Origin: a virus
Direction: 5' to 3' (one strand)
DNA length: 64,000 nt
IMG/VR virus record: IMGVR_UViG_3300035034_001897
Coordinates: 14,947 to 78,946 of that record
In this document: in pieces, positions 1 to 64,000 of the stretch
Position numbering within the stretch: the stretch's first letter is position 1
How the letters are laid out: every line of letters begins with the position of its first letter
Notes under the pieces: generated by a model
What the model saw: the letters and a program-made list of their open reading frames with translations, nothing else
What the model was told of the DNA's origin: nothing
The model's database searches: none
Program-made: the position numbers and the translations under genes

Positions 1-513
1 TTAGCTAACTATCTCAGTGAAAGAATGAGTAAGGTTAAAGGAGAAGACTCCTTCATATTCAATACTACAATTAACAAGGTAAGAGATGACTTTAAAGATA
101 GTATCACACCAAATGATTCTATCAAACTCAAAGATATGCGAACATACATAGCAACTGACATTGCGAGAGATATGTTAATGCACAATAAATTTGAAGTGCC
201 TCAAAAAGGTGCAAAGAAAGCAATACAAGGTAAGTTGATGGAAGTATTTAAAGCTGTAAGTAATCAGCTGAACAATAGTCCTACAATGGCTAAAACAAGC
301 TATATTCATCCTAACGTAATCAATGAATGGCTAGAAGGTTTAGGTGTGAAAGAAGCAGATATGTTTATGATGAAAGCTGTCAATTACACTGAGGCATTAA
401 AAGCAATGAAACTTAGAAGAGACCCTGACAATATTGAGGGGGACGATAACGAAGATTTTGACGATATTGATGAATATAATCTACCAGATTGGTGGGACCC
501 AACATTACAATAA
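1..513 (+). CDS. DNA topoisomerase IB, C-terminal catalytic part (5'-truncated by the window)
   Basis: Frame is open from base 1 (LANYLSERM...). KDMRTYIAT and VSNQLNNSPTMAKTSYIHP match the bacterial/viral TopIB motifs KDFRTW and LGNTPxVCRxSYIHP, with the catalytic Tyr present. Acidic tail. Confidence 0.8.
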   Translation, partial: LANYLSERMSKVKGEDSFIFNTTINKVRDDFKDSITPNDSIKLKDMRTYIATDIARDMLMHNKFEVPQKGAKKAIQGKLMEVFKAVSNQLNNSPTMAKTSYIHPNVINEWLEGLGVKEADMFMMKAVNYTEALKAMKLRRDPDNIEGDDNEDFDDIDEYNLPDWWDPTLQ

Positions 514-515
514 CT

Positions 516-2001
516 ATGGATTTAGAAGAGCAAATTAGATCAAGAAGACGTGAACAAGCTGCACAAATTGCACAATCATTAGGTGTAGATTTGATTAAAG
601 GTAAGGCTGCTGATGAAGGTGAAGAAAGAGAGTGGGGTGGTAAGAAATATAAGAAAACTAGTGGTAAATGGATACCAGTTACTGATGGAAAAGATAAAAA
701 GAAGGATGATGACCCGAAGAATTCATCTAAAAAGTCAGAGGATCCTAAATCAGATGGTAAAGCAAAACCTAGTGCAGGTGAAGGTGTTGATAAGCACGAA
801 ATAGCACAACTTACTGCATTGAAAGCTACAATGGAATCTAATCCAGAAAAAGCATATGAAATCTTCCAATCACTCAGTCCAGAAGCGCAACAAGCTGTTC
901 CTCAAGATGTGGTTAACAAATTGGTTGAAGGTAGTCATAGTGAAGGTGAAGATGAGGCTGAAGGTGTTTGAGGATGACGATCAAGAGTCTTTTGATCAAG
1001 CAGCTTATGATAAGGCTATTGAATCTAAAGATACTAATGCAGTTATTGAGCAAGCAGTTAAGTTGAAGGATGAAGAATTGCAAGAGAAAATTGACATACA
1101 TTATCAAATGGCCAGTGCAGGAGCAACTGGTGGTCACACAAAGTTAGTTAATATCTTAGGTAAAATAAAAGAAGCGAGATTAGAAGGTTTAAATAATGTA
1201 AACGATTCTTACTCAAAAGAGCAGATTCACAGTGAAATCGATAGTCAGTTAGAAAACTTCTTTGAAGACACTTCAAATATAGATGTTGAAGGATTAAAAG
1301 AAGAGGTTGAAAAAAGATTTCAAGAAGAAGATAAAAAAGAAAAGGCAACTAGTGACAGAGATATGCAAGACGTAGTGTCAGCAATCTTAACAGATATGGT
1401 TGATGAGCAGAGTGAAGATGTAAAGAAAAAACAAGAAAATTCTCTAAGTCAGTGGAATGATGAATTAGATCCTGATGACGCTTTTTTTGATATCAAAAAT
1501 CAAGTGAGAGAAGATTATGGAATAGACGAGCTTGATGAGGAAGGTGAGGAAGAAAATGAAGACGATATAATGAGAGAAGCTAATGATATATTTAGAGTCC
1601 GATTCGGATTTGATAATTATCAAGACGCTATATCTGCGATGGAAAGTAAGATGGAAAGTAAGAGTGAAAGTTCAAATAAAACTTATGATGGCATTAGAGA
1701 ATGGGTAGGAGACTATAACGACGCTCAAGTAGAAAATGTAATCGAAGGCTTTAATGAATCAGGATTTACTCAAAAGAATCTTGAGATAGCTCAAGGAAGG
1801 TCGTCAGAAGAACATATGAATAGAGTAGGAGAGCGAGCAGAATCTCTTGCAAAAAAAATCGTAGCAAACCAAAAAAATCCAATGGATCAAGATGAGGTAG
1901 CTGAAATTGTAGAAGGTATGATTGAATCAAAGTTCAAGATTACAGATTGGGATAATCAAAAAAACATTAAAAAATCATTAGACATCTTATTACAATCATA
2001 A
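516..2001 (+). CDS. Leader-bearing acidic protein, putative internal head cargo; frame break near 960
   Basis: ATG 516 gives MDLEEQIRSRR...DLIKGK. This frame stops at 971, while the +1 frame (856..2001) becomes protein-like from VFEDDDQE. Ends NIKKSLDILLQS. Confidence 0.6.
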
Positions 2002-2003
2002 TT

Positions 2004-3377
2004 ATGGAATTAGAAAATCAAATTGCACAGAAGAGAGAATTGCAAAAATCCAACATTAATCAAATGATGGGTATTCAACATTCACAACCTCAACCTATAG
2101 TTGAAGTTGATATGGATGATGTGCGAAAAGCCATAACTCAAATCCAATTAGGTAGAGAGGAAAATCTTGACATCATCAAAGGGAAAGTTCTTCCAGTTGG
2201 AACCATTCGTAAGAGAGGTGATCAAAACTGGATTAAGATTTCAGAAACTGGACCTAGTGCAAAGCAATGGAAATATCACTCTAAAGCAGGTAGTGAGAAA
2301 GGTCAGACAGCTAAGATTGAAGCAATGAGTGAGCCTGAAAAGATGGAGTCAAGAGCACTTGCAAGTAAACTATTCACACTTGTCAATAAGGTAGGTGGAG
2401 CAAAGACGTTTGGAGAGCAAATGAAACTTATTGAAGACGCTGGTATTACAGATCCTGAAAAAGTGGTGGAGCTTACTAACCAAAACTTATCTGACGTATT
2501 GAAATATATGGATGGCAAAGGAATGGAAAAGAAGCGTCAAGACTTCAACATCAAAGACGAATTAGCGAAGTTAGAGATGATGGATGCTATTAAGACTGGT
2601 TTTGATAAAATCGATGTAAAAGATCGTTGGGAATCATATAGAGTATTTCTTGATCTAGTTGCAAATGGTACTGCAAAGAGTATGATCGCTTATGGTACGG
2701 GAGGTATAGGTAAAACGTACAATGCAACAAAAATATTCGCAAAAAACAACTTAGCTGAATATGATGGAGATGTTCACGAAGCTGGTGATAGTAATTATGA
2801 TTACGTTAAAATCACTGGTAAAACATCACCAACTGCATTATATGCAGCATTATACGAACATAATGGTAAGTGTTTGATGTTCGATGACTGTGATAGTGTG
2901 TTAGAGCACGATGATTCAATCAACATTCTCAAAGGAGCGTTAGATAGTGGTGGAGATAATTCAATCGCTTATGCATCAGGTAAGAAGCTTAAAACAGAAA
3001 AAGGTGAGACAGTTCCTCAACGATTTAAGTTTACTGGTAGGGTAGCATTCATTACCAATCTTACAGCTGAAAAAATGCCTCAACCTCTTCGTAGTAGAGC
3101 ATTTACAGCAGATTTAACAATGACGCCAGATGAGACGGTAACGATGATGGAGGAAATTATCCACAAAATAGAATTTCAAAATGCTCAAGGTGCAGCGATA
3201 CACGTATCAACTGAAGATAGACAGTCAGCAATCGACTTTATTTCAGATAATGTGAACAATATCAATGTTCGAGATCTCAATTCAAGAACGCTTGGGCAAA
3301 TAGCAATAATCAAAAAGAAATTGAGCAGCCATCCAACATTAGATTGGAAAACTGCTGCGATTGCAATGTTAACATAA
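2004..3377 (+). CDS. AAA+/P-loop ATPase with N-terminal shared leader
   Basis: Walker A YGTGGIGKT, Walker B LMFDDCD, LRSR arginine-finger-like motif. N-terminus MELENQI...DIIKGKVLPVGT. Confidence 0.8.
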   Translation: MELENQIAQKRELQKSNINQMMGIQHSQPQPIVEVDMDDVRKAITQIQLGREENLDIIKGKVLPVGTIRKRGDQNWIKISETGPSAKQWKYHSKAGSEKGQTAKIEAMSEPEKMESRALASKLFTLVNKVGGAKTFGEQMKLIEDAGITDPEKVVELTNQNLSDVLKYMDGKGMEKKRQDFNIKDELAKLEMMDAIKTGFDKIDVKDRWESYRVFLDLVANGTAKSMIAYGTGGIGKTYNATKIFAKNNLAEYDGDVHEAGDSNYDYVKITGKTSPTALYAALYEHNGKCLMFDDCDSVLEHDDSINILKGALDSGGDNSIAYASGKKLKTEKGETVPQRFKFTGRVAFITNLTAEKMPQPLRSRAFTADLTMTPDETVTMMEEIIHKIEFQNAQGAAIHVSTEDRQSAIDFISDNVNNINVRDLNSRTLGQIAIIKKKLSSHPTLDWKTAAIAMLT

Positions 3378-3389
3378 AACACAAATATT

Positions 3390-3515
3390 ATGGCAAATGA
3401 TTTAACACAAGTACCGTTAGATAAATTAGATTTGATTTATAAAACGCAGGAGTCAGGTCCTTTAAAGGATACGATTGCAAAGGAGATTCAGCATAGAGTA
3501 AATGCTGAAAAATAA
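3390..3515 (+). CDS. Small hypothetical protein (41 aa)
   Basis: Read directly: MANDLTQVPLDKLDLIYKTQESGPLKDTIAKEIQHRVNAEK. AT-rich start context; fills the gap between genes. Confidence 0.55.
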   Translation: MANDLTQVPLDKLDLIYKTQESGPLKDTIAKEIQHRVNAEK

Positions 3516-3523
3516 CTACACTA

Positions 3524-3560
3524 ACTGTTGGTAGAAAGATATTAAAGTAGTATCTTTATG
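3524..3560 (+). promoter_or_regulatory. Conserved phage promoter, class A (GTTG-N20-TATCTTTA, with an internal inverted repeat)
   Basis: actgttggtagaaagatattaaagtagtatctttatg. Near-identical copies at 20405-20440(-), 51753-51786 and 62094-62126. Resembles the Bacteroidota -33/-7 consensus. Confidence 0.75.
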
Positions 3561-3578
3561 TAAAGAAGTAATAACACT

Positions 3579-4010
3579 ATGAGCTTAGAGCAACAAATAC
3601 GTAACAGAAGAATCGCACAAGCAAATCAAATCACAGATATGTGTGGTGGAGATAATCTCGTCAAAGGTAAAGAAATGCCAGTAGGTACTGTTAGTAATGG
3701 CAGAAAGAAAATGCCAAATGGAAGTTGGGTGCCAGTTAGTGAAGAAAAAAGCTCCTCTAAGACACCTCATCCTAAACTAAAAGATTCTCATAGATGGCAA
3801 GTAGAATCTCATATGAAGCAAGCAATTAAAGGAGATAAAAACATAACAATCTCTATGATGGGAGGAGATGTGACTACTCATAAGAAAGGCGAAGAGTTTA
3901 TGTATAGAGCAACAGTTCAGTCAAAAACTAGAGATAAGATGAGAGAATCTTTAGATAGTGCAGGAGTAGACATCTTGAGTGCAAAGAAGTTCGGAGAATT
4001 ATTTAATTAA
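3579..4010 (+). CDS. Leader-bearing hypothetical protein
   Basis: MSLEQQIRNRR...NLVKGKEMPVGT...GSWVPV. Confidence 0.75.
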   Translation: MSLEQQIRNRRIAQANQITDMCGGDNLVKGKEMPVGTVSNGRKKMPNGSWVPVSEEKSSSKTPHPKLKDSHRWQVESHMKQAIKGDKNITISMMGGDVTTHKKGEEFMYRATVQSKTRDKMRESLDSAGVDILSAKKFGELFN

Positions 4011-4019
4011 CGAGTCGCA

Positions 4020-4550
4020 ATGGATCAAATCAAAAAATCAATCGAATCTATCTCAAGAGAAGATAACGCAGACATCCTAATTAAAGGAAAAGCCTTACCA
4101 ATTGGAACGATTAAAAAGCGTCCTAACGGCAATTTCATTAAAACTGCAAGTGGATGGAAATATCACTCGAAGCACGACAAGAATCAGAAAGCACAAGCTA
4201 GTGAGAAGAAAAGTGAAAGACCTCAAAGACACCAATTCAATTCTCAACAAGAATATGAAAAGAAGTTGTTATCTCACACTGGACCTGGAGGAGGAAATCA
4301 AGATAAAGGTAAATCTCCAGATGGAATTTCCGAGAGTATGCTTAAAAAAGTAAATCTAGCGGATAACCATTTAGAAGGTAAAGTTTTTAATATAGGTAAA
4401 GGAGCTCGACTCAGAGTCGATAGTGTAAAAGGAGACATTGCTAAAATAACTAAAATAGATAAGTTTAACAATACCTCAACACACGAGGTGTCTGTAAAAG
4501 ACAATAGTGGAGAAGGAGGTTTATTTTCATATAAAGAAATTAAAAAATAA
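4020..4550 (+). CDS. Leader-bearing basic hypothetical protein
   Basis: MDQIKKSI...ILIKGKALPIGTIKKR...WKYHSK. Shares WKYHSK with the 2004 ORF. Confidence 0.75.
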   Translation: MDQIKKSIESISREDNADILIKGKALPIGTIKKRPNGNFIKTASGWKYHSKHDKNQKAQASEKKSERPQRHQFNSQQEYEKKLLSHTGPGGGNQDKGKSPDGISESMLKKVNLADNHLEGKVFNIGKGARLRVDSVKGDIAKITKIDKFNNTSTHEVSVKDNSGEGGLFSYKEIKK

Positions 4551-4688
4551 TGCATAATATTCAAATCGTAAATTCAGATCAATTACACATCGTAGAGCAA
4601 GCCTCTCTAAAACAAATAATTCTAATGCCTAATTTTGGAGTAAAGTTGGATATTAGGTTGGTGTAGAGATATTAGGTACCTTTATGAA

Positions 4689-5147
4689 ATGAAAAAGGTT
4701 ACCACAAAAGATCTTGAGATTGCAGTATTGCAATACGATAAGCAAGCAGAGCTGAGAAGTCTGCGAACATCTCTTCCTTGGGAATGTGATGTGCTTAGTG
4801 TAACTAAAAGTGGTTATGCAACTGAATATGAGTTGAAGATTAGCAAGAGTGATTTCAAAGCTGATTTTAAAAAGCGTAAGCATAAAATGTTCAGTAAAGG
4901 TGAGGGAGGAATGGTGAGTAGGTTTTGGTTTGTAGTACCAAAAGATATGGTTGACAAAAAAGACATTCCTCAATATGCAGGATTAATGTATTACGACCAT
5001 AAAAGGAGAACAGTGCATCCAGTTAAATATCCGCAAAGATTAAAAGCTGGTAAATTAGATAGCAAAACAATTCGTAGATTATATCGCTCAATGATGTATC
5101 GATTTCTACAACTTAATTTCAAAGGGTACAGAAAAGTAACCTTCTAA
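4689..5147 (+). CDS. PD-(D/E)XK nuclease, MmcB-like
   Basis: ECDVLSV...EYELKISKSDFKADFKK matches the MmcB-like E-x-K-x-S-x-x-D-F-x-x-D pattern. Confidence 0.65.
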   Translation: MKKVTTKDLEIAVLQYDKQAELRSLRTSLPWECDVLSVTKSGYATEYELKISKSDFKADFKKRKHKMFSKGEGGMVSRFWFVVPKDMVDKKDIPQYAGLMYYDHKRRTVHPVKYPQRLKAGKLDSKTIRRLYRSMMYRFLQLNFKGYRKVTF

Positions 5148-5158
5148 AAATCGTAAAA

Positions 5159-5638
5159 ATGAAAACAATAAAAGGAGATTTAATTCAGCTAGCATTACAA
5201 GGAGAATTTGATGCAATTGCACACGGATGTAATTGTCACAATATGATGGGTGCTGGAATAGCATTACAAATTAGAAAAGCATTTCCTGGTACATATCAAA
5301 TAGATACGCAATACAGTCAGGTACAAGATGACTACAATAAGTTAGGTACTATTTCAGTATGTGACGTTGAGCAATATAACGACAAACAAGATCTCACTAA
5401 ACAGACAGGATCGTTTACAGTTATAAACGCATACACTCAATTTGATGGAGGAAGGAATTTAGACTACGATGCATTGAAAATGTGTTTGAAGAAGATTAAT
5501 CACTACTTTAAAGGAAAGAAAATTGGATTACCTCAAATAGGTTGCGGAATTGCAGGAGGTAATTGGAATATAGCAAAAAGATACATTGAGCAGTATTTAA
5601 GTGATTGTGATGTAACAATCGTTGAATATTCTCGTTAA
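5159..5638 (+). CDS. Macro domain protein (ADP-ribose binding/hydrolase)
   Basis: IKGDL, AHGCNC..MGAGIA, NAYTQ and PQIGCGIAGGNW motifs. Confidence 0.9.
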   Translation: MKTIKGDLIQLALQGEFDAIAHGCNCHNMMGAGIALQIRKAFPGTYQIDTQYSQVQDDYNKLGTISVCDVEQYNDKQDLTKQTGSFTVINAYTQFDGGRNLDYDALKMCLKKINHYFKGKKIGLPQIGCGIAGGNWNIAKRYIEQYLSDCDVTIVEYSR

Positions 5639-5640
5639 GA

Positions 5641-5805
5641 TTCACTTAGGGAGTAGGTTTTTTAGAGCTTGGCCAAATTCACATCAAGCCCGAAGTTTAG
5701 TGTGCTACGACTGTCGCTCTCCCGTGTGTAATTCGGAGTGACGGTCAACAGTAGTTAAGGTGATCCTACTTTAAATTCATTCTCGCCAAACATTAATCAA
5801 GTGAA
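5641..5805 (+). ncRNA. Putative structured non-coding RNA, family unassigned
   Basis: Nested stems: TTCACTT 5641/AAGTGAA 5799; AGTAGG 5652/CCTACT 5765; GCTTG 5667/CAAGC 5685; GCTAC 5704/GTAGT 5751; GACTGTCGCTC 5709/GAGTGACGGTC 5736 with G-U pairs. GC-richer than its flanks. Confidence 0.5.
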
Positions 5806-5809
5806 CACT

Positions 5810-5833
5810 AACACCTCTTCGGAGGTGTTTTTT
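5810..5833 (+). terminator. Intrinsic terminator with cUUCGg loop
   Basis: AACACCTC-TTCG-GAGGTGTT followed by a T-run. Confidence 0.85.
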
Positions 5834-5834
5834 A

Positions 5835-5867
5835 TTTGGGTTGGTAATATTATTTTACTTATATTTA
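5835..5867 (+). promoter_or_regulatory. Bacteroidota-type promoter, class B
   Basis: TTTG-N21-TATATTTA upstream of ATG 5888. Confidence 0.5.
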
Positions 5868-5887
5868 ACAACTCAATTACACACATT

Positions 5888-6262
5888 ATGAAAACACAAG
5901 TTAGAAATTCAGGAAATATTAGTACTGGAGAAGTTAGATCATTTGAACACACATTAAGTGCAGACAGTAAAATGGATAGCACTTTAACCATTCCAATGAT
6001 CGGCTTTACTAAAGCCGCTGTAAGCATTCAAACGATCGGAGCAGTAGGAACGAGTGGCAATGTGTTAATTAAACAAAGCGTTCGTGAAGGAGGTCCTTAT
6101 GCAGAGTTCACTGCACCAATCTCAAAAGCAATTGCAGCGAGTGGAACTGTAGAAGAATATGATATTGATGTGAGTGGTGGATATTTAATAGTAGATTTAT
6201 CACAAGTTACTCAAGGAGATGAGGGAAGATTTGACATAGTAGTAATAATCAAAAGACAATAA
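5888..6262 (+). CDS. Small beta-rich hypothetical protein (possibly virion-associated)
   Basis: Start placed at ATG 5888 (MKTQVRNSG); the longer GTG start would run through the terminator. Confidence 0.6.
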   Translation: MKTQVRNSGNISTGEVRSFEHTLSADSKMDSTLTIPMIGFTKAAVSIQTIGAVGTSGNVLIKQSVREGGPYAEFTAPISKAIAASGTVEEYDIDVSGGYLIVDLSQVTQGDEGRFDIVVIIKRQ

Positions 6263-6263
6263 T

Positions 6264-6485
6264 ATGGATATCAAACAATCTTACATTAGAAACTTTTTAA
6301 GAGTAATTGCTGGTTTAGTGTTATTAATTTATCTTTATGATATTGCTGTAAATAAAATCAAAAAAGGTCAGATATATCTTGATGCAAATGATGGATATGT
6401 AATTTTTGGTTGTATCGCAATTCTAATAGCAATTGAAGCAGTAAGAGCATATGTGCTTCGTAAAATGGTAAAAGATAATGAGTAA
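6264..6485 (+). CDS. Holin-like two-TM membrane protein
   Basis: 73 aa, two hydrophobic segments, basic C-terminus. Confidence 0.5.
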   Translation: MDIKQSYIRNFLRVIAGLVLLIYLYDIAVNKIKKGQIYLDANDGYVIFGCIAILIAIEAVRAYVLRKMVKDNE

Positions 6486-7059
6486 ACATGTCAAGTTAGC
6501 AGTGACAATCAATCAAAAATGGTATGTCACTTTAGTTATAGCCATCTTACTAAATATTGGATGGAACTTCATTAATTCAAAAACAGCAATTAGTCAAGGA
6601 GAAAGAATCACTCAATTAGAGAAGGAGAATCTTCAATTGAAACAGACTAACGTAGAATTGTTATCGAAAAACTTTCTAGATCAACATAACCTTGACAGAC
6701 TACCTTTTGCATTATGGAGAAAAATGAAGGTAGGAGATTCTTTTGTAATGAAATTTATTAATGAGACAGGGAGAGATCAATTTTTAAAAACTAAAGGTAT
6801 AAATAAATATTTTTATCACAACAAAACTGATTTTGCAATTTTTGAATATGAAGATGCTTATAGATTTTATAGAGAAGATAGTTTAGTTGCTTACGCTAAA
6901 ACTGACACAGTAGCGCACTTTAACACTAACTTCTATGATGCTAAAGGCAAGATACTATACAAAGACGGATATACAAGGTGGAAAGAAGTTGTTGATGGTG
7001 ACACTTTGATATGGGGCAAGATGGATAAATTTTATGTAAAACCAAAAAGAGCAAAATAA
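6478..7059 (+). CDS. Membrane-anchored coiled-coil protein with PAS-like domain
   Basis: N-terminal TM, then a coiled coil. LPFALWRK..FIN..YHNKTDFAIF...AYRFYREDSLV resembles the PAS_4 pattern P.P.W.K..N..Y.GKTD.D.....A..F...D..V. Confidence 0.55.
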   Translation: MSKHVKLAVTINQKWYVTLVIAILLNIGWNFINSKTAISQGERITQLEKENLQLKQTNVELLSKNFLDQHNLDRLPFALWRKMKVGDSFVMKFINETGRDQFLKTKGINKYFYHNKTDFAIFEYEDAYRFYREDSLVAYAKTDTVAHFNTNFYDAKGKILYKDGYTRWKEVVDGDTLIWGKMDKFYVKPKRAK

Positions 7060-7124
7060 TGAGTTAATTATAGCAGAGTATTTCAGTTATATAATTACAG
7101 AAAAATAACTCAATTAGATTAATT

Positions 7125-9467
7125 ATGAAAAAAATATTTAGTATTGCATTAATTGCATTAACAGCAACAACTCTTTTTGGTCAAGACAAAGAGTTTGCGG
7201 GAACTGTTACAATTAAAAACACACCAACCGCAATAAGCACGGATTCAATAAGCGTTATTAAACCCGATGGAACAGTAGGTAAATCTAATGTACAAGTAGG
7301 TAATGTTGTGAAGTTAACTGGAGAAACTAGTCAAACTGTTGAAGGACAAATTGAAATACAAGACAGATTAACTGTAAAAGGACTAGCAAATACTGAATCT
7401 GCAACAAGAACTAGTGTTGACATAACAGGGAAAACAGGAGCAGGTAACGGATGGGCAGGAGTTGATTTGTTAAGTGGATATACTCATACACCTGGAGTTA
7501 CTGACCCTTTGGTTACTGATGTAGTTGCCGTTGGAAACGTTGCTTATGCTATAACAGTAACAGTAAGTAATTTAACTGCTGGAAGATATGAATACTTCAT
7601 TTTTGGAGGTACTAGGGTGAATATGTATGTGGGGAATGGTCAAAGAGTTTTCGTTTTCAAGACTGTAGATACATCACCTTTACAAATTTTTATAACAAAC
7701 ACGGCAACTGATGGAGATATAAAAATTGACTCTGTAGAGAGAGTAAATTCAGATAAAGAAAGTGTTTTTGATATTAAAAATTCATCTAATGCTATTGTAT
7801 CGGAAACTAGATATGGAAATGGTTCTGTTTATTTCGGGAGTAAAAGCGGAGTATCTAGTTCGAGTGCTAGTTCACTAAATACTGCTTTTGGTCATAATGC
7901 AATAGAAAAAGCTGTATCCAGCAGATACCTTACAGCTGTAGGTACTCATGCTCTTAGACAAGTAATAGGAGGAAGTTATATGACAGCTATTGGTGCTAAT
8001 GTATTTTCTAGAGGTTTCTCCCATACAGGCAGTAATTACTATAATGTAGGCATAGGAGGAAATGTAGGGAATGCTCCTGACGCTAATTTTTCGAATTCTA
8101 TTTTTATGGGGTTTTCAGTAGCTGAAAAACTTGAAGCAGGACATAGTAATATAGGTATTGGTTGTTTGGCTTTAGGAGAGGCAGTATCTAGCTCAAGAAA
8201 TGTAGCTATTGGAAATAATAGCTTAAGAAATTTACTAACAGGATCTTCTAATACAGCTTTAGGGATTGATACTTTAGTAAGACTTATAGAAGGAACTGAT
8301 AATGTGGCTATAGGGTTTGCAGCAGGAAATTTTTCATCTTCGGGAAACAATGAAACTTCTTTTAGGTCAATCTTTATAGGTAAAAATACTAAGTCTCTTG
8401 CAGATGATCAATTCAATCAAATTGTAATAGGTAACGACGCCATTGGGAACGGTTCAAATACAGCTACCATAGGGGACGATTCGATTACAGATACTTATTT
8501 GAAAGGTGTTGTTCACGCAGATTCTTTTGATGGGGTTTTAAAGAACATTAAAGATTCAAACGGTGTTCAATTAGGTACTGTAGATCAAGATTTATTATTA
8601 GGAGAAGAATTAACTTTTAATAACACTACTAAGAAAATAGATGTAGCTAATGTAGTTAAAAAAACTGGAGAAACTAACCAATCTATTGCAGGAAATATTA
8701 CTGTGAGTAATAAAATTACTTCCACAGAATTAGATGTATTTGCTGATGACTTACCTACTAGAATTGGTCGACACTCAGTTCAACATCTAAAAATATATGG
8801 GAATTCTACTGGTAATTATTTACTAGGTGTAGGATCTAAAAACGCTATTTTTGGTAAAGAAGATAAAGGTGTTTTGCTATTTAGAGCAGACGGTATCCAA
8901 ATATCGACTCTAGCAATTCCTAATAGGTACGATTTATTTATTAAAAATGATACTGGAGATGTTGGCGTAAATAATAAATTCCCAACAGAAAAACTACACG
9001 TAAATGGAAACGTAAAAGCAACAAACTTTATTGGTAATTTAAGTGGTAATGCAACTACTGCTAGTAATGCAAATTTATTAGGAGGTGAATTGCCTGCTTT
9101 TTATGCAACTCAAGAAGATGTTGAGTACAAAACAAATGGAATTGTAATACCAAGAACTAAATTACCTTTAACACAATTTCAAGTAGGTACAGACCAATTG
9201 TATTATACTGTAGTTGGTAATAGATTGATATTGACAGGCAATTATAAAGTGACTACAGGTAACCCTTCTACACTAGCTGTGGGAACTTTACCTATAGAAG
9301 CAAGGTCAGAAATAACAAGGACTATACCTATATTAATAAACTCTAGCGCTGCTTCAATAACTATTAATACAGATGGAGATATTACTTTAGACTTGTCGGG
9401 TTTTTCGACAACTTCTACAAATAAGACAATAAAAATAGATACAGAGGTAACATTATTAAAACTATAA
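7125..9467 (+). CDS. Tail-fibre/adhesin-like trimeric beta-roll protein with Sec-type signal peptide
   Basis: MKKIFSIALIALTATTLFG|Q. YadA-like NTAxG/NVAIG repeats, PTEKLHVNGN motif, fibre-like C-terminus. Confidence 0.7.
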   Translation: MKKIFSIALIALTATTLFGQDKEFAGTVTIKNTPTAISTDSISVIKPDGTVGKSNVQVGNVVKLTGETSQTVEGQIEIQDRLTVKGLANTESATRTSVDITGKTGAGNGWAGVDLLSGYTHTPGVTDPLVTDVVAVGNVAYAITVTVSNLTAGRYEYFIFGGTRVNMYVGNGQRVFVFKTVDTSPLQIFITNTATDGDIKIDSVERVNSDKESVFDIKNSSNAIVSETRYGNGSVYFGSKSGVSSSSASSLNTAFGHNAIEKAVSSRYLTAVGTHALRQVIGGSYMTAIGANVFSRGFSHTGSNYYNVGIGGNVGNAPDANFSNSIFMGFSVAEKLEAGHSNIGIGCLALGEAVSSSRNVAIGNNSLRNLLTGSSNTALGIDTLVRLIEGTDNVAIGFAAGNFSSSGNNETSFRSIFIGKNTKSLADDQFNQIVIGNDAIGNGSNTATIGDDSITDTYLKGVVHADSFDGVLKNIKDSNGVQLGTVDQDLLLGEELTFNNTTKKIDVANVVKKTGETNQSIAGNITVSNKITSTELDVFADDLPTRIGRHSVQHLKIYGNSTGNYLLGVGSKNAIFGKEDKGVLLFRADGIQISTLAIPNRYDLFIKNDTGDVGVNNKFPTEKLHVNGNVKATNFIGNLSGNATTASNANLLGGELPAFYATQEDVEYKTNGIVIPRTKLPLTQFQVGTDQLYYTVVGNRLILTGNYKVTTGNPSTLAVGTLPIEARSEITRTIPILINSSAASITINTDGDITLDLSGFSTTSTNKTIKIDTEVTLLKL

Positions 9468-9470
9468 AAC

Positions 9471-9941
9471 ATGATACAATTTAAAATTAGAAGTACAGAG
9501 AAACTAGCAAGTTCAAATACTCACGGAAAGTGTGATGTAATGAGAGTAATGCTAGAATCAAAGATTAAAAGAACTAATGAAGGTATTAAACGAGAGATCG
9601 GTGCTATTATTAAAAGTAGACATTTTTTAGAACAAGATTTAGAAGTTGAAACTACTGATGTTGATGGAGTAACAACTACGGAGACTATCACAGAAAGAAT
9701 GTATGTTAAAGGAAATGACCACGAAGCATACTGGGGTTTTTCAGTAGAAAAAGAGGCTTTTTATAGAGAGCAGTTAGCTTCTATAATGGACGGTAAAACA
9801 GAAGAAGAAAAGCAATTTATAATGTTTGTAGCTCAAACTCAAACGGCTGGTTTTGACGGTGGGGGTTGGCAAGGGATGCTTAATTGGATTCCTGACACGG
9901 AAGAGCATACGGTAGTAGAACAGTTTACAGTAGTTGAATAA
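9471..9941 (+). CDS. Hypothetical protein (possible fibre chaperone)
   Basis: ORF coupled to the fibre-like gene; function inferred from position only. Confidence 0.5.
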   Translation: MIQFKIRSTEKLASSNTHGKCDVMRVMLESKIKRTNEGIKREIGAIIKSRHFLEQDLEVETTDVDGVTTTETITERMYVKGNDHEAYWGFSVEKEAFYREQLASIMDGKTEEEKQFIMFVAQTQTAGFDGGGWQGMLNWIPDTEEHTVVEQFTVVE

Positions 9942-10408
9942 TGGGATGGAGCACTAATACATATTTTTATAATTCAAAAAACGTCTTAGCGCAAGGGGTT
10001 GAAGATGCAAAGGTATATCTATGGCTCAAAGGTTTTTATATTGAGCAAATCTATATATTTTTAGAAGCCTATAACTACTTTATAAAGTACCCTAACCACT
10101 ATGACGGTGCTACATTTTCACAAGATTTGTATGATATTAACGGTTTAGAATTAGCTAGTATGTTGCACGACTATTTATACAAAATAGGTGGGTATGCATC
10201 GAAAGAAACACTCCGTCAAGCAGATGCGATACTTATAAGAGTAATGCGACAATGTAATAAAAGCGGTGCAGAAATTAAATACAGACAGGTACGTTTATTT
10301 ATTTTAAGAGAGATCCTAAACTACGCCTGGATTAACAGGACTTTCAGAGGTAAAACTTTGACAGTTCAAAACAGGAGATTAATTGATAATATTTACTACG
10401 CATTATGA
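9941..10408 (+). CDS. DUF1353-like protein
   Basis: YDGAT...ASMLHDYLY...RQADAIL pattern. Confidence 0.6.
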   Translation: MGWSTNTYFYNSKNVLAQGVEDAKVYLWLKGFYIEQIYIFLEAYNYFIKYPNHYDGATFSQDLYDINGLELASMLHDYLYKIGGYASKETLRQADAILIRVMRQCNKSGAEIKYRQVRLFILREILNYAWINRTFRGKTLTVQNRRLIDNIYYAL

Positions 10409-10571
10409 GTTTATTATCAGACAATATAGGTGTTATATTAACAGCAGTAACATTAGGTGAGTGCATATGTATATTGTAACAGCGAAGAGAAGTTGGATTA
10501 AGTTGTAGGTGAACACTACTAGATGTTTTTAATTATAGCGTATATTTAAAACTTAATTTTAAAACATATAA

Positions 10572-10919
10572 ATGGACAAGCAAATCGAACAAAGCAATCT
10601 TAAATCAAATGAGCATTTAAAAATTACAATTACTCAATCATCAGCTGGAGAGATTTCCGTTACAGCTGATGGAGTTAATCAAACCGACTTCTTTCAAGTA
10701 TTAGGTATGATAGAGGTAGCTAAAAACAATCTAATGCAATCGATTCAGAATCAAGAGGTAGTTGAAGTGGAATTGGATGAATTAGACATTAAACTCAATC
10801 CAGAAGCGGATGTAAAAGTTGGACAGAAGATTCCGATGCCTAAAGCAGCTTTTGATATGAGAGAAAAGCAAAGAGCTTTAGCTATGGAATCTAAAGCAGA
10901 TATGAAAATTGAGAAATAA
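10572..10919 (+). CDS. Hypothetical protein
   Basis: ORF preceded by TATATTTA (10541) and followed by a hairpin. Confidence 0.65.
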   Translation: MDKQIEQSNLKSNEHLKITITQSSAGEISVTADGVNQTDFFQVLGMIEVAKNNLMQSIQNQEVVEVELDELDIKLNPEADVKVGQKIPMPKAAFDMREKQRALAMESKADMKIEK

Positions 10920-10943
10920 TAATCAATAAATCATTAAAGAACA

Positions 10944-10970
10944 AACACCTCCTAAAATGGAGGTGTTGTT
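10944..10970 (+). terminator. Hairpin, probable terminator
   Basis: AACACCTCC-TAAAAT-GGAGGTGTT; same stem sequence as the 5810 terminator. Confidence 0.65.
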
Positions 10971-11015
10971 GTATATAAGATATAGAATAGATATCTTGAA
11001 CTAAAATTGTAAATA

Positions 11016-11327
11016 ATGAAGGAAATTGAGCAAATTGATAAAGATCGAATAGAAATTGTAGGACAGAAAGAGCAACCTAAAGAGACTAAGATTGTAGGCA
11101 GAATGAAGAAGATTAAAGGTCTAACTTTATATCAACTCGATACAAAGAGTGGTGTAATATCTAAAGCAAAAGTCGTCTCAGACACAGCAGACTTTAAAAA
11201 TCCTAATAGAAAAATTGGAAAAGCAAAGTTTGAAGAAAACTGTCTCTACTTACAAGCATTAAATATTAAAAATGCTAAACGTAAGTTTGAAAAATTAGTT
11301 GATAAAATAATCGCATCGTCTAAATGA
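11016..11327 (+). CDS. Basic hypothetical protein
   Basis: ORF track; AT-rich start context. Confidence 0.6.
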   Translation: MKEIEQIDKDRIEIVGQKEQPKETKIVGRMKKIKGLTLYQLDTKSGVISKAKVVSDTADFKNPNRKIGKAKFEENCLYLQALNIKNAKRKFEKLVDKIIASSK

Positions 11328-11900
11328 AAAATCTATTCGCAGTACCATTTGATTCTTACCAAAGCACGAAAACAGATCAAGGTATTATTTACAATGTTAT
11401 CGATAAAGAAGGAAGTGTCTATATTCAATGTTGGGTAGCACACAGACCTTATGCAGATCACGATTTAACGATACAAGCTATCTCAGGAGCACCTAGTAGT
11501 GTACGTGATAAGTTTACTGAATTAATGAATGAAGTGTTTGGAGTAGGGCAATGGATCGTTCAGAGCAGATTTAGTGTAGAGAGTGTAAGAAAATCAGGTG
11601 CATTACAAACACAAAAATTCATAGACGATTGTCAAAGCATTTCTTACAGCGATAGAAGTAAAAAAGCAAATGTGCAACCAGCTCAAATTCAAGTGATTGG
11701 AGGACTAACTTATTAAAACCGTCATTGTTAGATATCGACTAGAGTTAGAGATCTTTTATCAAGAGATCCGACTAAACATAGACGTTGATAAACACAATAC
11801 AGATGAATTAATTAGAAAGTACTGTCAAAGATATTTCGACTTAAATTTTAGAAAAAAACCAGTTGTAGCCTTTTATGTTAGTAAAATCTTACGTACCTAA
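11324..11900 (+). CDS. Hypothetical protein; probably extends past a frame break at ~11708
   Basis: ORF 11324..11716. The +1 frame 11709-11900 is open and protein-like (IKTVIVRYRLELEIFYQEIRLNID...) with no ATG. Confidence 0.5.
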
Positions 11901-11987
11901 AGAAAGGCTTGGTAGTTTAACTCAAAATGGTGAGATTTATCCATTAAGTTTACTCAACAATAGTAAAAGATGTAACAAAACTCTTCA

Positions 11988-13703
11988 ATGTCATACTTAG
12001 ATTATACCATTCCTACATCACAAGCATCATCATCACTCGACAGTGAACTACAGAGAATTCAAGTCGAGAAGGGTCAGATTGCTCAACGAGAATATAGAGC
12101 ACTATCTCAAGCATTGTCATCAGACAATCCTAATGACATCATTAAAGCCAATACTTATTGGGAAGATGTTCAAAACAGACAAGATAGTGGAGTCAAAACT
12201 AGACTAGTTGATCCTAATGAATGGACTCAAGGTGCTGGCTATAAACATAAAAGATTTCAACTAGATTATAGTACATTGAGAAGGATGGTGTCAACTACTC
12301 CTATCATTAAAGCTATTGTAGGAACTAGACAGGCTCAAGTGAGTGCGTTTTCAACTCCACAGAAGAGTAAGTATGAAACTGGATTCGTTATTCGTAAGAA
12401 AAGGGAGTTTTATACAGACGAAGAGCCTATTGTAACTCGAGAAGATAAGCAGACTATTAATGAATTAACGAAATTCATTCTTAATGGTGGTGATGACGAA
12501 AATGCGTGGAATGGAGACACTTTTGATACGTTTCTTAAAAAACTAGCAAACGACTCACTAACGTTAGATCAAGCGTGTTTTGAAATAGTTAGAAGTAATA
12601 AAGGTGAGCCAGTTGAATATCTAGCAGTAGATGGAGCGACAATAGTATTAGCAGACACACATAACGATGAGCAAGAGGTTGTTGATAGAGAATATGATCA
12701 CGCAGGAAATAAACGTAAAAGAGTAAGAGGCTATTTACCATCATACGTTCAAGTAATTGATTCAGTAATTCACAATGAATACTATCCTTGGGAAATGTGT
12801 ATGGGAATTAGAAATTCTACTACAGATATCAGATCGAATGGGTATGGTAAAAGTGAAGTAGAGGAATTAGTTAGTATTATTACTTGGATGTTATATGGAG
12901 ACACATATAACGGAAAATTTTTTAGTCAAGGTAGCAATCCAAAAGGAATGCTTAAAGTAGGTTCAGGAGTTAATAGAAACCGACTCGCAGAGTTTAGACA
13001 GCAATGGTTATCAATGGTAGCTGGAGTTCAGAATGCTTGGAAGGTTCCAATGGTTGAGGGAGATGTTGAATGGATTGATATGCAGAAAGGCAATCGAGAT
13101 ATGGAGTTCTCGGCGTGGCAAGAATACTTGATAAAGGTTGCGTGTGCAGTATTTAAGATCGCACCAGAAGAGGTTGGATTTAATATCGATAAGAGTGGAG
13201 GTCTTGGTGGAGAAAATGATAGCGATGTCAAAATTAGATATTCGAGAGATAAAGGATTGAAGCCAATGCTGAAATCATTTGAGTTCTGGATTAATAAGTG
13301 GTTAGTTGCTCCTAAAAATGCAGACTTTGAGTTTAAGTTTGTAGGATTAGATACAGATAGTGAAGAGAAAGAGGTTGAACTACTCAATAAAAAAGTTGAG
13401 CATGGAATGGGTCTTAAAGAATATCGTCGTGCAATTGGATTGCCAGAAGATTTAGAAGAAGGAGACTTCCCACTTAACAATATATATGTTCAAATGCAAG
13501 GACAATTAGCAATGCAAGAGCAGAGTGAAGAAAATGGAGAATTCGTTGATCAAGATCAGGCAAGTGAAGAAGATGATTTCTGGAACAGTATTGATATGGA
13601 AAAAGGTGTGCTTGATCAAATGAATCAATTGAAAGTGTATAAAGGCAACCCTATGATGAAGGATGCATTAAATATGTTAATTGGAGATGGAGCAGCAAAA
13701 TAA
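11988..13703 (+). CDS. Portal protein (SPO1/Twort-like)
   Basis: DSLTLDQACFE, NGYGKSEVE, FFSQGSNPKG, DMEFSAWQEYLIKVACAVFKIAPEEVGF and SRDKGLKP motifs. Confidence 0.92.
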   Translation: MSYLDYTIPTSQASSSLDSELQRIQVEKGQIAQREYRALSQALSSDNPNDIIKANTYWEDVQNRQDSGVKTRLVDPNEWTQGAGYKHKRFQLDYSTLRRMVSTTPIIKAIVGTRQAQVSAFSTPQKSKYETGFVIRKKREFYTDEEPIVTREDKQTINELTKFILNGGDDENAWNGDTFDTFLKKLANDSLTLDQACFEIVRSNKGEPVEYLAVDGATIVLADTHNDEQEVVDREYDHAGNKRKRVRGYLPSYVQVIDSVIHNEYYPWEMCMGIRNSTTDIRSNGYGKSEVEELVSIITWMLYGDTYNGKFFSQGSNPKGMLKVGSGVNRNRLAEFRQQWLSMVAGVQNAWKVPMVEGDVEWIDMQKGNRDMEFSAWQEYLIKVACAVFKIAPEEVGFNIDKSGGLGGENDSDVKIRYSRDKGLKPMLKSFEFWINKWLVAPKNADFEFKFVGLDTDSEEKEVELLNKKVEHGMGLKEYRRAIGLPEDLEEGDFPLNNIYVQMQGQLAMQEQSEENGEFVDQDQASEEDDFWNSIDMEKGVLDQMNQLKVYKGNPMMKDALNMLIGDGAAK

Positions 13704-14055
13704 CAAAACTAATTTCCAACTAATCTTAGTGATAGTGGTAGCAGTACTTCTATTTATAGGAGGAATGTGGTTGGGCAGTAGAAATTCGTCAAAAAATCAT
13801 TTCGATACTGAACGTGAACTAATTAAAGAAGAGAGAGATTCTCTTAATACACTCATCAAAGTAAATAAAGAAATTGATAAAGTGATTGTTAGTAGATTTG
13901 ATAGCTTAGTTCAAGTGAGAGATGTCAACTTTGAAAAAGCATTGAAGCAGATTGAAACAAATATTCGTAATTTAAGAATTAAAAGAGATGAAGAACTTCG
14001 TGGTATTAATAGTAATGACTCTTTGTACTTGCGCATTCTCGCAAGAAAGCAATAA
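13687..14055 (+). CDS. Inner-membrane spanin-like protein
   Basis: N-terminal TM followed by a coiled coil; overlaps the next gene. Confidence 0.5.
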   Translation: MEQQNNKTNFQLILVIVVAVLLFIGGMWLGSRNSSKNHFDTERELIKEERDSLNTLIKVNKEIDKVIVSRFDSLVQVRDVNFEKALKQIETNIRNLRIKRDEELRGINSNDSLYLRILARKQ

Positions 14056-14446
14056 ATCACTGTCACTAACTGACTTTTTAAAATCCATTACAGATGTAAT
14101 GGAAATGGTCATCTCTCCAGACACAGTGGTAGTAATGAAAAAGCCTCACGCGAAATATATTGCTGGCATAAGAGTGAAGTACAATTATCAACTTAAATAT
14201 TCAGTAGAGCAAGATTCAACTATAACTGCATTACAACAAAAAGTTGGAGAGTATATTAAAGGAGAATCTCTACTATTTCGACGCATAACTACAAAAGATA
14301 CTGTCATTATTGCTCTACAAACAGTTAATAAAGGATTAGAAAGAGAGAGAGATGGTTTTGAGTCTTTATGGAAGGATCAGAAGAAAACTACTTGGTTAGT
14401 TGGAATAATAGCGGTATTAACTACAATATTAGGTTTTACGTTATAA
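13988..14446 (+). CDS. Spanin-like secreted protein with C-terminal TM
   Basis: Signal peptide MKNFVVLIVMTLCTCAFS|Q, coiled coil, C-terminal hydrophobic helix. Confidence 0.5.
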   Translation: MKNFVVLIVMTLCTCAFSQESNKSLSLTDFLKSITDVMEMVISPDTVVVMKKPHAKYIAGIRVKYNYQLKYSVEQDSTITALQQKVGEYIKGESLLFRRITTKDTVIIALQTVNKGLERERDGFESLWKDQKKTTWLVGIIAVLTTILGFTL

Positions 14447-14580
14447 TGACACAAAAAAAGAAAAAATACTTAGATCGACCGAGATTTCCAGTGATAAATG
14501 ATTATGAGAATGATTTCAGAAAATCTTGGAAATTGTCAATGAAGATAGCTTTGAAAGAAATTGAAAATAAAATCAAATGA
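14446..14580 (+). CDS. Small hypothetical protein (44 aa)
   Basis: TAATG-coupled start, MTQKKKKYLDRPRFPVI. Confidence 0.5.
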   Translation: MTQKKKKYLDRPRFPVINDYENDFRKSWKLSMKIALKEIENKIK

Positions 14581-15070
14581 TAGAAATTACAACATCAATT
14601 CACAAACGTCAGCAACAAATTCGTGCCAATATAGTGAAAGGATTAAAGACTCCTACATTTAGTGGATTTAAGTTAGAGAACAAATACAACTATAAGGTTT
14701 ACAGATTTCAATAGAGAATAAGCAAGGATCTACACGTAAATGGAAAGATGGAGATAAAGAAGGTTCTACGTTAATGCACTATGATTATGGATATATTAGA
14801 AATACTGTAGGAAACGATAACGATCACGTTGACTGCTACATTAATTCAAAAAATATAGTTGATCAAGTCTTTGTTATTCATCAAAATAGACCTAAAACTG
14901 GTCAATTCGATGAAGATAAGGTAATGTTAGGTTTTGATAGTGCAGACGAAGCTAAGAGAGCTTATTTAACTCATTACGATAGCGAAAAATTCTTTGGATC
15001 GATGACTGAAATGACCCTCGATCAATTCAAAAGCAAAGCGTTAGGTAAAAAAAATCGTAAAATTCAATAA
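14577..15070 (+). CDS. Inorganic-pyrophosphatase-like (InPase) domain protein with leader; 1-nt frame break at ~14694
   Basis: Adding one base at tataaggt gives MIEITTSIHKRQQQIRANIVKG...GLQISIENKQGSTRKW...MHYDYGYI..DNDHVDCY...FDEDKVMLGF. This is the InPase pattern of phage polyvalent proteins. Confidence 0.75.
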
Positions 15071-16035
15071 TGATACTTAGTCCAAATCAAATTACAGATT
15101 TACTGTCGATTATAGACAAATACACTTTGACGTTTGCAGCACACCATATAGGAGTGCAAGGAATGAATCAAGCTCAACTAAATTTACTGCAGCAATCAGG
15201 AGTGAATATATCTAAGATAGCAATTCAAACATCAAATATTAATCAAGCATTTAGGTTTGGAATTCTTAGCAGTGCGTTAGGAGATGCAAATGCTAAGAAT
15301 ATGAGTTACAGTCAACTCAAAGGATTTATTAGTAGTGGAAAGATGTTTAAGTTGTCAGCTATTGAAAGTGCAGCTCTACAAAATCTACAATATCAAACAG
15401 TAACGCAAGTAGTCAAATTTGGAGATAAGATTAAAAACGATATCATTGACAAGTTGGTGTACGCTGACAAGAAAAATAATGCAGTTAAGCACAGTAAGGT
15501 TGTTACAGATGCAGTCAACAACGCAATACAAGAAAGAAAAGGAGTGCAATCAGTAATTTCAGATATTGGTCACGAATTAGATAATTGGGATAGAGATTTT
15601 GGTAGAATAGCAGATTTTGTAATGCATACAGCATTTGAGGAAGGTAGAGCATTGAAAATTATGCAGACACAAGGAAATCAATCTTTAGTATATAAAGATG
15701 TGTACTTAGGAGCTTGTCCTCATTGCATAAAAAACTATCTTACTGGAGGAATTGGAAGTGCGCCTAAAATATTCACTATTCAACAAATAACAGCGAACGG
15801 GACTAATGTAGGGAAGAAAGTGAAAGATTGGTTGCCAGTATTAGGACCTCTTCATCCTTGGTGTAGATGTACATTAATGCAAGTACCTAACCAATTCAAT
15901 TTAATAGACTATAACAACGGCTTATGGTTATGGGACGGAAGACAGTTTATAAGAAATGCTGATAAATATCAGCGCAAAGTAAGGCGAAATAGTAAAGTAA
16001 AAGTAACTGTTAACGGAAAAACAACGGAAGTATGA
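15070..16035 (+). CDS. Head morphogenesis protein (MuF / SPP1 gp7-like)
   Basis: ACPHC and GPLHPWCRCTL motifs; lies between portal and protease. Confidence 0.8.
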   Translation: MILSPNQITDLLSIIDKYTLTFAAHHIGVQGMNQAQLNLLQQSGVNISKIAIQTSNINQAFRFGILSSALGDANAKNMSYSQLKGFISSGKMFKLSAIESAALQNLQYQTVTQVVKFGDKIKNDIIDKLVYADKKNNAVKHSKVVTDAVNNAIQERKGVQSVISDIGHELDNWDRDFGRIADFVMHTAFEEGRALKIMQTQGNQSLVYKDVYLGACPHCIKNYLTGGIGSAPKIFTIQQITANGTNVGKKVKDWLPVLGPLHPWCRCTLMQVPNQFNLIDYNNGLWLWDGRQFIRNADKYQRKVRRNSKVKVTVNGKTTEV

Positions 16036-16226
16036 TACAAAGATTTTTATATTGGTGCAATGAAAGAGCTTATTTGAGAAATGAGACTGTATTGCTAAGA
16101 AAGATAATTAATAGAAAAAATGCAGATATAGTTGCAGCAGCGAATCTTATTCAAAATGAAAGGATGAAGCACGAAGCTGAACTAATGGCAATTGAATTAA
16201 AAAATAATTTACATAGCTCTGACTAA
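16032..16226 (+). CDS. Small hypothetical protein
   Basis: ATGA-coupled ORF. Confidence 0.45.
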   Translation: MIQRFLYWCNERAYLRNETVLLRKIINRKNADIVAAANLIQNERMKHEAELMAIELKNNLHSSD

Positions 16227-16228
16227 AG

Positions 16229-16261
16229 GTTGGTCTGTATATTATATTTACAGTATATTTA
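16229..16261 (+). promoter_or_regulatory. Promoter, class B, upstream of the head genes
   Basis: GTTG-N21-TATATTTA. Confidence 0.55.
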
Positions 16262-16281
16262 CAACTTAAACTACAATTATT

Positions 16282-16566
16282 ATGAAAACATTTATTTTCG
16301 AAAACGCTGGAAAAACTTTAAAAGTAGCAATTAAATGCGATGTTTTCGCAACTAATGCGCAACTACAAGAGCCAGGATTTGATACTCGATTTACAGCAAT
16401 GACAGTAGAAGATAGCGATGAAGCAATTCAAGCTGGACTGAACATTAATGAGATGGAGCAAAATCTTCAAGGATTGAAAGCAAAAGCTACAGAATTAGGA
16501 TGGTCTCTTTCAGTAGCTGACATCAATGAAGAAGGTGGAACAATTGAATTAGTTGCAGCAGTATAA
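16282..16566 (+). CDS. Hypothetical head-module protein
   Basis: Coupled to the protease gene by TAATG. Confidence 0.65.
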   Translation: MKTFIFENAGKTLKVAIKCDVFATNAQLQEPGFDTRFTAMTVEDSDEAIQAGLNINEMEQNLQGLKAKATELGWSLSVADINEEGGTIELVAAV

Positions 16567-18146
16567 TGAAACAGCAATTCCAAACACATATACCTCTTGA
16601 GTTAATCAAAGGAAAGGATCAAGAAGGCAACCCTATTATGAAAATGAGAGGTGTTGCTTCTACTCCATCCGAAGATGCAGATAAGGAATTTTTAGAGCCT
16701 AAAGGATTTGACTCTGAATATTTCCTCAAGCACGGATTTATGAATTGGAATCATCAAGCAAACAACGATCCGTCAGCAATTGTTGGCAAGCCTACTGGAG
16801 CAAGTGTTGATGGAGAAGATTACGTAATAGACTTCAATCTATTTCCAGATAGCAAAAAAGCTCAACAAATCTATGAATTGCAAAAAGTTCTCGAATCTCA
16901 AGGACTTGCGTTAGGTTTATCTATCGAGGGTAAAGTCCTTGAGAGAGATCCTTTAAATAATAGTAGAGTAACTAAAGCTAAAATAACTGGATGTGCTATC
17001 ACGCCTAATCCAAAGAATCAAGATACAGTAACTCAAATAATTAAGGGTCACGATTATGATGCATTAATTAGCGATTCTGACGAAGAGGACGAAGAGGATG
17101 AAGATGGTGATAAGAAAGAGAAGGCTTTATCTGCAGCATCAGCTAGTGGACAAGCAATAACAAAAGAGTCTCTTGATGGAGATTTAAAAGACATTACACA
17201 AAGTAAAAAATTAACCAAAGGTGAGGTTATTGAGAAAATTTCACTAGATTTACCATCCCTAAACGAGGATCAAGTTAAATCTATTTATAATTTAACACAT
17301 AAAATTCAAAAAGCAATCGATATGGATACTGCAACAAAACAAAAAGAAACTCCAACAATTACTCCAGAAACGTTAAAGAAAGCGTACGATATACTAAATT
17401 TAGTATCTCCAGAAAAAGCGTTAGAAAAGAGTGAAGCTGGCAATAATGATTTGTCAGGTAATGACGGACTATCTCTTGAGGAAATCACAGCAAAGAAGAA
17501 TGAACTGGAAAAATCTCTTGCAGCAGTTACTGAGCTTGAGAAAGCGTGTAAGACTGAAAAAATGAATGACGACGACGATATGAAGAAGTCGGAAGATGAT
17601 GATAAGAAAGATGATGATGATAAGAAAGATGATGATGCAGACGACGACAAAAAAGACGACAAAAAAGACGACAAAATGGAAAAAGGTCTTGGTGATACTG
17701 TAATAGGGCAGAACAATGACGAATTAATCAAGTCACTTACTGCAGTATTTAAAGGAGAGCTTGGTCAAATAGAAGCTGGATCGAATGAAAAATTCAAAGC
17801 TGTTGGTCAATTAATGAAGTCTTTCACTGGAACAGTAGAAGCTATTGACGAGCGATTATCTGCTTTTGAAAATCAGACGAAAGGACGTAAGTCTGTTACA
17901 ACTCAAAAGCAACACGTAATTGAAAAGTCGTTTGCAAGCGATCAACAAGACGTTCAAGGTGACCAAAAACAATATTTGAATTTGACAGCACACAAAACAC
18001 AGATTTCAAAAGCTCTTACAGACAGTTTTCTAGCAAGCGAGAATAAAGATGAGACTTTAAGAAAAGGAATACTATTATATGATCAATCTGGACAAGCAAA
18101 TCCAACAATTCAAGCGAAAGCGAGAGAATTAGGATTGATCAAGTAA
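16566..18146 (+). CDS. Prohead protease fused to scaffold
   Basis: GVASTPSEDAD, NWNH, GLSIEG and GCAITPNPKN (HK97/SPO1-type protease). Acidic coiled C-terminal half with many hydrophobic-x-K-(S/A/G) sites. Confidence 0.88.
   Translation: MKQQFQTHIPLELIKGKDQEGNPIMKMRGVASTPSEDADKEFLEPKGFDSEYFLKHGFMNWNHQANNDPSAIVGKPTGASVDGEDYVIDFNLFPDSKKAQQIYELQKVLESQGLALGLSIEGKVLERDPLNNSRVTKAKITGCAITPNPKNQDTVTQIIKGHDYDALISDSDEEDEEDEDGDKKEKALSAASASGQAITKESLDGDLKDITQSKKLTKGEVIEKISLDLPSLNEDQVKSIYNLTHKIQKAIDMDTATKQKETPTITPETLKKAYDILNLVSPEKALEKSEAGNNDLSGNDGLSLEEITAKKNELEKSLAAVTELEKACKTEKMNDDDDMKKSEDDDKKDDDDKKDDDADDDKKDDKKDDKMEKGLGDTVIGQNNDELIKSLTAVFKGELGQIEAGSNEKFKAVGQLMKSFTGTVEAIDERLSAFENQTKGRKSVTTQKQHVIEKSFASDQQDVQGDQKQYLNLTAHKTQISKALTDSFLASENKDETLRKGILLYDQSGQANPTIQAKARELGLIK
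17566..17676 (+). repeat. Low-complexity DDDKK coding repeat in the scaffold
   Basis: gatgatgataagaaa and gacgacaaaaaa tandem units. Confidence 0.7.
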
Positions 18147-18206
18147 AAATACAACATCGTACATAACATCGGAGAAAAACAAATTAATTTTAAAAAATTT
18201 TCTCAT

Positions 18207-19736
18207 ATGGAAAACTTAACAGTACCCTTAGCGTCATATTCGCACGGAAGTGGTTTCGGAGCAGATGCAAGTCAGCAAGCAAATTTGAGCGCGTCTCAAC
18301 TAGCTGAATTGTCAAAAGCCCTTGAAGCTGGTCAGTTGCAAGGTGGAGCAATGGGTAACCCTGCGCAATCAAACGGTGGTGCACTAAAGACAGAGTCTTT
18401 AGAAAGCTCACTTAAACTAATTACTTTCCGTGAAGCGGATATTCGTTTTTGGAAGAGATTCCCAAAAACAGCTGCTTATAATACGGTAGAAGAGTACAAC
18501 CAACACACGAGCTATGGTACTGATCGTGGAGGATTCAATAACGAAGGTGAATTGCCGGAAGAAGAAGACTCTAGCTATGTACGTAAGGCAGAACACGTGA
18601 AGTATTTAGGTGTAACTAAATCAGTTACCCACCCAATGCAATTGGTGAATACTAACGTTGGAGATATCATTCAGAAGGAAACTACTAATGGTATTATGTG
18701 GATCTTACGTAAAGCTGATAGAGCTTTATTTTATGGAGATGAGAAAGTTGTTTCTCAAGAATGGAATGGTTTATATGCTCAGCATTTAAACAATGATCAG
18801 TTTGCTAACTTAGAAGAGTATTACAGCTCTCCATTAGTAATTGACCTTAGAGGTTCTGCTCTTACAGAAGCTAACATTGAGAGTGGAGCTCAAGTACTTT
18901 TAACGAAGTTTGCTCAACCTAACTTAATGGTTGCACCTCCAGTAGTATTTAGTGAATTTGCTAAAGGATTCTACGCACGTCAACGTATTGCAACGGGAGG
19001 AAGTGTAAATGGTAATGTTACTGGCGCTACAATGGGTCAACACATTAGTAACTTCCAATCTATGTACGGATTGATTGACTTTGAGTATGACATCTTTGCT
19101 GCGAAAAACCCAGGGAAACTTTCTACAGTAGGAGGTACATCACCAAAAGCACCTACAGCACCTACAGTTGGAGCAACTCCAATAGCAGTTGTAAATGCAG
19201 ACGGACAGTCTCGTTTCAATGACGGAACTGGTGATTATTACTACGCAGTTACTGCTATAAACCGATATGGTGAATCAGCAATGACTCAGTTAGGAGGATC
19301 TGTTACTGTTGCAAACGCAGATGATAGTGTAGATTTACAGTTTACTGCGACACCAGGACCTTACACTCCAAATGCTTATGTAGTTTATCGATCTAAAAAG
19401 AATCCTTCTGGATCTTTTGCAATGACAACGATGTATCCTATCGCTACAGTACCAGTTGCTGGAACAGATGCTAAGAGAGGTTCTCTTGCAAATGGAGTTG
19501 ATGGTGGTGCAGCAGGAATTGTTAGAGATAGAAATAGAATTCTACCTGATACTCAAGAGGCTCTTCTTTTACAAGGAGATACAGATGTGATCGAGTTCAA
19601 GCAACTTGCACCTCTTATGAAAATGCCACTTGCGAAGTTGAGTCCAGCTGACCGATTTATGGTCTTGCTTTATGGTACTCCAATTGTGTACGCACCATCT
19701 AAGATGATACGTTACATCAATATTGGTAAAGCGTAA
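18207..19736 (+). CDS. Major capsid protein (SPO1/Twort-like)
   Basis: LSKA cleavage-type site, GGALKTESLE, ALFYGD, EWNGL, FN3-like insertion (YYYAVTAINRYGES), PLMKMPLA..F.VLLYG. Confidence 0.93.
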   Translation: MENLTVPLASYSHGSGFGADASQQANLSASQLAELSKALEAGQLQGGAMGNPAQSNGGALKTESLESSLKLITFREADIRFWKRFPKTAAYNTVEEYNQHTSYGTDRGGFNNEGELPEEEDSSYVRKAEHVKYLGVTKSVTHPMQLVNTNVGDIIQKETTNGIMWILRKADRALFYGDEKVVSQEWNGLYAQHLNNDQFANLEEYYSSPLVIDLRGSALTEANIESGAQVLLTKFAQPNLMVAPPVVFSEFAKGFYARQRIATGGSVNGNVTGATMGQHISNFQSMYGLIDFEYDIFAAKNPGKLSTVGGTSPKAPTAPTVGATPIAVVNADGQSRFNDGTGDYYYAVTAINRYGESAMTQLGGSVTVANADDSVDLQFTATPGPYTPNAYVVYRSKKNPSGSFAMTTMYPIATVPVAGTDAKRGSLANGVDGGAAGIVRDRNRILPDTQEALLLQGDTDVIEFKQLAPLMKMPLAKLSPADRFMVLLYGTPIVYAPSKMIRYINIGKA

Positions 19737-19760
19737 GCTCAACTTGATATATATAAAACG

Positions 19761-19790
19761 AAAGCCTCCTTTATTTAAGGAGGCTTTTTT
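19761..19790. terminator. Bidirectional intrinsic terminator
   Basis: AAAGCCTCCTT-TATTT-AAGGAGGCTTTTTT between the convergent capsid and minus-strand genes. Confidence 0.85.
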
Positions 19791-19805
19791 ATGCAATACA
19801 TTTGA

Positions 19806-20393
19806 CTACTTAGTTCTTTTAGTTATAATAAATCTCCAATGAGAAACCTTCTCAAAGCAAGACACCCAAACTAACCTAGCGTGAGCAGTTCCTATTAACG
19901 TTTTGATAGTACAACCATTTTTTTTATCCCAACTTGATTTGTAAGACTCAATCAAGAAACTAAATTCTCTACGATCTTCAATCCACGTTCGCTGTACTTT
20001 AAGAACACCATCCATCATTCCAAAGCCAACTAATCGTTCAGAGATGTTAGATAATTTACTGTTGAAAGTTTCTTCTGCTTGCTTTAACCACAACAACGAG
20101 TTAATGTTTACTCTTGAAGCAGATTCTCGCTGTAAAGTGAGTGTGCGATTTAGATTGATGTAAGTTGAGTCGTGGTCAGAATAATCTTTCATTTTCTCAA
20201 CAGTAAACTTGATATCTCGCTCAATCTGTTTTTGGTTGTAAGAAACTGCTGAGTCGTAATATCTCTCTCTCATTGGACGAGTTTCTCTATTCATAATAGC
20301 ATAAGCTCTCTCTAAATCTTGCTTAGCTCTCTTTTGACTTGCTGTTAATTTTACTGCTTGACTTTTCACAATTTCCGATTTTAGTGTTAGCAT
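19806..20393 (-). CDS. Hypothetical protein (only clear minus-strand gene)
   Basis: 195 aa ORF with no + strand competitor; has its own class A promoter and a terminator. Confidence 0.75.
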   Translation of the reverse strand: MLTLKSEIVKSQAVKLTASQKRAKQDLERAYAIMNRETRPMRERYYDSAVSYNQKQIERDIKFTVEKMKDYSDHDSTYINLNRTLTLQRESASRVNINSLLWLKQAEETFNSKLSNISERLVGFGMMDGVLKVQRTWIEDRREFSFLIESYKSSWDKKNGCTIKTLIGTAHARLVWVSCFEKVSHWRFIITKRTK

Positions 20394-20404
20394 TTCTTTC
20401 TGAT

Positions 20405-20440
20405 ATAAAGATACTACCTTTATATCTTTCTCACAACAGT
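20405..20440 (-). promoter_or_regulatory. Class A promoter copy
   Basis: Reverse complement actgttgtgagaaagatataaaggtagtatctttat. Confidence 0.75.
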
Positions 20441-20527
20441 TCCTTAATTTATTTTAAAATAAATAATCTCCGAACATTTTTATGTATATTTAAACTCTAT
20501 AATTAATCAAAACAAAAAAACATTGTT

Positions 20528-21088
20528 ATGGCAAAAGTAAAAACAAACAAATCGTTCGAGTTCGGAAAGACAAGAGTGACTTCAGTAGAGACTTTAGAGT
20601 TTGATGATCAAGGAATCTCACAAGAGATTTCAAATGAAGATGCAGCATTGCTTGTGAAAGCATCACCTTCACTAACATTAGTGCAAGAGCAAGATCAACT
20701 ACCAGACCCATCATTAAACGAAGAGGGTGATGTAGGCAATAAAAAACTTGATGAAACTCCTCTAATCAAAGAAGTAAAGCAAGAAGCTATCAAACCAAAA
20801 GCAGAGGTAACTGACGCTATCGTAACAGATGCAGCAGATGTTATTGAAGTGAAAGGAGAAGTTGAAATTATCGAAGATGTAGTTGAGGGAGATAAGGTTG
20901 AAGTTGTTGAAACAGCACTTGACGATGCAATTACGCCAACATTCACTAAAGAGCAATTAGGTGAAATGGGAATGGGTGATTTGAGAGATGCTTTAATTAA
21001 AGCTGGAGTAGCTGAAATTGAAGTCGAGAAGTATAAAGGAAGAGAGATGAAAGATGAATTAGTTGACTTCGCTTTTAGCAAACTATAA
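20528..21088 (+). CDS. Acidic head-module protein with small C-terminal helical domain
   Basis: Position after the capsid gene as in SPO1-like phages; TATATTTA at 20485. Confidence 0.6.
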   Translation: MAKVKTNKSFEFGKTRVTSVETLEFDDQGISQEISNEDAALLVKASPSLTLVQEQDQLPDPSLNEEGDVGNKKLDETPLIKEVKQEAIKPKAEVTDAIVTDAADVIEVKGEVEIIEDVVEGDKVEVVETALDDAITPTFTKEQLGEMGMGDLRDALIKAGVAEIEVEKYKGREMKDELVDFAFSKL

Positions 21089-21870
21089 TGGCTACACTAT
21101 CATATTCATTAAAATCAAGTAAGAACGATTTGCCAATTTCTCCTGAGGAGTTGGCAAATCGTTACTTCTTTGGGATACCTATAAAAGATCCTAACGGAAC
21201 CGTAATGAATAATGCTAACATTGGATTTTATATCAATGCAGCAGTGCAATCTATTGAAGGACTGTTAAACATAAAACTAACCAAACAAGTTATTGAAGAA
21301 TCTTTATCATATCATTTGAATGATTATGCATCTTGGGGATATATTCCTACAAGTTTTCCAGTACTTAAAGCTGGAGGATTAGCAGGGTTTTTAGGAAAAG
21401 TTCAGCAAGTAAAATTTCCTGCACAATGGTTAAGTGTTAAAAGAACAAACGATCCGACTGGAGCTCATAGAAAAATACAGATAGTACCTACATCAGGAAA
21501 TGTTGAACACGGAAGTGTTGAGTATAGTGGAATAAGTCAATATATGGGATGGTTCGGTCAGCAAACAATTCCAGACTATTGGACAGTAAAGTATTGCACA
21601 TCGTTTGATATAATTCCAGCAGACATTGCAGATGCAGTAGGAAAACTAGCTGCAATTAACATATTCCATCAATTAGGAGACATTATTTTAGGTGCTGGTA
21701 TAGCCTCTCAAAGTATAGGTATAGATGGACTATCTCAAAGTATATCGACAACTTCATCAGCAACCAACGCTGGATATGGAGCAAGAGTTACTGGATATCT
21801 TGCAGATTTAAAGCAAGCGAGAACAGATTTAAAAAATAAATACGACGGAATAGCGTTAAGCATAATGTAA
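21088..21870 (+). CDS. Head-tail adaptor/neck protein
   Basis: YFFGI and GAGIASQSIGIDGLSQSISTTSSA..GYGA, typical of SPO1/Twort-like neck proteins. Confidence 0.8.
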   Translation: MATLSYSLKSSKNDLPISPEELANRYFFGIPIKDPNGTVMNNANIGFYINAAVQSIEGLLNIKLTKQVIEESLSYHLNDYASWGYIPTSFPVLKAGGLAGFLGKVQQVKFPAQWLSVKRTNDPTGAHRKIQIVPTSGNVEHGSVEYSGISQYMGWFGQQTIPDYWTVKYCTSFDIIPADIADAVGKLAAINIFHQLGDIILGAGIASQSIGIDGLSQSISTTSSATNAGYGARVTGYLADLKQARTDLKNKYDGIALSIM

Positions 21871-22670
21871 TGGGAGGTAAATCAAATAACTCATCAATAA
21901 TACTAACTCAATCAGCTCCTGATACGAAAGGAACTGCGAGAGTGGATTTGCGCAAAAGAGACTTTGATGCACTAATTTGGGGAAAATCTTATGAAGTATA
22001 TATAGATAAAGCTATCAAATGTCCGTGTCGCAATGTAAAGGACGGACAAGCTCTTTCTGCTTGTAAGAACTGTGGAGGTAGTGGATGGCTTTATATTAAT
22101 AGAAGAGAAAGCAGATCAACTCTCCAATCAATGAACGTTGACACTAAATTTAAGGAGTGGAGTCAAGAGATGGTTGGGACAGCTAAAATGAGTTTCCTAA
22201 ACAAAGAATCGCTGCAATATATGGATAGAGTCACTATTCGCAACGCAGTGATAGGTACACAACAAAACGTAATTTGTACTCAAATTGAGCAGTCGTTGAG
22301 AGCGAGAACTATATATCCTATTAAAGAAGTAGAGGAAATTTTTCTATTTGAATCGACAGACAAGCCTCTAATCAAACTTGAAGTTGATGTAGATTACACA
22401 ATTGAGAACAATAATTGGATCAAATTAGATGATAAATATGTTAACACTGAACATCCAACAATCTCTATACGATACAATCATAACCCTCAATATCATATAT
22501 TAGAGCTTACACGAGCTACAATGACTTCAATAGAGAAAAGAGACGGAGTAGACGTTGATAGCGCAATGCCTTTATCAGCTATGGTAAGGTTATGTCACTA
22601 TGTGATAGATGAGCAAAACTTTACAAACAACTTTCTATTAGACAATTCATATCAAAACGACTGTGAGTGA
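21870..22670 (+). CDS. Neck/head-closure protein
   Basis: KCPC...CKNCGGSG zinc-knuckle pattern of Twort-like neck proteins. Confidence 0.7.
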   Translation: MGGKSNNSSIILTQSAPDTKGTARVDLRKRDFDALIWGKSYEVYIDKAIKCPCRNVKDGQALSACKNCGGSGWLYINRRESRSTLQSMNVDTKFKEWSQEMVGTAKMSFLNKESLQYMDRVTIRNAVIGTQQNVICTQIEQSLRARTIYPIKEVEEIFLFESTDKPLIKLEVDVDYTIENNNWIKLDDKYVNTEHPTISIRYNHNPQYHILELTRATMTSIEKRDGVDVDSAMPLSAMVRLCHYVIDEQNFTNNFLLDNSYQNDCE

Positions 22671-23428
22671 TAGATTTAAACATAGATACTAGTGAACTAT
22701 CAGCAGAATTCAATCTAACAAAGCAAGAAGTTGACGGACTACTTACTTATAGTGTAGATGAAGTCTCAGCTCAGTTCGCTCAACAATGGGCAACAGAAGT
22801 TAAGTCAAGTTTAGCTAGCACTAGAAGTCAATATATTAACGCAATAATAATATCTAAAAGAGATCAATTTACAAATGTAGTGTATCTCAATCCAGCTAGT
22901 TGGTTAGCAAATGCAATAGAAATGGGAGCTAGTGCATTTGATATGAAGAAAGGACTTCTTGCATCTAAAAAAGTAAAATACACTAAAAAGGGGAAGCCTT
23001 ACATTACAGTACCTTTTAGATTTGCAACTCCTGATGCGATAGGAGAAAATGGAGCTTTTTCAGGAGTAATGCCTCAAGCAGTATATAAATCTGTTAAAAA
23101 TCAAGCACCTAAACAATCTTTATCGTTGAACAGTATACCTTCTCAATATCAAATTCCTAAGAATATTGGAATACGAAAACAAGTCAAGAGTGGTAACTTT
23201 AAAAACTTAACTGCAAAAACTAAGATGACTTCAATTTATGAAGGAATGCAAAAAAGTAAAGGAGGGTATGTTACTTTTAGAAGAGTTAGTTTGAGTAGTG
23301 ATGCACAAAGTTGGAATCATCCAGGTTTTGAAGCAAGAGATTTTGCTGGAACAGCGCTTAACAATCTCAACATTCCTCAAATAGTAGACGTATCAATCGA
23401 TAGTTATTTATCGCAATTAGGATTTTAA
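22667..23428 (+). CDS. Neck protein
   Basis: FDMKKG, YITVPFR, YVTFRRVS..S...SW.HPG; synteny. Confidence 0.7.
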   Translation: MIDLNIDTSELSAEFNLTKQEVDGLLTYSVDEVSAQFAQQWATEVKSSLASTRSQYINAIIISKRDQFTNVVYLNPASWLANAIEMGASAFDMKKGLLASKKVKYTKKGKPYITVPFRFATPDAIGENGAFSGVMPQAVYKSVKNQAPKQSLSLNSIPSQYQIPKNIGIRKQVKSGNFKNLTAKTKMTSIYEGMQKSKGGYVTFRRVSLSSDAQSWNHPGFEARDFAGTALNNLNIPQIVDVSIDSYLSQLGF

Positions 23429-23429
23429 T

Positions 23430-24104
23430 ATGGCACTAATTATTCCAGAAGTTCAGTTATGCACAATCATAGATGCATTATTGAAACACATTAAGTTAGA
23501 TTTTGAAGCAAAGGTAGTTACGCCTGAGAAGTCTTTACTATATAATTATTTCAATGGAATTGTTGACCATAAAAAAGATTACTATAAAGAGGCTGTAGAT
23601 TTATTTACTAGAGAAGCAGATCATCCTAGACTAATAGAAACGAGATTAGCATTCGATGCAGAGCGAGCTAAAATTCCTACAATACATATTACTATGCCTA
23701 GCGATCAAACTGGTCAAAATAGCTTAGGAATAGGAGAGTCGGGAATGGCAGATTATGTTAATTATATTGATGGTGAGGTTAGTGTTGAATATGAAAGAAG
23801 ATTTGATACTCAATATCAAATTGTATGCACATCTGATCAACATTCAGAAGTGATGTTGATGTATCATTTGGTTAGAGCTGGATTAATTAGTATATTAGAC
23901 ACTTTCTCATTAACTGGATTAGAAGATCCAAAATTGTCGGGTCAAGAATTAAAAATAAATCCTGATTTAATGCCATCTCATATATTTATGAGAGCGATTG
24001 GAGTAAGTTTTTCTTACGAAATTAAAGTATCTAGGTGGTGGAATGAGGATATAATAAACGATCTTTGTTTAGATCAAAATCAAATATACGATAATGAGCA
24101 ATAA
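23430..24104 (+). CDS. Tail completion/terminator-like protein
   Basis: Synteny immediately before the sheath region. Confidence 0.55.
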   Translation: MALIIPEVQLCTIIDALLKHIKLDFEAKVVTPEKSLLYNYFNGIVDHKKDYYKEAVDLFTREADHPRLIETRLAFDAERAKIPTIHITMPSDQTGQNSLGIGESGMADYVNYIDGEVSVEYERRFDTQYQIVCTSDQHSEVMLMYHLVRAGLISILDTFSLTGLEDPKLSGQELKINPDLMPSHIFMRAIGVSFSYEIKVSRWWNEDIINDLCLDQNQIYDNEQ

Positions 24105-24333
24105 TAAAATCACAGTAAAGGAGTATGTGAGAGTAAATGGATACTCAGATGCATCGACTCTATATGTAATTGGGAAAAAGTACAGTAAAGATACAGTCAA
24201 AACATCTAAACAATGGGAGAGTCAATTGCTGAAAGATAAGGTCATAGATAAGACTTCATCTGTAGTTGAAGAAGAGATTGTAGATGTAGTTGAAGAAAAA
24301 ACTCCCTTAAAGCAAAGCGAATCTGCAAAATAA
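24094..24333 (+). CDS. Small hypothetical protein
   Basis: Small gene preceding the sheath, as in SPO1-like phages. Confidence 0.55.
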   Translation: MSNNKITVKEYVRVNGYSDASTLYVIGKKYSKDTVKTSKQWESQLLKDKVIDKTSSVVEEEIVDVVEEKTPLKQSESAK

Positions 24334-24362
24334 TTTTTATTTTTAGCAAAAATTAAACCTCT

Positions 24363-25994
24363 ATGGCAACTCAACATAATTTTAATGGTAGAATCATTAA
24401 ACTACCTGGATCTTATTCAGAAACTAAATCTGGGATAAATAATCCACCAGTACAGACTACTTACGGAAATGTAATCATCATTGACGATAATGCAACCAAT
24501 CCTTATGGAGGTGGTGCTGGAATTGATGGTCAAGGAGAAAATGGCGAAGGTTCTGTATATGGCTTCGATAACATTAGAGATCTACGTGAATTTGTCGGAG
24601 GAGGAGTGTTGTGGGATTTAGCGGCACCACTATTCAAGCCATTTGGATCTGGATCTAATGGAGCTAGTAAAGTGTATGTAGTTAGAGCACTAACTACAAC
24701 ACAAGCGTCTTATGATCTAGCTCTTACCGGAGGAACGATTACATTAAAAGTAAAGCACGAAGGTTTGGTAGGTAATGGAGTTGAAGGAGTAACTGATCAA
24801 CTAACACAAGGATTCGCAATTACAATGGAAGCTGGAGTAGTTGACTCGACTAAATTTAGATTTAAGTTCTGGAGAGGAACTTATAAAGGACTAGATTCAG
24901 AAGGGAATATTTTAGATAATCTTTCACAACAAGATTCTGCACCAAAATTAATCACGACTTCAAGAGAAGTATCAACTTTAACTGAACTTAAAGAGTGGGC
25001 AGCGATAGATTTCGATTTCGGAAACAATTTCGATATATCTGCTGATGCAATTACGTCAGACACCATAATCGCAGCAGACTTAACAACAACAAGCGGTAAT
25101 CAATTGTTTGCTGGAGCTACTCAGACTGCTAGTGTAGCAGCAATGCAAAGTACACTTGACAGTATTAAAAAAACAGACTATACATTTACATTATCACTTG
25201 ACAGTGAGGCAAATATTGCAAGTGCAAATAACTTAAAACAGGTATTTCATCTACAAAATGAAGCTAGGTATCAAAAATACTTAATTGTTGGTGGAGGAAA
25301 TGATAAAAACACTTTTGCTACTCAATCAATTGCGTCAGCAAAAGTGTTTAATACTACTAGAGTGATTGTTGTTCACGGAGGATGTCTTGTTGAAGATGGA
25401 TTGAGATTGAGAAAAAAGAATTCTTTATATAAAGCAGCGCTTGTCTTAGGTAGAACTTGCGGATTAGAGCCACAAATACCAATTACATTTAAAGGACTTG
25501 CAATTGCTGGAGAAATTCACAAAATGACAGATAAGGAGCGTACAGTTGCACTAGATGCAGGTGTATTAACAACTTATTTTGACAGTGAGTTGAATGATGG
25601 AGGATTGTTTGCAATTACGCAAGGAATCAATACACTGCAAAATAACAGCAATGTCGTTAATAGCGATGGAACCTCACACTTAGTGTCTGTAGAAAGAATT
25701 GCTGCTTCATTAAATAAATCGATTGAAGTCAATTCAAAAAAGAAGCTATTAGGAAATCAAAGTGAAGGACCTAACAGATCTACGTTAAGCACTGAAATTG
25801 TTAAAGAGTGGGTTGAAAATCACCTGAGAACAAAAGAAGCTACTCCTACAGTAGATAATTTAATTATCAGTTGGAAAGATGTTACAGTAACAGTAGAACA
25901 AGACGCTTATAAGATTAGATACGCATTTGAACCAAACTTTGAAGTAAACAAACTATTTTTCACTGGATTGATTATCGATCCAAACATATCATAA
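24363..25994 (+). CDS. Contractile tail sheath protein
   Basis: FNGRIIKLPGSYS N-terminus; PITFKGL, AGVL and ITQGINT sheath motifs. Confidence 0.9.
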   Translation: MATQHNFNGRIIKLPGSYSETKSGINNPPVQTTYGNVIIIDDNATNPYGGGAGIDGQGENGEGSVYGFDNIRDLREFVGGGVLWDLAAPLFKPFGSGSNGASKVYVVRALTTTQASYDLALTGGTITLKVKHEGLVGNGVEGVTDQLTQGFAITMEAGVVDSTKFRFKFWRGTYKGLDSEGNILDNLSQQDSAPKLITTSREVSTLTELKEWAAIDFDFGNNFDISADAITSDTIIAADLTTTSGNQLFAGATQTASVAAMQSTLDSIKKTDYTFTLSLDSEANIASANNLKQVFHLQNEARYQKYLIVGGGNDKNTFATQSIASAKVFNTTRVIVVHGGCLVEDGLRLRKKNSLYKAALVLGRTCGLEPQIPITFKGLAIAGEIHKMTDKERTVALDAGVLTTYFDSELNDGGLFAITQGINTLQNNSNVVNSDGTSHLVSVERIAASLNKSIEVNSKKKLLGNQSEGPNRSTLSTEIVKEWVENHLRTKEATPTVDNLIISWKDVTVTVEQDAYKIRYAFEPNFEVNKLFFTGLIIDPNIS

Positions 25995-25998
25995 TATT

Positions 25999-26478
25999 AT
26001 GGCAGAGAAAGTATTAACAGCACCACTAGCAATAGTAAAAGTTGACGGGATTACAGTAGGTAAAATGCGTAATATCACATGTACAGAGACCTACCGTAGA
26101 GGTCGTGTTAGTGGATTAGGAGAGTTAACTCCCCAAGAATTGCCAGCAACAGAATGGAATGGCACGATGACTTGTGAATTTTATGAAGTAGATTTCAGTA
26201 AAACTGGAATCCCAGAAGGAATTAAGCGTAGAGCTGGTTCACTGCAAGACTTTGTTGACAACATCTTACTTCAAGAAGAAGGTGTAGACGTTACTATCTA
26301 TAAAAAAGTTAACGCAGGAACTGACCCTCAAACTGGACTAATTCAAGGAACTTTAAGAAAGCATGCAACAATTAAAGGATGCTTTATTGATAGAGAAGGA
26401 TTGAATATAGCAGAAGGTCAGATATCTTCACACAATCAAGACTTTACATACGTAAACCCTATACTGTTTTCAGTATAA
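25999..26478 (+). CDS. Tail tube protein
   Basis: VGKMRNI...VSGLGELTPQE; follows the sheath. Confidence 0.85.
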   Translation: MAEKVLTAPLAIVKVDGITVGKMRNITCTETYRRGRVSGLGELTPQELPATEWNGTMTCEFYEVDFSKTGIPEGIKRRAGSLQDFVDNILLQEEGVDVTIYKKVNAGTDPQTGLIQGTLRKHATIKGCFIDREGLNIAEGQISSHNQDFTYVNPILFSV

Positions 26479-26496
26479 TAAAAATAGAATCGTAAT

Positions 26497-26889
26497 ATGA
26501 CAACCCCTAGCACAACGCCTTTAACTATAAACGTTAAAGGCAACAACTACACTGTAGAGAGAATTACTGTTGGTAATTTGATGGATATTGAAATCATCAA
26601 AGCTCAGCTATGTAAAGGTCAATACGGAAGCATCTTATCTAACAGAACTCAATGGTCAGAATACACGTTAGACAACGTAGATATGTTCGCACATCTAATG
26701 TCATTCTTTCCAACACTAATTACAGCTCTAAAAGTTGAAAGTTGGGAGCAGTTAGATCCATTTGACGTTGAAGAGTTAAAGAAAATATATCAAGAAGAAT
26801 TTGTTGTTTGGTTCAAGAATTTCTCTCAAGTGTTGAAAAACCCAAAAGGAGAAGACAAAGCTGAACAAAATGAATCTACTGCAAAGTAA
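26497..26889 (+). CDS. Tail assembly chaperone
   Basis: Size and position between tube and tape measure. Confidence 0.6.
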   Translation: MTTPSTTPLTINVKGNNYTVERITVGNLMDIEIIKAQLCKGQYGSILSNRTQWSEYTLDNVDMFAHLMSFFPTLITALKVESWEQLDPFDVEELKKIYQEEFVVWFKNFSQVLKNPKGEDKAEQNESTAK

Positions 26890-27241
26890 CCCCTCATCTC
26901 AAGTAATATCAGATATCCGTCGCTCAATTAAGCGATGGAATGTTCTGTATCCATTAGATAAATGGTATAGAGATAAATACAATATTCAATACAATTCAAT
27001 ACAACATCGACAACTAGACGTTATTAACATAAGAGTTGAGTTTGAAGAACACGTGTTATATGTTGAGTCTATGAGAGAGTTGTCTAGAGAGTCTAATAAA
27101 GCTAAGTATAAACCAGGATATGGTGATTGGCTAGTTAAACAAACAATGCAAGAAGACCTCTCCCAAGAAGAAGTTGAGTATATTTACGATAAAATCGATA
27201 TCAGTAAACTCGAAGGAGATCCTGACGAAATCAAAATTTAA
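26870..27241 (+). CDS. Second tail assembly chaperone-like protein
   Basis: Position immediately before the tape measure gene. Confidence 0.5.
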   Translation: MNLLQSNPSSQVISDIRRSIKRWNVLYPLDKWYRDKYNIQYNSIQHRQLDVINIRVEFEEHVLYVESMRELSRESNKAKYKPGYGDWLVKQTMQEDLSQEEVEYIYDKIDISKLEGDPDEIKI

Positions 27242-28968
27242 TGAAAAGAGAGATAGTTTTTTCAGCTCGTGACAATGGCGTTACGAGTTTTATGGATAAA
27301 ATGAAGCGATCAGCAGTAGATGTTGGACGTGGAATCTTGCAAGACTCTGTTGACCAATCTAGTAGCGCTAAAGAAGCTATCAAAAACTACGAAGCTCAAA
27401 TTTCATTAATTGAGAAGAAAAATAGACTTCAAAGAGATGCTTCAAGAATTGCTGCTGAACAAAGTCGAGATCGTAAGATGTCTGGAGCAGACAGTGAACT
27501 TGATAGAAAGAAAGCTACAAGTGATTTTAGGTCAGAAGTAAAGGATATAAATTCAAGTGCAAAAGAGGATCAGTTACAAGTCGAACTTTTAAGAGAGTTA
27601 ATTAGGACTGTAAAAAACACAGCCAATCAAGAATTACGCTCAGATAGTGTCAATTCACAACGAGAATCTGACGATCTAGAAAGATATTTAGGTGATGAAG
27701 ATTCGTCAGAATTCAGGAATGTAGCGAATAGACTAAGAGATGAGTCTACACCAACACAAGATAGTGATAGTAAAGTAAGTTCTAGCAACAATTTAGTTGC
27801 TGGTGCTAGTAGTATTGCAAATCAACAAGAAGGTACTGGAGCAATTCAACGTACGTTAGATGCAGTAGGAAAAGGTCCTATATTAGGAACAATTGCAGGA
27901 ATTGTAGCGATTGCAGTAGCTGGATTAAACATAAGAGCACAACGAGAGAAGTCAGCAGAAAAACTTGCTGGAATGACTGGAATTGATAACAGATCAATTC
28001 TCAATTCTCAATTAGGGAGTACAGACTTCTTTAACGGTTACGGTCCAAATACTCTAGGTGTATCACGAGAAGAATTTTTAGGTCAGTATGTGCCTGGAAC
28101 TATGCAGGCTAGTGGAACTATGAAGAGTGGTGGGTATAGAGCTATGCGAAATCTTGAGCTAGAAAAAGCTCTTGGATTAGATGGTGGAACTGCCGACTCA
28201 ATGACTAGATTAGGTAGGGCAGCTGGAGATCTAGATTCTCATAAAATGGCAAATGCTGTATATAGCTCTATGTATGGCACTGGCGCTTTTGGTTCTGATA
28301 ATAATGATATGACGCGAATGCAAGATTTGCTGTCAGGTCTTACTGGATTTGGAGAAGGAGAGCTTGCAAGAGCAGGTGTAGTTACTGGAGGAGGAACTTT
28401 ACAGTTACGTAGAGGGTTAGAGCAATTAGGTGGCAGATTTACTAGAGACGACTACTCTCTTCAAACAATGCAAGGGTTGAATGCTGGATTAACTAGTGAG
28501 GGATCTCCAGAAGCTCGTGCAATTAAATTTGATGTTCTTAGAAGACAGAATCCTAATATGAGTATGTTTGAATTGCAAAATCAAATGGATCAAGGGATCA
28601 ACTCTAAAGGATATTTGCAAGGAATGCTTGACTTTGTTAAAGGCACAGGAGGAGATCTAAACTCTCAATCTTTTCTACTTGACGGATTGACTGGAGGTCA
28701 GATGAGAGGGAAAGATATTACAAGTATCTTAAAGGGAGATCTATCGTTAGAAGAGTATGATAAGAAAGATTTAGGAATTAAAGATAGAGCCTACAATTGT
28801 ACTTCACGAGCGAACGAACAGCTACTAAACTTTACAGAACAGTTCAAAGACTTAATGAGTGGCATAGGAGGAGGAGTAGAATCTGCACTAGAAACTTTAA
28901 AAGGAATTGACACCACAATGAAAAGTATGGAAAAAGGGATAAATAAATTAGTAGAAGCAATAAACTAA
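27241..28968 (+). CDS. Tape measure protein
   Basis: Helical, Gly/Ala-rich, with a hydrophobic segment; synteny. Confidence 0.7.
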   Translation: MKREIVFSARDNGVTSFMDKMKRSAVDVGRGILQDSVDQSSSAKEAIKNYEAQISLIEKKNRLQRDASRIAAEQSRDRKMSGADSELDRKKATSDFRSEVKDINSSAKEDQLQVELLRELIRTVKNTANQELRSDSVNSQRESDDLERYLGDEDSSEFRNVANRLRDESTPTQDSDSKVSSSNNLVAGASSIANQQEGTGAIQRTLDAVGKGPILGTIAGIVAIAVAGLNIRAQREKSAEKLAGMTGIDNRSILNSQLGSTDFFNGYGPNTLGVSREEFLGQYVPGTMQASGTMKSGGYRAMRNLELEKALGLDGGTADSMTRLGRAAGDLDSHKMANAVYSSMYGTGAFGSDNNDMTRMQDLLSGLTGFGEGELARAGVVTGGGTLQLRRGLEQLGGRFTRDDYSLQTMQGLNAGLTSEGSPEARAIKFDVLRRQNPNMSMFELQNQMDQGINSKGYLQGMLDFVKGTGGDLNSQSFLLDGLTGGQMRGKDITSILKGDLSLEEYDKKDLGIKDRAYNCTSRANEQLLNFTEQFKDLMSGIGGGVESALETLKGIDTTMKSMEKGINKLVEAIN

Positions 28969-31769
28969 TGGCATTAGGAATTGATGGTCAAAGATTGATT
29001 AAGGGATATGATCGTATCCCTAGTAGCCCTTTTTCTAATCCTAAACCACACTTAACGGCATATCAAGATAGTGGAGGAGTGTGGACTATTGGATGGGGAC
29101 ATACTGGAAGTGATGTGTATGAAGGACAGACAATATCTCAACAGCAAGCAGATCTTCTTTTTACACAAGACGTTAAGCAAAAGGCTGAACGCTTTGTAGA
29201 TAGGTTCATTACTATAAGATTAAGTCAGAAGCAAAGAGATGCACTAATTAGCTTCACATATAATGCAGGATCAGGATCTTTACAAAAAAGTGTTATCCGT
29301 CAACTAATTAATAAAAATAATCACACTGCAGCAGCAAACGAGTGGTTAACTCAAAACATTGAGAATAGATTAGGTCAAGAGCAGTCTGGATTGAGATTGA
29401 GAAGACAGCAAGAAGCAGCTTTGTATTTAGAAGGAACTTCTGAGGATCAAATGTCGCAAAGACAAGCTGACAATCTACAAGAACCTATTGAAGAGAAAAA
29501 TCTAGAGAGTCAAGCTCATATAGTGCCCTACACACATTCACGGGGAAGTGAGCAAATGACAGTAGATGAGCTACTAAATTCTAAAAAGTTCATAACTTCT
29601 GAATTGACAAAAAAAGAAGTTATTGAATTGACTTTTAAAGGGAAAACTAATCACAAGAGATTGTTTGAAGCCTTATCTAAACAGGAAAAAAGATCGTTGA
29701 ATAACGGAAGTGATCAATACAACGATAAGATTGACTATCCAATTATCAGTGGAGCGACAATTTATTTAAGCTCTGAAAAAATTCAAATAGAGATTACTTA
29801 TCAGAGTAACATCACTACTCAAAACGTAAACTATAACGAATATTGGCCTAACATAATTAAGTCGATTACAAACGATCCAGGATATGTGCCAGCATACGAA
29901 AAAAGTAGCAATGCTAGTAGAAGCATTCATCCTCAACTAAGTGTTGTTGTGTGGTCGAGGGTAAAATATATTGAAAATGGATTTACTGGAGGGTTTATAG
30001 ATATCACAAAACACGTAAGTAGTGTTAATACAGAATCTTCTGTACAAGTGGGAGGAAACTTCACAATGCAGATGGGGAATGTAGTTGGAGAGATGAATGA
30101 AGATCTTAAATGGGAATCTGTTGGTGATTTAGGAGCAGCAGTAATAGGAAATATTAACAAGTCGGTAACGATCGACTCTCAATTCAATGAACATCAAAGA
30201 AATCATTCTATATATGAAAAACTAATTCAGCAGAACGATTTAGTATTCATTAGCTATGAAAAGTTAAAAGTTGAAGATGACACGTCAGTAGCTAAATTAT
30301 TAGGAGAAAGAAAAAATGGTTGGTTTGATATGATTGGATTAGTCGACTCAGTTGATGTAATTACAGACAGTGTTCGCAATGACGTCGATGTAAATATTCG
30401 TGGTAGAGATTTAGTAAAAGCGTTAATGGACGATAATAGCTATTTCAATCCATATAGTATTGGTCATATAGACAGTTTATATGGAGGAAATATTGGAGAT
30501 AGATATTTTAATGGAGAATTTAAAAATTTAGCAGCGTTTCTTGCAACCTCTATCAGGCAAAAAGTTGAATACATAATTCATAGAATAGCGTCAATAGGGT
30601 ATGTGCCTGACAATGTGTTTGATGAATTTATATCTAAAACTGAAATTACAGAAATTACCACAGGAGTTCAGAGTGAAAAAAGTGTTAAAGAAACAAAACC
30701 TGCAAAAGGAATTTGGCAGATATGTAAAGTATTTATAGATCAAAGTATATCAGATATGAGATTGGCAGACGATAGCATATCAAATCCAGACGGAAGTATA
30801 ATAGATACATTCAATAAAGTAGCTCAGTATCCCTTCGTTGAATTTATGAGTGATACATATAAGGATAAATTTTATTTAATATTTAGACGCCCACCATTTA
30901 CTCAACAAGCCTTAGATGAAGTAATTTTAGGATATAATCAACAGCAAGCGTCACAGCAAGAAGAAGTTAAATCATCTCCTGAAAGCGATAGAGTTCAAGA
31001 TGATGAGAGCGATAATGCAAAAGAACCGCTACTAATGCTTCCTCAGATCGAGTTATCTGACAACAACTTTCCGATTGCAGTAAACATCTCAGAAGTGGAT
31101 GTATTGAGTGACAACCTACATACATCAAATGAAGCGTACGCTTGGTACCAAATTGAGAATAGAGGCAACTTTAGTGGTAATACAGTCACTCTAGGACATA
31201 TGCCCTCTATATATTTTGATGAATATGCTCAAGTTTTTGGTAATAGAAGAATGAGTATTGTCTCTAATTATAGTGATTATAAATTTTTTGAACATAAAGA
31301 TGGGCAGAAAGATCAAGATTTATATGCCGAACAAGGATCTCAACAATTAGCTTATCTAGTCGAAATATCAATGTACTTGCCGTTCACAAGACAAGGAACG
31401 ATCACTATGAACGGAGATCGTAGGATTAAAAAAGGTAATTGGATATTTTATAGACCTACTCAAGAATTCTTTTATGTAACGCAAGTTACCAACAACATCT
31501 CTATTTCAACTGAAACAATAGATAGAACAACAACAATTCAAGTTGAGAGAGGAATGTTGCAGAAATACTTATTAGGTTCAACTGAAACGATAGACGGAGA
31601 AGAAGTTGATATTAGCTATTTCAACATTGTAGATATCCCTAAATTCAAGCAAGGAGTGTATGATACTGTAACGAAAGGAGTTGCAGAAGACAAGTTTGAT
31701 TACAAAGCTGATATTGCGATAAATAAAAAAGTATTTAATTTCTTTTTACAAAGAAGACATTTTAAATAA
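28968..31769 (+). CDS. Baseplate hub protein with N-terminal GH24 lysozyme
   Basis: AYQDSGGVWTIGWGHT, DALISFTYNAG and GLRLRRQQEAALY; C-terminal hub region with GTITMNGDRRIKKG and TTIQVERG. Confidence 0.8.
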   Translation: MALGIDGQRLIKGYDRIPSSPFSNPKPHLTAYQDSGGVWTIGWGHTGSDVYEGQTISQQQADLLFTQDVKQKAERFVDRFITIRLSQKQRDALISFTYNAGSGSLQKSVIRQLINKNNHTAAANEWLTQNIENRLGQEQSGLRLRRQQEAALYLEGTSEDQMSQRQADNLQEPIEEKNLESQAHIVPYTHSRGSEQMTVDELLNSKKFITSELTKKEVIELTFKGKTNHKRLFEALSKQEKRSLNNGSDQYNDKIDYPIISGATIYLSSEKIQIEITYQSNITTQNVNYNEYWPNIIKSITNDPGYVPAYEKSSNASRSIHPQLSVVVWSRVKYIENGFTGGFIDITKHVSSVNTESSVQVGGNFTMQMGNVVGEMNEDLKWESVGDLGAAVIGNINKSVTIDSQFNEHQRNHSIYEKLIQQNDLVFISYEKLKVEDDTSVAKLLGERKNGWFDMIGLVDSVDVITDSVRNDVDVNIRGRDLVKALMDDNSYFNPYSIGHIDSLYGGNIGDRYFNGEFKNLAAFLATSIRQKVEYIIHRIASIGYVPDNVFDEFISKTEITEITTGVQSEKSVKETKPAKGIWQICKVFIDQSISDMRLADDSISNPDGSIIDTFNKVAQYPFVEFMSDTYKDKFYLIFRRPPFTQQALDEVILGYNQQQASQQEEVKSSPESDRVQDDESDNAKEPLLMLPQIELSDNNFPIAVNISEVDVLSDNLHTSNEAYAWYQIENRGNFSGNTVTLGHMPSIYFDEYAQVFGNRRMSIVSNYSDYKFFEHKDGQKDQDLYAEQGSQQLAYLVEISMYLPFTRQGTITMNGDRRIKKGNWIFYRPTQEFFYVTQVTNNISISTETIDRTTTIQVERGMLQKYLLGSTETIDGEEVDISYFNIVDIPKFKQGVYDTVTKGVAEDKFDYKADIAINKKVFNFFLQRRHFK

Positions 31770-32689
31770 TGAAGTCAAAAATATTTACTAAAAAGGTTTA
31801 CAGGCACATCAGTCAAAGTGCAAACATAAAGCCAGATCAAGATAGATCTGAAAGTGGCTTTGCATATACCATAATTCCGGTAGATATTGATAGAGACGAT
31901 TACTTAAAATCTGTATATCAGACAGGATATGCAATGGTGATTACTAGAGACAATGAAGTGTATAGAGATGTATTAATTCCTAGACATTTAATAGATGTAA
32001 TTTCTTTTCCACAAAATCCTGGTGAATATGGAGATTTAATTAGTTGGATCAACTCAAAAACGCATAATCAGCTTAGTATGGTTGGTATTTTTAATAAGCC
32101 AGGACAGTATCATCCTTACCTAGAGAACATCTTTACTGAAAGATTTAAGTCTGACAGCTTTGAAATCATTAGATCAATCGACGGAGACGTTCCTTTATAT
32201 TTAATATCTGTTGATGGCGAAGATGAAGAGAGTGGTGGAATAGAGCTAAAGGCTAAAAACAAAGACACTACCTCAAGAGTGAGAATAAATGTTGATGGAA
32301 CAATTAATGTAGTAGCTGACAACACTATTGATTTTACAATTGAGAATAAATTGCAAATTCAATTAGGAACAGAAGAAGGAAAGGTATCGACGTTATCGAT
32401 TGCAGTGGATGGAGGATTAGAGTATAAAGATCAGTTTGGCAACGTCTTACAAATTATTGATGGAGAGAGTAATCTCAAAACACCTAAAGTTAATTTAGGT
32501 AAAGCTAATCAAAGTATGATGTTAGGTGATACTTGGAAAAATCTTGAATCAGCAATAATTGATGCGATAGGAAAGATTACAGTCCCAACAGCATTAGGTC
32601 CATCTGGAGTTCCTATAAATACACCAGAATTTATAGCAATCAAACAACAATTAAAAACAGCACTATCTAAAGCGCAAAAAGTAGAATAG
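31769..32689 (+). CDS. Baseplate spike (gp5/gpV-like)
   Basis: Beta-strand repeats and the C-terminal VPTALGPSGVPIN motif. Confidence 0.6.
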   Translation: MKSKIFTKKVYRHISQSANIKPDQDRSESGFAYTIIPVDIDRDDYLKSVYQTGYAMVITRDNEVYRDVLIPRHLIDVISFPQNPGEYGDLISWINSKTHNQLSMVGIFNKPGQYHPYLENIFTERFKSDSFEIIRSIDGDVPLYLISVDGEDEESGGIELKAKNKDTTSRVRINVDGTINVVADNTIDFTIENKLQIQLGTEEGKVSTLSIAVDGGLEYKDQFGNVLQIIDGESNLKTPKVNLGKANQSMMLGDTWKNLESAIIDAIGKITVPTALGPSGVPINTPEFIAIKQQLKTALSKAQKVE

Positions 32690-32690
32690 A

Positions 32691-33152
32691 ATGCCATTAA
32701 GTACTGAAATATTAACGAGAGAGATTAGAAAAGTTAGTGACGAATCTTATATACTGTTTGAAGGGTTTCCTAAATCAACGTCTGAGACAGCTAATAGATG
32801 GGCAAACATCGTTGACATCTACACTATTGATATGATTCCTACATCAACAAGTAGAGATCAGGCAAAATTTCTTTTCAGTCGATCAATGGAGCAAGTTGAC
32901 ATAGGAACCGGATTTGTTGTGCTTAAATTAGCGTTTGCAACATACGCAAACACTCTATCGTTAGGAATGAATCCTACTTTTACTGGAATCGCACCGGTAA
33001 CCCCTATATTACTAGAGACAGTAGCTCCAATTGGATTGGGAGGAGGATCTGCTAAAGAGGTTGCAATTGCAATGGCAAATATAATACAGCAATGGTTTAA
33101 GACAGGTGTTGCAATAAATACATCATCTGGAGCATCCATAAATTGGAATTAA
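32691..33152 (+). CDS. Baseplate-associated hypothetical protein
   Basis: Synteny. Confidence 0.5.
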   Translation: MPLSTEILTREIRKVSDESYILFEGFPKSTSETANRWANIVDIYTIDMIPTSTSRDQAKFLFSRSMEQVDIGTGFVVLKLAFATYANTLSLGMNPTFTGIAPVTPILLETVAPIGLGGGSAKEVAIAMANIIQQWFKTGVAINTSSGASINWN

Positions 33153-33170
33153 TTACCTAATTTTACAGTT

Positions 33171-33605
33171 ATGAAACAGCATATTTTAGAAGTAGCATTA
33201 GATGAATTTGGAGTTCGTGAGATATCTGGTAAGAAAGATAATCCTAGAGTGATTCAATATTTTGACGATATAGGTTTTGATGGAAAAGCTTTGAAGGACG
33301 AAACAGCTTGGTGCTCTGCGTTTGCTAATTGGGTTGCACTACAAACTGGAGCTTGTATGAGTAATAAGTTAACTGCAAGAAGTTGGCTTAAAGTTGGAGT
33401 GAAAACAGACAATCCTCAACTAGGAGATGTTGTAGTTTTATGGAGAAAAAGTCGCAGTGATTGGAGAGGTCACGTAGGATTTTTTATAAGAGAAACAGAA
33501 GGATTTGTATACATTCTTGGAGGAAATCAAGGGAATAGAGTGTCCATTCAAGCATATCACAAAAACAGACTATTAGAATATAGAGACATTACTCGCAAAG
33601 AATAA
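33171..33605 (+). CDS. TIGR02594-family NlpC/P60-like cysteine peptidase (possible endolysin)
   Basis: DETAWCSAFANW, ARSWL, GDVVV, GHVGF and LGGNQGNRV motifs. Confidence 0.88.
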   Translation: MKQHILEVALDEFGVREISGKKDNPRVIQYFDDIGFDGKALKDETAWCSAFANWVALQTGACMSNKLTARSWLKVGVKTDNPQLGDVVVLWRKSRSDWRGHVGFFIRETEGFVYILGGNQGNRVSIQAYHKNRLLEYRDITRKE

Positions 33606-34345
33606 TGAGTGGAATTCTCGACATATTGCGTCCTCAATTAAATCAAATTGGTAAGGCTGGTGTAAATGCACTATTCCCTAACGATTTTGAATACTATGCG
33701 ATCACATTAGAGTTAACAGATTCTAAAGGGAAAACTGTTGACTATTTAACGTTTCCAGTCACTCCTTCGATGATAGGGTTTGATGACAAGAAAGTTGTTA
33801 ACATCAAGAAGACTATGGGAGGAGTTACTTCACTAGATACAGATACAGAAATTCCTAAATTTATAACGATGTCAGGAATGTTTGGTCGTAAACTGCGATT
33901 ACTAATAAGCCCACCAATTGAAAATAGTCAATCAACAGCAAATGGAATATTTTCAAGTGTATCTGGCAATGGACTGCAAATCAACTCTCCAGTTCTCAAC
34001 GCTAAACTTAAAACTGGATATGGCGCAACTAAAGTGTTAGAAGCAATAATAAAAAAATCATCTTCATTAGATCAATATAACAGACCTAACAGACTGTATC
34101 TATATATACCACCATTAGGACATAATTTTTTAGTCAAAGCAACCCAATTTAGATTAGATCAAGACTATCAATCATCAAATATGTTATGGAAATACACTTT
34201 AGCTTTCACAACGTTGGCTAGAATTGAAGATTTAAAGATAGAAAATGATAATCAAGATAACTCTCTAATTAAATCGACATCAATCGACATATTGCAGCGA
34301 ACAGCTAATAGTGTAGTTCGAGACTTAAAGCAAAGCGTATTTTAA
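33605..34345 (+). CDS. Baseplate/tube-initiator protein
   Basis: FPVTP, ITMSGMFG and LWKYTL pattern; synteny. Confidence 0.6.
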   Translation: MSGILDILRPQLNQIGKAGVNALFPNDFEYYAITLELTDSKGKTVDYLTFPVTPSMIGFDDKKVVNIKKTMGGVTSLDTDTEIPKFITMSGMFGRKLRLLISPPIENSQSTANGIFSSVSGNGLQINSPVLNAKLKTGYGATKVLEAIIKKSSSLDQYNRPNRLYLYIPPLGHNFLVKATQFRLDQDYQSSNMLWKYTLAFTTLARIEDLKIENDNQDNSLIKSTSIDILQRTANSVVRDLKQSVF

Positions 34346-35271
34346 TGAGATTAGCAACAAACATAATTACTCAAATTAGTAGCATATTGAGATATGACGT
34401 ATCTCAATACCTAAATAGGTATGTTGATTTCATTGAGAATGATAGACAAAGAATTTTTGACTACTACAAAGGGTCACTCAATAGACTAAACATAGACAGT
34501 TTCAATAGATTAGAGCAATTATTAGTTGACACCAACAAAGTTAATAGTTTAGTTGAAATTCACAAAACGAGATTGTCAAATAGTGAATTTTGGCAATTCA
34601 TAGAGACGTTTACAGAAATAGAAGAGTCTTTATTGACAGTAGATAATAGCTCTAAATGGTTGCGAAGTGTAATTACAAAAAACAACTTCTCACCTCAAGT
34701 AGAGGTGAGCTTTATACTTAAACAATTTCAAACAATTGAGCAGTTGACTAGATCTTTAGGATCTAACGATGCCGATAATGATTGGATTAAATTAGCTCTA
34801 AGAAACGATTTATTTGAAAGTGATTATACTGTCGAAGGAGGTGTAGAAATTTCAACAAGCTACTTCAACAAACTATCCTTTTCAATTAATTCAGTAGTCG
34901 ATAACATCGACCACGAAAAAATTTATGGATTAGATTTAGATAGAACTATTACGTTTGAAGATGATGATTTAAGAGTACTTTCATACAAAGAAACAATCAA
35001 GCAGACTGTAAATATTTTAGCAAGTCTCAAGTATGGACAAACGCCAGAATTTCCTTTAGACGGAATACAGATGAATCTGGTTAGTGGAAGCAATAAAGCT
35101 TCAATACCATACCCAGTATTGTTTAGACAATTTTATACAACTTTTCAAAAAGACGACACTCTAAAGTCGCTATCAGTTAAAACGATACAGAATATTGACG
35201 ATAGGTTAGAGATTAATTTTGAAGTTGAAACTAGATTAGGAGAAATAGTTCCTACACAAACAATTTTTTAA
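34345..35271 (+). CDS. Baseplate wedge protein (C-terminal gp25-like)
   Basis: GQTPEFPLDGI region; precedes the baseplate J gene. Confidence 0.55.
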   Translation: MRLATNIITQISSILRYDVSQYLNRYVDFIENDRQRIFDYYKGSLNRLNIDSFNRLEQLLVDTNKVNSLVEIHKTRLSNSEFWQFIETFTEIEESLLTVDNSSKWLRSVITKNNFSPQVEVSFILKQFQTIEQLTRSLGSNDADNDWIKLALRNDLFESDYTVEGGVEISTSYFNKLSFSINSVVDNIDHEKIYGLDLDRTITFEDDDLRVLSYKETIKQTVNILASLKYGQTPEFPLDGIQMNLVSGSNKASIPYPVLFRQFYTTFQKDDTLKSLSVKTIQNIDDRLEINFEVETRLGEIVPTQTIF

Positions 35272-35272
35272 T

Positions 35273-36442
35273 ATGTTAATTACTAGAATAATATCCATAC
35301 GAGAACTTAAAAAACTGTTCATAGAAACCTTCTTGAATAGAACGGATAAGGTAACTAAAGTTTCTGATCAAAGTGTGATGAATGGAGTTGCTTATGGAGT
35401 AGCGAAGATTGGTCAAAAAACAATGAAAGAGATTTCTTTAATTGAAAGTCACCTATTTCCAGACAACGCATTTAACCAACATCTAGATTTAGTTGCTCAA
35501 AGATTAGGTATAAGTCCTCGATTTGCAGCATCTAGCTCTTGTGGATATGTAAGAATAGTAGCAGATCCTGGTACAACATATGAAGAAGGAACAAATATAC
35601 TGTTTGGACAAGGCCTTAATTTTGAGTTGACGCAAGATATAATTGTTGGATCTATAGGATATGCATACATCAAAGTGCGAAGTGAAAGTACTGGTAGTAA
35701 AACGAATGTGCCTGCACTAACTATCACGTCAGTAAATCCTGCTCCTAGTGGACATATAGCAGTGTTGAATGAATACGAATTTACTGGAGGAAGATCGATT
35801 GAAAGCGATCAGTCCTTTAGAATTAGAATAAAAAATGGAGCAAATGTTGCATCAAAAGGCACTTTAGAGTACCTAACTCAAATAATGTTAAAGTTCAATT
35901 CAGACATTTTAAGAGTATATTCTTTAGGAACCAACAGTCAAAATCAACACGTAATTGCGGTATCTACGCAAAATGGAATATCGTTTACGCAAGATGAGCT
36001 TGATCAATTGTTAGAAAACATAACTCCATATCTAAGTATAGGGCTATATAATGCAGTTTCAACTGCTAGCGTAAATGTAGAACTCGTTAATGTAGAGTAC
36101 TCGTTTTTTGACATTGATTTTAGAGTAGAGTTGATTCAAAATGCAAATATAGACGAAGCGAGAAGAAATGTACAAATAGCACTAACAAAGTATCTTGATC
36201 ATAGATTCTGGAAGTCAGGTCAACGAGTAGAGTGGGACGATATGTTGCAGATAGTAAAAGACGACTTGCAAATAAAGTATGTTGCAGACTCATTCTTCTT
36301 TCCACGAATCGACTTAATTGTAGATCCAGGCAAGTTGCCTAAAGTTAGAGGCTTTATTATGAGAGATTTGAGTGGTCAAATTATACAAGATACTGGAGGA
36401 GTGATTAGTCCTATATACTATCCAACAGAGAGTGATGAATAA
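35273..36442 (+). CDS. Baseplate J-like protein
   Basis: LDLVAQRLGISPR, GSKTNV and GGRSIESDQSFRIRI motifs. Confidence 0.88.
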   Translation: MLITRIISIRELKKLFIETFLNRTDKVTKVSDQSVMNGVAYGVAKIGQKTMKEISLIESHLFPDNAFNQHLDLVAQRLGISPRFAASSSCGYVRIVADPGTTYEEGTNILFGQGLNFELTQDIIVGSIGYAYIKVRSESTGSKTNVPALTITSVNPAPSGHIAVLNEYEFTGGRSIESDQSFRIRIKNGANVASKGTLEYLTQIMLKFNSDILRVYSLGTNSQNQHVIAVSTQNGISFTQDELDQLLENITPYLSIGLYNAVSTASVNVELVNVEYSFFDIDFRVELIQNANIDEARRNVQIALTKYLDHRFWKSGQRVEWDDMLQIVKDDLQIKYVADSFFFPRIDLIVDPGKLPKVRGFIMRDLSGQIIQDTGGVISPIYYPTESDE

Positions 36443-36465
36443 TTTCAGACAACAGTAATTAAGTA

Positions 36466-37206
36466 ATGAGCGTAATCCAAACATCAACAGATATAACTGA
36501 CGGCTTAGTGCAAGGGCAAAAAAACATTGTGTCTTATTACGGTGAGTCACCGAATACAAGACCTTCAGTAACGCCTATCGAGATTTCGTTCGATTGGAAT
36601 ACGGTGTATCAGTTTACTCAAAACACTATACTTAACAATTATAGTGACGTTGAGAGTGATGGAGCACATACAATCTTAATCAAATCTCTACCAATTAGAG
36701 GGAAGTTAACGTTTAATGGATCGTTGACTAGAGAAGGTCAAATAATAAGTGTTACGAATCTAAGTGGACTGAGTTTCATTCCACAAGCAAATCAATATGG
36801 CAAAAAGTACGATACTTTCGAGATATTAATTAGAGATGTAGGGATAGCTCCTAACAATTGGAGTGATGCTATTCAAGTAACTTTCACAATAGATAGAACG
36901 ATACAGCTTCCGACAGCTAGCAATAAAACTGTAACAATTGCCAATTCAGGAGCTTATCGATTTAGAGTTAATGATTTAATTGCTGGATATCAAGGAGGAC
37001 TAATTCTATACTTTCAATTCACTTCAATACCTCCTCAAGAGGTAGGATTACTCCAATTAGATCAAATTATACTAACCGAAAGCGATCTACCACTAACTCT
37101 TACCCCAAAACAGCTTGGGGATAAAGAGCTAATTTTTACAGATAACGGGAAAGTTTTACAGCAAAAAGACGTGCTATTTGACTACACTATACACGACAAG
37201 ATATAA
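36466..37206 (+). CDS. Virion protein with two Ig/cadherin-like repeats
   Basis: NYSDVESDG..I.I..LP..G.L pattern, also seen in 38589. Confidence 0.55.
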   Translation: MSVIQTSTDITDGLVQGQKNIVSYYGESPNTRPSVTPIEISFDWNTVYQFTQNTILNNYSDVESDGAHTILIKSLPIRGKLTFNGSLTREGQIISVTNLSGLSFIPQANQYGKKYDTFEILIRDVGIAPNNWSDAIQVTFTIDRTIQLPTASNKTVTIANSGAYRFRVNDLIAGYQGGLILYFQFTSIPPQEVGLLQLDQIILTESDLPLTLTPKQLGDKELIFTDNGKVLQQKDVLFDYTIHDKI

Positions 37207-37209
37207 AAT

Positions 37210-38589
37210 ATGAATACATTAACTATAAAAGTTTTAGCAAAGCAACTTAATGCACCTATTGTGAGTGCAGGCAAAGATATTATTCAACAATTACCTGAAA
37301 ATTCAGTAATTATACAAGGGTCTGCAAACGATCCGGATGGAACAATTCAAAGCACTCAATGGACTCAAATTGCAGGACCTTTAGTGACATTACAAACTCC
37401 AAATTCATTAGCATTACAAATACAGAGTTTGCAGGATGGACAATATGAGTTTCAATTATCGGTAACAGATAATGATGGACAGATGTCTAGTGACTCGATG
37501 AAATTATCTGTGTTACAAGCAAACAACATTCCTATTGCAGATGCTGGAGTAGATGGCTCTATTGAAGTGAGTCCGGTTGGAGTGAGTAATACAACTACAA
37601 GTCAATTGCCTCTAAATGCGTATCAACTGATTGGAAATGGAAGCGATACAGACGGAACAATTGAAGGGTTTGAGTGGGCAATTATAAATCAACCTAATGG
37701 AGCTAGTGCATTTTTTCAAAATGACAATAACGCTATTGCAAATCCAGTAGTTGAAGGACTGTCTATTGTAGGAGATTATACTTTACAATTAACTGTTATC
37801 GATGACGATGGAGCTTTTGGAATGGATACGATGATGATTACAGTAAACCCACAAGCCAATCAAGCACCAAAGATCAATTCTATAGGACCAATGATAGATG
37901 ACTCTAACAAGTTTATGGGCAATATGCCTGGTGCAATAAATACGTTTGGTCATTCAGAATTCTGGAAGTTTGACGTATCAGCTACAGATCTTGAAGGAAA
38001 TGATATTAATGTAGCAGTAACATTGATGGACAGTAATCAGAATCCAGTATTTACAGACAATACTAAGATAATTGTAGGAGGAAATGGAATAGCGACATAT
38101 ACATTACCAACACTCAATGTAGGTAATCAATTAAGTCCACAATCTTATGAGCTGCAAATAATTGTGGACGATGGAAGTGGAAACTCAACAGATCAAACTT
38201 TCAAAATTGACCTTTTCAATTCATCCAACAATAACATTGCAAATGGAGGATTATTGCTACAAAAAGGAGTTAGCCCAAAAACTAAAAACGGATGCTTCAC
38301 AAATTATCAATCAACATTCACAGTACCAAAAGGTCAGACTGGATCGTTAGTTATAAATGAAATTGACGGAACAATCTCCTCTCAGAGTGGAACTCCTTTA
38401 AATAACATTGGACCAGGAGTATATACTTGGAGTGTAAGTTTAAATAATAGTGCACAAGTAGGAGTGGAAACTACAGTCGAAGTCGTTTCAAGTTTGAGTG
38501 GAGGAGAAAATGGAATTTTAACGCTAAAAAGACAAGCGTCAGATAACGCTAACTACGACGGATCAATCTGTCAACTATCACAAAGCTAA
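37210..38589 (+). CDS. PKD/Ig-like domain virion protein
   Basis: Repeated P.A.AG.D...G...D.DG.I....W....G...G.Y.FQL.VTD.DG units. Confidence 0.8.
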   Translation: MNTLTIKVLAKQLNAPIVSAGKDIIQQLPENSVIIQGSANDPDGTIQSTQWTQIAGPLVTLQTPNSLALQIQSLQDGQYEFQLSVTDNDGQMSSDSMKLSVLQANNIPIADAGVDGSIEVSPVGVSNTTTSQLPLNAYQLIGNGSDTDGTIEGFEWAIINQPNGASAFFQNDNNAIANPVVEGLSIVGDYTLQLTVIDDDGAFGMDTMMITVNPQANQAPKINSIGPMIDDSNKFMGNMPGAINTFGHSEFWKFDVSATDLEGNDINVAVTLMDSNQNPVFTDNTKIIVGGNGIATYTLPTLNVGNQLSPQSYELQIIVDDGSGNSTDQTFKIDLFNSSNNNIANGGLLLQKGVSPKTKNGCFTNYQSTFTVPKGQTGSLVINEIDGTISSQSGTPLNNIGPGVYTWSVSLNNSAQVGVETTVEVVSSLSGGENGILTLKRQASDNANYDGSICQLSQS

Positions 38590-40538
38590 TGGAGAATATT
38601 GCAACTGGTATAGGACAGAGAATTGTCGTGAGAACATCTATTGCGTCAAGAGTTAATCAAATCAACTCTTTCACTAATGGAATTGTTGGAGAGACAGCTG
38701 TGAGATTCTTTGACAAAACTTTTAGATACACACTAGACACCATCAATTGGTATGACGAACAGCCTCTAACAAACACCAATCTTCAATCAATTGATATCAA
38801 TCAAACTCAAGAGTTTGAAGTTGAGTATATTTTTACTAGACAAGGAACTGATGATACTGGAGACTTGCAACTTGACTGGATCAACCTAAACGTAGATGCT
38901 GTAGATATAGATAGTGGAGAGACTTTTCACAATAGCGTGTTTAGCTATTTTTTTGACGAAATAAATACTCAACCTTCAATAGTAAATTGGTGCAGTAACG
39001 TTCTGAATAAGCTATATCAGCCAGGAATTGTTTCTAAAACACTCACAAGAGGAGCGAATCAAAATCTATTAGAGGAGGATAGAGATTACATTGATTTATG
39101 GAGAACAGTTTCGTGTTTTTTCTCAGTACAAGTGCAATACGCTAAACAATTTGAACTGTTTGATAGTGATAGAAGATTACTTGCTAGATACCTAACAACC
39201 AAAAGTCTCTTTATTCAAAAAGATCAGTCAATTGATAGTATGATTGTATTGATGCATAACTTTTACAATCAGATGGCTAAAAGAGGTACTATGGAGATAG
39301 TTGATGTAAAAAATACTCCAAATAGTGAACTGTTGAGAATCATTAATTATAATGGGAAGTGCGAAGAGATGCTATTTGCTCCAAACAATCCTAGAACAGT
39401 AGGGTGGGTAGTTAATACCAACTCTCCATTAAACAAATATATTCACGATAATCCTTTTTTAATTAAGTTGTATACTGAAGAGCAATATGTGAATTTACCT
39501 TTAATAGGTCAACAATATGTTGGAATTGAAGGAACTCAATTAAAGATTTTTGACGTTCCTAACGATGAAGTTGCAGGAATAACGTTAGAGCAATTTAATG
39601 ATCAATTCACCACTGTAATAGATCCAACTATAACGTATGAAATGAATTTTTGGGTTAAAGGAGATGGAAATTTAACAGCAACAGTGTTAGGTTTTGACGA
39701 TGAAAATCAACCTTTAAATCCCATAACGCTAGGATCTGTATCAACTCAAAGCAACACAGCAATTGTTAGAAAGAAAATGATAAATAATCAAAATTGGTTT
39801 TTTGTCAGAATTATAGTATTTCCACATACATATTCTGCAGTTGTCGGATCTGTAGTAGAAAAAACTAATATAGGTGTTGGATTTAATATGAAGTGGAAAA
39901 AAGATACATGTAGAGCTGGTGTGCAAATACTACTAGACAATTCTCAAAATGAAAACGAAAACCCTACAGCAACAAACACATTTACTACCATTAATCACGA
40001 CGCAGTATTAACAATATCTCTACAGCATTTAATTAACAATTATAGTGACATTGAAGGAGACACTTTCTCATCAATCACAGTAACTGGATTAGTTGGAGGA
40101 GGAACTTTAATATTAGACGGTAACATACCAAACTTACCGTTCAATGTAACTAGACAGCAGATTGATGATGGATTGTTGCAATACGACGATGACGAAAGTG
40201 TTGTTGAAGGCAAGCAGGTTAAGATACAATATGACATCAATGATGAAAGTATGACAGGAGATGTTGGAGATATTTTGTATATTCGCGATATAAAATTTAA
40301 ACCACTTAAAACTACTTATGGAAAGGGTATAGTAGGCTCTCCATTATTAGTAGAAAGTTGGTTAAATAACAAAGGAGAAAGGTCGAATTCACAAGTTGAC
40401 GAGATTGTTAGAAGATATCTCATTCCACACAACGTTGCATTTATCAACAATTTTATTAAGCAACCAAACAGTGCAATAGAGCCAATCGCCGTCAACAAAG
40501 GATTGTATGAAGATAAATATGAAACTAGATATCAATAA
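38589..40538 (+). CDS. Baseplate wedge/tail protein with Ig-like insertion
   Basis: MAKRGT motif of gpI-type wedge proteins; Ig-like repeat near the C-terminus. Confidence 0.55.
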   Translation: MENIATGIGQRIVVRTSIASRVNQINSFTNGIVGETAVRFFDKTFRYTLDTINWYDEQPLTNTNLQSIDINQTQEFEVEYIFTRQGTDDTGDLQLDWINLNVDAVDIDSGETFHNSVFSYFFDEINTQPSIVNWCSNVLNKLYQPGIVSKTLTRGANQNLLEEDRDYIDLWRTVSCFFSVQVQYAKQFELFDSDRRLLARYLTTKSLFIQKDQSIDSMIVLMHNFYNQMAKRGTMEIVDVKNTPNSELLRIINYNGKCEEMLFAPNNPRTVGWVVNTNSPLNKYIHDNPFLIKLYTEEQYVNLPLIGQQYVGIEGTQLKIFDVPNDEVAGITLEQFNDQFTTVIDPTITYEMNFWVKGDGNLTATVLGFDDENQPLNPITLGSVSTQSNTAIVRKKMINNQNWFFVRIIVFPHTYSAVVGSVVEKTNIGVGFNMKWKKDTCRAGVQILLDNSQNENENPTATNTFTTINHDAVLTISLQHLINNYSDIEGDTFSSITVTGLVGGGTLILDGNIPNLPFNVTRQQIDDGLLQYDDDESVVEGKQVKIQYDINDESMTGDVGDILYIRDIKFKPLKTTYGKGIVGSPLLVESWLNNKGERSNSQVDEIVRRYLIPHNVAFINNFIKQPNSAIEPIAVNKGLYEDKYETRYQ

Positions 40539-41215
40539 TGGATAATTTAACCGAACTATCAGTAAACATTGACCAAGCAGTAGATCCAAACGCACTTCCA
40601 GGAGGAATATTGGCAGTTGAGCATAACGCTGTTATGAAAGCCATAGTCAATTCTTTAGGGAAGTATGTAGGATTTCCTTTCTTAGCAAAGAGAGAAGGTC
40701 AAGTCCTTGAAGGGTGTCTAATTTGGAACGGAAATAACTTCAACACTCAAACGATATTCTTGTTGACAGTAAATCGACTCACTCAAGACGGGAATGATTT
40801 TGGCAAAATACTACAGTCAATGTCTAACGGCGATTTATTTCACATAAAAGATTTCCAAGGGAGAAGTTCTCTACTTCAATTCATTGAATTTCAACCATCA
40901 GTAGATGCATTTAGTAACGAAGTTTATAACATAAACGTTCAAGGATTTGCAGACAATCCAGACTATATTTATACTGAAGTAGAAGAGAGTCAATGTTTAA
41001 TTGAGATAATTAAGCAACCAAGTTTGTTAACGATTTTTACTATAAACAAGCCTCTAGTAATTAAAAGTCCATTAAATAATAACGCTGACGTCATAGAGAT
41101 TGGAGATATTGTTCAAACATATATAGGTGATAAGCTGATCAAAGGAGTGTATAATGGAGGTTCTTTAGGAGATATTAATAATTACAGGATTTTAGATACA
41201 ACAACAATAAATTAA
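40538..41215 (+). CDS. Tail/baseplate hypothetical protein
   Basis: TAATG-coupled within the tail operon. Confidence 0.55.
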   Translation: MDNLTELSVNIDQAVDPNALPGGILAVEHNAVMKAIVNSLGKYVGFPFLAKREGQVLEGCLIWNGNNFNTQTIFLLTVNRLTQDGNDFGKILQSMSNGDLFHIKDFQGRSSLLQFIEFQPSVDAFSNEVYNINVQGFADNPDYIYTEVEESQCLIEIIKQPSLLTIFTINKPLVIKSPLNNNADVIEIGDIVQTYIGDKLIKGVYNGGSLGDINNYRILDTTTIN

Positions 41216-43230
41216 TGGACTTAAAACTAAGCAACGATCTATTTTTAGGATTAGCTGAATTGAAACATCTTAAACTTTCTCTAAAAGAAGAGGGGTACGA
41301 GAAAATCATTCAACAAATGGTAACTTCATATGGTGTAGTTCGATCATCGTCAATCACCAATATAGTTACTGTACAATTGCAGACAAGCAATCGATTCACA
41401 GCATTACAGCCAGTCGCTTCTGGATTAGGAAAGATCACAGTCAAAGCAGGTAAAGCTGTCGATAAAAATCTAGACGTTATTGACGTTAAAGAGGATCAAG
41501 ATCAAATTTTAAACATTGCAGCAGATGGAGTGAAGAGATATGTGACAGTTGCTTACAGAAAGACGGTAAATGAGCAAGGAACAATCGACGTTCAAGCAGA
41601 CGGAACGATTGTAGGGACTGGAACAAACTTCACAGAAAGATTGAGAGGACAATCAAACTTCCCTAGTAAAATTAGAATAATACAGCCAACATTTGCTGAA
41701 AGTATCAATACAGCATTGGAAGTGATAGAGTATGAAATTCAATCAGTGCAAAGTGATACATTAGCAACATTAAATGTTGCTCAAGGAACTATTGCACCAT
41801 CAACAGATAAAAAGTTTCAAATAGTAGGAAGTTTTACTCCAGCAACGATAGTGCCATCTCAAAATAAGTATCCGCTAGAATCTGATGGATATATTATTCG
41901 TTTAAGGTTAAGTGATGACGTTGAAGAAGGAATTGAATTTGTGTTAGGAGAGGTTGTGTATGATGGGATAGCAATGACTATCACTGATCGTAGATTAGAT
42001 AACCTATTTAGTGTATGGGATCCTAAATTATTAGAGATAACAGATTTCAATCCAGTCATAGGAGTTGAGAATATCAAATATGACAATCTAAATAGTGACG
42101 GATCGAAAAATTTAGTTCGATTAGGTTGGGGAATAAAAAGTATTAACGGAAACTGGTCAATTAATCCTTCACAGCAAAACGTGGTAATTCAGCAAGGCTC
42201 AGGAGGAGCTTGGGACTCAATCAATCCTTCAATTACTGGATTTGCAGCAGTTGATACATCCCCAAATATAGATAGATTTAAAGGATGGAGACTGCTGTTT
42301 GAGCAAACAGGACAGATAGTAGAAATTCAATCATCAAACAATACGTCAGCTGGATTAGTGTTAGGTATTGATTTTGAACCAACATATCCTACACAAGGTA
42401 GCGTATATATCATTCCAGATTGTGATATGGTTGAGTTGAGAATAACTAACATCACTAATCCTACTGCAGATAGAGAGATCAGTTTTTCAACAAAGCAAGC
42501 ATTTGCTATTGTGCCAGTAGAAGCTGGGAGTGAAAGTAACATTCAATACAGACATATCAAAGGAGATTTAATTACTCCATTTCGCAATATAAATAATGGA
42601 GATTATATTAATGAAGAAGCGCAACTTTCTAGTGCTGGAATCTCGATTACAGCATCACTGACAACTTCATACACTCAAGGAAACGTAACACCTACAGTTA
42701 ATGCAAACCAAAACACAGCACTACTTGATAGGATAATTAATCCAGGATTTATTATAGATTTCTTTGGAAGTGAAGAGCAAGCAGAACAGCAAGAAGGTTT
42801 TGTGATATGTGATGGAAGAACAATTACTAAACCAGGATCACCTTTCGATGGTCAATTAGCTCCAGATTTAAGTGGTAGAGTTACACTAATGTTTGATGAT
42901 GGTGAGACAGATTACGAGCAAGTAGGAAATATAGGAGGTTCTGCCAGTATTAACTTAACTGTAGGGCAGTTACCTACTCACTCACATAGTGGATCGACAG
43001 CAGGGAGTGATGGAGCACACACACACACACTCGCTCAACAAGTTGTTGTTGAAGGAGCTGGAGACAATGCTCTCACAAACTTAGATAACATTCCAGGTGG
43101 TGGAGCAAACGTTTCTACAAACAATGATGGAGCACACACACACAACTTCACTACACAAGAAGTAGGCGACAATCAAGATATTGATGTAAGACAGCCATTC
43201 TTTGTATTGTTTAAATTAATGAAAATTTAA
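41215..43230 (+). CDS. Tail fibre/baseplate protein with collar domain
   Basis: GFVICDG...PDLSGR collar motif, QLPTHSH/GAHTH tip repeats, QPFFVLFKLMKI end. Confidence 0.8.
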   Translation: MDLKLSNDLFLGLAELKHLKLSLKEEGYEKIIQQMVTSYGVVRSSSITNIVTVQLQTSNRFTALQPVASGLGKITVKAGKAVDKNLDVIDVKEDQDQILNIAADGVKRYVTVAYRKTVNEQGTIDVQADGTIVGTGTNFTERLRGQSNFPSKIRIIQPTFAESINTALEVIEYEIQSVQSDTLATLNVAQGTIAPSTDKKFQIVGSFTPATIVPSQNKYPLESDGYIIRLRLSDDVEEGIEFVLGEVVYDGIAMTITDRRLDNLFSVWDPKLLEITDFNPVIGVENIKYDNLNSDGSKNLVRLGWGIKSINGNWSINPSQQNVVIQQGSGGAWDSINPSITGFAAVDTSPNIDRFKGWRLLFEQTGQIVEIQSSNNTSAGLVLGIDFEPTYPTQGSVYIIPDCDMVELRITNITNPTADREISFSTKQAFAIVPVEAGSESNIQYRHIKGDLITPFRNINNGDYINEEAQLSSAGISITASLTTSYTQGNVTPTVNANQNTALLDRIINPGFIIDFFGSEEQAEQQEGFVICDGRTITKPGSPFDGQLAPDLSGRVTLMFDDGETDYEQVGNIGGSASINLTVGQLPTHSHSGSTAGSDGAHTHTLAQQVVVEGAGDNALTNLDNIPGGGANVSTNNDGAHTHNFTTQEVGDNQDIDVRQPFFVLFKLMKI

Positions 43231-43235
43231 CTAAA

Positions 43236-44144
43236 ATGAAATTGTACTATACAGGAGCAGTGACGTACGAAGGGTCTCAATTAAATCCCAACAAATCGTT
43301 GGGAGGATATCCTTCATCCTCACAAGTACCTTTAGAGGGGCTTGATCAGCTATTTGGAGCAATATCTCAACAAGACATGCGAGATGGCAATAGCCTTACC
43401 AAAGCAGTTGTGTTAAAAAATGAAACAAGTGAAGTTGTTGAAGGAGCTTCTATATACTATAAAAACAACTCTCAGTATCCAATATCGAATTATAGAGTAG
43501 CACTTTCAGTGTTGAGTGTAGATGATTGCGATAAGCTGTCGATGAGTTCGATAAATACTCCATATGATAAACCACTTAACGCAATATTCATCGATTGCAG
43601 AAATGAGGATGGATCTTTAACATTTCCGACCATTCAGTTGAATCAGTATATTGGTATATGGATTGAAAGAAACGTTAACATTGCTAAAGGAAATGAGCAA
43701 TTATCGTGCGATTTCCTATTAGAGGCACACGACGGAGAGAAGATTAGTCAAGTTAGTCAATATACATTCAACGATACAGCGGTTGTAGGAAAACACTTTA
43801 CGTTAGACACCATCACAAATAAATATGTAATATGGTTTGATGACGGTACTGGACAAATACCGCAAATTGCTGGATCTTATGAATTATTAATAATAAGACT
43901 CGATCAAGAAACTACACAAAGTATAGCTGAAAAGGTTAGTAGCAAGATTAATAACATCGTCGGTGAAAAAGGAGAAGTTTCTGTTACTAGTCAACAGAAT
44001 AAAGTAATTGTAACAAATCAACAACAAGGGCAATCGAGTGATGTAATCACAGATTCGTTAACAATTGATTATCAGATCATTACGCAAGGACAAGATTCAA
44101 CAGTTGAAAAAATAGAGAGCGTTGAGCTAGTTATTGAGTATTAA
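43236..44144 (+). CDS. Tail-associated structural protein
   Basis: SLGGYPSS...LFG.IS; last gene of the tail operon. Confidence 0.55.
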   Translation: MKLYYTGAVTYEGSQLNPNKSLGGYPSSSQVPLEGLDQLFGAISQQDMRDGNSLTKAVVLKNETSEVVEGASIYYKNNSQYPISNYRVALSVLSVDDCDKLSMSSINTPYDKPLNAIFIDCRNEDGSLTFPTIQLNQYIGIWIERNVNIAKGNEQLSCDFLLEAHDGEKISQVSQYTFNDTAVVGKHFTLDTITNKYVIWFDDGTGQIPQIAGSYELLIIRLDQETTQSIAEKVSSKINNIVGEKGEVSVTSQQNKVIVTNQQQGQSSDVITDSLTIDYQIITQGQDSTVEKIESVELVIEY

Positions 44145-44146
44145 AA

Positions 44147-44177
44147 TTTGCAATTAAAGATATTGATTGTATATTTA
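44147..44177 (+). promoter_or_regulatory. Promoter, class B, at the start of the replication block
   Basis: TTTG-N19-TATATTTA. Confidence 0.55.
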
Positions 44178-44181
44178 CTGA

Positions 44182-44778
44182 ATGAAGTTGAGATTTATCG
44201 TGCACGAACTATATTGTCATTTCGACAGTAAATTTCACAACACAGATCCTAGATTAAGTAAGCCTATCGATAATCAATCGATCACTAACTTTTTAATTGA
44301 AGTTCATAAAGATTATAATTTGAATTCAATTAACAATGATTTTCTATTCAAATATTTCATATATCAATACGATTATTGGAAGAGTAAAGAGATTAGAGCA
44401 TTTGGAAATCATACAAGATTGATCAATATTATAGGACCGAAAGCGTATAGTAGGTTCAAACAAATTCAAACAAATTCAACCTATAATTGGTACAATGCTG
44501 AAAAATCATTAGTTGAATATGGTATAGACAGATCTATTCTTTCAAGATATAATCACAACAAATCGTCAGATCCATCGAAACTTCATATAGACGAGGAAAA
44601 AGAAAAGATCGTTTTCAAAAGCAATCATCATTTGCAGTTAGCGCACTGCATAGATAACACAACACTATACAATCATAACAGCAATCACTGTCAAGTTTGT
44701 ACGATGCAAAATGTATGTAAGAGAATGTTGAAAGATAATTTACCACAATTATATGTAAATAGAGGTTATGAATTATAA
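44182..44778 (+). CDS. Hypothetical protein with C-terminal Cys cluster
   Basis: C-x12-C-x2-C-x5-C. Confidence 0.6.
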   Translation: MKLRFIVHELYCHFDSKFHNTDPRLSKPIDNQSITNFLIEVHKDYNLNSINNDFLFKYFIYQYDYWKSKEIRAFGNHTRLINIIGPKAYSRFKQIQTNSTYNWYNAEKSLVEYGIDRSILSRYNHNKSSDPSKLHIDEEKEKIVFKSNHHLQLAHCIDNTTLYNHNSNHCQVCTMQNVCKRMLKDNLPQLYVNRGYEL

Positions 44779-45250
44779 GTATGGAAAATGTGACGATTGC
44801 GATTGTGGGCAGGAGCAGTTGATTGTCAACAAGACACACAATTTGTGTAATGAGAAGAATCAGCAAAGATTAAGCAAGCAGAGAGGTGGTGTAAAGAAGA
44901 AGTCTGTATCTCGCATAAAAGGAGTGTCTCAAAAGAAAAGAAGTGAAGGTCAGCTGTATAAGCAAGCGTGTGAAGAAATTAAGCAAGAGAGAGAGTTACT
45001 TTGTCAAGGTTGTGGTACAAGTGAGCGATTAAGTTTTAGTCATTTAGAGCCTCGATCTTATAGTAAGAGAAACGTTGCTAACAAGCAAATGATACAAATC
45101 CACTGTATGACGTTTGGAGAGGTTGAGGGTTGTCACAATAAATATGAAGATCATAACCTTAGCGAACTCAATGATAAAGATCAGATTATAGAGAAGTTGA
45201 AGAAATTTGCGCCAGACTATTTTAACTTAATTGAAGACAAAATTAAATGA
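44768..45250 (+). CDS. Zn-binding HNH-like (NinG/Ref-like) nuclease
   Basis: CQGCG...SH...N..C......CH pattern. Confidence 0.55.
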   Translation: MNYKYGKCDDCDCGQEQLIVNKTHNLCNEKNQQRLSKQRGGVKKKSVSRIKGVSQKKRSEGQLYKQACEEIKQERELLCQGCGTSERLSFSHLEPRSYSKRNVANKQMIQIHCMTFGEVEGCHNKYEDHNLSELNDKDQIIEKLKKFAPDYFNLIEDKIK

Positions 45251-45759
45251 AAAGACATTTACAGTACACATCAGAAGATTATATTCAAGAAGCAGATGGA
45301 AGAGGTGTGCGTCCTATTAGCAATATTGACTGTCAAATAATAACGAAGATTATACAAGTCGTTAAGCAGCACGATTCTCAATTTGCAGATGTTTTAGATC
45401 AATGGAAACATAGACCAGATGAGGATGTTTTAGAGCTGATTGATAGTGTGATTGCTGGAAACTTAGATCCTGAGCAAGTACAGGGAGAGGATCAAGATTT
45501 TGACGAATGGATCTCAAACATCTTTATCAAAATTAAAAATCACACATTCAAGTTGATGCATATATACAGCATATCAACTCAAGACACTTATGCTGATGGA
45601 CGTCCTTTATATAATTTAATCATAAATAAAGGACCTTTGCCAGCCAAAAACGCTTGGTATGAGAATACAGTAGTTAAGTGCTATACAAAAGAGGATAGAG
45701 ATAAAACTATAAAAGAGTTAGAAGACAAATTAAAAAACTACAATTGTAAATTTATATAA
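45247..45759 (+). CDS. Hypothetical protein
   Basis: ORF track; coupled to its neighbours. Confidence 0.6.
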   Translation: MKRHLQYTSEDYIQEADGRGVRPISNIDCQIITKIIQVVKQHDSQFADVLDQWKHRPDEDVLELIDSVIAGNLDPEQVQGEDQDFDEWISNIFIKIKNHTFKLMHIYSISTQDTYADGRPLYNLIINKGPLPAKNAWYENTVVKCYTKEDRDKTIKELEDKLKNYNCKFI

Positions 45760-45760
45760 T

Positions 45761-46024
45761 ATGGAAGAGAGCAAAAAAGAAGAGTGTTCGTCACTAAAAC
45801 TGTATGAAGGGAAAGACTTCACTACATCAAAATTGGTAGATTATCTTAACGATAAATTTGGATCAAAAAAAACAGGAAAGGCCTTTAAAATAGGAGATAT
45901 TCAACAGTATCTTCGACGAGGATTCTTACCAAAGTCTTATGGACATCACCCTATCTGTTTGATAGAGAGTGAAGAAATAGGAGTGAAAGTAGTTCGTGTA
46001 GATTTCACAAAAACCGTAAAATAA
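45761..46024 (+). CDS. Small hypothetical protein (possible DNA-binding)
   Basis: ORF track. Confidence 0.55.
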   Translation: MEESKKEECSSLKLYEGKDFTTSKLVDYLNDKFGSKKTGKAFKIGDIQQYLRRGFLPKSYGHHPICLIESEEIGVKVVRVDFTKTVK

Positions 46025-46025
46025 T

Positions 46026-46676
46026 ATGAAAGTAGCAGATATAGTAATATGGGATATTGAAACTGGAGGTTTCAAAAAAGAAGATAATGGATTAGCAGAG
46101 ATTGCGATGATAGTAATTGATAGTGAAACCTTATTAGAAAAAGATCGTTATGAATGTGTTATAGCACCATACGAGCAACCTTCTGGAGAAATGAGTACAT
46201 ATAATCCAAAAGCGCTTGAAGTGAATGGATTGACGATGAAACAGATAAATAACGGAATCCCTGCAAAACAAGCAGTAAAAGAAATTAAAGAATTCTGCGC
46301 TAAGTATAAGAAAACTATGAAAGGTGGACAAGGGAAACTTATTCCAGCTGGTCATAACTTAGTTGGATTTGACATACCTTACTTAACCTTCTTCTTAGAA
46401 ATATTCAAAGTAAAATACTCAGACCTATTTCATCCGTTAGCAATTGACACAATGTTGTGGACTAGACTAAAATGGACTAGAGATGGATCAATAGCTAATC
46501 ATAAGTTAGGAACAGCTTGCGATATGGCTGGTGTGGCGTTAGTTGACGCTCACCGTGCAATGAATGATGTTGAAGGAAACGCTGAACTAGTGAGACACTT
46601 CATTAGAAGTATGAGACAGCAAGGTCAAGTAACACAAGCAAAAAAGAAAAGGTTCAGAGAGAAATTCAGATTCTAA
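46026..46676 (+). CDS. DEDDh 3'-5' exonuclease (DnaQ/epsilon-like)
   Basis: WDIETGG, GHNLVGFDIPYL and AHRAMNDV motifs. Confidence 0.92.
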   Translation: MKVADIVIWDIETGGFKKEDNGLAEIAMIVIDSETLLEKDRYECVIAPYEQPSGEMSTYNPKALEVNGLTMKQINNGIPAKQAVKEIKEFCAKYKKTMKGGQGKLIPAGHNLVGFDIPYLTFFLEIFKVKYSDLFHPLAIDTMLWTRLKWTRDGSIANHKLGTACDMAGVALVDAHRAMNDVEGNAELVRHFIRSMRQQGQVTQAKKKRFREKFRF

Positions 46677-48389
46677 ATGCCAAATCAGAACAAAACTCAT
46701 TTTCCAGTAAGTCCGTTAAGTAATAGTCAAAGCAATCTTTCAATTCAACAATTGAGAGACACTTATGATATTGTAAACGACATTGTTGACAATCTTGATC
46801 CTCAAGCGATATTAGAATTATCGTCTGGAAATCAAAGAGACGTTGATCATATCTTAGATGTATTAGTCGACGAGACAGCAGCAGTCATTTCGTCAAGCAA
46901 TAGATCAATAGATACAGCAAAGTTTGGGTATTTAGATAAATTTACAAATTCAGTAGAAGAGACTCTCAGATGTAAGAGTCTCAATTATTTTATACTGACG
47001 TGCTTACCAAACTTCATTTTGGGGTGGCACAATATTGAATGGGGAAATCTCATTCAAATGTATAGATTGTTAGGAGTACTTGCAGCTCGTGATCACGGGA
47101 AAAGTTATCAGTTTAGTTTTGCATATCCTTTATGGCAAATGTATCGATATAGAGCAAAAGGAACAATTCTTAACCCAGTCGCAAAAGAACTTCAAATGGC
47201 TCGTGAAGGATTGTTGGTTACCAACGAATTTGGATTAGCTCGTCACCTATTAAATATCCTTAAAGAAGAGGTTCAGAATAACGATATCTTAGGAGAACGT
47301 TTGATGCCTGACAATAAGAGAGATGGTTGGGGTAATGAAAAAATTATAGCAAAGAATGGTTCGTCGTTAGCAGTGAAATCTGCAATGTCTAAAATTCGTG
47401 GATATCACCCTACATATATGATTTTAGATGATTTCTTAAATGAATCATCTTTATATAGTCAAGATCAGCGTGACAAATATCTTAACGTATTCTTAGCAGT
47501 TATTATGCCTGCACTTTCACCAGGAGGACAGTTAGCTATTGTAGGAACGCCATTCTTCGAGAAGGATCTATATGCATATTTAAAAACAACTGGCATATTC
47601 AAAATTTTCGAATACCCTGCAATATTCCCAGACGGAAGGTTATTATTTCCACAACGACACACTTTTGATTCATTAATGGAAAAAAAGAAGTTGTTAGGTT
47701 CATTAGTATTCTCACGAGAAATATTAGTTAAACCAATTTCAGATGCAGCAGCAATCTTTCCATACGAAACTTTAAGGAACTCAATTAAAGGACAAGATGA
47801 AGTTGATTTGACGATGAATATCGATAGCAGTCCTCGTAAATATGTCAAAATTGTTGTTGGATGTGATTTTGCAGTATCATCAAGTGTAGGTGCCGATTAC
47901 AGTGTATTTACAATTATAGGTGTAGATGAATTAGGAATATTTCACGTATTGAATTGCTGGAGAAAATCAGGAGCAAATTACGCTCAACAGATAGGAGTGT
48001 TGAAGAAAATCAACAAAGACTTTAGACCTGACGTGATGTATGCAGAGGATAATGGAATGCAACAAATTTTCATTCAAATGATGGAAGATGCAAACCTTCC
48101 AGTAATAGGAAAGACAACTAATGCAGTAAATAAGAAATCTTTATACGAGGGAGTCCCATCGTTAGCAGTATTATTTGAAACCCGAAGAATTAAATTTCCG
48201 TACGGAACTCAAAGAGCTAAAGATATGACAGATTTGTATTTTACAGAACTAAATAGTATCACATATATTCAAGATACTGGTAAACTAGAGTCAGTTAGTC
48301 AACACGACGATACATCAATGTCTCTGTGGTGTGGTATTAGAGGAGCGAAAAATAATATTGAGGATTTTGATTTCTCATTTGTAGGATAA
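46677..48389 (+). CDS. Terminase large subunit
   Basis: AARDHGKS, IRGYHP..ILDD, VGTP, VGCDFA..ADYSV and HDDTSMS motifs. Confidence 0.93.
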   Translation: MPNQNKTHFPVSPLSNSQSNLSIQQLRDTYDIVNDIVDNLDPQAILELSSGNQRDVDHILDVLVDETAAVISSSNRSIDTAKFGYLDKFTNSVEETLRCKSLNYFILTCLPNFILGWHNIEWGNLIQMYRLLGVLAARDHGKSYQFSFAYPLWQMYRYRAKGTILNPVAKELQMAREGLLVTNEFGLARHLLNILKEEVQNNDILGERLMPDNKRDGWGNEKIIAKNGSSLAVKSAMSKIRGYHPTYMILDDFLNESSLYSQDQRDKYLNVFLAVIMPALSPGGQLAIVGTPFFEKDLYAYLKTTGIFKIFEYPAIFPDGRLLFPQRHTFDSLMEKKKLLGSLVFSREILVKPISDAAAIFPYETLRNSIKGQDEVDLTMNIDSSPRKYVKIVVGCDFAVSSSVGADYSVFTIIGVDELGIFHVLNCWRKSGANYAQQIGVLKKINKDFRPDVMYAEDNGMQQIFIQMMEDANLPVIGKTTNAVNKKSLYEGVPSLAVLFETRRIKFPYGTQRAKDMTDLYFTELNSITYIQDTGKLESVSQHDDTSMSLWCGIRGAKNNIEDFDFSFVG

Positions 48390-48392
48390 AAT

Positions 48393-49763
48393 ATGGCAAA
48401 AACATTAACTGGAAATTTTCTTAATGAATTATATAAGTGTTGCACACGAAAAACTGATGTGTTATCTCTTGCAAAAATTCATCTAAAGTATAATTTTCTA
48501 CCATCGGAAGAGTATAAAGAGATCTGGCAGTCAATGTGTGAACATTATGATTTGACTGGTAGATTATTGACAATTGGTATGATGACAGAAGAGTTTGTGT
48601 CGAATCGCAAAATCTTAAAAGTAATCTCATCAATCAAGTCAGCAGATGAAATTGGAGATCAAGATGCAATTAATCAACTTGAAACATTTATTAAGAACAA
48701 AATGTTCATAGAAGTCTATGATAAACTAGGCGATCTATTTAACAAAGGTGATAAGCAAGCAACGTTTGAGTTGATAAATGAAGCTGGTGTAATGCTCTCA
48801 TCTTTTACATTGAAGAAAGACGAATACTTCACAAAAATATATGCAGACTTCTTACAAAGACACGATGAAAGGATAAAGGAGCAGCAGCGAATAGAATTAG
48901 AAGGACGCAGTAGTAATATAGTTCCGACAGGGATTAAACCTTTAGATCAAGCTCTTCAAGGAGGGGTTGCTAGAGGAAATACTTTACTATTAATGGCTCA
49001 GTCTGGTGTAGGAAAGAGTAAAATGGCTAAATGGTGCGGATTGAGTGCATCAAGAAGAGGTTTTAGAGTACTTCATATTCAAGGTGAAGGTAGTGCAAAA
49101 GAAGTAGAAGATGCTTATGATGCAGGATTTGTAGGATTAAACACTCACAAACTCAAATATAATTCATTATCAGGTTTAGAAAGAAATAAGATTGATAAAT
49201 CCATTAAGCAGCTACAACATTTTGGTGGAGAGATTTATCTCAAAGCATATGAACAATTTGATACCGCTTCTTATAGAGATATAAGAGAATACGTTCAAGA
49301 AATTACTGATAAAGATGGACCACTAGATATGATTATTGTTGATTATCTTGAATTATTCAATCCAGGTAATGGTAAAAAGTATTCAACTAACAATGAAGGA
49401 GAGCGAGCGAGAAGAATAGCATGTGCAGAATCCTTTAAAAATATTTGCGTAGAATTTGATATTGCTGGAATTATACCTACTCAATCAAACGATATATCTC
49501 CTACATTCTTAAATGATCCTACATTCATTCTTACAAGACATAACATCTCAGAAGCAAAAGGTGTAGTAAAACCATTCACATACTTCATAACTCTAAATCA
49601 GACTTTCGATGAAAAGAAAGAGAAGATTTTAAGGCTATATATTGATAAAGCAAGATTTATAGATCAAAGTATGCAGCCTATCATACACATCTGCACTAAA
49701 TTTGAAGTTGATAGATTTTATGATCATATGAGATCAGTCGAAAAGTTTGGTTATGAACAATAA
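48393..49763 (+). CDS. Replicative DnaB-like (SF4) helicase
   Basis: VPTGI..LD..L.GG, AQSGVGKS, IIVDYL and TQSN motifs. Confidence 0.9.
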   Translation: MAKTLTGNFLNELYKCCTRKTDVLSLAKIHLKYNFLPSEEYKEIWQSMCEHYDLTGRLLTIGMMTEEFVSNRKILKVISSIKSADEIGDQDAINQLETFIKNKMFIEVYDKLGDLFNKGDKQATFELINEAGVMLSSFTLKKDEYFTKIYADFLQRHDERIKEQQRIELEGRSSNIVPTGIKPLDQALQGGVARGNTLLLMAQSGVGKSKMAKWCGLSASRRGFRVLHIQGEGSAKEVEDAYDAGFVGLNTHKLKYNSLSGLERNKIDKSIKQLQHFGGEIYLKAYEQFDTASYRDIREYVQEITDKDGPLDMIIVDYLELFNPGNGKKYSTNNEGERARRIACAESFKNICVEFDIAGIIPTQSNDISPTFLNDPTFILTRHNISEAKGVVKPFTYFITLNQTFDEKKEKILRLYIDKARFIDQSMQPIIHICTKFEVDRFYDHMRSVEKFGYEQ

Positions 49764-50781
49764 TCATACATATATACAAAATGAAGTAATCAAAGCGTTC
49801 AAGCTGGACGTTCGCAATAAATCTCCAAAAGGATGGATTCAAGGAGCAATTTGTCCATTCTGTAATCAGAATGATAAGTTTGGAATAAAGTTAAATAAAG
49901 TTAAAGGAGGACAATATCGCAATCACATCTCTTTTAACTGCTACAGAGGTAGCTGTCAAGAGAAAGGTAGTGAGTATAAGTTATTGACGGTTATTGGTAA
50001 AGGACATTTACTTAAACACGGAGAATTTATAGGTGATACTGAAAAAGTAACCAATACAATTATTGCAGTAGAAGAAATAATGCCTAAATTAGAGGTTCCT
50101 ACTGTCACTTTGCCATTTGGATTTAGAAGATGTAGTACACATCCATATTTAGTTGGAAGAGGATTTCAACCTTGGCAATTTGAGACGTATGTGATAGGTA
50201 CAACTAAACTAGATACTGGATTGAAAAATTATATAATTTTTTCAGTAACAGAAGAAGGAGAGCATAAAGGATATGTTTCAAGAATTGTGTGGGATGGAGC
50301 AACTATTGATCAGTATGAAAGAAGCACTGGAAGACGAGTTGCAAAATATAAAAATGAAGGAGGAGTTGATTTCGGTAAGCTACTTTTTGGAATTGATGAG
50401 ATAACTGAAAATACTGAACAAGTAATTCTAGTTGAAGGAGTAACCGACAAAACTAACGTTGATGTTGAGTTAGAACTATATTCATCTGAAGAAGTTAAGT
50501 GTTGTGCTACGTTTGGCAAGAAAATCAGTGAGGAACAGATAGTTAAGTTATGGTTGAAGGGAGTGAGAAAAGTAACTTTGATGTACGATCCAGATGCAAT
50601 TGAAGAGTCAAAACGATATGGTCACGTACTAGAGCTTTGGCAAATGGATGTAAAAGTAGGATATTTGTCTGACAAAGATCCAGGTGAATTAAATCGTGAA
50701 CAAATACATCAGGTTTTATTAGATAGTAAAACACCAAATCAATTCTCAATTGATAAGGTACAAAAACGAAAATTACAATAA
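49753..50781 (+). CDS. DNA primase (Zn finger + TOPRIM)
   Basis: CPFC...C...C, ILVEGVTD, YDPDA and KDPG motifs. Confidence 0.88.
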   Translation: MNNNHTYIQNEVIKAFKLDVRNKSPKGWIQGAICPFCNQNDKFGIKLNKVKGGQYRNHISFNCYRGSCQEKGSEYKLLTVIGKGHLLKHGEFIGDTEKVTNTIIAVEEIMPKLEVPTVTLPFGFRRCSTHPYLVGRGFQPWQFETYVIGTTKLDTGLKNYIIFSVTEEGEHKGYVSRIVWDGATIDQYERSTGRRVAKYKNEGGVDFGKLLFGIDEITENTEQVILVEGVTDKTNVDVELELYSSEEVKCCATFGKKISEEQIVKLWLKGVRKVTLMYDPDAIEESKRYGHVLELWQMDVKVGYLSDKDPGELNREQIHQVLLDSKTPNQFSIDKVQKRKLQ

Positions 50782-51290
50782 TGACACACAAATCAAGAAA
50801 CTTGCCTCTTTACGATTTCTTAGAATGCTTGCAACAAGAATATGTTGCAGCAGAAGTGAGGAGTAAAACATATCCATCAAACAACGATAAGAGGTATCAT
50901 CGTAAAGTGATGGGATATAAGAGAGAAAAAATCGAAGATATTGCTCAACGCAATCAACTTTCAACGATATTTAATGATCAGACGAAAATGAAAAATATGT
51001 ACAATTCAATGTACACTCATTTTGGATTACCTGAATTTTGCTATAAAGATGACAGCGATAGATCTAAGTTTGAACAAAACGATATTCTCAACTACTTTGC
51101 TGTAGGAGGAGAAGTAAAGATTCAAGAGGAAAGTGGAATAAGTATAGGGATTATTAGTGATAATGAGCAGCTTGAAGTTAAGTGGCAAAATAACGAAGAT
51201 GACTTACAAAATACTCCAATTGCAGTTAAAAAGAGAAATGAGAGCGGAGACGTCGTAGTACTAATCTCTCAATTATCTAGAATTTTATAA
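50781..51290 (+). CDS. Hypothetical protein
   Basis: ORF track; coupled to the primase gene. Confidence 0.6.
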   Translation: MTHKSRNLPLYDFLECLQQEYVAAEVRSKTYPSNNDKRYHRKVMGYKREKIEDIAQRNQLSTIFNDQTKMKNMYNSMYTHFGLPEFCYKDDSDRSKFEQNDILNYFAVGGEVKIQEESGISIGIISDNEQLEVKWQNNEDDLQNTPIAVKKRNESGDVVVLISQLSRIL

Positions 51291-51302
51291 AAAATCGTAA
51301 CT

Positions 51303-51761
51303 ATGTTTCAATCAACAAAATTAGAAGATGGGTTTAGCGCTTGTTTTCGTCAATGGAAAGCAACAACAACGCACTGTAAACATCTTCACGGATATGCACT
51401 TTCATTTAAGATAGTGTTTGAAGGAGAGTTAGATTACAGAAATTGGATAGTAGATTTCGGAGGATTTAAACGAAGCAAAGTGTCCATTGATGGATTTTCT
51501 CCTAAAGAGTGGTTCAAGTATATGTTCGACCACACTACCGTTATATCAAATGATGATCCTGATCTAGAGACATTCAGAATGTTAGAGTCAACTGGAGCCA
51601 TTCAATTGAGATTAGTTGATGCTGTAGGCTGTGAAATGTTTGCAAAACTAGTGTATGACAAATTGCAAGACTGGGTTGAGTTAGAGACTAAAGGAAGATG
51701 CAGAGTCGTAAGTGTAGAGTGTAAAGAGCACGAAAAAAATTCTGCGATTTATGTTGGATAA
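51303..51761 (+). CDS. queD: 6-carboxytetrahydropterin synthase
   Basis: CKHLHGY, IVDFG, FDH, GCEMFA and EHEKNSA motifs. Confidence 0.9.
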   Translation: MFQSTKLEDGFSACFRQWKATTTHCKHLHGYALSFKIVFEGELDYRNWIVDFGGFKRSKVSIDGFSPKEWFKYMFDHTTVISNDDPDLETFRMLESTGAIQLRLVDAVGCEMFAKLVYDKLQDWVELETKGRCRVVSVECKEHEKNSAIYVG

Positions 51762-51786
51762 TAGATATAAAGGTAGTATCTTTATG
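51753..51786 (+). promoter_or_regulatory. Class A promoter copy
   Basis: gttggataatagatataaaggtagtatctttatg. Confidence 0.75.
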
Positions 51787-51808
51787 TAAAGGAAATGACA
51801 ATCATATT

Positions 51809-52251
51809 ATGGAAGAGATTCAAAAAGGAAATAGAGCAAGATTTGATCAGATCAAGAATCAAGTTGAAGATAGTTTTGAGAAAGGCAAAGAAATGCCAAT
51901 CGGCACTATTTCAAACGGACGCAAGAAAATCGCTAAGGTAAATGGGTGCCAGTTACGAAAGAGAAGGAGTCTATTAAAATAGACACTAACAGATTCTTTG
52001 ATCAAGTGTTTAGTGGAGAAACTATTAGATCTAAAAAAGACTACGAATCGACATTTAAGTCATCGATTGGATTAGATGACGCTGATTTAGAAATGCAACT
52101 TCGATTAGGTTTTGAGAAATATAAAAAAAGTAAATCGCACGACTATCACAGACTTCAATCTAAACCTTTTAGTAATCATAGAGATGCACTGATAAAATTC
52201 TTTAAGCACGGAAGAGACAAATTTATTAACAAGCAGGGAAAGAAACTTTGA
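51809..52251 (+). CDS. Leader-bearing hypothetical protein; 1-nt frame break at ~51936
   Basis: MEEIQKGNRARFDQIKNQVEDSFEKGKEMPIGTISNGRKKIA[K]GKWVPVTKEK..., nearly identical to KGKEMPVGTVSNGRKKMPNGSWVPV in 3579. Confidence 0.7.
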
Positions 52252-52299
52252 CATAAAGGATCAAATCAAAAAATAATCGTAAATTTAAAATCGGAACAA

Positions 52300-52644
52300 A
52301 TGAATATTTTAGAATCGCAATTAAGTAAAAACGGATTTATCTACAATTTAATACAAAGAGAAACTTTACAGGACAATAAGTCTGTCGCTATATACTCTCA
52401 ACACACTAAAGATCAACCTACTACAGAAGTGATAGCTTATGAAGTATTTATCATACCTCTTCGCAAAAAAGATGTGATGACTCCAACAAAAATACTACTT
52501 CCAGCTGGAGAAGTTTATCCAGGAAATGAATACTTTGGATCATTTGCTAAATCAATTTATGCAAGCAATGATCCCCAACAAGCTCTTAATAGAGCACAAC
52601 AATATTTTGAACAATTTAAAACTCATATAGTAAATGGATCATAA
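52300..52644 (+). CDS. Hypothetical phage protein
   Basis: ORF track; YEVF...EVYP..E.FG pattern. Confidence 0.6.
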   Translation: MNILESQLSKNGFIYNLIQRETLQDNKSVAIYSQHTKDQPTTEVIAYEVFIIPLRKKDVMTPTKILLPAGEVYPGNEYFGSFAKSIYASNDPQQALNRAQQYFEQFKTHIVNGS

Positions 52645-53388
52645 CAAGAAACAGCCAATAGTAGAAGCGTATCCTTGTCTACAAAGTGAGGGCTCCCTAA
52701 CAGGAGTTCCTCATTTTCTTATACGCACAACTGGATGCACATTAAGGTGTCAATTTAGCGAAACAGATTTCTGTGATAGTTGGTACACAAGTTGGCATCC
52801 TGAAAAAGGAGAATTTACATTGCAAACAATATGGGATATGTATGAAAAATATCCTCATATCAAACACGTAATGATTTCTGGAGGATCTCCTACAATGCAC
52901 GCAGAACTGCTTAGAGAACTTACAATCGTTAGTAGTAGAGACTACAATATGCATATCACATTAGAAACAGAAGGAAGTTTATTTGTAGAAGGTTGTGTAA
53001 TTGACCTATTATCGCTTAGCCCTAAATTTAGTAATTCATTACCTAGAATAGGAACAAAGACTCCTAATGGTAAAGATGTGACTGCAAAACACTACGCTCG
53101 TCACGAAAAACATCGCAAAAATTACGATGCAATGAAAAAATGGATTAGTTCTGCAGCAGACTATCAACTCAAACCAGTATTCTCATCAATAGAGGATATG
53201 GATGAGATAGAGCAAGTAATGAATGAATTAAATGTTCCTAAAACTAAAACTTGGTTGATGCCTGCAGGATCTATACCATCAGAATTAGCTAAGAAGAGAG
53301 TTGCTCTAATGGAATTTTTTGGAAGAACGGCTTCAACTACACCGATCGCATACATATAGTAGCTTATGGAGATCAAAGAGGAGTTTAA
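52634..53388 (+). CDS. queE: 7-carboxy-7-deazaguanine synthase (radical SAM); 1-nt frame break at ~53318
   Basis: LQSEG, GCTLRC..FCDS, ISGGSP, LETEG and LSPK motifs. The -1 frame restores the canonical end WKNGFNYTDRIHIVAYGDQRGV. Confidence 0.9.
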
Positions 53389-54013
53389 TGTCTCGTCAGG
53401 CATATATGCGATAATCAATCCTAAAGGTAAGATTTATATAGGCGAATCTGTTAATATACAGAAAAGACTATCTCAATATGCGAATGGTCATTATAAGAAG
53501 CAATGGAAGTTAGCCAATTCCATCAATAAGTATGGGTGGGAATCTCACATAACAATTGTATTACAGTATTGCAATGTATCTCTACTAAAACAAAAAGAGA
53601 GATATTTTGAATTGAAATATAAATCTTTAAGTGCCTTAGGTCTAAATCTAAAGCTAACTGGAATAGGAGAGATTAAAACACTAGATTCAAGTGCAGTTAG
53701 AAATAATAAATCTAAAGGACAGTTAGGAAGAACCCAATCTCTGTTTACAAAAAACAAACTTTCAAAGCAGAGATTAGGTGTTAAAAAATCTAAACAGACG
53801 AGGATTAATATGAGTAAAGCTAAACTAGGAGTGTCTCAATCAAAAACTCATATTGAGAAAATAGCTGCAGCTAAGCATAAAAAGTGTAAAATTAATGGAG
53901 TTTTGTATTCTAGTTTAAAGCAAGCATACACTCAACTTGAAATACCTAAAGGCACTCTTATTCACAGAGTTCATAGTAAAAATAAAAAATTTGTAAATTA
54001 TAAACTTATATGA
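53366..54013 (+). mobile_element. Free-standing GIY-YIG homing endonuclease with NUMOD3-like repeats
   Basis: SGIYAI...KIYIGES.NI.KR; repeated S..T+.+MS.A+LG units; inserted between queE and folE. Confidence 0.85.
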
Positions 54014-54648
54014 AGAATATACAATTATTGAAACGTGCTAATGGAAATCTTGTTCGCACAAAAGAGCAAAAAGAGCAGATGATCGAAGAGATGACTGTTC
54101 ATTATGGTAATTTTTTAACTGCAGCAGGTTATGATTACAAAGCAGATCCTAATACAGAAAACACTCCACGTAGATATGCAAAATCATTTGTTAACGACTT
54201 GATTGCTGGATGTTTAGAGCAGCCTCCAGAAATTACAGCATTTCCTAGTGAAGGCTATACTGGAATAGTGTTAGAGAAAAACATCCCCTTTGCATCAATG
54301 TGCTCACATCATAATCGTGAAATTGTAGGTAAAGTGCATATTGCATATATTCCAGGCAAAACTGATGGTACTGTAATAGGATTATCTAAGATGAACCGAT
54401 TAGTTGAACATTACTCAAGAAGACCTCAGATTCAAGAAGGTTTGACTGTTCAAATACATTCACATCTCGATAAAGTGTTGAAGAATAATAGAGGAGTTGC
54501 TGTTATCATAGAAGCTGCTCACGGATGCGTTTCTTGTCGTGGTGTTAAGCATAAAGGGGCGTCAATGTCAACATCTCAACTTTCTGGATATTTCTGGACT
54601 AATGAGATAGGAACTAGAGCTGAACTATTCAACTTAATAGGTAAGTAA
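54010..54648 (+). CDS. folE: GTP cyclohydrolase I
   Basis: TPRR, SMCSHH, IGLSKMNR, RRPQIQE and HGCVSCRG motifs. Confidence 0.95.
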   Translation: MKNIQLLKRANGNLVRTKEQKEQMIEEMTVHYGNFLTAAGYDYKADPNTENTPRRYAKSFVNDLIAGCLEQPPEITAFPSEGYTGIVLEKNIPFASMCSHHNREIVGKVHIAYIPGKTDGTVIGLSKMNRLVEHYSRRPQIQEGLTVQIHSHLDKVLKNNRGVAVIIEAAHGCVSCRGVKHKGASMSTSQLSGYFWTNEIGTRAELFNLIGK

Positions 54649-55166
54649 TGAAACTATTAATCAGTGAACATAAGATTAAAGGCTGTTGTAAGAGAATTGC
54701 GAGAGAAATCTCGCAAACTTACAGAACATCAAAAAATGAGATCAATGGTGTGGTACTAATTGGTATTGCAAATGGTGTACTGCCTTTTCTGGTAGATATG
54801 AGTAGAGAAATTGCAGCAGACGTACCAGTAGAAATTGATTTGGTTCATTGTAGCTCTTATACTGGAATGTTTAAGAAAGGTAAAGTTAAATTTTCTAAAC
54901 TTCCATCAACAGATTTGACCAACAAATTAGTGATTATCGTTGATGATATAGTAGATAGTGGAGACACTATGACTGCAGTTAGTCATAAATTATTGAAATT
55001 TAAGCCTAAAGCAATTCAAACGTGCTGCTTACTTAAACGTAAGAGTTGTAAATCGTATCTACATTATTTAGGTAGAGTGGTTGATGACGGATTATGGGTT
55101 ATAGGGTATGGACTAGACGATGACGGATTAAAGCGTAATATGAAACAAATTTATATAAAACAGTAA
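54648..55166 (+). CDS. Purine phosphoribosyltransferase (HPRT-like)
   Basis: SSY loop, IIVDDIVDSGDT PRPP-binding motif, VIGYGLD. Confidence 0.9.
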   Translation: MKLLISEHKIKGCCKRIAREISQTYRTSKNEINGVVLIGIANGVLPFLVDMSREIAADVPVEIDLVHCSSYTGMFKKGKVKFSKLPSTDLTNKLVIIVDDIVDSGDTMTAVSHKLLKFKPKAIQTCCLLKRKSCKSYLHYLGRVVDDGLWVIGYGLDDDGLKRNMKQIYIKQ

Positions 55167-55169
55167 AAT

Positions 55170-55709
55170 ATGTTAAACGGAAAACGGTTAGTTGAGAGAG
55201 AAATTATCTCTGGTAAAATCGAACAAGAAAATGTTAGTCAACATGGAATTGATCTTAATGTCATTGAAATCCAACAAATTTTTGGAGGAGGTGTTATTCC
55301 TCAAAAAGGTAAAACGACTTTAGGCAAGTGTGAGAAGGTTGAGTTAACTTTTGATAAAGAAAACGGAACTAATTTTTGGCTACTTCGTCCTGGAGTTTAT
55401 GACGTCAAATTTAAGCAAGGATGTAGCATTCCTGACGATATGATGATGTTGATTAGACAGAGAAGTAGTCTGTTAAGAAACGGAACAATTCTTCATAGTA
55501 GCGTATTTGATGCAGGATTCAAGACAAAAAATATTGGAACTGTAATGGTAGTTAACTGCCCAATTATGATTGAGTATGGAGCTCGAATTGCTCAAATATA
55601 TGGACACGCTTGCGATAAAGTTGAAAATCTTTACGATGGACAATGGCAAGGAGATTCTCAAAGAACAATTCCTCAAGTAACCGAAGACGAAACTCAAAAA
55701 ACATCATAA
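55170..55709 (+). CDS. Trimeric dUTPase/dCTP-deaminase-family protein
   Basis: GIDL, QRSSLLRNG, FDAGF, GARIAQ and YDGQWQ motifs. Confidence 0.85.
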   Translation: MLNGKRLVEREIISGKIEQENVSQHGIDLNVIEIQQIFGGGVIPQKGKTTLGKCEKVELTFDKENGTNFWLLRPGVYDVKFKQGCSIPDDMMMLIRQRSSLLRNGTILHSSVFDAGFKTKNIGTVMVVNCPIMIEYGARIAQIYGHACDKVENLYDGQWQGDSQRTIPQVTEDETQKTS

Positions 55710-56596
55710 TGAAAACAAACATCGTAATTAAATTTGCAGTAGAAGGCATTCACGCTTGGCCAGGAATTGTCGAAAATCTTCAATTAGTAGAAAGAGTAGG
55801 ATTCTTACAATTCCCTCACAGACACACCTTTACATTTAAAGCAATTAAGTCTGTGTCACACGACGATCGTGATATTGAAATCATTGACTTGAAAAGAGGA
55901 ATGATTCACTTTCTTCATAATCAATATGGTAAGGCACCTAGTGAAAAGATTGAAGGATATACAAGTCATTGTGATTTCGGATCAATGTCTTGTGAAATGA
56001 TTGCAAAACAAATGGTTAAAATGTTTGATTTGCAGAGTTGTGAGGTGTTAGAGGATAATGAGAATGGTGCAGTCGTAGAAAATCTAAAACCTGCAGGACT
56101 GAAAACTCTACAAGAGTATTTAGTAGATCCTACACGAAAAGGTAAGGGAAGTAATATAGTGTTCATTTGCGGTCCTTTATGTAGTGGAAAATCATTTACT
56201 GCAAAAGCTATGTCTAATCATATTCGATCTGAAAAAGACAATGTACCAGTAATTGAAGTTGAGATTTCAGATATTGTTAAATCGATTAAGAAAGCGACTG
56301 AAAGAAAAGATCTTCAAGGATTTCCTGAATTAGATGAGCAAATTGTCAAAGAAATCGATCGAGTAGCAGATGTTAATATAACTAGTGCAATTGTTGTATC
56401 AGGAGCTCGTCAAACGTCAATACTTCAAGCATTTCCACTAGCAAGTGCAATTTGGATTGAAGTGCCAGATATAATTAGAAAATCACGATATGGAGATAGC
56501 GACAAAGATCAAAGACAAGACTTTGAAACTGCAAATCGCAGAGATGAAGAGTTAGGTTTAACTGAATTAAAACAATACATATTTACAAAAATCTAA
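55709..56596 (+). CDS. QueD-paralog T-fold protein (DpdL-like CDG decarboxylase) fused to a P-loop nucleotide kinase
   Basis: Start set at the TAATG ATG 55709. EGIHAWP, LQFPHRHTF (LxxxHRHxF), SCEMIA and EDNENGA, then ICGPLCSGKS Walker A, VSGARQ and a lid-like R..R segment. Confidence 0.72.
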   Translation: MKTNIVIKFAVEGIHAWPGIVENLQLVERVGFLQFPHRHTFTFKAIKSVSHDDRDIEIIDLKRGMIHFLHNQYGKAPSEKIEGYTSHCDFGSMSCEMIAKQMVKMFDLQSCEVLEDNENGAVVENLKPAGLKTLQEYLVDPTRKGKGSNIVFICGPLCSGKSFTAKAMSNHIRSEKDNVPVIEVEISDIVKSIKKATERKDLQGFPELDEQIVKEIDRVADVNITSAIVVSGARQTSILQAFPLASAIWIEVPDIIRKSRYGDSDKDQRQDFETANRRDEELGLTELKQYIFTKI

Positions 56597-56613
56597 CATA
56601 AAACAAATTATAT

Positions 56614-57402
56614 ATGGACTTTTACGTAATTCCTCCAGTTAAAAATTTAGACCTAATGCATAAAGGAGATCGGTACTTTTGCTTAGCTCAATTGTATAAA
56701 AAACATAAATCTTATAGAGATTTTTTTAAAAATTTATCTAAAGATTGTTGGATAACTCTAGATTGTGGAGTAGGAGATCACGAACCGGTAACAGAAGATG
56801 CTCTATTCGAGGTAATGCAAGATTTGATGCCAAATGAAGTCATTCCATTAGATGTGTTATTTGAAGCAAATACTACTGTTCAAAATGCAACCAGATTTTA
56901 TCAAAAAATGGTAAGTCACAACTTAGATGATAAAATAGAAATACTTTTCTGTCCACAAGGCGACACTCAAGATCATTGGCTACAAGCATATGTTTGGGCA
57001 CTAGAACAAGATTGGATCGCAACAATAGGTTTAAGTAAAATTGCAATTCCAAATGCGTTTCTAAGAGTAACTAATGACGTAGGAATAATGGAAGGTCGAC
57101 ACAACTGCTTTAATTATTTAAAGGTTAATGATTTACTACATAAACCATTACACCTTTTAGGGATGGGGAACCCTACAGAATTCGCATATTACAAACAATT
57201 TGAAGAAGGACGATTTATTCGTAGTAGTGATAGCTGTAATAGTGTCTGGAGTGCAATGAATGCTCTAGATTGGAAGAGAGGTCATTACGACAGAGTCCCT
57301 ACACCAAAAGATTACTTTGATCGAAATGCATTAACAGACAACGATCAAAGAAGATTTTTGATTGATGAAAATATCGATTTTTTAATAGGTTCAGTACGTT
57401 AA
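56614..57402 (+). CDS. TGT-fold 7-deazaguanine transglycosylase, DpdA-like (probably DpdA3-type)
   Basis: ITLDCG, FCPQG, LHLLG and IRSSDS motifs of the TGT barrel; cluster context. Confidence 0.68.
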   Translation: MDFYVIPPVKNLDLMHKGDRYFCLAQLYKKHKSYRDFFKNLSKDCWITLDCGVGDHEPVTEDALFEVMQDLMPNEVIPLDVLFEANTTVQNATRFYQKMVSHNLDDKIEILFCPQGDTQDHWLQAYVWALEQDWIATIGLSKIAIPNAFLRVTNDVGIMEGRHNCFNYLKVNDLLHKPLHLLGMGNPTEFAYYKQFEEGRFIRSSDSCNSVWSAMNALDWKRGHYDRVPTPKDYFDRNALTDNDQRRFLIDENIDFLIGSVR

Positions 57403-57417
57403 TATATACATAGTGAT

Positions 57418-57428
57418 GTAGTATCTTT
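57418..57428 (+). promoter_or_regulatory. Partial class A promoter core
   Basis: GTAGTATCTTT upstream of 57448. Confidence 0.45.
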
Positions 57429-57447
57429 CTGAAAAGTAAAAATCGGT

Positions 57448-57954
57448 ATGGAAATATTAGAATTTATTCAACAAGACAAATACTTCATTGCAGATGACAA
57501 CTCTGTAATATGCACCAACAATCAAATGAGTATCACAATTGATGTTGGTGGATATTATCCAGAAATAGTTCAGAGCTTAGATGTAACTAAAGAGATGATT
57601 AATGATGCGTGCTTTATGAGTGTGAGTCAGTTTACTAAAAAGTATTCAGACAAAGTAAAGCCGAACAATCCACTATCATCTAAAATGGTATTTCACTCTC
57701 TAAGAGATTTAATCGTTGATGAGAAGATGCCAGTATATAAGCGCAAAAAGAAGAGTAAAAAAACAAAAAGTATTAGAGAGAAAAAACCAACTTACGTTGT
57801 AGTTGACGATCCTAGTGGACAGAAACCGATGACTAGGAAGGAGCAGGTCAACTACTACTTACAGTTAGGAATTGAATCTGCAACAGAAATTGCCAACCTT
57901 ATTGGCAGTAATCCATCGTACGTATCTCAACTTATCAAAAAAATCAATGGATAG
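57448..57954 (+). CDS. Protein with C-terminal HTH
   Basis: SATEIANLIGSNPSYVSQLIKK. Confidence 0.6.
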   Translation: MEILEFIQQDKYFIADDNSVICTNNQMSITIDVGGYYPEIVQSLDVTKEMINDACFMSVSQFTKKYSDKVKPNNPLSSKMVFHSLRDLIVDEKMPVYKRKKKSKKTKSIREKKPTYVVVDDPSGQKPMTRKEQVNYYLQLGIESATEIANLIGSNPSYVSQLIKKING

Positions 57955-58579
57955 CAGATTAAAAAAAATTGCTGGAGATTTGTTAGACAAAGATTTTAGT
58001 CAACACGACGAAAATCAAATAAAGTCTGAACTACAATTATTTATCAAAAACGAAGGTGGAGAAGATTTATTGATCGATGATGAGTTTACTACTCTAATAG
58101 AACTTACTTGTGTGTTTGGAGGATTTGATTTTGACGAAACACTTCATCAAGTTAATGACATACTCAATTCACAAGCTCCTACATACAAGAGAACAGGCAA
58201 AGTGCTCACTCCCAAGAGTAATAATAAACATAAAAGCATTATACAGAAGATAGGTGATGATATTTGCAATATGCATTTAGATTTGCATTGGGAATTTAAA
58301 GATAAAGGTATTTGCTTTATAGATCGAGTGAATGTAGTATTCTCGTTTGAGCATCTTCGTCAAATAGAAGGAATGCCGAATGAGTATAGTGGCAATGTGA
58401 TTCTTAACCGAATAAAAACTCAACAACAGTTAGAATCTACGATCGATCCTCGATATATCAATAAGAAGTGGGTATTCTTAGGAAAACATAATAGATGTGA
58501 TGGTAGATACTTCACAGTAACTGAATTAATGGATTTGATATCTAATCGTAAAATAATAACATTCGATCAATATGAGTAA
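57947..58579 (+). CDS. Hypothetical protein
   Basis: Start set at ATG 57947 (MDSRLKK). Confidence 0.6.
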   Translation: MDSRLKKIAGDLLDKDFSQHDENQIKSELQLFIKNEGGEDLLIDDEFTTLIELTCVFGGFDFDETLHQVNDILNSQAPTYKRTGKVLTPKSNNKHKSIIQKIGDDICNMHLDLHWEFKDKGICFIDRVNVVFSFEHLRQIEGMPNEYSGNVILNRIKTQQQLESTIDPRYINKKWVFLGKHNRCDGRYFTVTELMDLISNRKIITFDQYE

Positions 58580-61500
58580 ATTTCAAGTGTGGATGCACAA
58601 CAACTTTATAGATTTTGAAGAACTGTCTTTAAATACCTATAAAACGTCAATTGGTAAAGTATATGTGTTGCCATATAAAGAGTGTTTAACGTCAGTAGAG
58701 GGAGAGGTAAATTTAATATTAACGTATGATATCTGTGAAAGAATCCTCAATCAAACGATTGATTATGTAGCGTTTATGTTTGGAGACGATTTTTTCTACA
58801 CTCCAACCAATAAAATCACAGCAATTAAACTTACTCCATTCAAATATATTGGATTATATGAAGGATACTTACCAAAAGACACTTTAACGCATTCATTTTT
58901 AGGACTTCACGGAAGATATGAGTTGATGAATGGAACTAGAGATTATAAAGATTGGTGCAATAAAGCTACATTTTTACAATACAATACTTTAGGTATATGT
59001 GAAAAGAATACATTAGCTGGAACCTTACCTTTTCAAATACAATGCAATAAAGCAAAACTCAAAGCGATAATAGGTTACACTGCAGAGGTAGAAAATATGG
59101 ATGGTTTGAGATACGACCTGAAATTGTATTGCGTTGAGTATATTGGATGGAAGAATCTTCTTGCAATTAATAAAATCATAAACATTGATCAAGAAGGATA
59201 TATAGAAGAGGTGCAGATTGCTGAACTATTAGAAGGTCTTTGTGTAGTAGTTTCACCAGGAACGCACGTAAATAAATCAATGCTAGTAGCGTACAAAAGA
59301 AGTGCTGACAAATGCTTATTTCAAATTACTACAAATGAATTTACATCAGACAGCAAAGATAAAGATGCGTTAGTATCAATGAAAGATTATATCGATCATT
59401 ATTCAGAAGTCGTTGACTGTGTTTTGATTAGTGATGCGTATTGCCTTGATTATGAAGATGTTCACGTTAAAGATATTTTAAATAAACAAGGGAATACTAA
59501 ATTTACAAACTCTACAGAAAATCACTACCTACGTAGTTTTGAAGAAATTGTTGGAGAGTTTGAGCAGCTTTTTGATCCTAATGATGAAAGATTTGGTCAA
59601 ATATGGAATAAAGGTCTTCAAGGAATAAAGTGGATCACTACAAACTGCAATTATCAAATCAACACAAAAGAGCTGTTTCTCCCTAAGTATGAAATGACTC
59701 AAGAAGAGATTGTTGAGTACGGAACGTCAGATAGAATGTTTGAAGTATTAATTTATGACGGACTTGCTGACAAGTTTAATGAAGATATAAATGGACCAAA
59801 TGGCGATCAGGCATTTGATGAGTTGAAAGAGCGAATTGAAATGGAGCGTGATGTAATCACTAGAGGAGGCTTTATCGACTATTTTCTAATTCTATGGGAC
59901 ATTGTTAATTGGTGTAGAAAAGAAAATATACAAGTAGGTCCAGGTAGGGGTTCAGCAGCAGGATGTTTAATCTCATATACATTAGGAATTGTAAAAATTA
60001 ACCCTCTTGAGTTTGGATTAATTTTTGAACGCTTCTTAAATGAATCACGTATTACCAGCGAATTGCCTGATATTGACTTAGATTTTGCGTCAGACAGAAG
60101 AGATGATGTGATTGAATATATGAGACAGCGTTATGGCTCAGAGTATGTATGTAGAGTTGGCACTTACGGCACATTACAAATGAGAGGTGTAATCAAAGAA
60201 CTTGCACGAGCATACAATTATAACGGAGAATACAACCTTAACTTCTTAACTTCATTGATTTCGAGCAATGACGATTGGAGTCATTTATTTCAAGATGCAC
60301 TAACCAATCGTGCTCTAAAGAACTTAATTGAAGACAATCCAGATATCGTATATGATAGCAATATTATACTCAATGCTATCAAATCAAAAGGAATGCACGC
60401 TTGTGCAACAATCATTGTTCCTAAATTGGTAGATGACGAAGGTCAACCATTATCAATATATCAACAGATTCCTGTACGAATTGATGATGGAGTGTTGGTG
60501 AGTGAGTGGGAAGGTGATATTATGGCTGATGCTGGATTCTTAAAAGAAGATATTTTATCAACTAAACAAATGGCTAAGATTGGTAAAATCTTTGATTTAG
60601 TTAAGGAAAGAATTAATATTCAGCTAGATATGGAAGAAATTCCATTAGACGATGATGCTGTATATAGCTTATTTAAGCAAGGATATAATCAAGACGTATT
60701 TCACTTTGGTTCAGTTGGATTAACGAACTATCTTCGTCAAGTAAAACCAGACAATATTGATGAGTTAATTGCTTGTATTGCACTATATAGACCTGGTGCA
60801 ATGGCATCAAATGCTCACATTGACTATATAAAACTCAAAAAAGGAGAGATTGAACCTATCTATGATTTTCAATTACAAGGAGTAACACAAGATACGTACG
60901 GATTGTACATTTACCAAGAGCAAATTATGAAAGCGGTGCAAGTGTTAGGAGACTTTACGTTAGCAGAAGCAGATGGAGTTAGAAAAGCGATGGGAAAGAA
61001 GATTCAGTCTAAAATGGATGGATATAAAGTGCAGTTTGTAGATAAAGCAGTTGAAAAAGGGTGTGAAGTTAGTGAAGCAGAAGGAATATGGAATAAGATG
61101 GAGGTGTTTGCTGGATATGGATTCAACAAATCTCACGCAGCAGCATATAGTGTAATTGGTTACTATTGTAATTGGCTAAAACATTATTATCCACTTGAAT
61201 TCTGGACAGTAGCATTTGAATTTGCAGATGACAAGAAGATAATGAATTATGTTAATGAGATTAGTAAGATGGGTAATATCCAGATTGTATCTCCAGACAT
61301 AAATAAAAGTGAATTTGAGTTTCGATCAGATGCAGACGCTAATAAGATATATTGGAATCTTAGTAGTATAAAGTTTGTGGGAGCAGTTGCTTCACAAGAA
61401 GTAATAAATGAACGTGCAAAAAATGGAAAATATTTTAGTATTGAAGAGTTCGTTGAACGTACAGAAGGAAAAGGTGTAAATAAAAGAGTTGTTGAAAATC

Positions 61501-62090
61501 TAATAATTGCAGGATGTTTTGATGAAATGTATAAGATCAAAACGGTTAGTGATAGGTTTGTAGTAATGAATAAGTTCTATGAGACAAGAAAAGAAGACAT
61601 TCCTAAACAATTTATAGATAACAGATCAACCGATCATTACTGGTCAATCAAGCAGAGTGATGTTAGTAAGTTAAGTAACTTAGACTACACTAAACTTCTA
61701 CACGCATCAATATTCAAATCACACATAAAAGATTACGTATCGTCTGAGGAGTTTATCGAATTAGAGTGTGGAGAGAAGAAGGGTCCAGTTAAAATTATTG
61801 CAGGAATGATTGAAGAAATAATTGTTCGTAAAACGAAAAAAGATCGCAAAGAATATGCTGTAATTACACTTCAACAAGGAGATAGTCAGTCGTCAATTAG
61901 AGTGTGGCCACAACAATTATCTAATGAAGGAAACGATCCTAGATTAATCCCTTTACAGCTTCTAATTAAAAATCAAGAAAGTAGGTTAGCTATATTTAGA
62001 GGAGAGGTTAAGTTCAACTCGTACACTAACGGAAACGAGATGGTTTTATCAGATAGGTTGAGTGGTCCTATTGTAGAACTTTTTCGATAA
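58572..62090 (+). CDS. dnaE: Family C DNA polymerase (Pol III alpha-like)
   Basis: PHP domain, GPGRGSAAG, FERFLN, PDIDLDF, ALYRPG, YQEQIM, YGFNKSHAAAY, C-terminal OB fold. Confidence 0.95.
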   Translation: MSKFQVWMHNNFIDFEELSLNTYKTSIGKVYVLPYKECLTSVEGEVNLILTYDICERILNQTIDYVAFMFGDDFFYTPTNKITAIKLTPFKYIGLYEGYLPKDTLTHSFLGLHGRYELMNGTRDYKDWCNKATFLQYNTLGICEKNTLAGTLPFQIQCNKAKLKAIIGYTAEVENMDGLRYDLKLYCVEYIGWKNLLAINKIINIDQEGYIEEVQIAELLEGLCVVVSPGTHVNKSMLVAYKRSADKCLFQITTNEFTSDSKDKDALVSMKDYIDHYSEVVDCVLISDAYCLDYEDVHVKDILNKQGNTKFTNSTENHYLRSFEEIVGEFEQLFDPNDERFGQIWNKGLQGIKWITTNCNYQINTKELFLPKYEMTQEEIVEYGTSDRMFEVLIYDGLADKFNEDINGPNGDQAFDELKERIEMERDVITRGGFIDYFLILWDIVNWCRKENIQVGPGRGSAAGCLISYTLGIVKINPLEFGLIFERFLNESRITSELPDIDLDFASDRRDDVIEYMRQRYGSEYVCRVGTYGTLQMRGVIKELARAYNYNGEYNLNFLTSLISSNDDWSHLFQDALTNRALKNLIEDNPDIVYDSNIILNAIKSKGMHACATIIVPKLVDDEGQPLSIYQQIPVRIDDGVLVSEWEGDIMADAGFLKEDILSTKQMAKIGKIFDLVKERINIQLDMEEIPLDDDAVYSLFKQGYNQDVFHFGSVGLTNYLRQVKPDNIDELIACIALYRPGAMASNAHIDYIKLKKGEIEPIYDFQLQGVTQDTYGLYIYQEQIMKAVQVLGDFTLAEADGVRKAMGKKIQSKMDGYKVQFVDKAVEKGCEVSEAEGIWNKMEVFAGYGFNKSHAAAYSVIGYYCNWLKHYYPLEFWTVAFEFADDKKIMNYVNEISKMGNIQIVSPDINKSEFEFRSDADANKIYWNLSSIKFVGAVASQEVINERAKNGKYFSIEEFVERTEGKGVNKRVVENLIIAGCFDEMYKIKTVSDRFVVMNKFYETRKEDIPKQFIDNRSTDHYWSIKQSDVSKLSNLDYTKLLHASIFKSHIKDYVSSEEFIELECGEKKGPVKIIAGMIEEIIVRKTKKDRKEYAVITLQQGDSQSSIRVWPQQLSNEGNDPRLIPLQLLIKNQESRLAIFRGEVKFNSYTNGNEMVLSDRLSGPIVELFR

Positions 62091-62093
62091 AAG

Positions 62094-62126
62094 GTTGGTC
62101 GTTGATATAAAAGTAGTATCTTTATG
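62094..62126 (+). promoter_or_regulatory. Class A promoter copy
   Basis: gttggtcgttgatataaaagtagtatctttatg. Confidence 0.72.
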
Positions 62127-62160
62127 ATATAATTGTAAATCACTTAAAAATCGTAAAAGT

Positions 62161-62919
62161 ATGGAAGCATTAGTAAAATTTACCAAAGAAGGTTTAGATA
62201 AAAAAGAAGACGCTCAATTGCGTCAGATTCTAAGAAGAGAGTTCCAATTCTCTAAAGGAACGAGTGTAATGACTAAAGATCAATTAGTCGATCAAATCCT
62301 AACATTAGTTAAAGATAAAAAAGACGTTGTTGAAGATAACAGTGGCATAGATATGGCTTTGATTCATAAAGATGCTATGGGAAATGATTGGAGAATCGAA
62401 AAAATCGAAAATAATGTAGTGTACATTAAAAATGAGTCGAATTTTACGACCAATATAGGATTGGTTGCATTTCAGTATTCATTCAATGCGACTAAATACA
62501 GTAAATTCTCATCAGAAGTAAATCCTCCAGAAACGCAAGGAGAGAGTGTAATTGAAGAAGAGGGTGTAATTGGTGAAGATGACGCTGCAATAACAATTGA
62601 TCAGCCTACAATAGATGCACAAGAAGTTGTGCCACAAATAGAAGAAAAAGAAGTTGTGAAAGAGGATGAGGTGGTACCTACAACAGTAACAACACCCACT
62701 CCAAAAGTAGATGAGCCAAAGAAAGATGTTCCTAAAGAGAAAACTTTTAGTAAGAGCGATTTAACTAGAAGAATTATTCGTGAACAATATGCAGATCCTA
62801 AGATCAAAATGACATCAGGAACTGTGATGAAAGCATTGAAGGAGAAACACAAGCTAGATATTCACAGAAGTTTCTGCTCAACATTAATTGCGCAGTACAA
62901 AAAAGCGAAAGAAGACTAA
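62161..62919 (+). CDS. Hypothetical protein with acidic/Thr-Pro linker and possible C-terminal HTH
   Basis: ORF track; behind a class A promoter. Confidence 0.65.
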   Translation: MEALVKFTKEGLDKKEDAQLRQILRREFQFSKGTSVMTKDQLVDQILTLVKDKKDVVEDNSGIDMALIHKDAMGNDWRIEKIENNVVYIKNESNFTTNIGLVAFQYSFNATKYSKFSSEVNPPETQGESVIEEEGVIGEDDAAITIDQPTIDAQEVVPQIEEKEVVKEDEVVPTTVTTPTPKVDEPKKDVPKEKTFSKSDLTRRIIREQYADPKIKMTSGTVMKALKEKHKLDIHRSFCSTLIAQYKKAKED

Positions 62920-63449
62920 TGAATGAAAACGATGAAGTTGTAAACGTTCATTTCAATAATAAGATCATCAAACTCCATTTCAAGGGGTTTGATGATATTA
63001 TTGATATTGACCAATTGACCAAAATCGATTACAGCAACTTGTATGCTGAATTGATTACGATATCTGCTCTAATGAATAGAGTAGGATTGTTGAAAGCACA
63101 AGCAGACAATGCACAAGCAGAATCTAGACTTGAAAGAAATATAGAAATGGCTCGAATAGGAGCATCTACTCGTCAAAATGCAAAAACTTCTTCTGAAAAA
63201 ACAGTAGGAGCAATTAATGAGGCTGTGATACTTAATCCAGAATATCAAAGATTGCAGCGTGCAAGAATTAGAAAAGGTAAAGAAGCTGCCTACCTCGATT
63301 CTTTGTATTGGGCTGTTAAAAGTAAGGAAAAGAAGCTGGATCGTATTGGAGAAAAGATGAATTTGACGCCACAAGAGTTTGAGAAAAACTTGGTAGAAGG
63401 TGTTTGGAATGGAATCCTCATCAATGCAAGTAAAAAATTAATAAATTAA
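62919..63449 (+). CDS. UvsY-like recombination mediator (coiled coil)
   Basis: KTVGAINEAVILNPEY...YLDSLYWAVKSK pattern; next to the SSB gene. Confidence 0.55.
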   Translation: MNENDEVVNVHFNNKIIKLHFKGFDDIIDIDQLTKIDYSNLYAELITISALMNRVGLLKAQADNAQAESRLERNIEMARIGASTRQNAKTSSEKTVGAINEAVILNPEYQRLQRARIRKGKEAAYLDSLYWAVKSKEKKLDRIGEKMNLTPQEFEKNLVEGVWNGILINASKKLIN

Positions 63450-63583
63450 TATCTCAGCGTTATAATGCGAATGCAATAATCTTCGGAGTTTTGAAAGTGT
63501 TCACCGAATGAAAAATAAACTTTCCTTTAATGAGACAATCGATCTAATAAGATCTTCGTAATAATTAATTTAATCTATATTTT

Positions 63584-64000
63584 ATGTCAAAGTTTGATCG
63601 CAGCGCATTCGCTGCAACAAAAGTAACTGATTTACAGAGTCAGCAAGAAAAAGTCAAGGAATTGACTCAAAGATTCCCAGACAAAATAGCATATCTTAGC
63701 TTCAAAAAAGGTAAGAATAAAATGAGAATTTTTCCAGCACATCCAGGAACTACCTCATTTGCTTATGCTAAAACTGTTCACTTTCTAACGTTAGAAAGTA
63801 AGGATAAAGACGGAAACCCAATCAAAGATGATAATGGGAACGTTGAAAAGAAAAGACGTCCAGTATTTAATGCTAAGGTTCACGCTGGATTTCCAGAAGG
63901 AGTTTCTCCAAACGATGTAATCGATGAGTACATCTAAGAGTGTATCAACAAGCAAACGATATGTTTCAAGATGACGATCAGCGCAAGAAATATTTAGCGC
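63584..64000 (+). CDS. Single-stranded DNA-binding protein (gp32-like), 3'-truncated; frame break at ~63935
   Basis: KKGKNKMRIFPAHP..HF pattern. After TAA 63937 the -1 frame continues RVYQQANDMFQDDDQRKKYLA to the window end. Confidence 0.6.

Follow-up and report, generated by a model that had tools for sequence, protein, structure and literature searches.

In phage T4, the internal proteins IPI-III and Alt have a capsid targeting sequence (CTS) which the prohead protease gp21 removes (Mullaney and Black, 1996; reviewed in PMC9026906). The CTS is a propeptide of 10 residues, wholly removed, which is located at the N-terminus of unrelated proteins, ends at the head protease's own motif (L/I-x-E, cut after Glu) and lets varied proteins be loaded and injected. 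Propeptides of the phiKZ type contain several redundant sites (PMC9026906). Polyvalent proteins, which include P1 DarB/DdrB and the MuF-fused effectors, contain from two to fifteen effector domains per polypeptide and are encoded in the neighbourhood of portal and MuF genes, according to passages of Iyer, Burroughs, Anand, de Souza and Aravind (2017, PMC5512222). For their processing these authors propose zincin-like MPTase domains; the searched passages of their paper contain neither a repeated linker nor a prohead-protease site, and the word "linker" occurs 0 times in them.

The window analysed here, a stretch of 64,000 nucleotides from the IMG/VR virus record IMGVR_UViG_3300035034_001897, belongs to an uncultured phage in which six proteins share a homologous N-terminal cassette. 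This cassette shows, in this order, a helix, a hydrophobic-x-K-[G/A/S] motif (h-x-K-[GAS], with the predicted cut between K and the following residue) and a basic beta-hairpin (P-I/V-G-T...K-K...G-K-W). The three-part cassette is probably a cargo label of phages with SPO1/Twort-type heads, by which proteins would be loaded and cut, keep the hairpin and be injected. The basis for this reading is the homology of the cassette, its distribution, the head-gene context, the enrichment of the motif and the presence of a homologous protease. The initial annotation, which had described a modular address label clipped at maturation, is partly supported; encapsidation, cleavage and delivery we infer.

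The cassette resembles what the T4 sources describe in being a short N-terminal segment on unrelated proteins with a putative propeptide which would end at the head protease's own motif; the motif is also present in protease and scaffold. It differs from the CTS in several respects: there is no sequence relation between them, the cut is predicted after Lys by a SPO1/Twort-type protease and not after Glu by another protease lineage, the conserved basic hairpin is predicted to stay on the cargo, and the cassette is also found inside polyproteins. Loading and cleavage have been shown for the T4 CTS and are predicted for the cassette. Carriers of the cassette show the repertoire listed for polyvalent proteins in the passages of PMC5512222 (InPase, ART-PolyVal, ParB/ddrB-ParB, Zeta, NUDIX, SNF2 and LPD1) and commonly the same portal and MuF neighbourhood, which in this genome is true of InPase only. 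Since each of the seven genes of this genome encodes a single module, their products do not strictly count as polyvalent proteins.

Head genes

The portal protein gene (11988..13703, + strand) matches phrog_12 (E 1e-40) and Pfam Phage_portal. Its product shows h-x-K-[GAS] near both ends (residues 26, 51, 537 and 550, including IIKA and MEKG), with eight occurrences observed against 2.2 in shuffles. A MuF-like head protein (15070..16035, + strand), assigned by motif (C-P-H-C ... H-P-W-C-R-C) and synteny only, shows no Pfam or PHROGs match and no h-x-K-[GAS] cut motif; its orthologues adjoin cassette genes in L002, L010, L019, L023 and L024. The prohead protease is fused to an acidic scaffold (16566..18146, + strand; phrog_1028, E 1e-32), and the fusion contains 17 h-x-K-[GAS] motifs, one of them (L-I-K15-G16) at its own N-terminus. 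The protease shows 32% identity (E 1e-20) to the head maturation protease of phage K, with the N-terminal motif aligned, and the scaffold part has a charge of -26 and a D/K tract. The SPO1/Twort-type major capsid protein (18207..19736, + strand; phrog_752, E 3e-83) has one N-terminal motif, E-L-S-K37-A, aligned with A-L-N-K-A of SPO1 Gp6.1 (PDB 9vel, E 1.5e-76). The LSKA of the capsid N-terminus and the IIKA and MEKG of the portal ends, listed in the initial annotation, are all present. Homologous protease and capsid protein, and h-x-K-[S/A] at the same capsid N-terminal position, are shared with the Herelleviridae (SPO1/Twort-like phages).

Cassette-bearing genes

Pairwise BLASTP, run against all six translated frames of the complete 78.9-kb record, joins the proteins starting at 516, 2004, 3579, 4020 and 51809 and a topoisomerase IB (TopoIB), with E values from 1e-13 to 1e-4, and finds no other match to the cassette in any other frame. 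The six frames contain the string K-G-K-x-x-P-[VI]-G-T at four places, all of them N-termini. Six leaders had been listed initially, and their start codons and peptides are as described. Five of them (516, 2004, 3579, 4020 and 51809) share the module, the one at 14577 has neither hairpin nor BLAST support, and TopoIB is the one further carrier that the whole-genome scan adds. The leader is portable, as had been claimed, since BLAST-linked N-termini precede TopoIB, an AAA-type ATPase and proteins of unknown family; with the InPase leader included, the bodies are TopoIB, AAA-type ATPase, InPase and four without a family in Pfam or PHROGs. The InPase gene alone is in the portal-to-capsid block, five genes are 7-13 kb upstream of the portal gene, and one is 38 kb downstream.

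Only the C-terminal part of TopoIB is in the window (1..513, + strand; Pfam Topoisom_I, E 5.8e-16; BLASTP to 3579, E 1e-10). The gene starts 674 nt upstream, at G000 14272 (L001:826), where its cassette reads MNLDDQIRNS...NIVK, followed after the predicted cut by GKPSMPIGTISNGRKKIAEGQW, and contains a one-residue insertion. The acidic cargo gene (516..2001, + strand) has a cassette at 516..680 (+ strand) with a helix, L-I-K28-G29 and a variant but recognisable hairpin with E for T (E-G-E-E-R-E-W-G-G-K-K-Y-K-K-T-S-G-K-W), the same variant being found in P0085. In this record a frameshift near 955 breaks the gene into two ORFs, 516-971 and 856-2001, and in another assembly it is unbroken (P0007, an ORF of 495 aa with a net charge of -52). 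The AAA-type ATPase gene (2004..3377, + strand; phrog_1250, E 2e-37) shows a double leader, with motifs at residues 13, 40 and I-I-K59-G60, and a hairpin with a W-K-Y-H-S-K extension to residue 94 (nt 2004-2285). Cassette-bearing orthologues of this ATPase are located in the head block of L019 and beside the cassette genes of Chryseobacterium phage MA9V-3.

The gene at 3579..4010 (+ strand) encodes a basic protein of 143 aa with its cassette at nt 3579-3737: helix at residues 3-21, L-V-K29-G30 and hairpin at 31-53. The AlphaFold2 model of the cassette is confident for helix and hairpin and of low confidence in the linker at the invariant L-x-K-G (in 3579, pLDDT is 94 in the helix, 89-95 in the hairpin and 64 in the linker that contains the cut site). 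The next gene (4020..4550, + strand) encodes a basic protein of 176 aa whose cassette (nt 4020-4172) contains I-K-K5-S, L-I-K22-G23 and a hairpin of the W-K-Y-H-S-K subtype; it matches 2004 with E 3e-13. The InPase gene (14577..15070, + strand; Pfam InPase, E 2e-31) shows a leader with a helix and N-I-V-K21-G22, the same N-I-V-K-G as TopoIB. The last cassette gene (51809..52251, + strand), with F-E-K25-G26 and a hairpin, is flanked by QueD-like and radical-SAM (QueE-like) genes of a 7-deazaguanine operon. A promoter-like box of 23 nt is located upstream of 3579 (3538..3560, + strand) and is repeated at 51764-51786, before 51809, at 62104-62126 and, on the minus strand, at 20404-20426 (four matches, none expected).

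The ORF pairs 516/856, 14577/14774 and 51809/51946 are each one gene split by a frameshift (near 14694 and 51935 in the last two). Frameshifts in three of the seven genes of this record could reflect dispensability or assembly errors.

The net charge of the hairpin is +5.9 per 32 residues. Where copies of the cassette in this genome have identical residues, the codons agree in only about half of the cases, which points to selection on the peptide. The cassette shows no match in Pfam (E<=0.1 for the proteins of the window, E<=1e-3 for 104 carriers), NCBIfam or PHROGs, and it was not found in the papers searched.

Cut motif

The repetition of h-x-K-[GAS] in the protease-scaffold, pointed out initially, is well above chance: the 17 occurrences compare with 3.1 in composition-preserving shuffles (0/2000). 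The motifs used as controls, which were h-x-E, h-x-R, the motif in reverse order and K with a different residue after it, are flat or depleted. Seven scaffolds show the motif at 5-8 times the shuffled expectation (0/2000 each), again with four control motifs flat or depleted, and the putative scaffold gp174 of phage K shows it about five-fold (7 observed, 1.4 expected; 1/2000). No enrichment of h-x-E-[GAS] was found in scaffolds. Every capsid protein compared contains one h-x-K-A, at residues 22-35. In phage K the capsid protein has V-V-K24-S25, and the structures PDB 9row, 9rox and 9roz start at S25, a mature N-terminus read from the length of the deposits (439 of 463 residues). Hydrophobic-x-K-G had been put forward as a signature of these N-termini; the leader ends match the motif that is enriched in the scaffolds and fixed in the capsid proteins, but the bare h-x-K-[GAS] is nonspecific and common at N-termini by chance, being found within the first 50 residues of 33 of the 107 genes (31%).

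Homology with the T4 CTS and gp21 is rejected: Lys is at P1 in 98% of 289 cassette instances, the Glu motif is not enriched, and the protease is a phrog_1028 member related to that of phage K.

Cassette in other phages

A profile search over 1.84 billion proteins matches 320 clusters with E<=1e-3, of which 28 reach E<=1e-10, and many of the proteins have 2-4 copies. In the 289 instances aligned, P4 is L/I/M/F/V (98%) and P1' is G/A/S (99%), followed by K/R (95%), P (86%), G (99%), T (88%), K (100%), G (97%) and W (99%). The cassette had been seen as an N-terminal leader, which is true of about half of 254 instances; the other half are internal or repeated, at polyprotein junctions, and 73% of internal cassettes are preceded by a second motif at a distance of 6-35 residues, for which a control window gives 5%. 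These paired motifs resemble the redundant sites of phiKZ propeptides (PMC9026906). The helix is lineage-specific, with a leader identity of 41% within a genome (only 12 pairs) and of 26% between genomes, and what is conserved throughout is the basic hairpin that follows the predicted cut (tags 53% in both comparisons).

Pfam domains of 104 carriers are InPase, DUF5661, SAM lyase, DUF3293, NUDIX, ART-PolyVal, Zeta toxin, ParB, ddrB-ParB and LPD1; SNF2 helicase and TopoIB come in addition from precomputed Pfam hits. Cassette genes are among structural genes in 20 of 21 IMG/VR loci and immediately after the portal gene in 13 of them, often ahead of the genes for the MuF-like protein, protease and capsid. 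Four near-complete relatives have all their copies grouped at the head genes. Chains of the relatives reach 2553 residues and contain 2-4 modules separated by cassettes. The idea of a distributed polyvalent protein fits these data, since the units that are separate here are joined in the giant polyvalent proteins of the relatives.

The known carriers are Chryseobacterium phage MA9V-3 and a subset of uncultured phages with genomes of about 85-115 kb. The cassette was not found in phage K (whole genome) or in Bacteroides phage DAC16 (head block only), whose heads are of the same type and whose capsid proteins show the cut motif, so the protease does not require it. Phage K shows neither hairpin cassette nor tagged cargo genes, and the cargo system is an addition in the subset of uncultured phages and MA9V-3.

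Proposed function and alternative explanations

Because the cassette heads or separates anti-host enzyme modules beside head genes in hundreds of phages, it is probably a load-and-cut label for capsid-carried proteins. The helix, of about 15-25 residues, alike among the cargo genes of one phage and different between phages, would dock the protein to the assembling prohead core of its own phage, that is, to the acidic scaffold, the portal or MuF. The hydrophobic-x-K-[G/A/S] site in the flexible linker would then be cut by the prohead serine protease, which would also cut the capsid protein N-terminus and shred the scaffold. The basic hairpin, of about 25 residues (K/R-x-x-P-I/V-G-T...G-x-K-K...G-K-W-x-x-V) and about +6 charge, would stay on the cut protein, forming its new N-terminus, and may bind the cargo to the acidic core and later to the packaged DNA, with which it would exit. 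In the giant polyvalent proteins of relatives, cutting at the cassettes between enzyme modules would free the modules; this phage has the disassembled form, with seven single-module genes (TopoIB, acidic protein, AAA ATPase, InPase and three unknowns).

It is unlikely that the hairpin is a small nucleic-acid- or partner-binding domain which recruits enzymes in the infected cell, unpackaged, with L-x-K-G as part of the domain and not a protease site. The strong basic charge, the confident fold of the hairpin alone, the DNA enzymes among the bodies (TopoIB, SNF2), the position of most carriers of this genome outside the portal-to-capsid block and the copy within a DNA-modification operon agree with such a domain. 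However, L-x-K-G is 98-99% invariant in an apparently flexible linker and matches the motif whose enrichment is confined to scaffolds and which has a fixed place in capsid N-termini, the genes are among head genes in nearly all loci, the domain repertoire is that of packaged polyvalent proteins, and the second motif upstream of internal copies would have no role. It is likewise unlikely that the cassette serves to dock cargo to the portal or MuF-like protein, loading it without cleavage, with a coincidental likeness of L-x-K-G to the cut motif. Cassette genes are between the portal and MuF-like genes in most loci, and the MuF-like protein of this phage has no cut motif; in the passages of PMC5512222, phage polyvalent proteins are usually loaded through a MuF domain, and the N4 virion RNA polymerase is packaged uncut. 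Docking alone does not account for the invariance of P1 (K) and P1' (G/A/S), which the scaffold motifs share, for the paired sites at internal cassettes, or for the protease's own N-terminal motif, aligned with that of phage K.

Under the load-and-cut reading, the similarity of leaders within a genome would reflect a shared docking partner, and it could also derive from duplication. That the whole similarity is a mere trace of recent duplication or shuffling of 5' ends (promoter and leader) in this genome, without common function, is very improbable. The same 23-nt box precedes 3579 and 51809, and leaders are more similar within than between genomes, as duplication would give; against it, the cassette is kept in 320 protein clusters from many phages, identical residues are encoded by different codons in about half of the cases when copies are compared, and the tag is equally conserved between and within genomes.

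Phage record and head genes

The source record is 78.9 kb and about 76% complete, and the window (bases 14947-78946) has a G+C content of 34% and genes located nearly all on the plus strand. The head region contains the genes encoding the portal (11988-13703), an InPase (14577-15070, frameshifted), a MuF-like protein (15070-16035), a prohead protease joined to an acidic scaffold (16566-18146) and an SPO1/Twort-type major capsid protein (18207-19736). The closest cultured capsid proteins belong to Bacteroides phages DAC16-23 (43% identity) and Chryseobacterium phage MA9V-3 (40%), followed by Herelleviridae, and the capsid protein matches SPO1 Gp6.1 (PDB 9vel) with an E value of 1.5e-76. Window 1-6000 had no Megablast match among cultured phages.

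Carrier genes and cassette anatomy

The initial annotation proposed a portable leader, acting as a capsid-packaging and maturation tag, on unrelated proteins encoded at 516, 2004, 3579, 4020, 14577 and 51809 (genes are named by their window start). These six N-termini have the sequences it gave, and BLASTP over all six frames of the record ties those of 516, 2004, 3579, 4020 and 51809 to each other and to that of a topoisomerase IB (TopoIB), with E values from 1e-13 to 1e-4 and no other match to these N-terminal pieces anywhere in the six-frame record. TopoIB is a seventh carrier; its gene begins 674 nt before the window, and its C-terminus corresponds to window 1-513. The InPase leader (14577) shows the polar helix and N-I-V-K-G as in TopoIB, but has no hairpin and lacks statistical support in BLASTP. 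The bodies of the carriers are not related to one another and comprise TopoIB, a strongly acidic protein, an AAA-type ATPase (phrog_1250), the InPase and three proteins without family.

The shared cassette consists of a lineage-specific helix (leader), the motif h-x-K-[GAS], where h is hydrophobic, and a basic hairpin (tag). For 3579, AlphaFold2 with an alignment of 50 other carriers predicted that residues 3-21 form a helix (pLDDT 94) and residues 31-55 a small hairpin (pLDDT 89-95), linked by a stretch of poor order around L-V-K-G (pLDDT 64); no usable neighbour of this protein was obtained from the ESM Atlas. The logo of 289 instances shows an aliphatic residue at the hydrophobic position (98%), K (98%), G/A/S (99%) and K/R (95%), and continues as M/V/L-P-I/V-G(99%)-T ... 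G-x-K-K(100%) ... G(97%)-K-W(99%)-x-x-V. The tag following the putative cut has a net charge of +5.9 per 32 residues and the leader is neutral, and the scaffold part of the protease-scaffold has a charge of -26 and a D/K-rich tract. Leaders share 41% identity among the cargo genes of one phage, in a within-genome comparison of only 12 pairs, and 26% between phages, whereas the 30 residues after the cut share 53% both within and between phages. Identical residues of the copies in this genome are encoded by different codons at about half of the positions, so it is the peptide that is conserved and not the DNA, which rules out a DNA-level repeat or recombination box. A secretion signal was also ruled out, since the leaders are polar and not hydrophobic helices.

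The leader of the AAA ATPase is doubled (window 2004-2180): a first helix, resembling those of 516 and 3579, ends in L-Q-K|S and, after an insert, a second helix resembles that of 4020 (D-D-V-R-K|A ... I-I-K|G), an arrangement that looks like one leader fused ahead of another. A related-locus search with this ATPase as query retrieved no relatives. Directly after the cassette cluster there is a gene encoding a Macro-domain protein (5159-5638, Pfam E 6e-8), which has no cassette, and the adjacent gene 4689-5147 is also untagged.

Distribution and attached domains

A profile scan of relatives for the leader had been proposed in the initial annotation; a profile built from six copies matched 320 clusters (E<=1e-3) in a database of 1.84 billion representative proteins, including one false positive, the 18-repeat protein P0142. 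The 254 instances defined by regular expression are divided into 130 N-terminal, with a median leader of 27 residues, and 124 internal, and 41 proteins contain two to four copies, a median of 244 residues apart. Internal cassettes show a second motif 6-35 residues upstream in 73% of cases, against 5% in a control window, and therefore a short helix would be excised between modules; these paired motifs recall the redundant sites of phiKZ propeptides (PMC9026906). Domains found in carriers are InPase, DUF5661, SAM lyase, DUF3293, NUDIX, ART-PolyVal, Zeta toxin, ParB, ddrB-ParB, LPD1, SNF2 helicase and TopoIB. Pfam, NCBIfam and PHROGs have no model over the cassette, and no description of it was found in the papers searched. 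Residues 18-62 of 3579 found nothing as a homology-search query because the words of that copy are atypical, and an alignment of consensus-like carriers did match. Against cultured phages, tblastn with a small cassette protein gave no match, and a 2224-aa polyvalent carrier matched only through its other domains.

In five related loci (L008, L010, L015, L016 and L021), the gene or genes that immediately follow the portal encode an InPase that opens a longer chain. This InPase has no helical leader, beginning almost directly at the initiation codon, and is followed by the cassette. An InPase with its own leader is present only in this window.

Genomic context

Cassette genes are located directly after the portal in 13 of the 21 IMG/VR loci retrieved via the cassette; four more have a homologous capsid gene at most 10 kb away, and in a further three the cassette genes are accompanied by other head or tail genes. 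Several phages show runs of three to seven cassette genes, and in four near-complete relatives every copy is within the portal-to-capsid block. The closest relative (L019, capsid 79% identical) shows the order portal, 1079-aa three-cassette protein, cassette protein, orthologue of the cassette-AAA protein, cassette protein, MuF-like, protease-scaffold and capsid. In the cultured Chryseobacterium phage MA9V-3, two cassette genes of divergent sequence and the orthologue of the AAA gene adjoin the MuF-like gene, with the cassette genes at about 95.8-98.9 kb of that genome. No cassette was found in the whole record of phage K or in the 14 head-block genes scanned of Bacteroides phage DAC16.

In MA9V-3 (L002 2164-6543, PV245944), a 1460-aa protein, in which the profile found no cassette, and a NUDIX-like 236-aa protein are encoded between the MuF-like and protease-scaffold genes.

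Candidate cut sites

The initial annotation also pointed to the signature hydrophobic-x-K-[GAS] as a cleavage site. Its enrichment in the protease-scaffold held, but the bare motif proves nothing alone because it is common, being present near the N-terminus in 33 of 107 genes. The protease-scaffold contains 17 motifs against 3.1 in composition-preserving shuffles (0/2000), and another six scaffolds or protease-scaffolds, taken from the loci, contain 9-21 against 1.7-3.0 expected (0/2000 each). In the same shuffle test, the control motifs h-x-E, h-x-R and the reversed motif were flat in scaffolds, as was K followed by any other residue, which was depleted in three scaffold sequences. The capsid proteins, down to 27% identity, each show exactly one h-x-K-A, at residues 22-35; SPO1 Gp6.1 has A-L-N-K-A aligned at this N-terminal site and the DAC16 capsid has L-Q-K-A at residue 9.

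The protease domain (window 16566-17075) shares 32% identity with the head maturation protease of phage K (E 1e-20), and L-I-K|G near its N-terminus is aligned to L-K-K|S near that of the phage K protein; no solved relatives of this domain were found by sequence. The putative scaffold of phage K, gp174, contains seven motifs against 1.4 expected, and the capsid protein of phage K has the sequence V-V-K24-S25. PDB deposits of this capsid protein comprise the full length (463 residues, 5lii) and a 439-residue chain (9row, 9rox and 9roz), which begins at S25 because its residue 11 is full-length residue 35. This chain, read from the deposit length and not from a paper, is the sole experimental anchor for cutting after Lys.

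Proposed function and alternatives

The cassette is probably a load-and-cut cargo label formed by a docking helix, a prohead-protease site and a retained basic hairpin. The lineage-specific helix would dock cargo onto the assembling core, the prohead protease would cut at h-x-K|[GAS], and the hairpin would be kept on the mature protein, where it may bind the acidic scaffold first and DNA afterwards, before a presumed injection of the cargo. In relatives, the same junctions would split polyvalent chains into modules, and this phage would represent the disassembled form, with one module per gene.

Several features of this genome count against the load-and-cut label: only the InPase sits in the head block, the cluster from TopoIB to 4020 precedes the portal by 7-13 kb, and 51809 is flanked by QueD-like and radical-SAM genes and follows a promoter-like box that three other genes share. 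A DNA- or partner-binding domain used intracellularly could have the same basic tag and such positions and, set beside the portal-adjacent copies of other phages, is unlikely. A docking peptide left uncut is likewise unlikely. Duplication and nothing more is very improbable indeed.

The load-and-cut label would work like the T4 capsid targeting sequence (CTS), from which the cassette would differ in the protease lineage, the P1 residue, the retained tag and the use at internal junctions. The domain repertoire and neighbourhood of the carriers are like those of polyvalent proteins (PMC5512222), although in this genome the genes are not polyvalent. Zincin-like peptidase domains were proposed for the processing of polyvalent proteins, and the passages searched in that paper describe no linker or prohead-protease site (PMC5512222). 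More tentatively, and with somewhat less than even chances, the hairpin and lysine cut site could be a label, universal and transferable, that marks cargo for SPO1/Twort-type heads: whatever protein lies behind it would be loaded, unit chains would be cut by the prohead protease in place of the proposed dedicated peptidase domains, and the hairpin would hold the pieces on DNA for co-injection. Such a universal label would give a general programmable rule by which many uncultured phages build and swap injected counter-defence arsenals.

If the load-and-cut label is correct, capsid-carried phage proteins and polyprotein cut points are marked by a conserved peptide some 50 residues long, injected proteins become predictable from sequence in hundreds of uncultured phages, and the processing of giant polyvalent proteins without a peptidase domain is explained. 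TopoIB, the AAA ATPase and the pyrophosphatase would then be unusual packaged enzymes acting in the first minute of infection, and a CTS-like handle would be available for filling a second, unrelated type of head with proteins of choice. The idea is directly testable, since MA9V-3 is a cultured carrier.

Frameshifts and promoter-like boxes

In this record, frameshifts interrupt three carrier genes: 516/856, 14577/14774 and 51809/51946. The first is intact in another assembly as a 495-aa ORF (P0007), 100% identical over 346 residues. All three frameshifts (window ~955, 14694 and 51935) are at the string AAGGT, and the frame would be restored by AAAGGT (Lys-Gly) or GCAAAGGT. A systematic sequencing error at AAGGT is unconvincing: in a genome-wide repair test, an ORF gain of at least 60 aa was obtained at 4/80 sites against 83/4459 control sites. 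Miscalls linked to base modification may contribute, since the record also encodes a 7-deazaguanine pathway. This gene set (51303-57402) contains genes encoding a PTPS/QueD-like protein (51303), a QueE-like radical SAM protein (52634) and a GTP cyclohydrolase I (54010). Its continuity is broken by cassette gene 51809 and by a gene for a GIY-YIG endonuclease (53366).

A 23-nt promoter-like box, GATATWAARGTAGTATCTTTATG, occurs four times (0 expected), at 3538-3560, 51764-51786 and 62104-62126 on the plus strand and 20404-20426 on the minus strand. Each box is 20-35 nt ahead of a start codon, of genes 3579, 51809, 62161 and 19806-20393, the last being the sole clear minus-strand gene, and they probably represent a single promoter class.

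Follow-up and report, generated by a model that had tools for sequence, protein, structure and literature searches.

A DpdL–kinase fusion in a QueC-less 7-deazaguanine module of an uncultured phage hints at base replacement at the nucleotide level

When a phage replaces the guanine of its DNA with a 7-deazaguanine, is the new base exchanged into DNA that has already been copied, or is it built as a free nucleotide beforehand? FolE, QueD and QueE convert GTP to 7-carboxy-7-deazaguanine (CDG), an established chemistry for these families. In Cellulophaga phage phiST, whose DNA carries 100% 2'-deoxy-7-deazaguanosine (dDG), the set also comprises the MazG-like gp039, DpdL (gp040), an ‘ATPase’ (gp041) and DpdA3 (gp042) (Cui, Hutinet et al., NAR 2023, PMC10516641). 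DpdL is the proposed CDG decarboxylase, and insertion of the base is viewed as post-replicative; gp041 (CGPG_00066) is given no role and is stated to have no homologues in other deazaguanine phages (PMC10516641). The searchable literature mentions neither a kinase nor a phosphoribosyltransferase (PRTase) for this system. Both are encoded in a cluster of an uncultured phage, known from IMG/VR record IMGVR_UViG_3300035034_001897 (78,946 bp; 76% complete by CheckV). The window analysed here is a 64,000-nucleotide stretch of that record (positions 14,947 to 78,946), and coordinates are those of the window.

All of the module genes named in the original prediction were recovered by Pfam and PHROG searches and by fold models, and all lie on the + strand. 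The gene for QueD (CPH4 synthase; 51303..51761; PF01242, E 4e-13; phrog_2389, E 1e-41) is followed by those for QueE (7-carboxy-7-deazaguanine synthase, radical SAM; 52634..53359; PF04055, E 1.4e-8; phrog_2076, QueE-like, E 2e-37), FolE (GTP cyclohydrolase I; 54010..54648; PF01227, E 1.8e-46), an accessory HPRT-family 6-oxopurine PRTase (54648..55166; PF00156, E 7.5e-20) and a putative DCD/dUTPase-fold (d)NTP pyrophosphatase-like enzyme (55170..55709; PF22769, E 1e-12). Next come the DpdL–kinase fusion and a predicted DpdA3-type transglycosylase (56614..57402; phrog_20335, E 4e-70). QueD has the motif CxxxHGY in place of CxxxHGH, a variant found in 23 of 35 QueD ORFs of related loci. QueC and QueF, noted earlier as missing from the window, were not found anywhere in the 78,946-bp record at its 76% completeness; nor was QueC found in any of 39 related records with DpdL and DpdA3, 12 of them at least 94% complete.

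Because Pfam, PHROG, fold and synteny all agree with phiST, the cluster is identified from its sequence as a QueC-less DpdL/DpdA3 7-deazaguanine module of known type. It shares with phiST the order queD, queE, folE, NTP pyrophosphatase, dpdL, kinase, dpdA3 and DNA polymerase III alpha, the LxxxHRHxF motif of DpdL, and the lack of QueC. It differs in joining DpdL and the kinase in one protein, in having a DCD/dUTPase-fold rather than a MazG-like NTPase, and in adding the PRTase, a GIY-YIG endonuclease and small ORFs. The Pol III alpha-type replicase (58572..62090; PF07733, E 1e-61; PF17657, E 5e-45), which lies downstream of the module, in the phiST order, after two ORFs, is a single 1172-aa gene in the window and two genes in phiST. 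Many other loci have a family A polymerase after DpdA3.

The fusion carries LQFPHRHTF, which is the DpdL motif as defined in PMC10516641, followed by the P-loop GPLCSGKS. Its start is most likely the ATG at 55709, which overlaps the stop of the DCD-fold gene as TAATG and gives a protein of 295 aa, favoured over the 317 aa of the first reading. The DpdL domain and linker occupy 55709..56143 (phrog_17812, E 4e-19) and the AAA_18-type P-loop domain 56144..56596 (PF13238). In the model (pLDDT 88.8) a QueD fold is followed by an NMP-kinase fold. The first matches E. coli QueD (4ntk) in Foldseek, and the second matches adenylate, UMP/CMP and dTMP kinases as well as 3lw7, an adenylate-kinase-related protein with bound AMP; alignment of the kinase domain shows conserved GxxCSGKS, DIV(K/R) and GxRQ motifs and lid arginines. 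Fold and motifs thus agree with the earlier description of a QueD paralogue fused to an NMP-kinase-like domain, and the P-loop domain is, as modelled, a genuine NMP-kinase-fold protein. Such a fusion occurs in 20 loci (19 fetched loci and the window), and these are divided between two distinct clades when DpdA3 is placed in a tree.

What the kinase does depends on where DpdA3 acts. Under the published model DpdA3 would act as a transglycosylase on newly replicated DNA, exchanging each G for 7-deazaguanine, the kinase either an ATP-using helper, DpdB-like in function, or a GMP-type kinase raising GTP for FolE, the DCD-fold protein an ordinary dUTPase, and the PRTase a salvage enzyme for guanine; we consider this somewhat unlikely. 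In its favour, all of the DpdA enzymes tested (bDpdA, DpdA1 and DpdA2) insert the base into DNA, which the authors extend to DpdA3 (PMC10516641). The DpdA3 of the window, 46% identical to phiST gp042, also has the TGT fold (model pLDDT 95.8; Foldseek E 2e-7). To our knowledge, the characterised members of the TGT/DpdA superfamily all act on polynucleotides and none on a mononucleotide. Against this, DpdA3 is a minimal, acidic TGT barrel (pI 5.3, net charge -10) in which neither a zinc site nor a conserved Cys cluster was found. In addition, DpdL and DpdA alone produced no dDG in E. coli, leading the authors to suggest that unknown enzymes may be needed (PMC10516641). When CP220 infects its host, ADG nucleoside is reported to be present in the cytoplasm (PMC10516641). 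The dpdA gene of the partial-substitution phage 9g also adjoins its polymerase, and so polymerase adjacency cannot tell the models apart.

The P-loop partner could also be read as a DNA-level helper, because bacterial DpdA needs an ATPase, DpdB (PMC10164549), and bacterial Dpd likewise pairs a TGT-fold DNA transglycosylase with an ATP-using partner. The partner here, however, has a small NMP-kinase fold with the corresponding motifs, rather than a DNA-dependent ATPase or ParB-like fold. DpdB is presumably not an NMP-kinase-fold protein. bDpdA also modifies <0.1% of Gs (PMC10516641), compared with 100% in DpdA3 phages.

The distribution of the kinase also counts against the published model. Among 71 informative IMG/VR DpdA3 loci, those with upstream sequence, 67 have an AAA_18-type kinase no more than 3 kb from DpdA3, three have an AAA_28 kinase and one has neither, the usual gene order being DpdL, kinase, DpdA3. 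Neither type was found at 17 DpdA1 (9g-like) control loci, which span few lineages. Different DpdA3 lineages have, moreover, recruited different kinase families. In CP220 and immuto_2-6A, two further DpdA3 phages in which substitution is 100% (PMC10516641), the genes flanking DpdA3 again include one for a P-loop protein resembling small-molecule kinases and one for an NTP hydrolase. In CP220, DpdA3 lies between an HD + AAA_33 protein and an AAA_28 protein; in immuto_2-6A a PRA-PH hydrolase precedes DpdA3 and an AAA_28 kinase follows it. These AAA_28 or AAA_33 kinases have no BLAST-detectable homology to that of the window, and the two DpdA3 proteins were not found by tblastn with the window DpdA3 as query but were reached through another locus, L076, at 26–33% identity. 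Both clusters differ from the window in lacking DpdL. That of immuto_2-6A has, in addition, QueF and a formyltransferase resembling PurN, named DpdN in PMC10516641, where QueC is also listed for this phage. By its distribution, the kinase rather than the PRTase is the conserved extra part of the module, and its presence hints that the new base may be built as a free nucleotide before the DNA is copied.

NTP pyrophosphatases are likewise linked to the pathway, judging by gene neighbourhoods. The slot upstream of DpdL holds a DCD-fold or MazG-like gene: it is occupied in 29 loci, and in phiST-type loci by a MazG-like gene. In three complete genomes a MazG-like gene adjoins FolE. A single metagenomic gene call (P0016) joins DpdA3 in one protein with the dATP/dGTP diphosphohydrolase domain PF18909 (E 1.5e-28), a further point against the published model. 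No NTPase of the searched families was found in one of five complete relatives. The best solved relatives of the DCD-fold protein are archaeal-type dUTPases (9w59, 2yzj), as the published model would have it, and the protein could simply be the phage's dUTPase, since its gene is the only dUTPase-like one in the record.

The reading that we favour, with moderate confidence, is that the module replaces dG with dDG in the phiST manner, with DpdA3 exchanging the base on a free nucleotide, the kinase acting next and the PRTase serving in salvage. Such a nucleotide-level route, through DpdA3 base exchange and the kinase, is plausible from the gene content. The linked NTP pyrophosphatase would supply dGMP; DpdA3 would swap guanine for the deazapurine on the free guanine deoxynucleotide, forming the glycosidic bond; the kinase would phosphorylate the exchange product; host NDP kinase would complete the triphosphate; and the adjoining polymerase would build fully substituted DNA. 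Pre-replicative base replacement follows the same logic in T4, with hmC (gp56 dCTPase, gp42 and gp1 dNMP kinase), and in Z-genome phages (MazZ, PurZ and DatZ), where a dNTP pyrophosphatase, a base-altering enzyme acting on dNMPs and a dNMP kinase are encoded near the replicase and substitution is complete. The proposed route differs in that its activities are predicted and the base would be altered by a TGT-fold exchanger, unprecedented on a mononucleotide.

The original prediction had the PRTase and the fused kinase turn the base into a nucleotide before replication. Spelled out, such a route would have 7-deazaguanine (or CDG) coupled to PRPP by the PRTase, the ribonucleotide carried on to 7-deaza-dGTP by the fused kinase with host RNR and NDK, and DpdA3 in a secondary role. 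The near-universal presence of the kinase with DpdA3 and the NTP pyrophosphatase linkage lend comparative support to the nucleotide level; the role given to the PRTase was not supported, and the route as first drawn is improbable. There is a precedent in the QueC-less tubercidin pathway of Streptomyces tubercidicus (TubA/B/C), in which CDG is first coupled to PRPP by a PRTase, TubE, and the resulting nucleotide is then decarboxylated by the UbiD enzyme TubF (PMC6112128). Like the pathway proposed for the window, it combines FolE/QueD/QueE without QueC, a purine-type PRTase and decarboxylation to an unsubstituted 7-deazapurine nucleotide. Its product, however, is a ribonucleoside antibiotic and not DNA, its decarboxylase is UbiD-type rather than T-fold, it has no TGT-fold enzyme, and TubE does not accept 7-deazaguanine (PMC6112128).

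The PRTase itself is tightly placed, its start overlapping the folE stop (TAATG) and just three bases separating it from the DCD-fold gene that follows. Among solved structures it is closest to the Hpt enzymes of Salmonella and E. coli (E 1e-19), but its identity to cellular Hpt does not exceed 37% and it has Arg where the O6-binding Lys is expected, so that altered specificity is possible. Comparison with solved Hpt nevertheless shows the canonical HGPRT catalytic residues (D103, W150, D157 and the PRPP motif). The general-base Asp of HGPRT, which is among the residues retained, acts through the purine N7, the atom that 7-deazaguanine lacks. The PRTase is present in nine of 41 related records, a set selected on DpdA3 and hence containing it throughout by construction, and in five of the 13 that are at least 90% complete; five genomes of 97–100% completeness without it have FolE, QueD, DpdL, the kinase and DpdA3. 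The kinase, by contrast, is found with DpdA3 at nearly every locus. A distantly related PRTase also adjoins FolE, with a polymerase downstream, in immuto_2-6A, an fdPreQ1 phage with a different final base. The record, at 76% completeness, encodes no RNR. On this evidence the base-to-nucleotide step is probably not carried out by the PRTase, and DpdA3 is the predicted universal glycosidic-bond enzyme of these systems. All of them would release guanine in the exchange and use up GTP through FolE. The PRTase is most likely an optional helper that recycles released guanine: it would convert it to GMP, refeeding GTP to FolE and pulling the exchange forward.

The order of steps may also differ from that favoured here. 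DpdA3, or the PRTase where present, would attach CDG, DpdL would decarboxylate the resulting nucleotide and the fused kinase would take the product, in which case the fusion would join two consecutive steps. Fusions often do so, and the substrates of QueD-fold enzymes carry phosphates. The authors raised the possibility that CDG, from which both dADG and dDG derive, is what DpdA3 inserts (PMC10516641), and in the tubercidin pathway decarboxylation comes after the glycosidic bond (PMC6112128); both point the same way. The published DpdL model, however, is read as acting on the free base (PMC10516641), and DpdL and the kinase are separate genes in most lineages; we regard this order as improbable.

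The interval from queD to queE (51809..52644) holds three small ORFs (57, 101 and 114 aa) that had no Pfam or PHROG match; when the latter two were compared with relatives, only the 114-aa ORF matched, in one locus (L004), and the three are probably outside the pathway. The 168- and 235-aa ORFs between dpdA3 and the polymerase (57448..58579), which gave no significant Pfam family, are kept only in the closest relatives, with matches in L003 and L004 alone. The GIY-YIG homing endonuclease (53366..54013; PF01541, E 3.6e-8) sits between queE and folE, and comparable insertions occur in other loci.

The source record is a linear IMG/VR virus record of 78,946 bp with a G+C content of about 34% and nearly all of its genes on the + strand. 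Its deazaguanine operon is densely packed, with a DnaB-like helicase on one side and a Pol III alpha-type polymerase on the other. In order along the + strand it encodes QueD (51303-51761), three small ORFs of no assigned function, QueE (52634-53359), a GIY-YIG homing endonuclease (53366-54013, between queE and folE), FolE (54010-54648), an HPRT-family phosphoribosyltransferase (PRTase; 54648-55166; PF00156, E 7.5e-20), a DCD/dUTPase-fold protein (55170-55709; PF22769, E 1e-12), a two-domain DpdL::kinase protein and, downstream of this, a 262-aa protein matching phrog_20335 (56614-57402; E 4e-70); QueD, QueE and FolE are assigned by Pfam/PHROG matches. The replicase that follows is a single gene on the same strand (58572-62090). 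A TAATG overlap occurs at both the folE/PRTase and the DCD/DpdL junctions, and because of the latter the DpdL::kinase protein most likely starts at 55709 and has 295 aa, not 317. Every gene named in the original prediction is present. A search for queC beyond the window, which that prediction proposed, finds no match to QueC (PF06508) or QueF (PF14489) across the whole 78.9-kb record (76% complete by CheckV), and QueC is missing in 39 of 39 related records carrying DpdL with DpdA3, 12 of which are at least 94% complete. The window QueD has the motif CxxxHGY, with Tyr where the canonical CxxxHGH has its second zinc-binding His; HGY is the majority form in these phages (23 of 35 ORFs, with HGH in 4). 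ORFs of the same cluster as the GIY-YIG endonuclease, or a LAGLIDADG-type ORF, occur at varied module positions in other loci.

The 262-aa protein is 46% identical over 98% of its length to gp042 of the Cellulophaga phage phiST; a protein from Chryseobacterium phage MA9V-3 is about equally similar to it. In phiST DNA all dG is replaced by 2'-deoxy-7-deazaguanosine (dDG); gp042 (CGPG_00065) is the founding DpdA3, and gp040 (CGPG_00067), with the motif LxxxHRHxF, is DpdL (PMC10516641). The window DpdL has a QueD-like fold and the motif LQFPHRHTF in place of CxxxHGH. The phiST genes run queD, queE, folE, MazG-like gp039, dpdL gp040, 'ATPase' gp041, dpdA3 gp042, one small ORF and Pol III alpha; this synteny is shared with the window, both having FolE, QueD, QueE, DpdL and a DpdA3 homologue, whereas Pol III alpha is one 1172-aa gene in the window and is split into two genes in phiST. 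On the basis of the DpdA3 homology, the DpdL motif and the synteny, the window cluster can be assigned to the published QueC-less dDG system, here in a phage known as a metagenomic contig only. The system is of a known kind; what varies in it here is the joining of DpdL to the kinase, the DCD-fold protein in place of the MazG-like one and the embedded HPRT. Megablast and blastn searches against a phage collection gave no match. At one related locus (L029:6998-8062), DpdL has 354 aa and a long N-terminal extension with weak zinc-finger/deaminase-like Pfam matches, all below family cut-offs; a Pfam scan of the neighbouring ORFs c120, c54 and c62 and of the N-terminus of the MA9V-3 DpdL protein found no match.

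The AlphaFold model of the window DpdA3 (pLDDT 95.8) has the (beta/alpha)8 barrel of tRNA-guanine transglycosylases (TGT), with Foldseek matches to bacterial, archaeal and murine TGT at E 2e-7 to 2e-6, probability 1.0 and TM about 0.6. At the sequence level, a profile of the DpdA3 alignment searched against solved structures found no TGT, and hhalign gave no alignment with the DpdA of phage 9g. Three candidate catalytic residues, D50, D80 and D206, are invariant in 33 DpdA3 sequences and presumably belong to the TGT-like motifs LDxGxG and RSxDS, which they resemble. The window protein is acidic (pI 5.3), has no conserved Cys cluster of the kind found in the zinc-binding Cys/His subdomain with which the superfamily binds polynucleotides, and stops soon after the barrel. 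We know of no reconstitution of DpdA3 activity. Published attempts to test DpdA3 in E. coli failed, and DpdL with DpdA in the same host, without the kinase, gave no dDG (PMC10516641). A search for DpdA3 fusions of at least 460 aa, which is rated as weak evidence, returned none.

A further partner of DpdA3 is a small protein of the NMP-kinase fold. The model of the DpdL::kinase protein (pLDDT 88.8) matches E. coli QueD in its N-terminal half; in Foldseek searches its C-terminal half matches the AMP-bound adenylate-kinase-related structure 3lw7, adenylate kinases, UMP/CMP kinases and dTMP kinases (E 8e-6 to 7e-4). An alignment of 25 kinase sequences has a conserved P-loop GxxCSGKS together with DIV(K/R), GxRQ and R..R(Y/F), which would correspond to NMP-binding and lid arginine sites. 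In 75 IMG/VR loci encoding DpdA3 relatives, annotated by tblastn, blastp and clustering, the gene order DpdL, kinase, (FolE), DpdA3 recurs throughout. The original prediction proposed co-occurrence of the PRTase and the kinase with DpdL/DpdA3 as a check. For the kinase it holds: a kinase HMM, applied to the 71 loci in which the sequence upstream of DpdA3 extends for 1.5 kb or more, places this kinase within 3 kb of DpdA3 in 67, while neither kinase type occurs within 10 kb of DpdA1 in 17 phage-9g-like control loci, which cover few independent lineages, or near DpdA1 in the annotated 9g genome. Three of the 71 loci have an AAA_28-type P-loop protein instead, and one, L045, lacks both kinase types within 3 kb. 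This sole exception encodes FolE2 (PF02649), a PRTase and DpdL (L045:8818-10705) and forms a long branch in the tree. An NMP-kinase-fold protein is thus a core and near-exceptionless partner of DpdA3.

DpdL and the kinase form one protein in 19 of the fetched loci as well as in the window. A quick tree of DpdA3 places these fusions in two distinct clades, both with good support; formally, they could still share one origin. A complex prediction for DpdA3 with the kinase domain scored 0.01 and is counted neither for nor against binding. The phiST counterpart, gp041 (CGPG_00066), is described as having no homologues in other deazaguanine phages and is given no role, and the words 'kinase' and 'phosphoribosyl' do not occur in the text of that study (PMC10516641). 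In the searchable literature, no paper was found that gives a kinase or a PRTase a part in the deazaguanine pathways of phages; the near-universal kinase partner of DpdA3 is absent from it.

Three phage groups that carry DpdA3 have 100% G replacement: phiST, Campylobacter phage CP220 and Flavobacterium phage immuto_2-6A (PMC10516641). The latter two were reached through the distant DpdA3 of one fetched locus (L076). In CP220, in which the replacement is 100% dADG, DpdA3 has an HD-phosphohydrolase + AAA_33 protein on one side and an AAA_28 P-loop protein on the other. The former, gp055, lies immediately upstream of DpdA3 (L078:2368-3399) and consists of an HD phosphohydrolase fused to an AAA_33 kinase-like domain; it is a second fusion type tying nucleotide hydrolysis and phosphorylation to DpdA3. 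The immuto_2-6A module, which accompanies 100% fdPreQ1, begins with a PRTase, FolE, DUF4494, a PRA-PH-type NTP pyrophosphatase, a small ORF and DpdA3, and continues with a small ORF, a PurN-like formyltransferase, an AAA_28 kinase-like gene and QueF, with Pol A further on. By BLASTP the window kinase has no similarity to the kinases of CP220, immuto_2-6A and BSTP10. We reject the reading of these nulls as absence of a kinase and take them to mean that different small-kinase families have been recruited beside DpdA3. A DUF4494 gene, annotated as such in immuto_2-6A between FolE and the PRA-PH hydrolase, is a recurrent neighbour (L056:4931-5359 and L079:2529-2726) and directly follows DpdA3 in the L056-L074 clade. 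In a T4-like clade (L039-L055), a glycosyltransferase-like gene (PF13712), a weak DUF366 match and a Cpn10-like gene lie downstream of DpdA3, the first of which raises the question of further DNA modification.

Genes for NTP hydrolysis are also linked to DpdA3. A DCD-fold gene lies upstream of DpdL in 29 loci, its place being taken by a MazG-like gene in the phiST type; in three complete genomes a MazG-like gene lies beside FolE, with the DpdL, kinase and DpdA3 genes elsewhere. One metagenomic protein (P0016, 379 aa; known from one gene call, on a contig of 5.4 kb) carries, C-terminal to DpdA3, the N-terminal domain of dATP/dGTP diphosphohydrolase (PF18909, E 1.5e-28); a genome search for PF18909 gave zero matches, control genomes included, and so says nothing either way. 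The nearest solved relatives of the window DCD-fold protein are archaeal-type dUTPases. At what we take to be the position of the deaminase catalytic Glu, the alignment does not read Glu, and a deaminase function is set aside on these motif grounds only. Because the record has no second gene of this kind, the protein may serve as an ordinary dUTPase.

We favour a pre-replicative route to base replacement, with the scales close to level, because a kinase and an NTPase are linked to DpdA3, because substitution is complete in all three characterised DpdA3 phages, because DpdA3 is acidic and without a zinc site, because reconstitution without the kinase failed, and because the ADG nucleoside is reported in CP220-infected cells (PMC10516641). 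In such a route an NTP pyrophosphatase would yield dGMP, DpdA3 would swap its guanine for the deazapurine, the kinase and host NDK would make the triphosphate, and the polymerase would incorporate it. DpdA3 would then not modify DNA but act as a nucleotide-level exchanger, converting a guanine deoxynucleotide and a free 7-deazapurine into a 7-deaza-deoxynucleotide, with release of guanine; alongside a dNMP kinase dedicated to the pathway (fused to DpdL here), a pyrophosphatase that clears dGTP and an HGPRT that in some phages closes a guanine-to-GTP-to-CDG (7-carboxy-7-deazaguanine) cycle, it would constitute a new pre-replicative form of whole-genome base replacement and the first TGT-fold enzyme to act on a mononucleotide, a full scheme to which we give slightly less than an even chance. 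Against it, we know of no TGT-fold enzyme that acts on a mononucleotide, bacterial DpdA also needs an ATP-using helper, and the DCD-fold protein may be no more than an ordinary dUTPase. The data fit the exchange of a free 7-deazapurine and, no less well, a variant that begins with the attachment of CDG, after which DpdL would act on the nucleotide; in this variant the DpdL-kinase fusion would be a pair of consecutive steps.

The comparative data name a concrete missing component, the small NMP-kinase-fold protein, with the linked NTP pyrophosphatase as a second candidate, so that a few enzymes would suffice to test whether replacement is pre- or post-replicative. A nucleotide-level route, if true, would extend the TGT superfamily by a reaction type not known from it and open an enzymatic way to 7-deaza-dGTP analogues; if false, the cluster is a further phiST-type member with a guanine-salvage accessory.

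The PRTase, the candidate for that accessory, has a type I PRT fold with the PRPP-binding motif VIIVDDIVDSGDT. Searched against solved sequences it gives 63 matches, nearly all HPRT/HGPRT-family (best E 1.5e-19), and it is full-length for the family and about 35% identical to enterobacterial Hpt. Residues D103, W150 and GYGLD with D157 align to those of Salmonella Hpt; we take D103 to be the general base (E. coli D107, human D137), W150 the aromatic stacking residue and GYGLD the GYG(I/L)D motif. The only change in the catalytic set is at the O6-binding Lys (E. coli K135, human K165), which aligns with R131 in LLKRK and is still basic. Its close relatives are only two, from sister phages; beyond these, identity to cellular Hpt is at most 37%, and a recent host origin is rejected on this ground. 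Of 41 related records, 9 have a PF00156 gene (5 of the 13 that are at least 90% complete), and five genomes of 97-100% completeness that have FolE, QueD, DpdL, kinase and DpdA3 contain no PRTase; the window record encodes no ribonucleotide reductase. The original prediction had the PRTase turn the deazaguanine base into a nucleotide. This is chemically possible, since TubE of the tubercidin pathway, a purine-type PRTase, uses CDG, but not 7-deazaguanine (PMC6112128). With so patchy a distribution, the PRTase cannot provide the general mechanism of these phages. One guanine is freed with each base swap, and FolE uses up GTP. Guanine recycling would be the best fit for the PRTase, given the overlap with folE here and the adjacency to FolE in a phage making a different base. 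In one clade (L023:4231-4815 and relatives) a non-specific DNA/RNA endonuclease (PF01223) lies just upstream of a short PRTase, an arrangement that fits salvage of host nucleic acid breakdown products.
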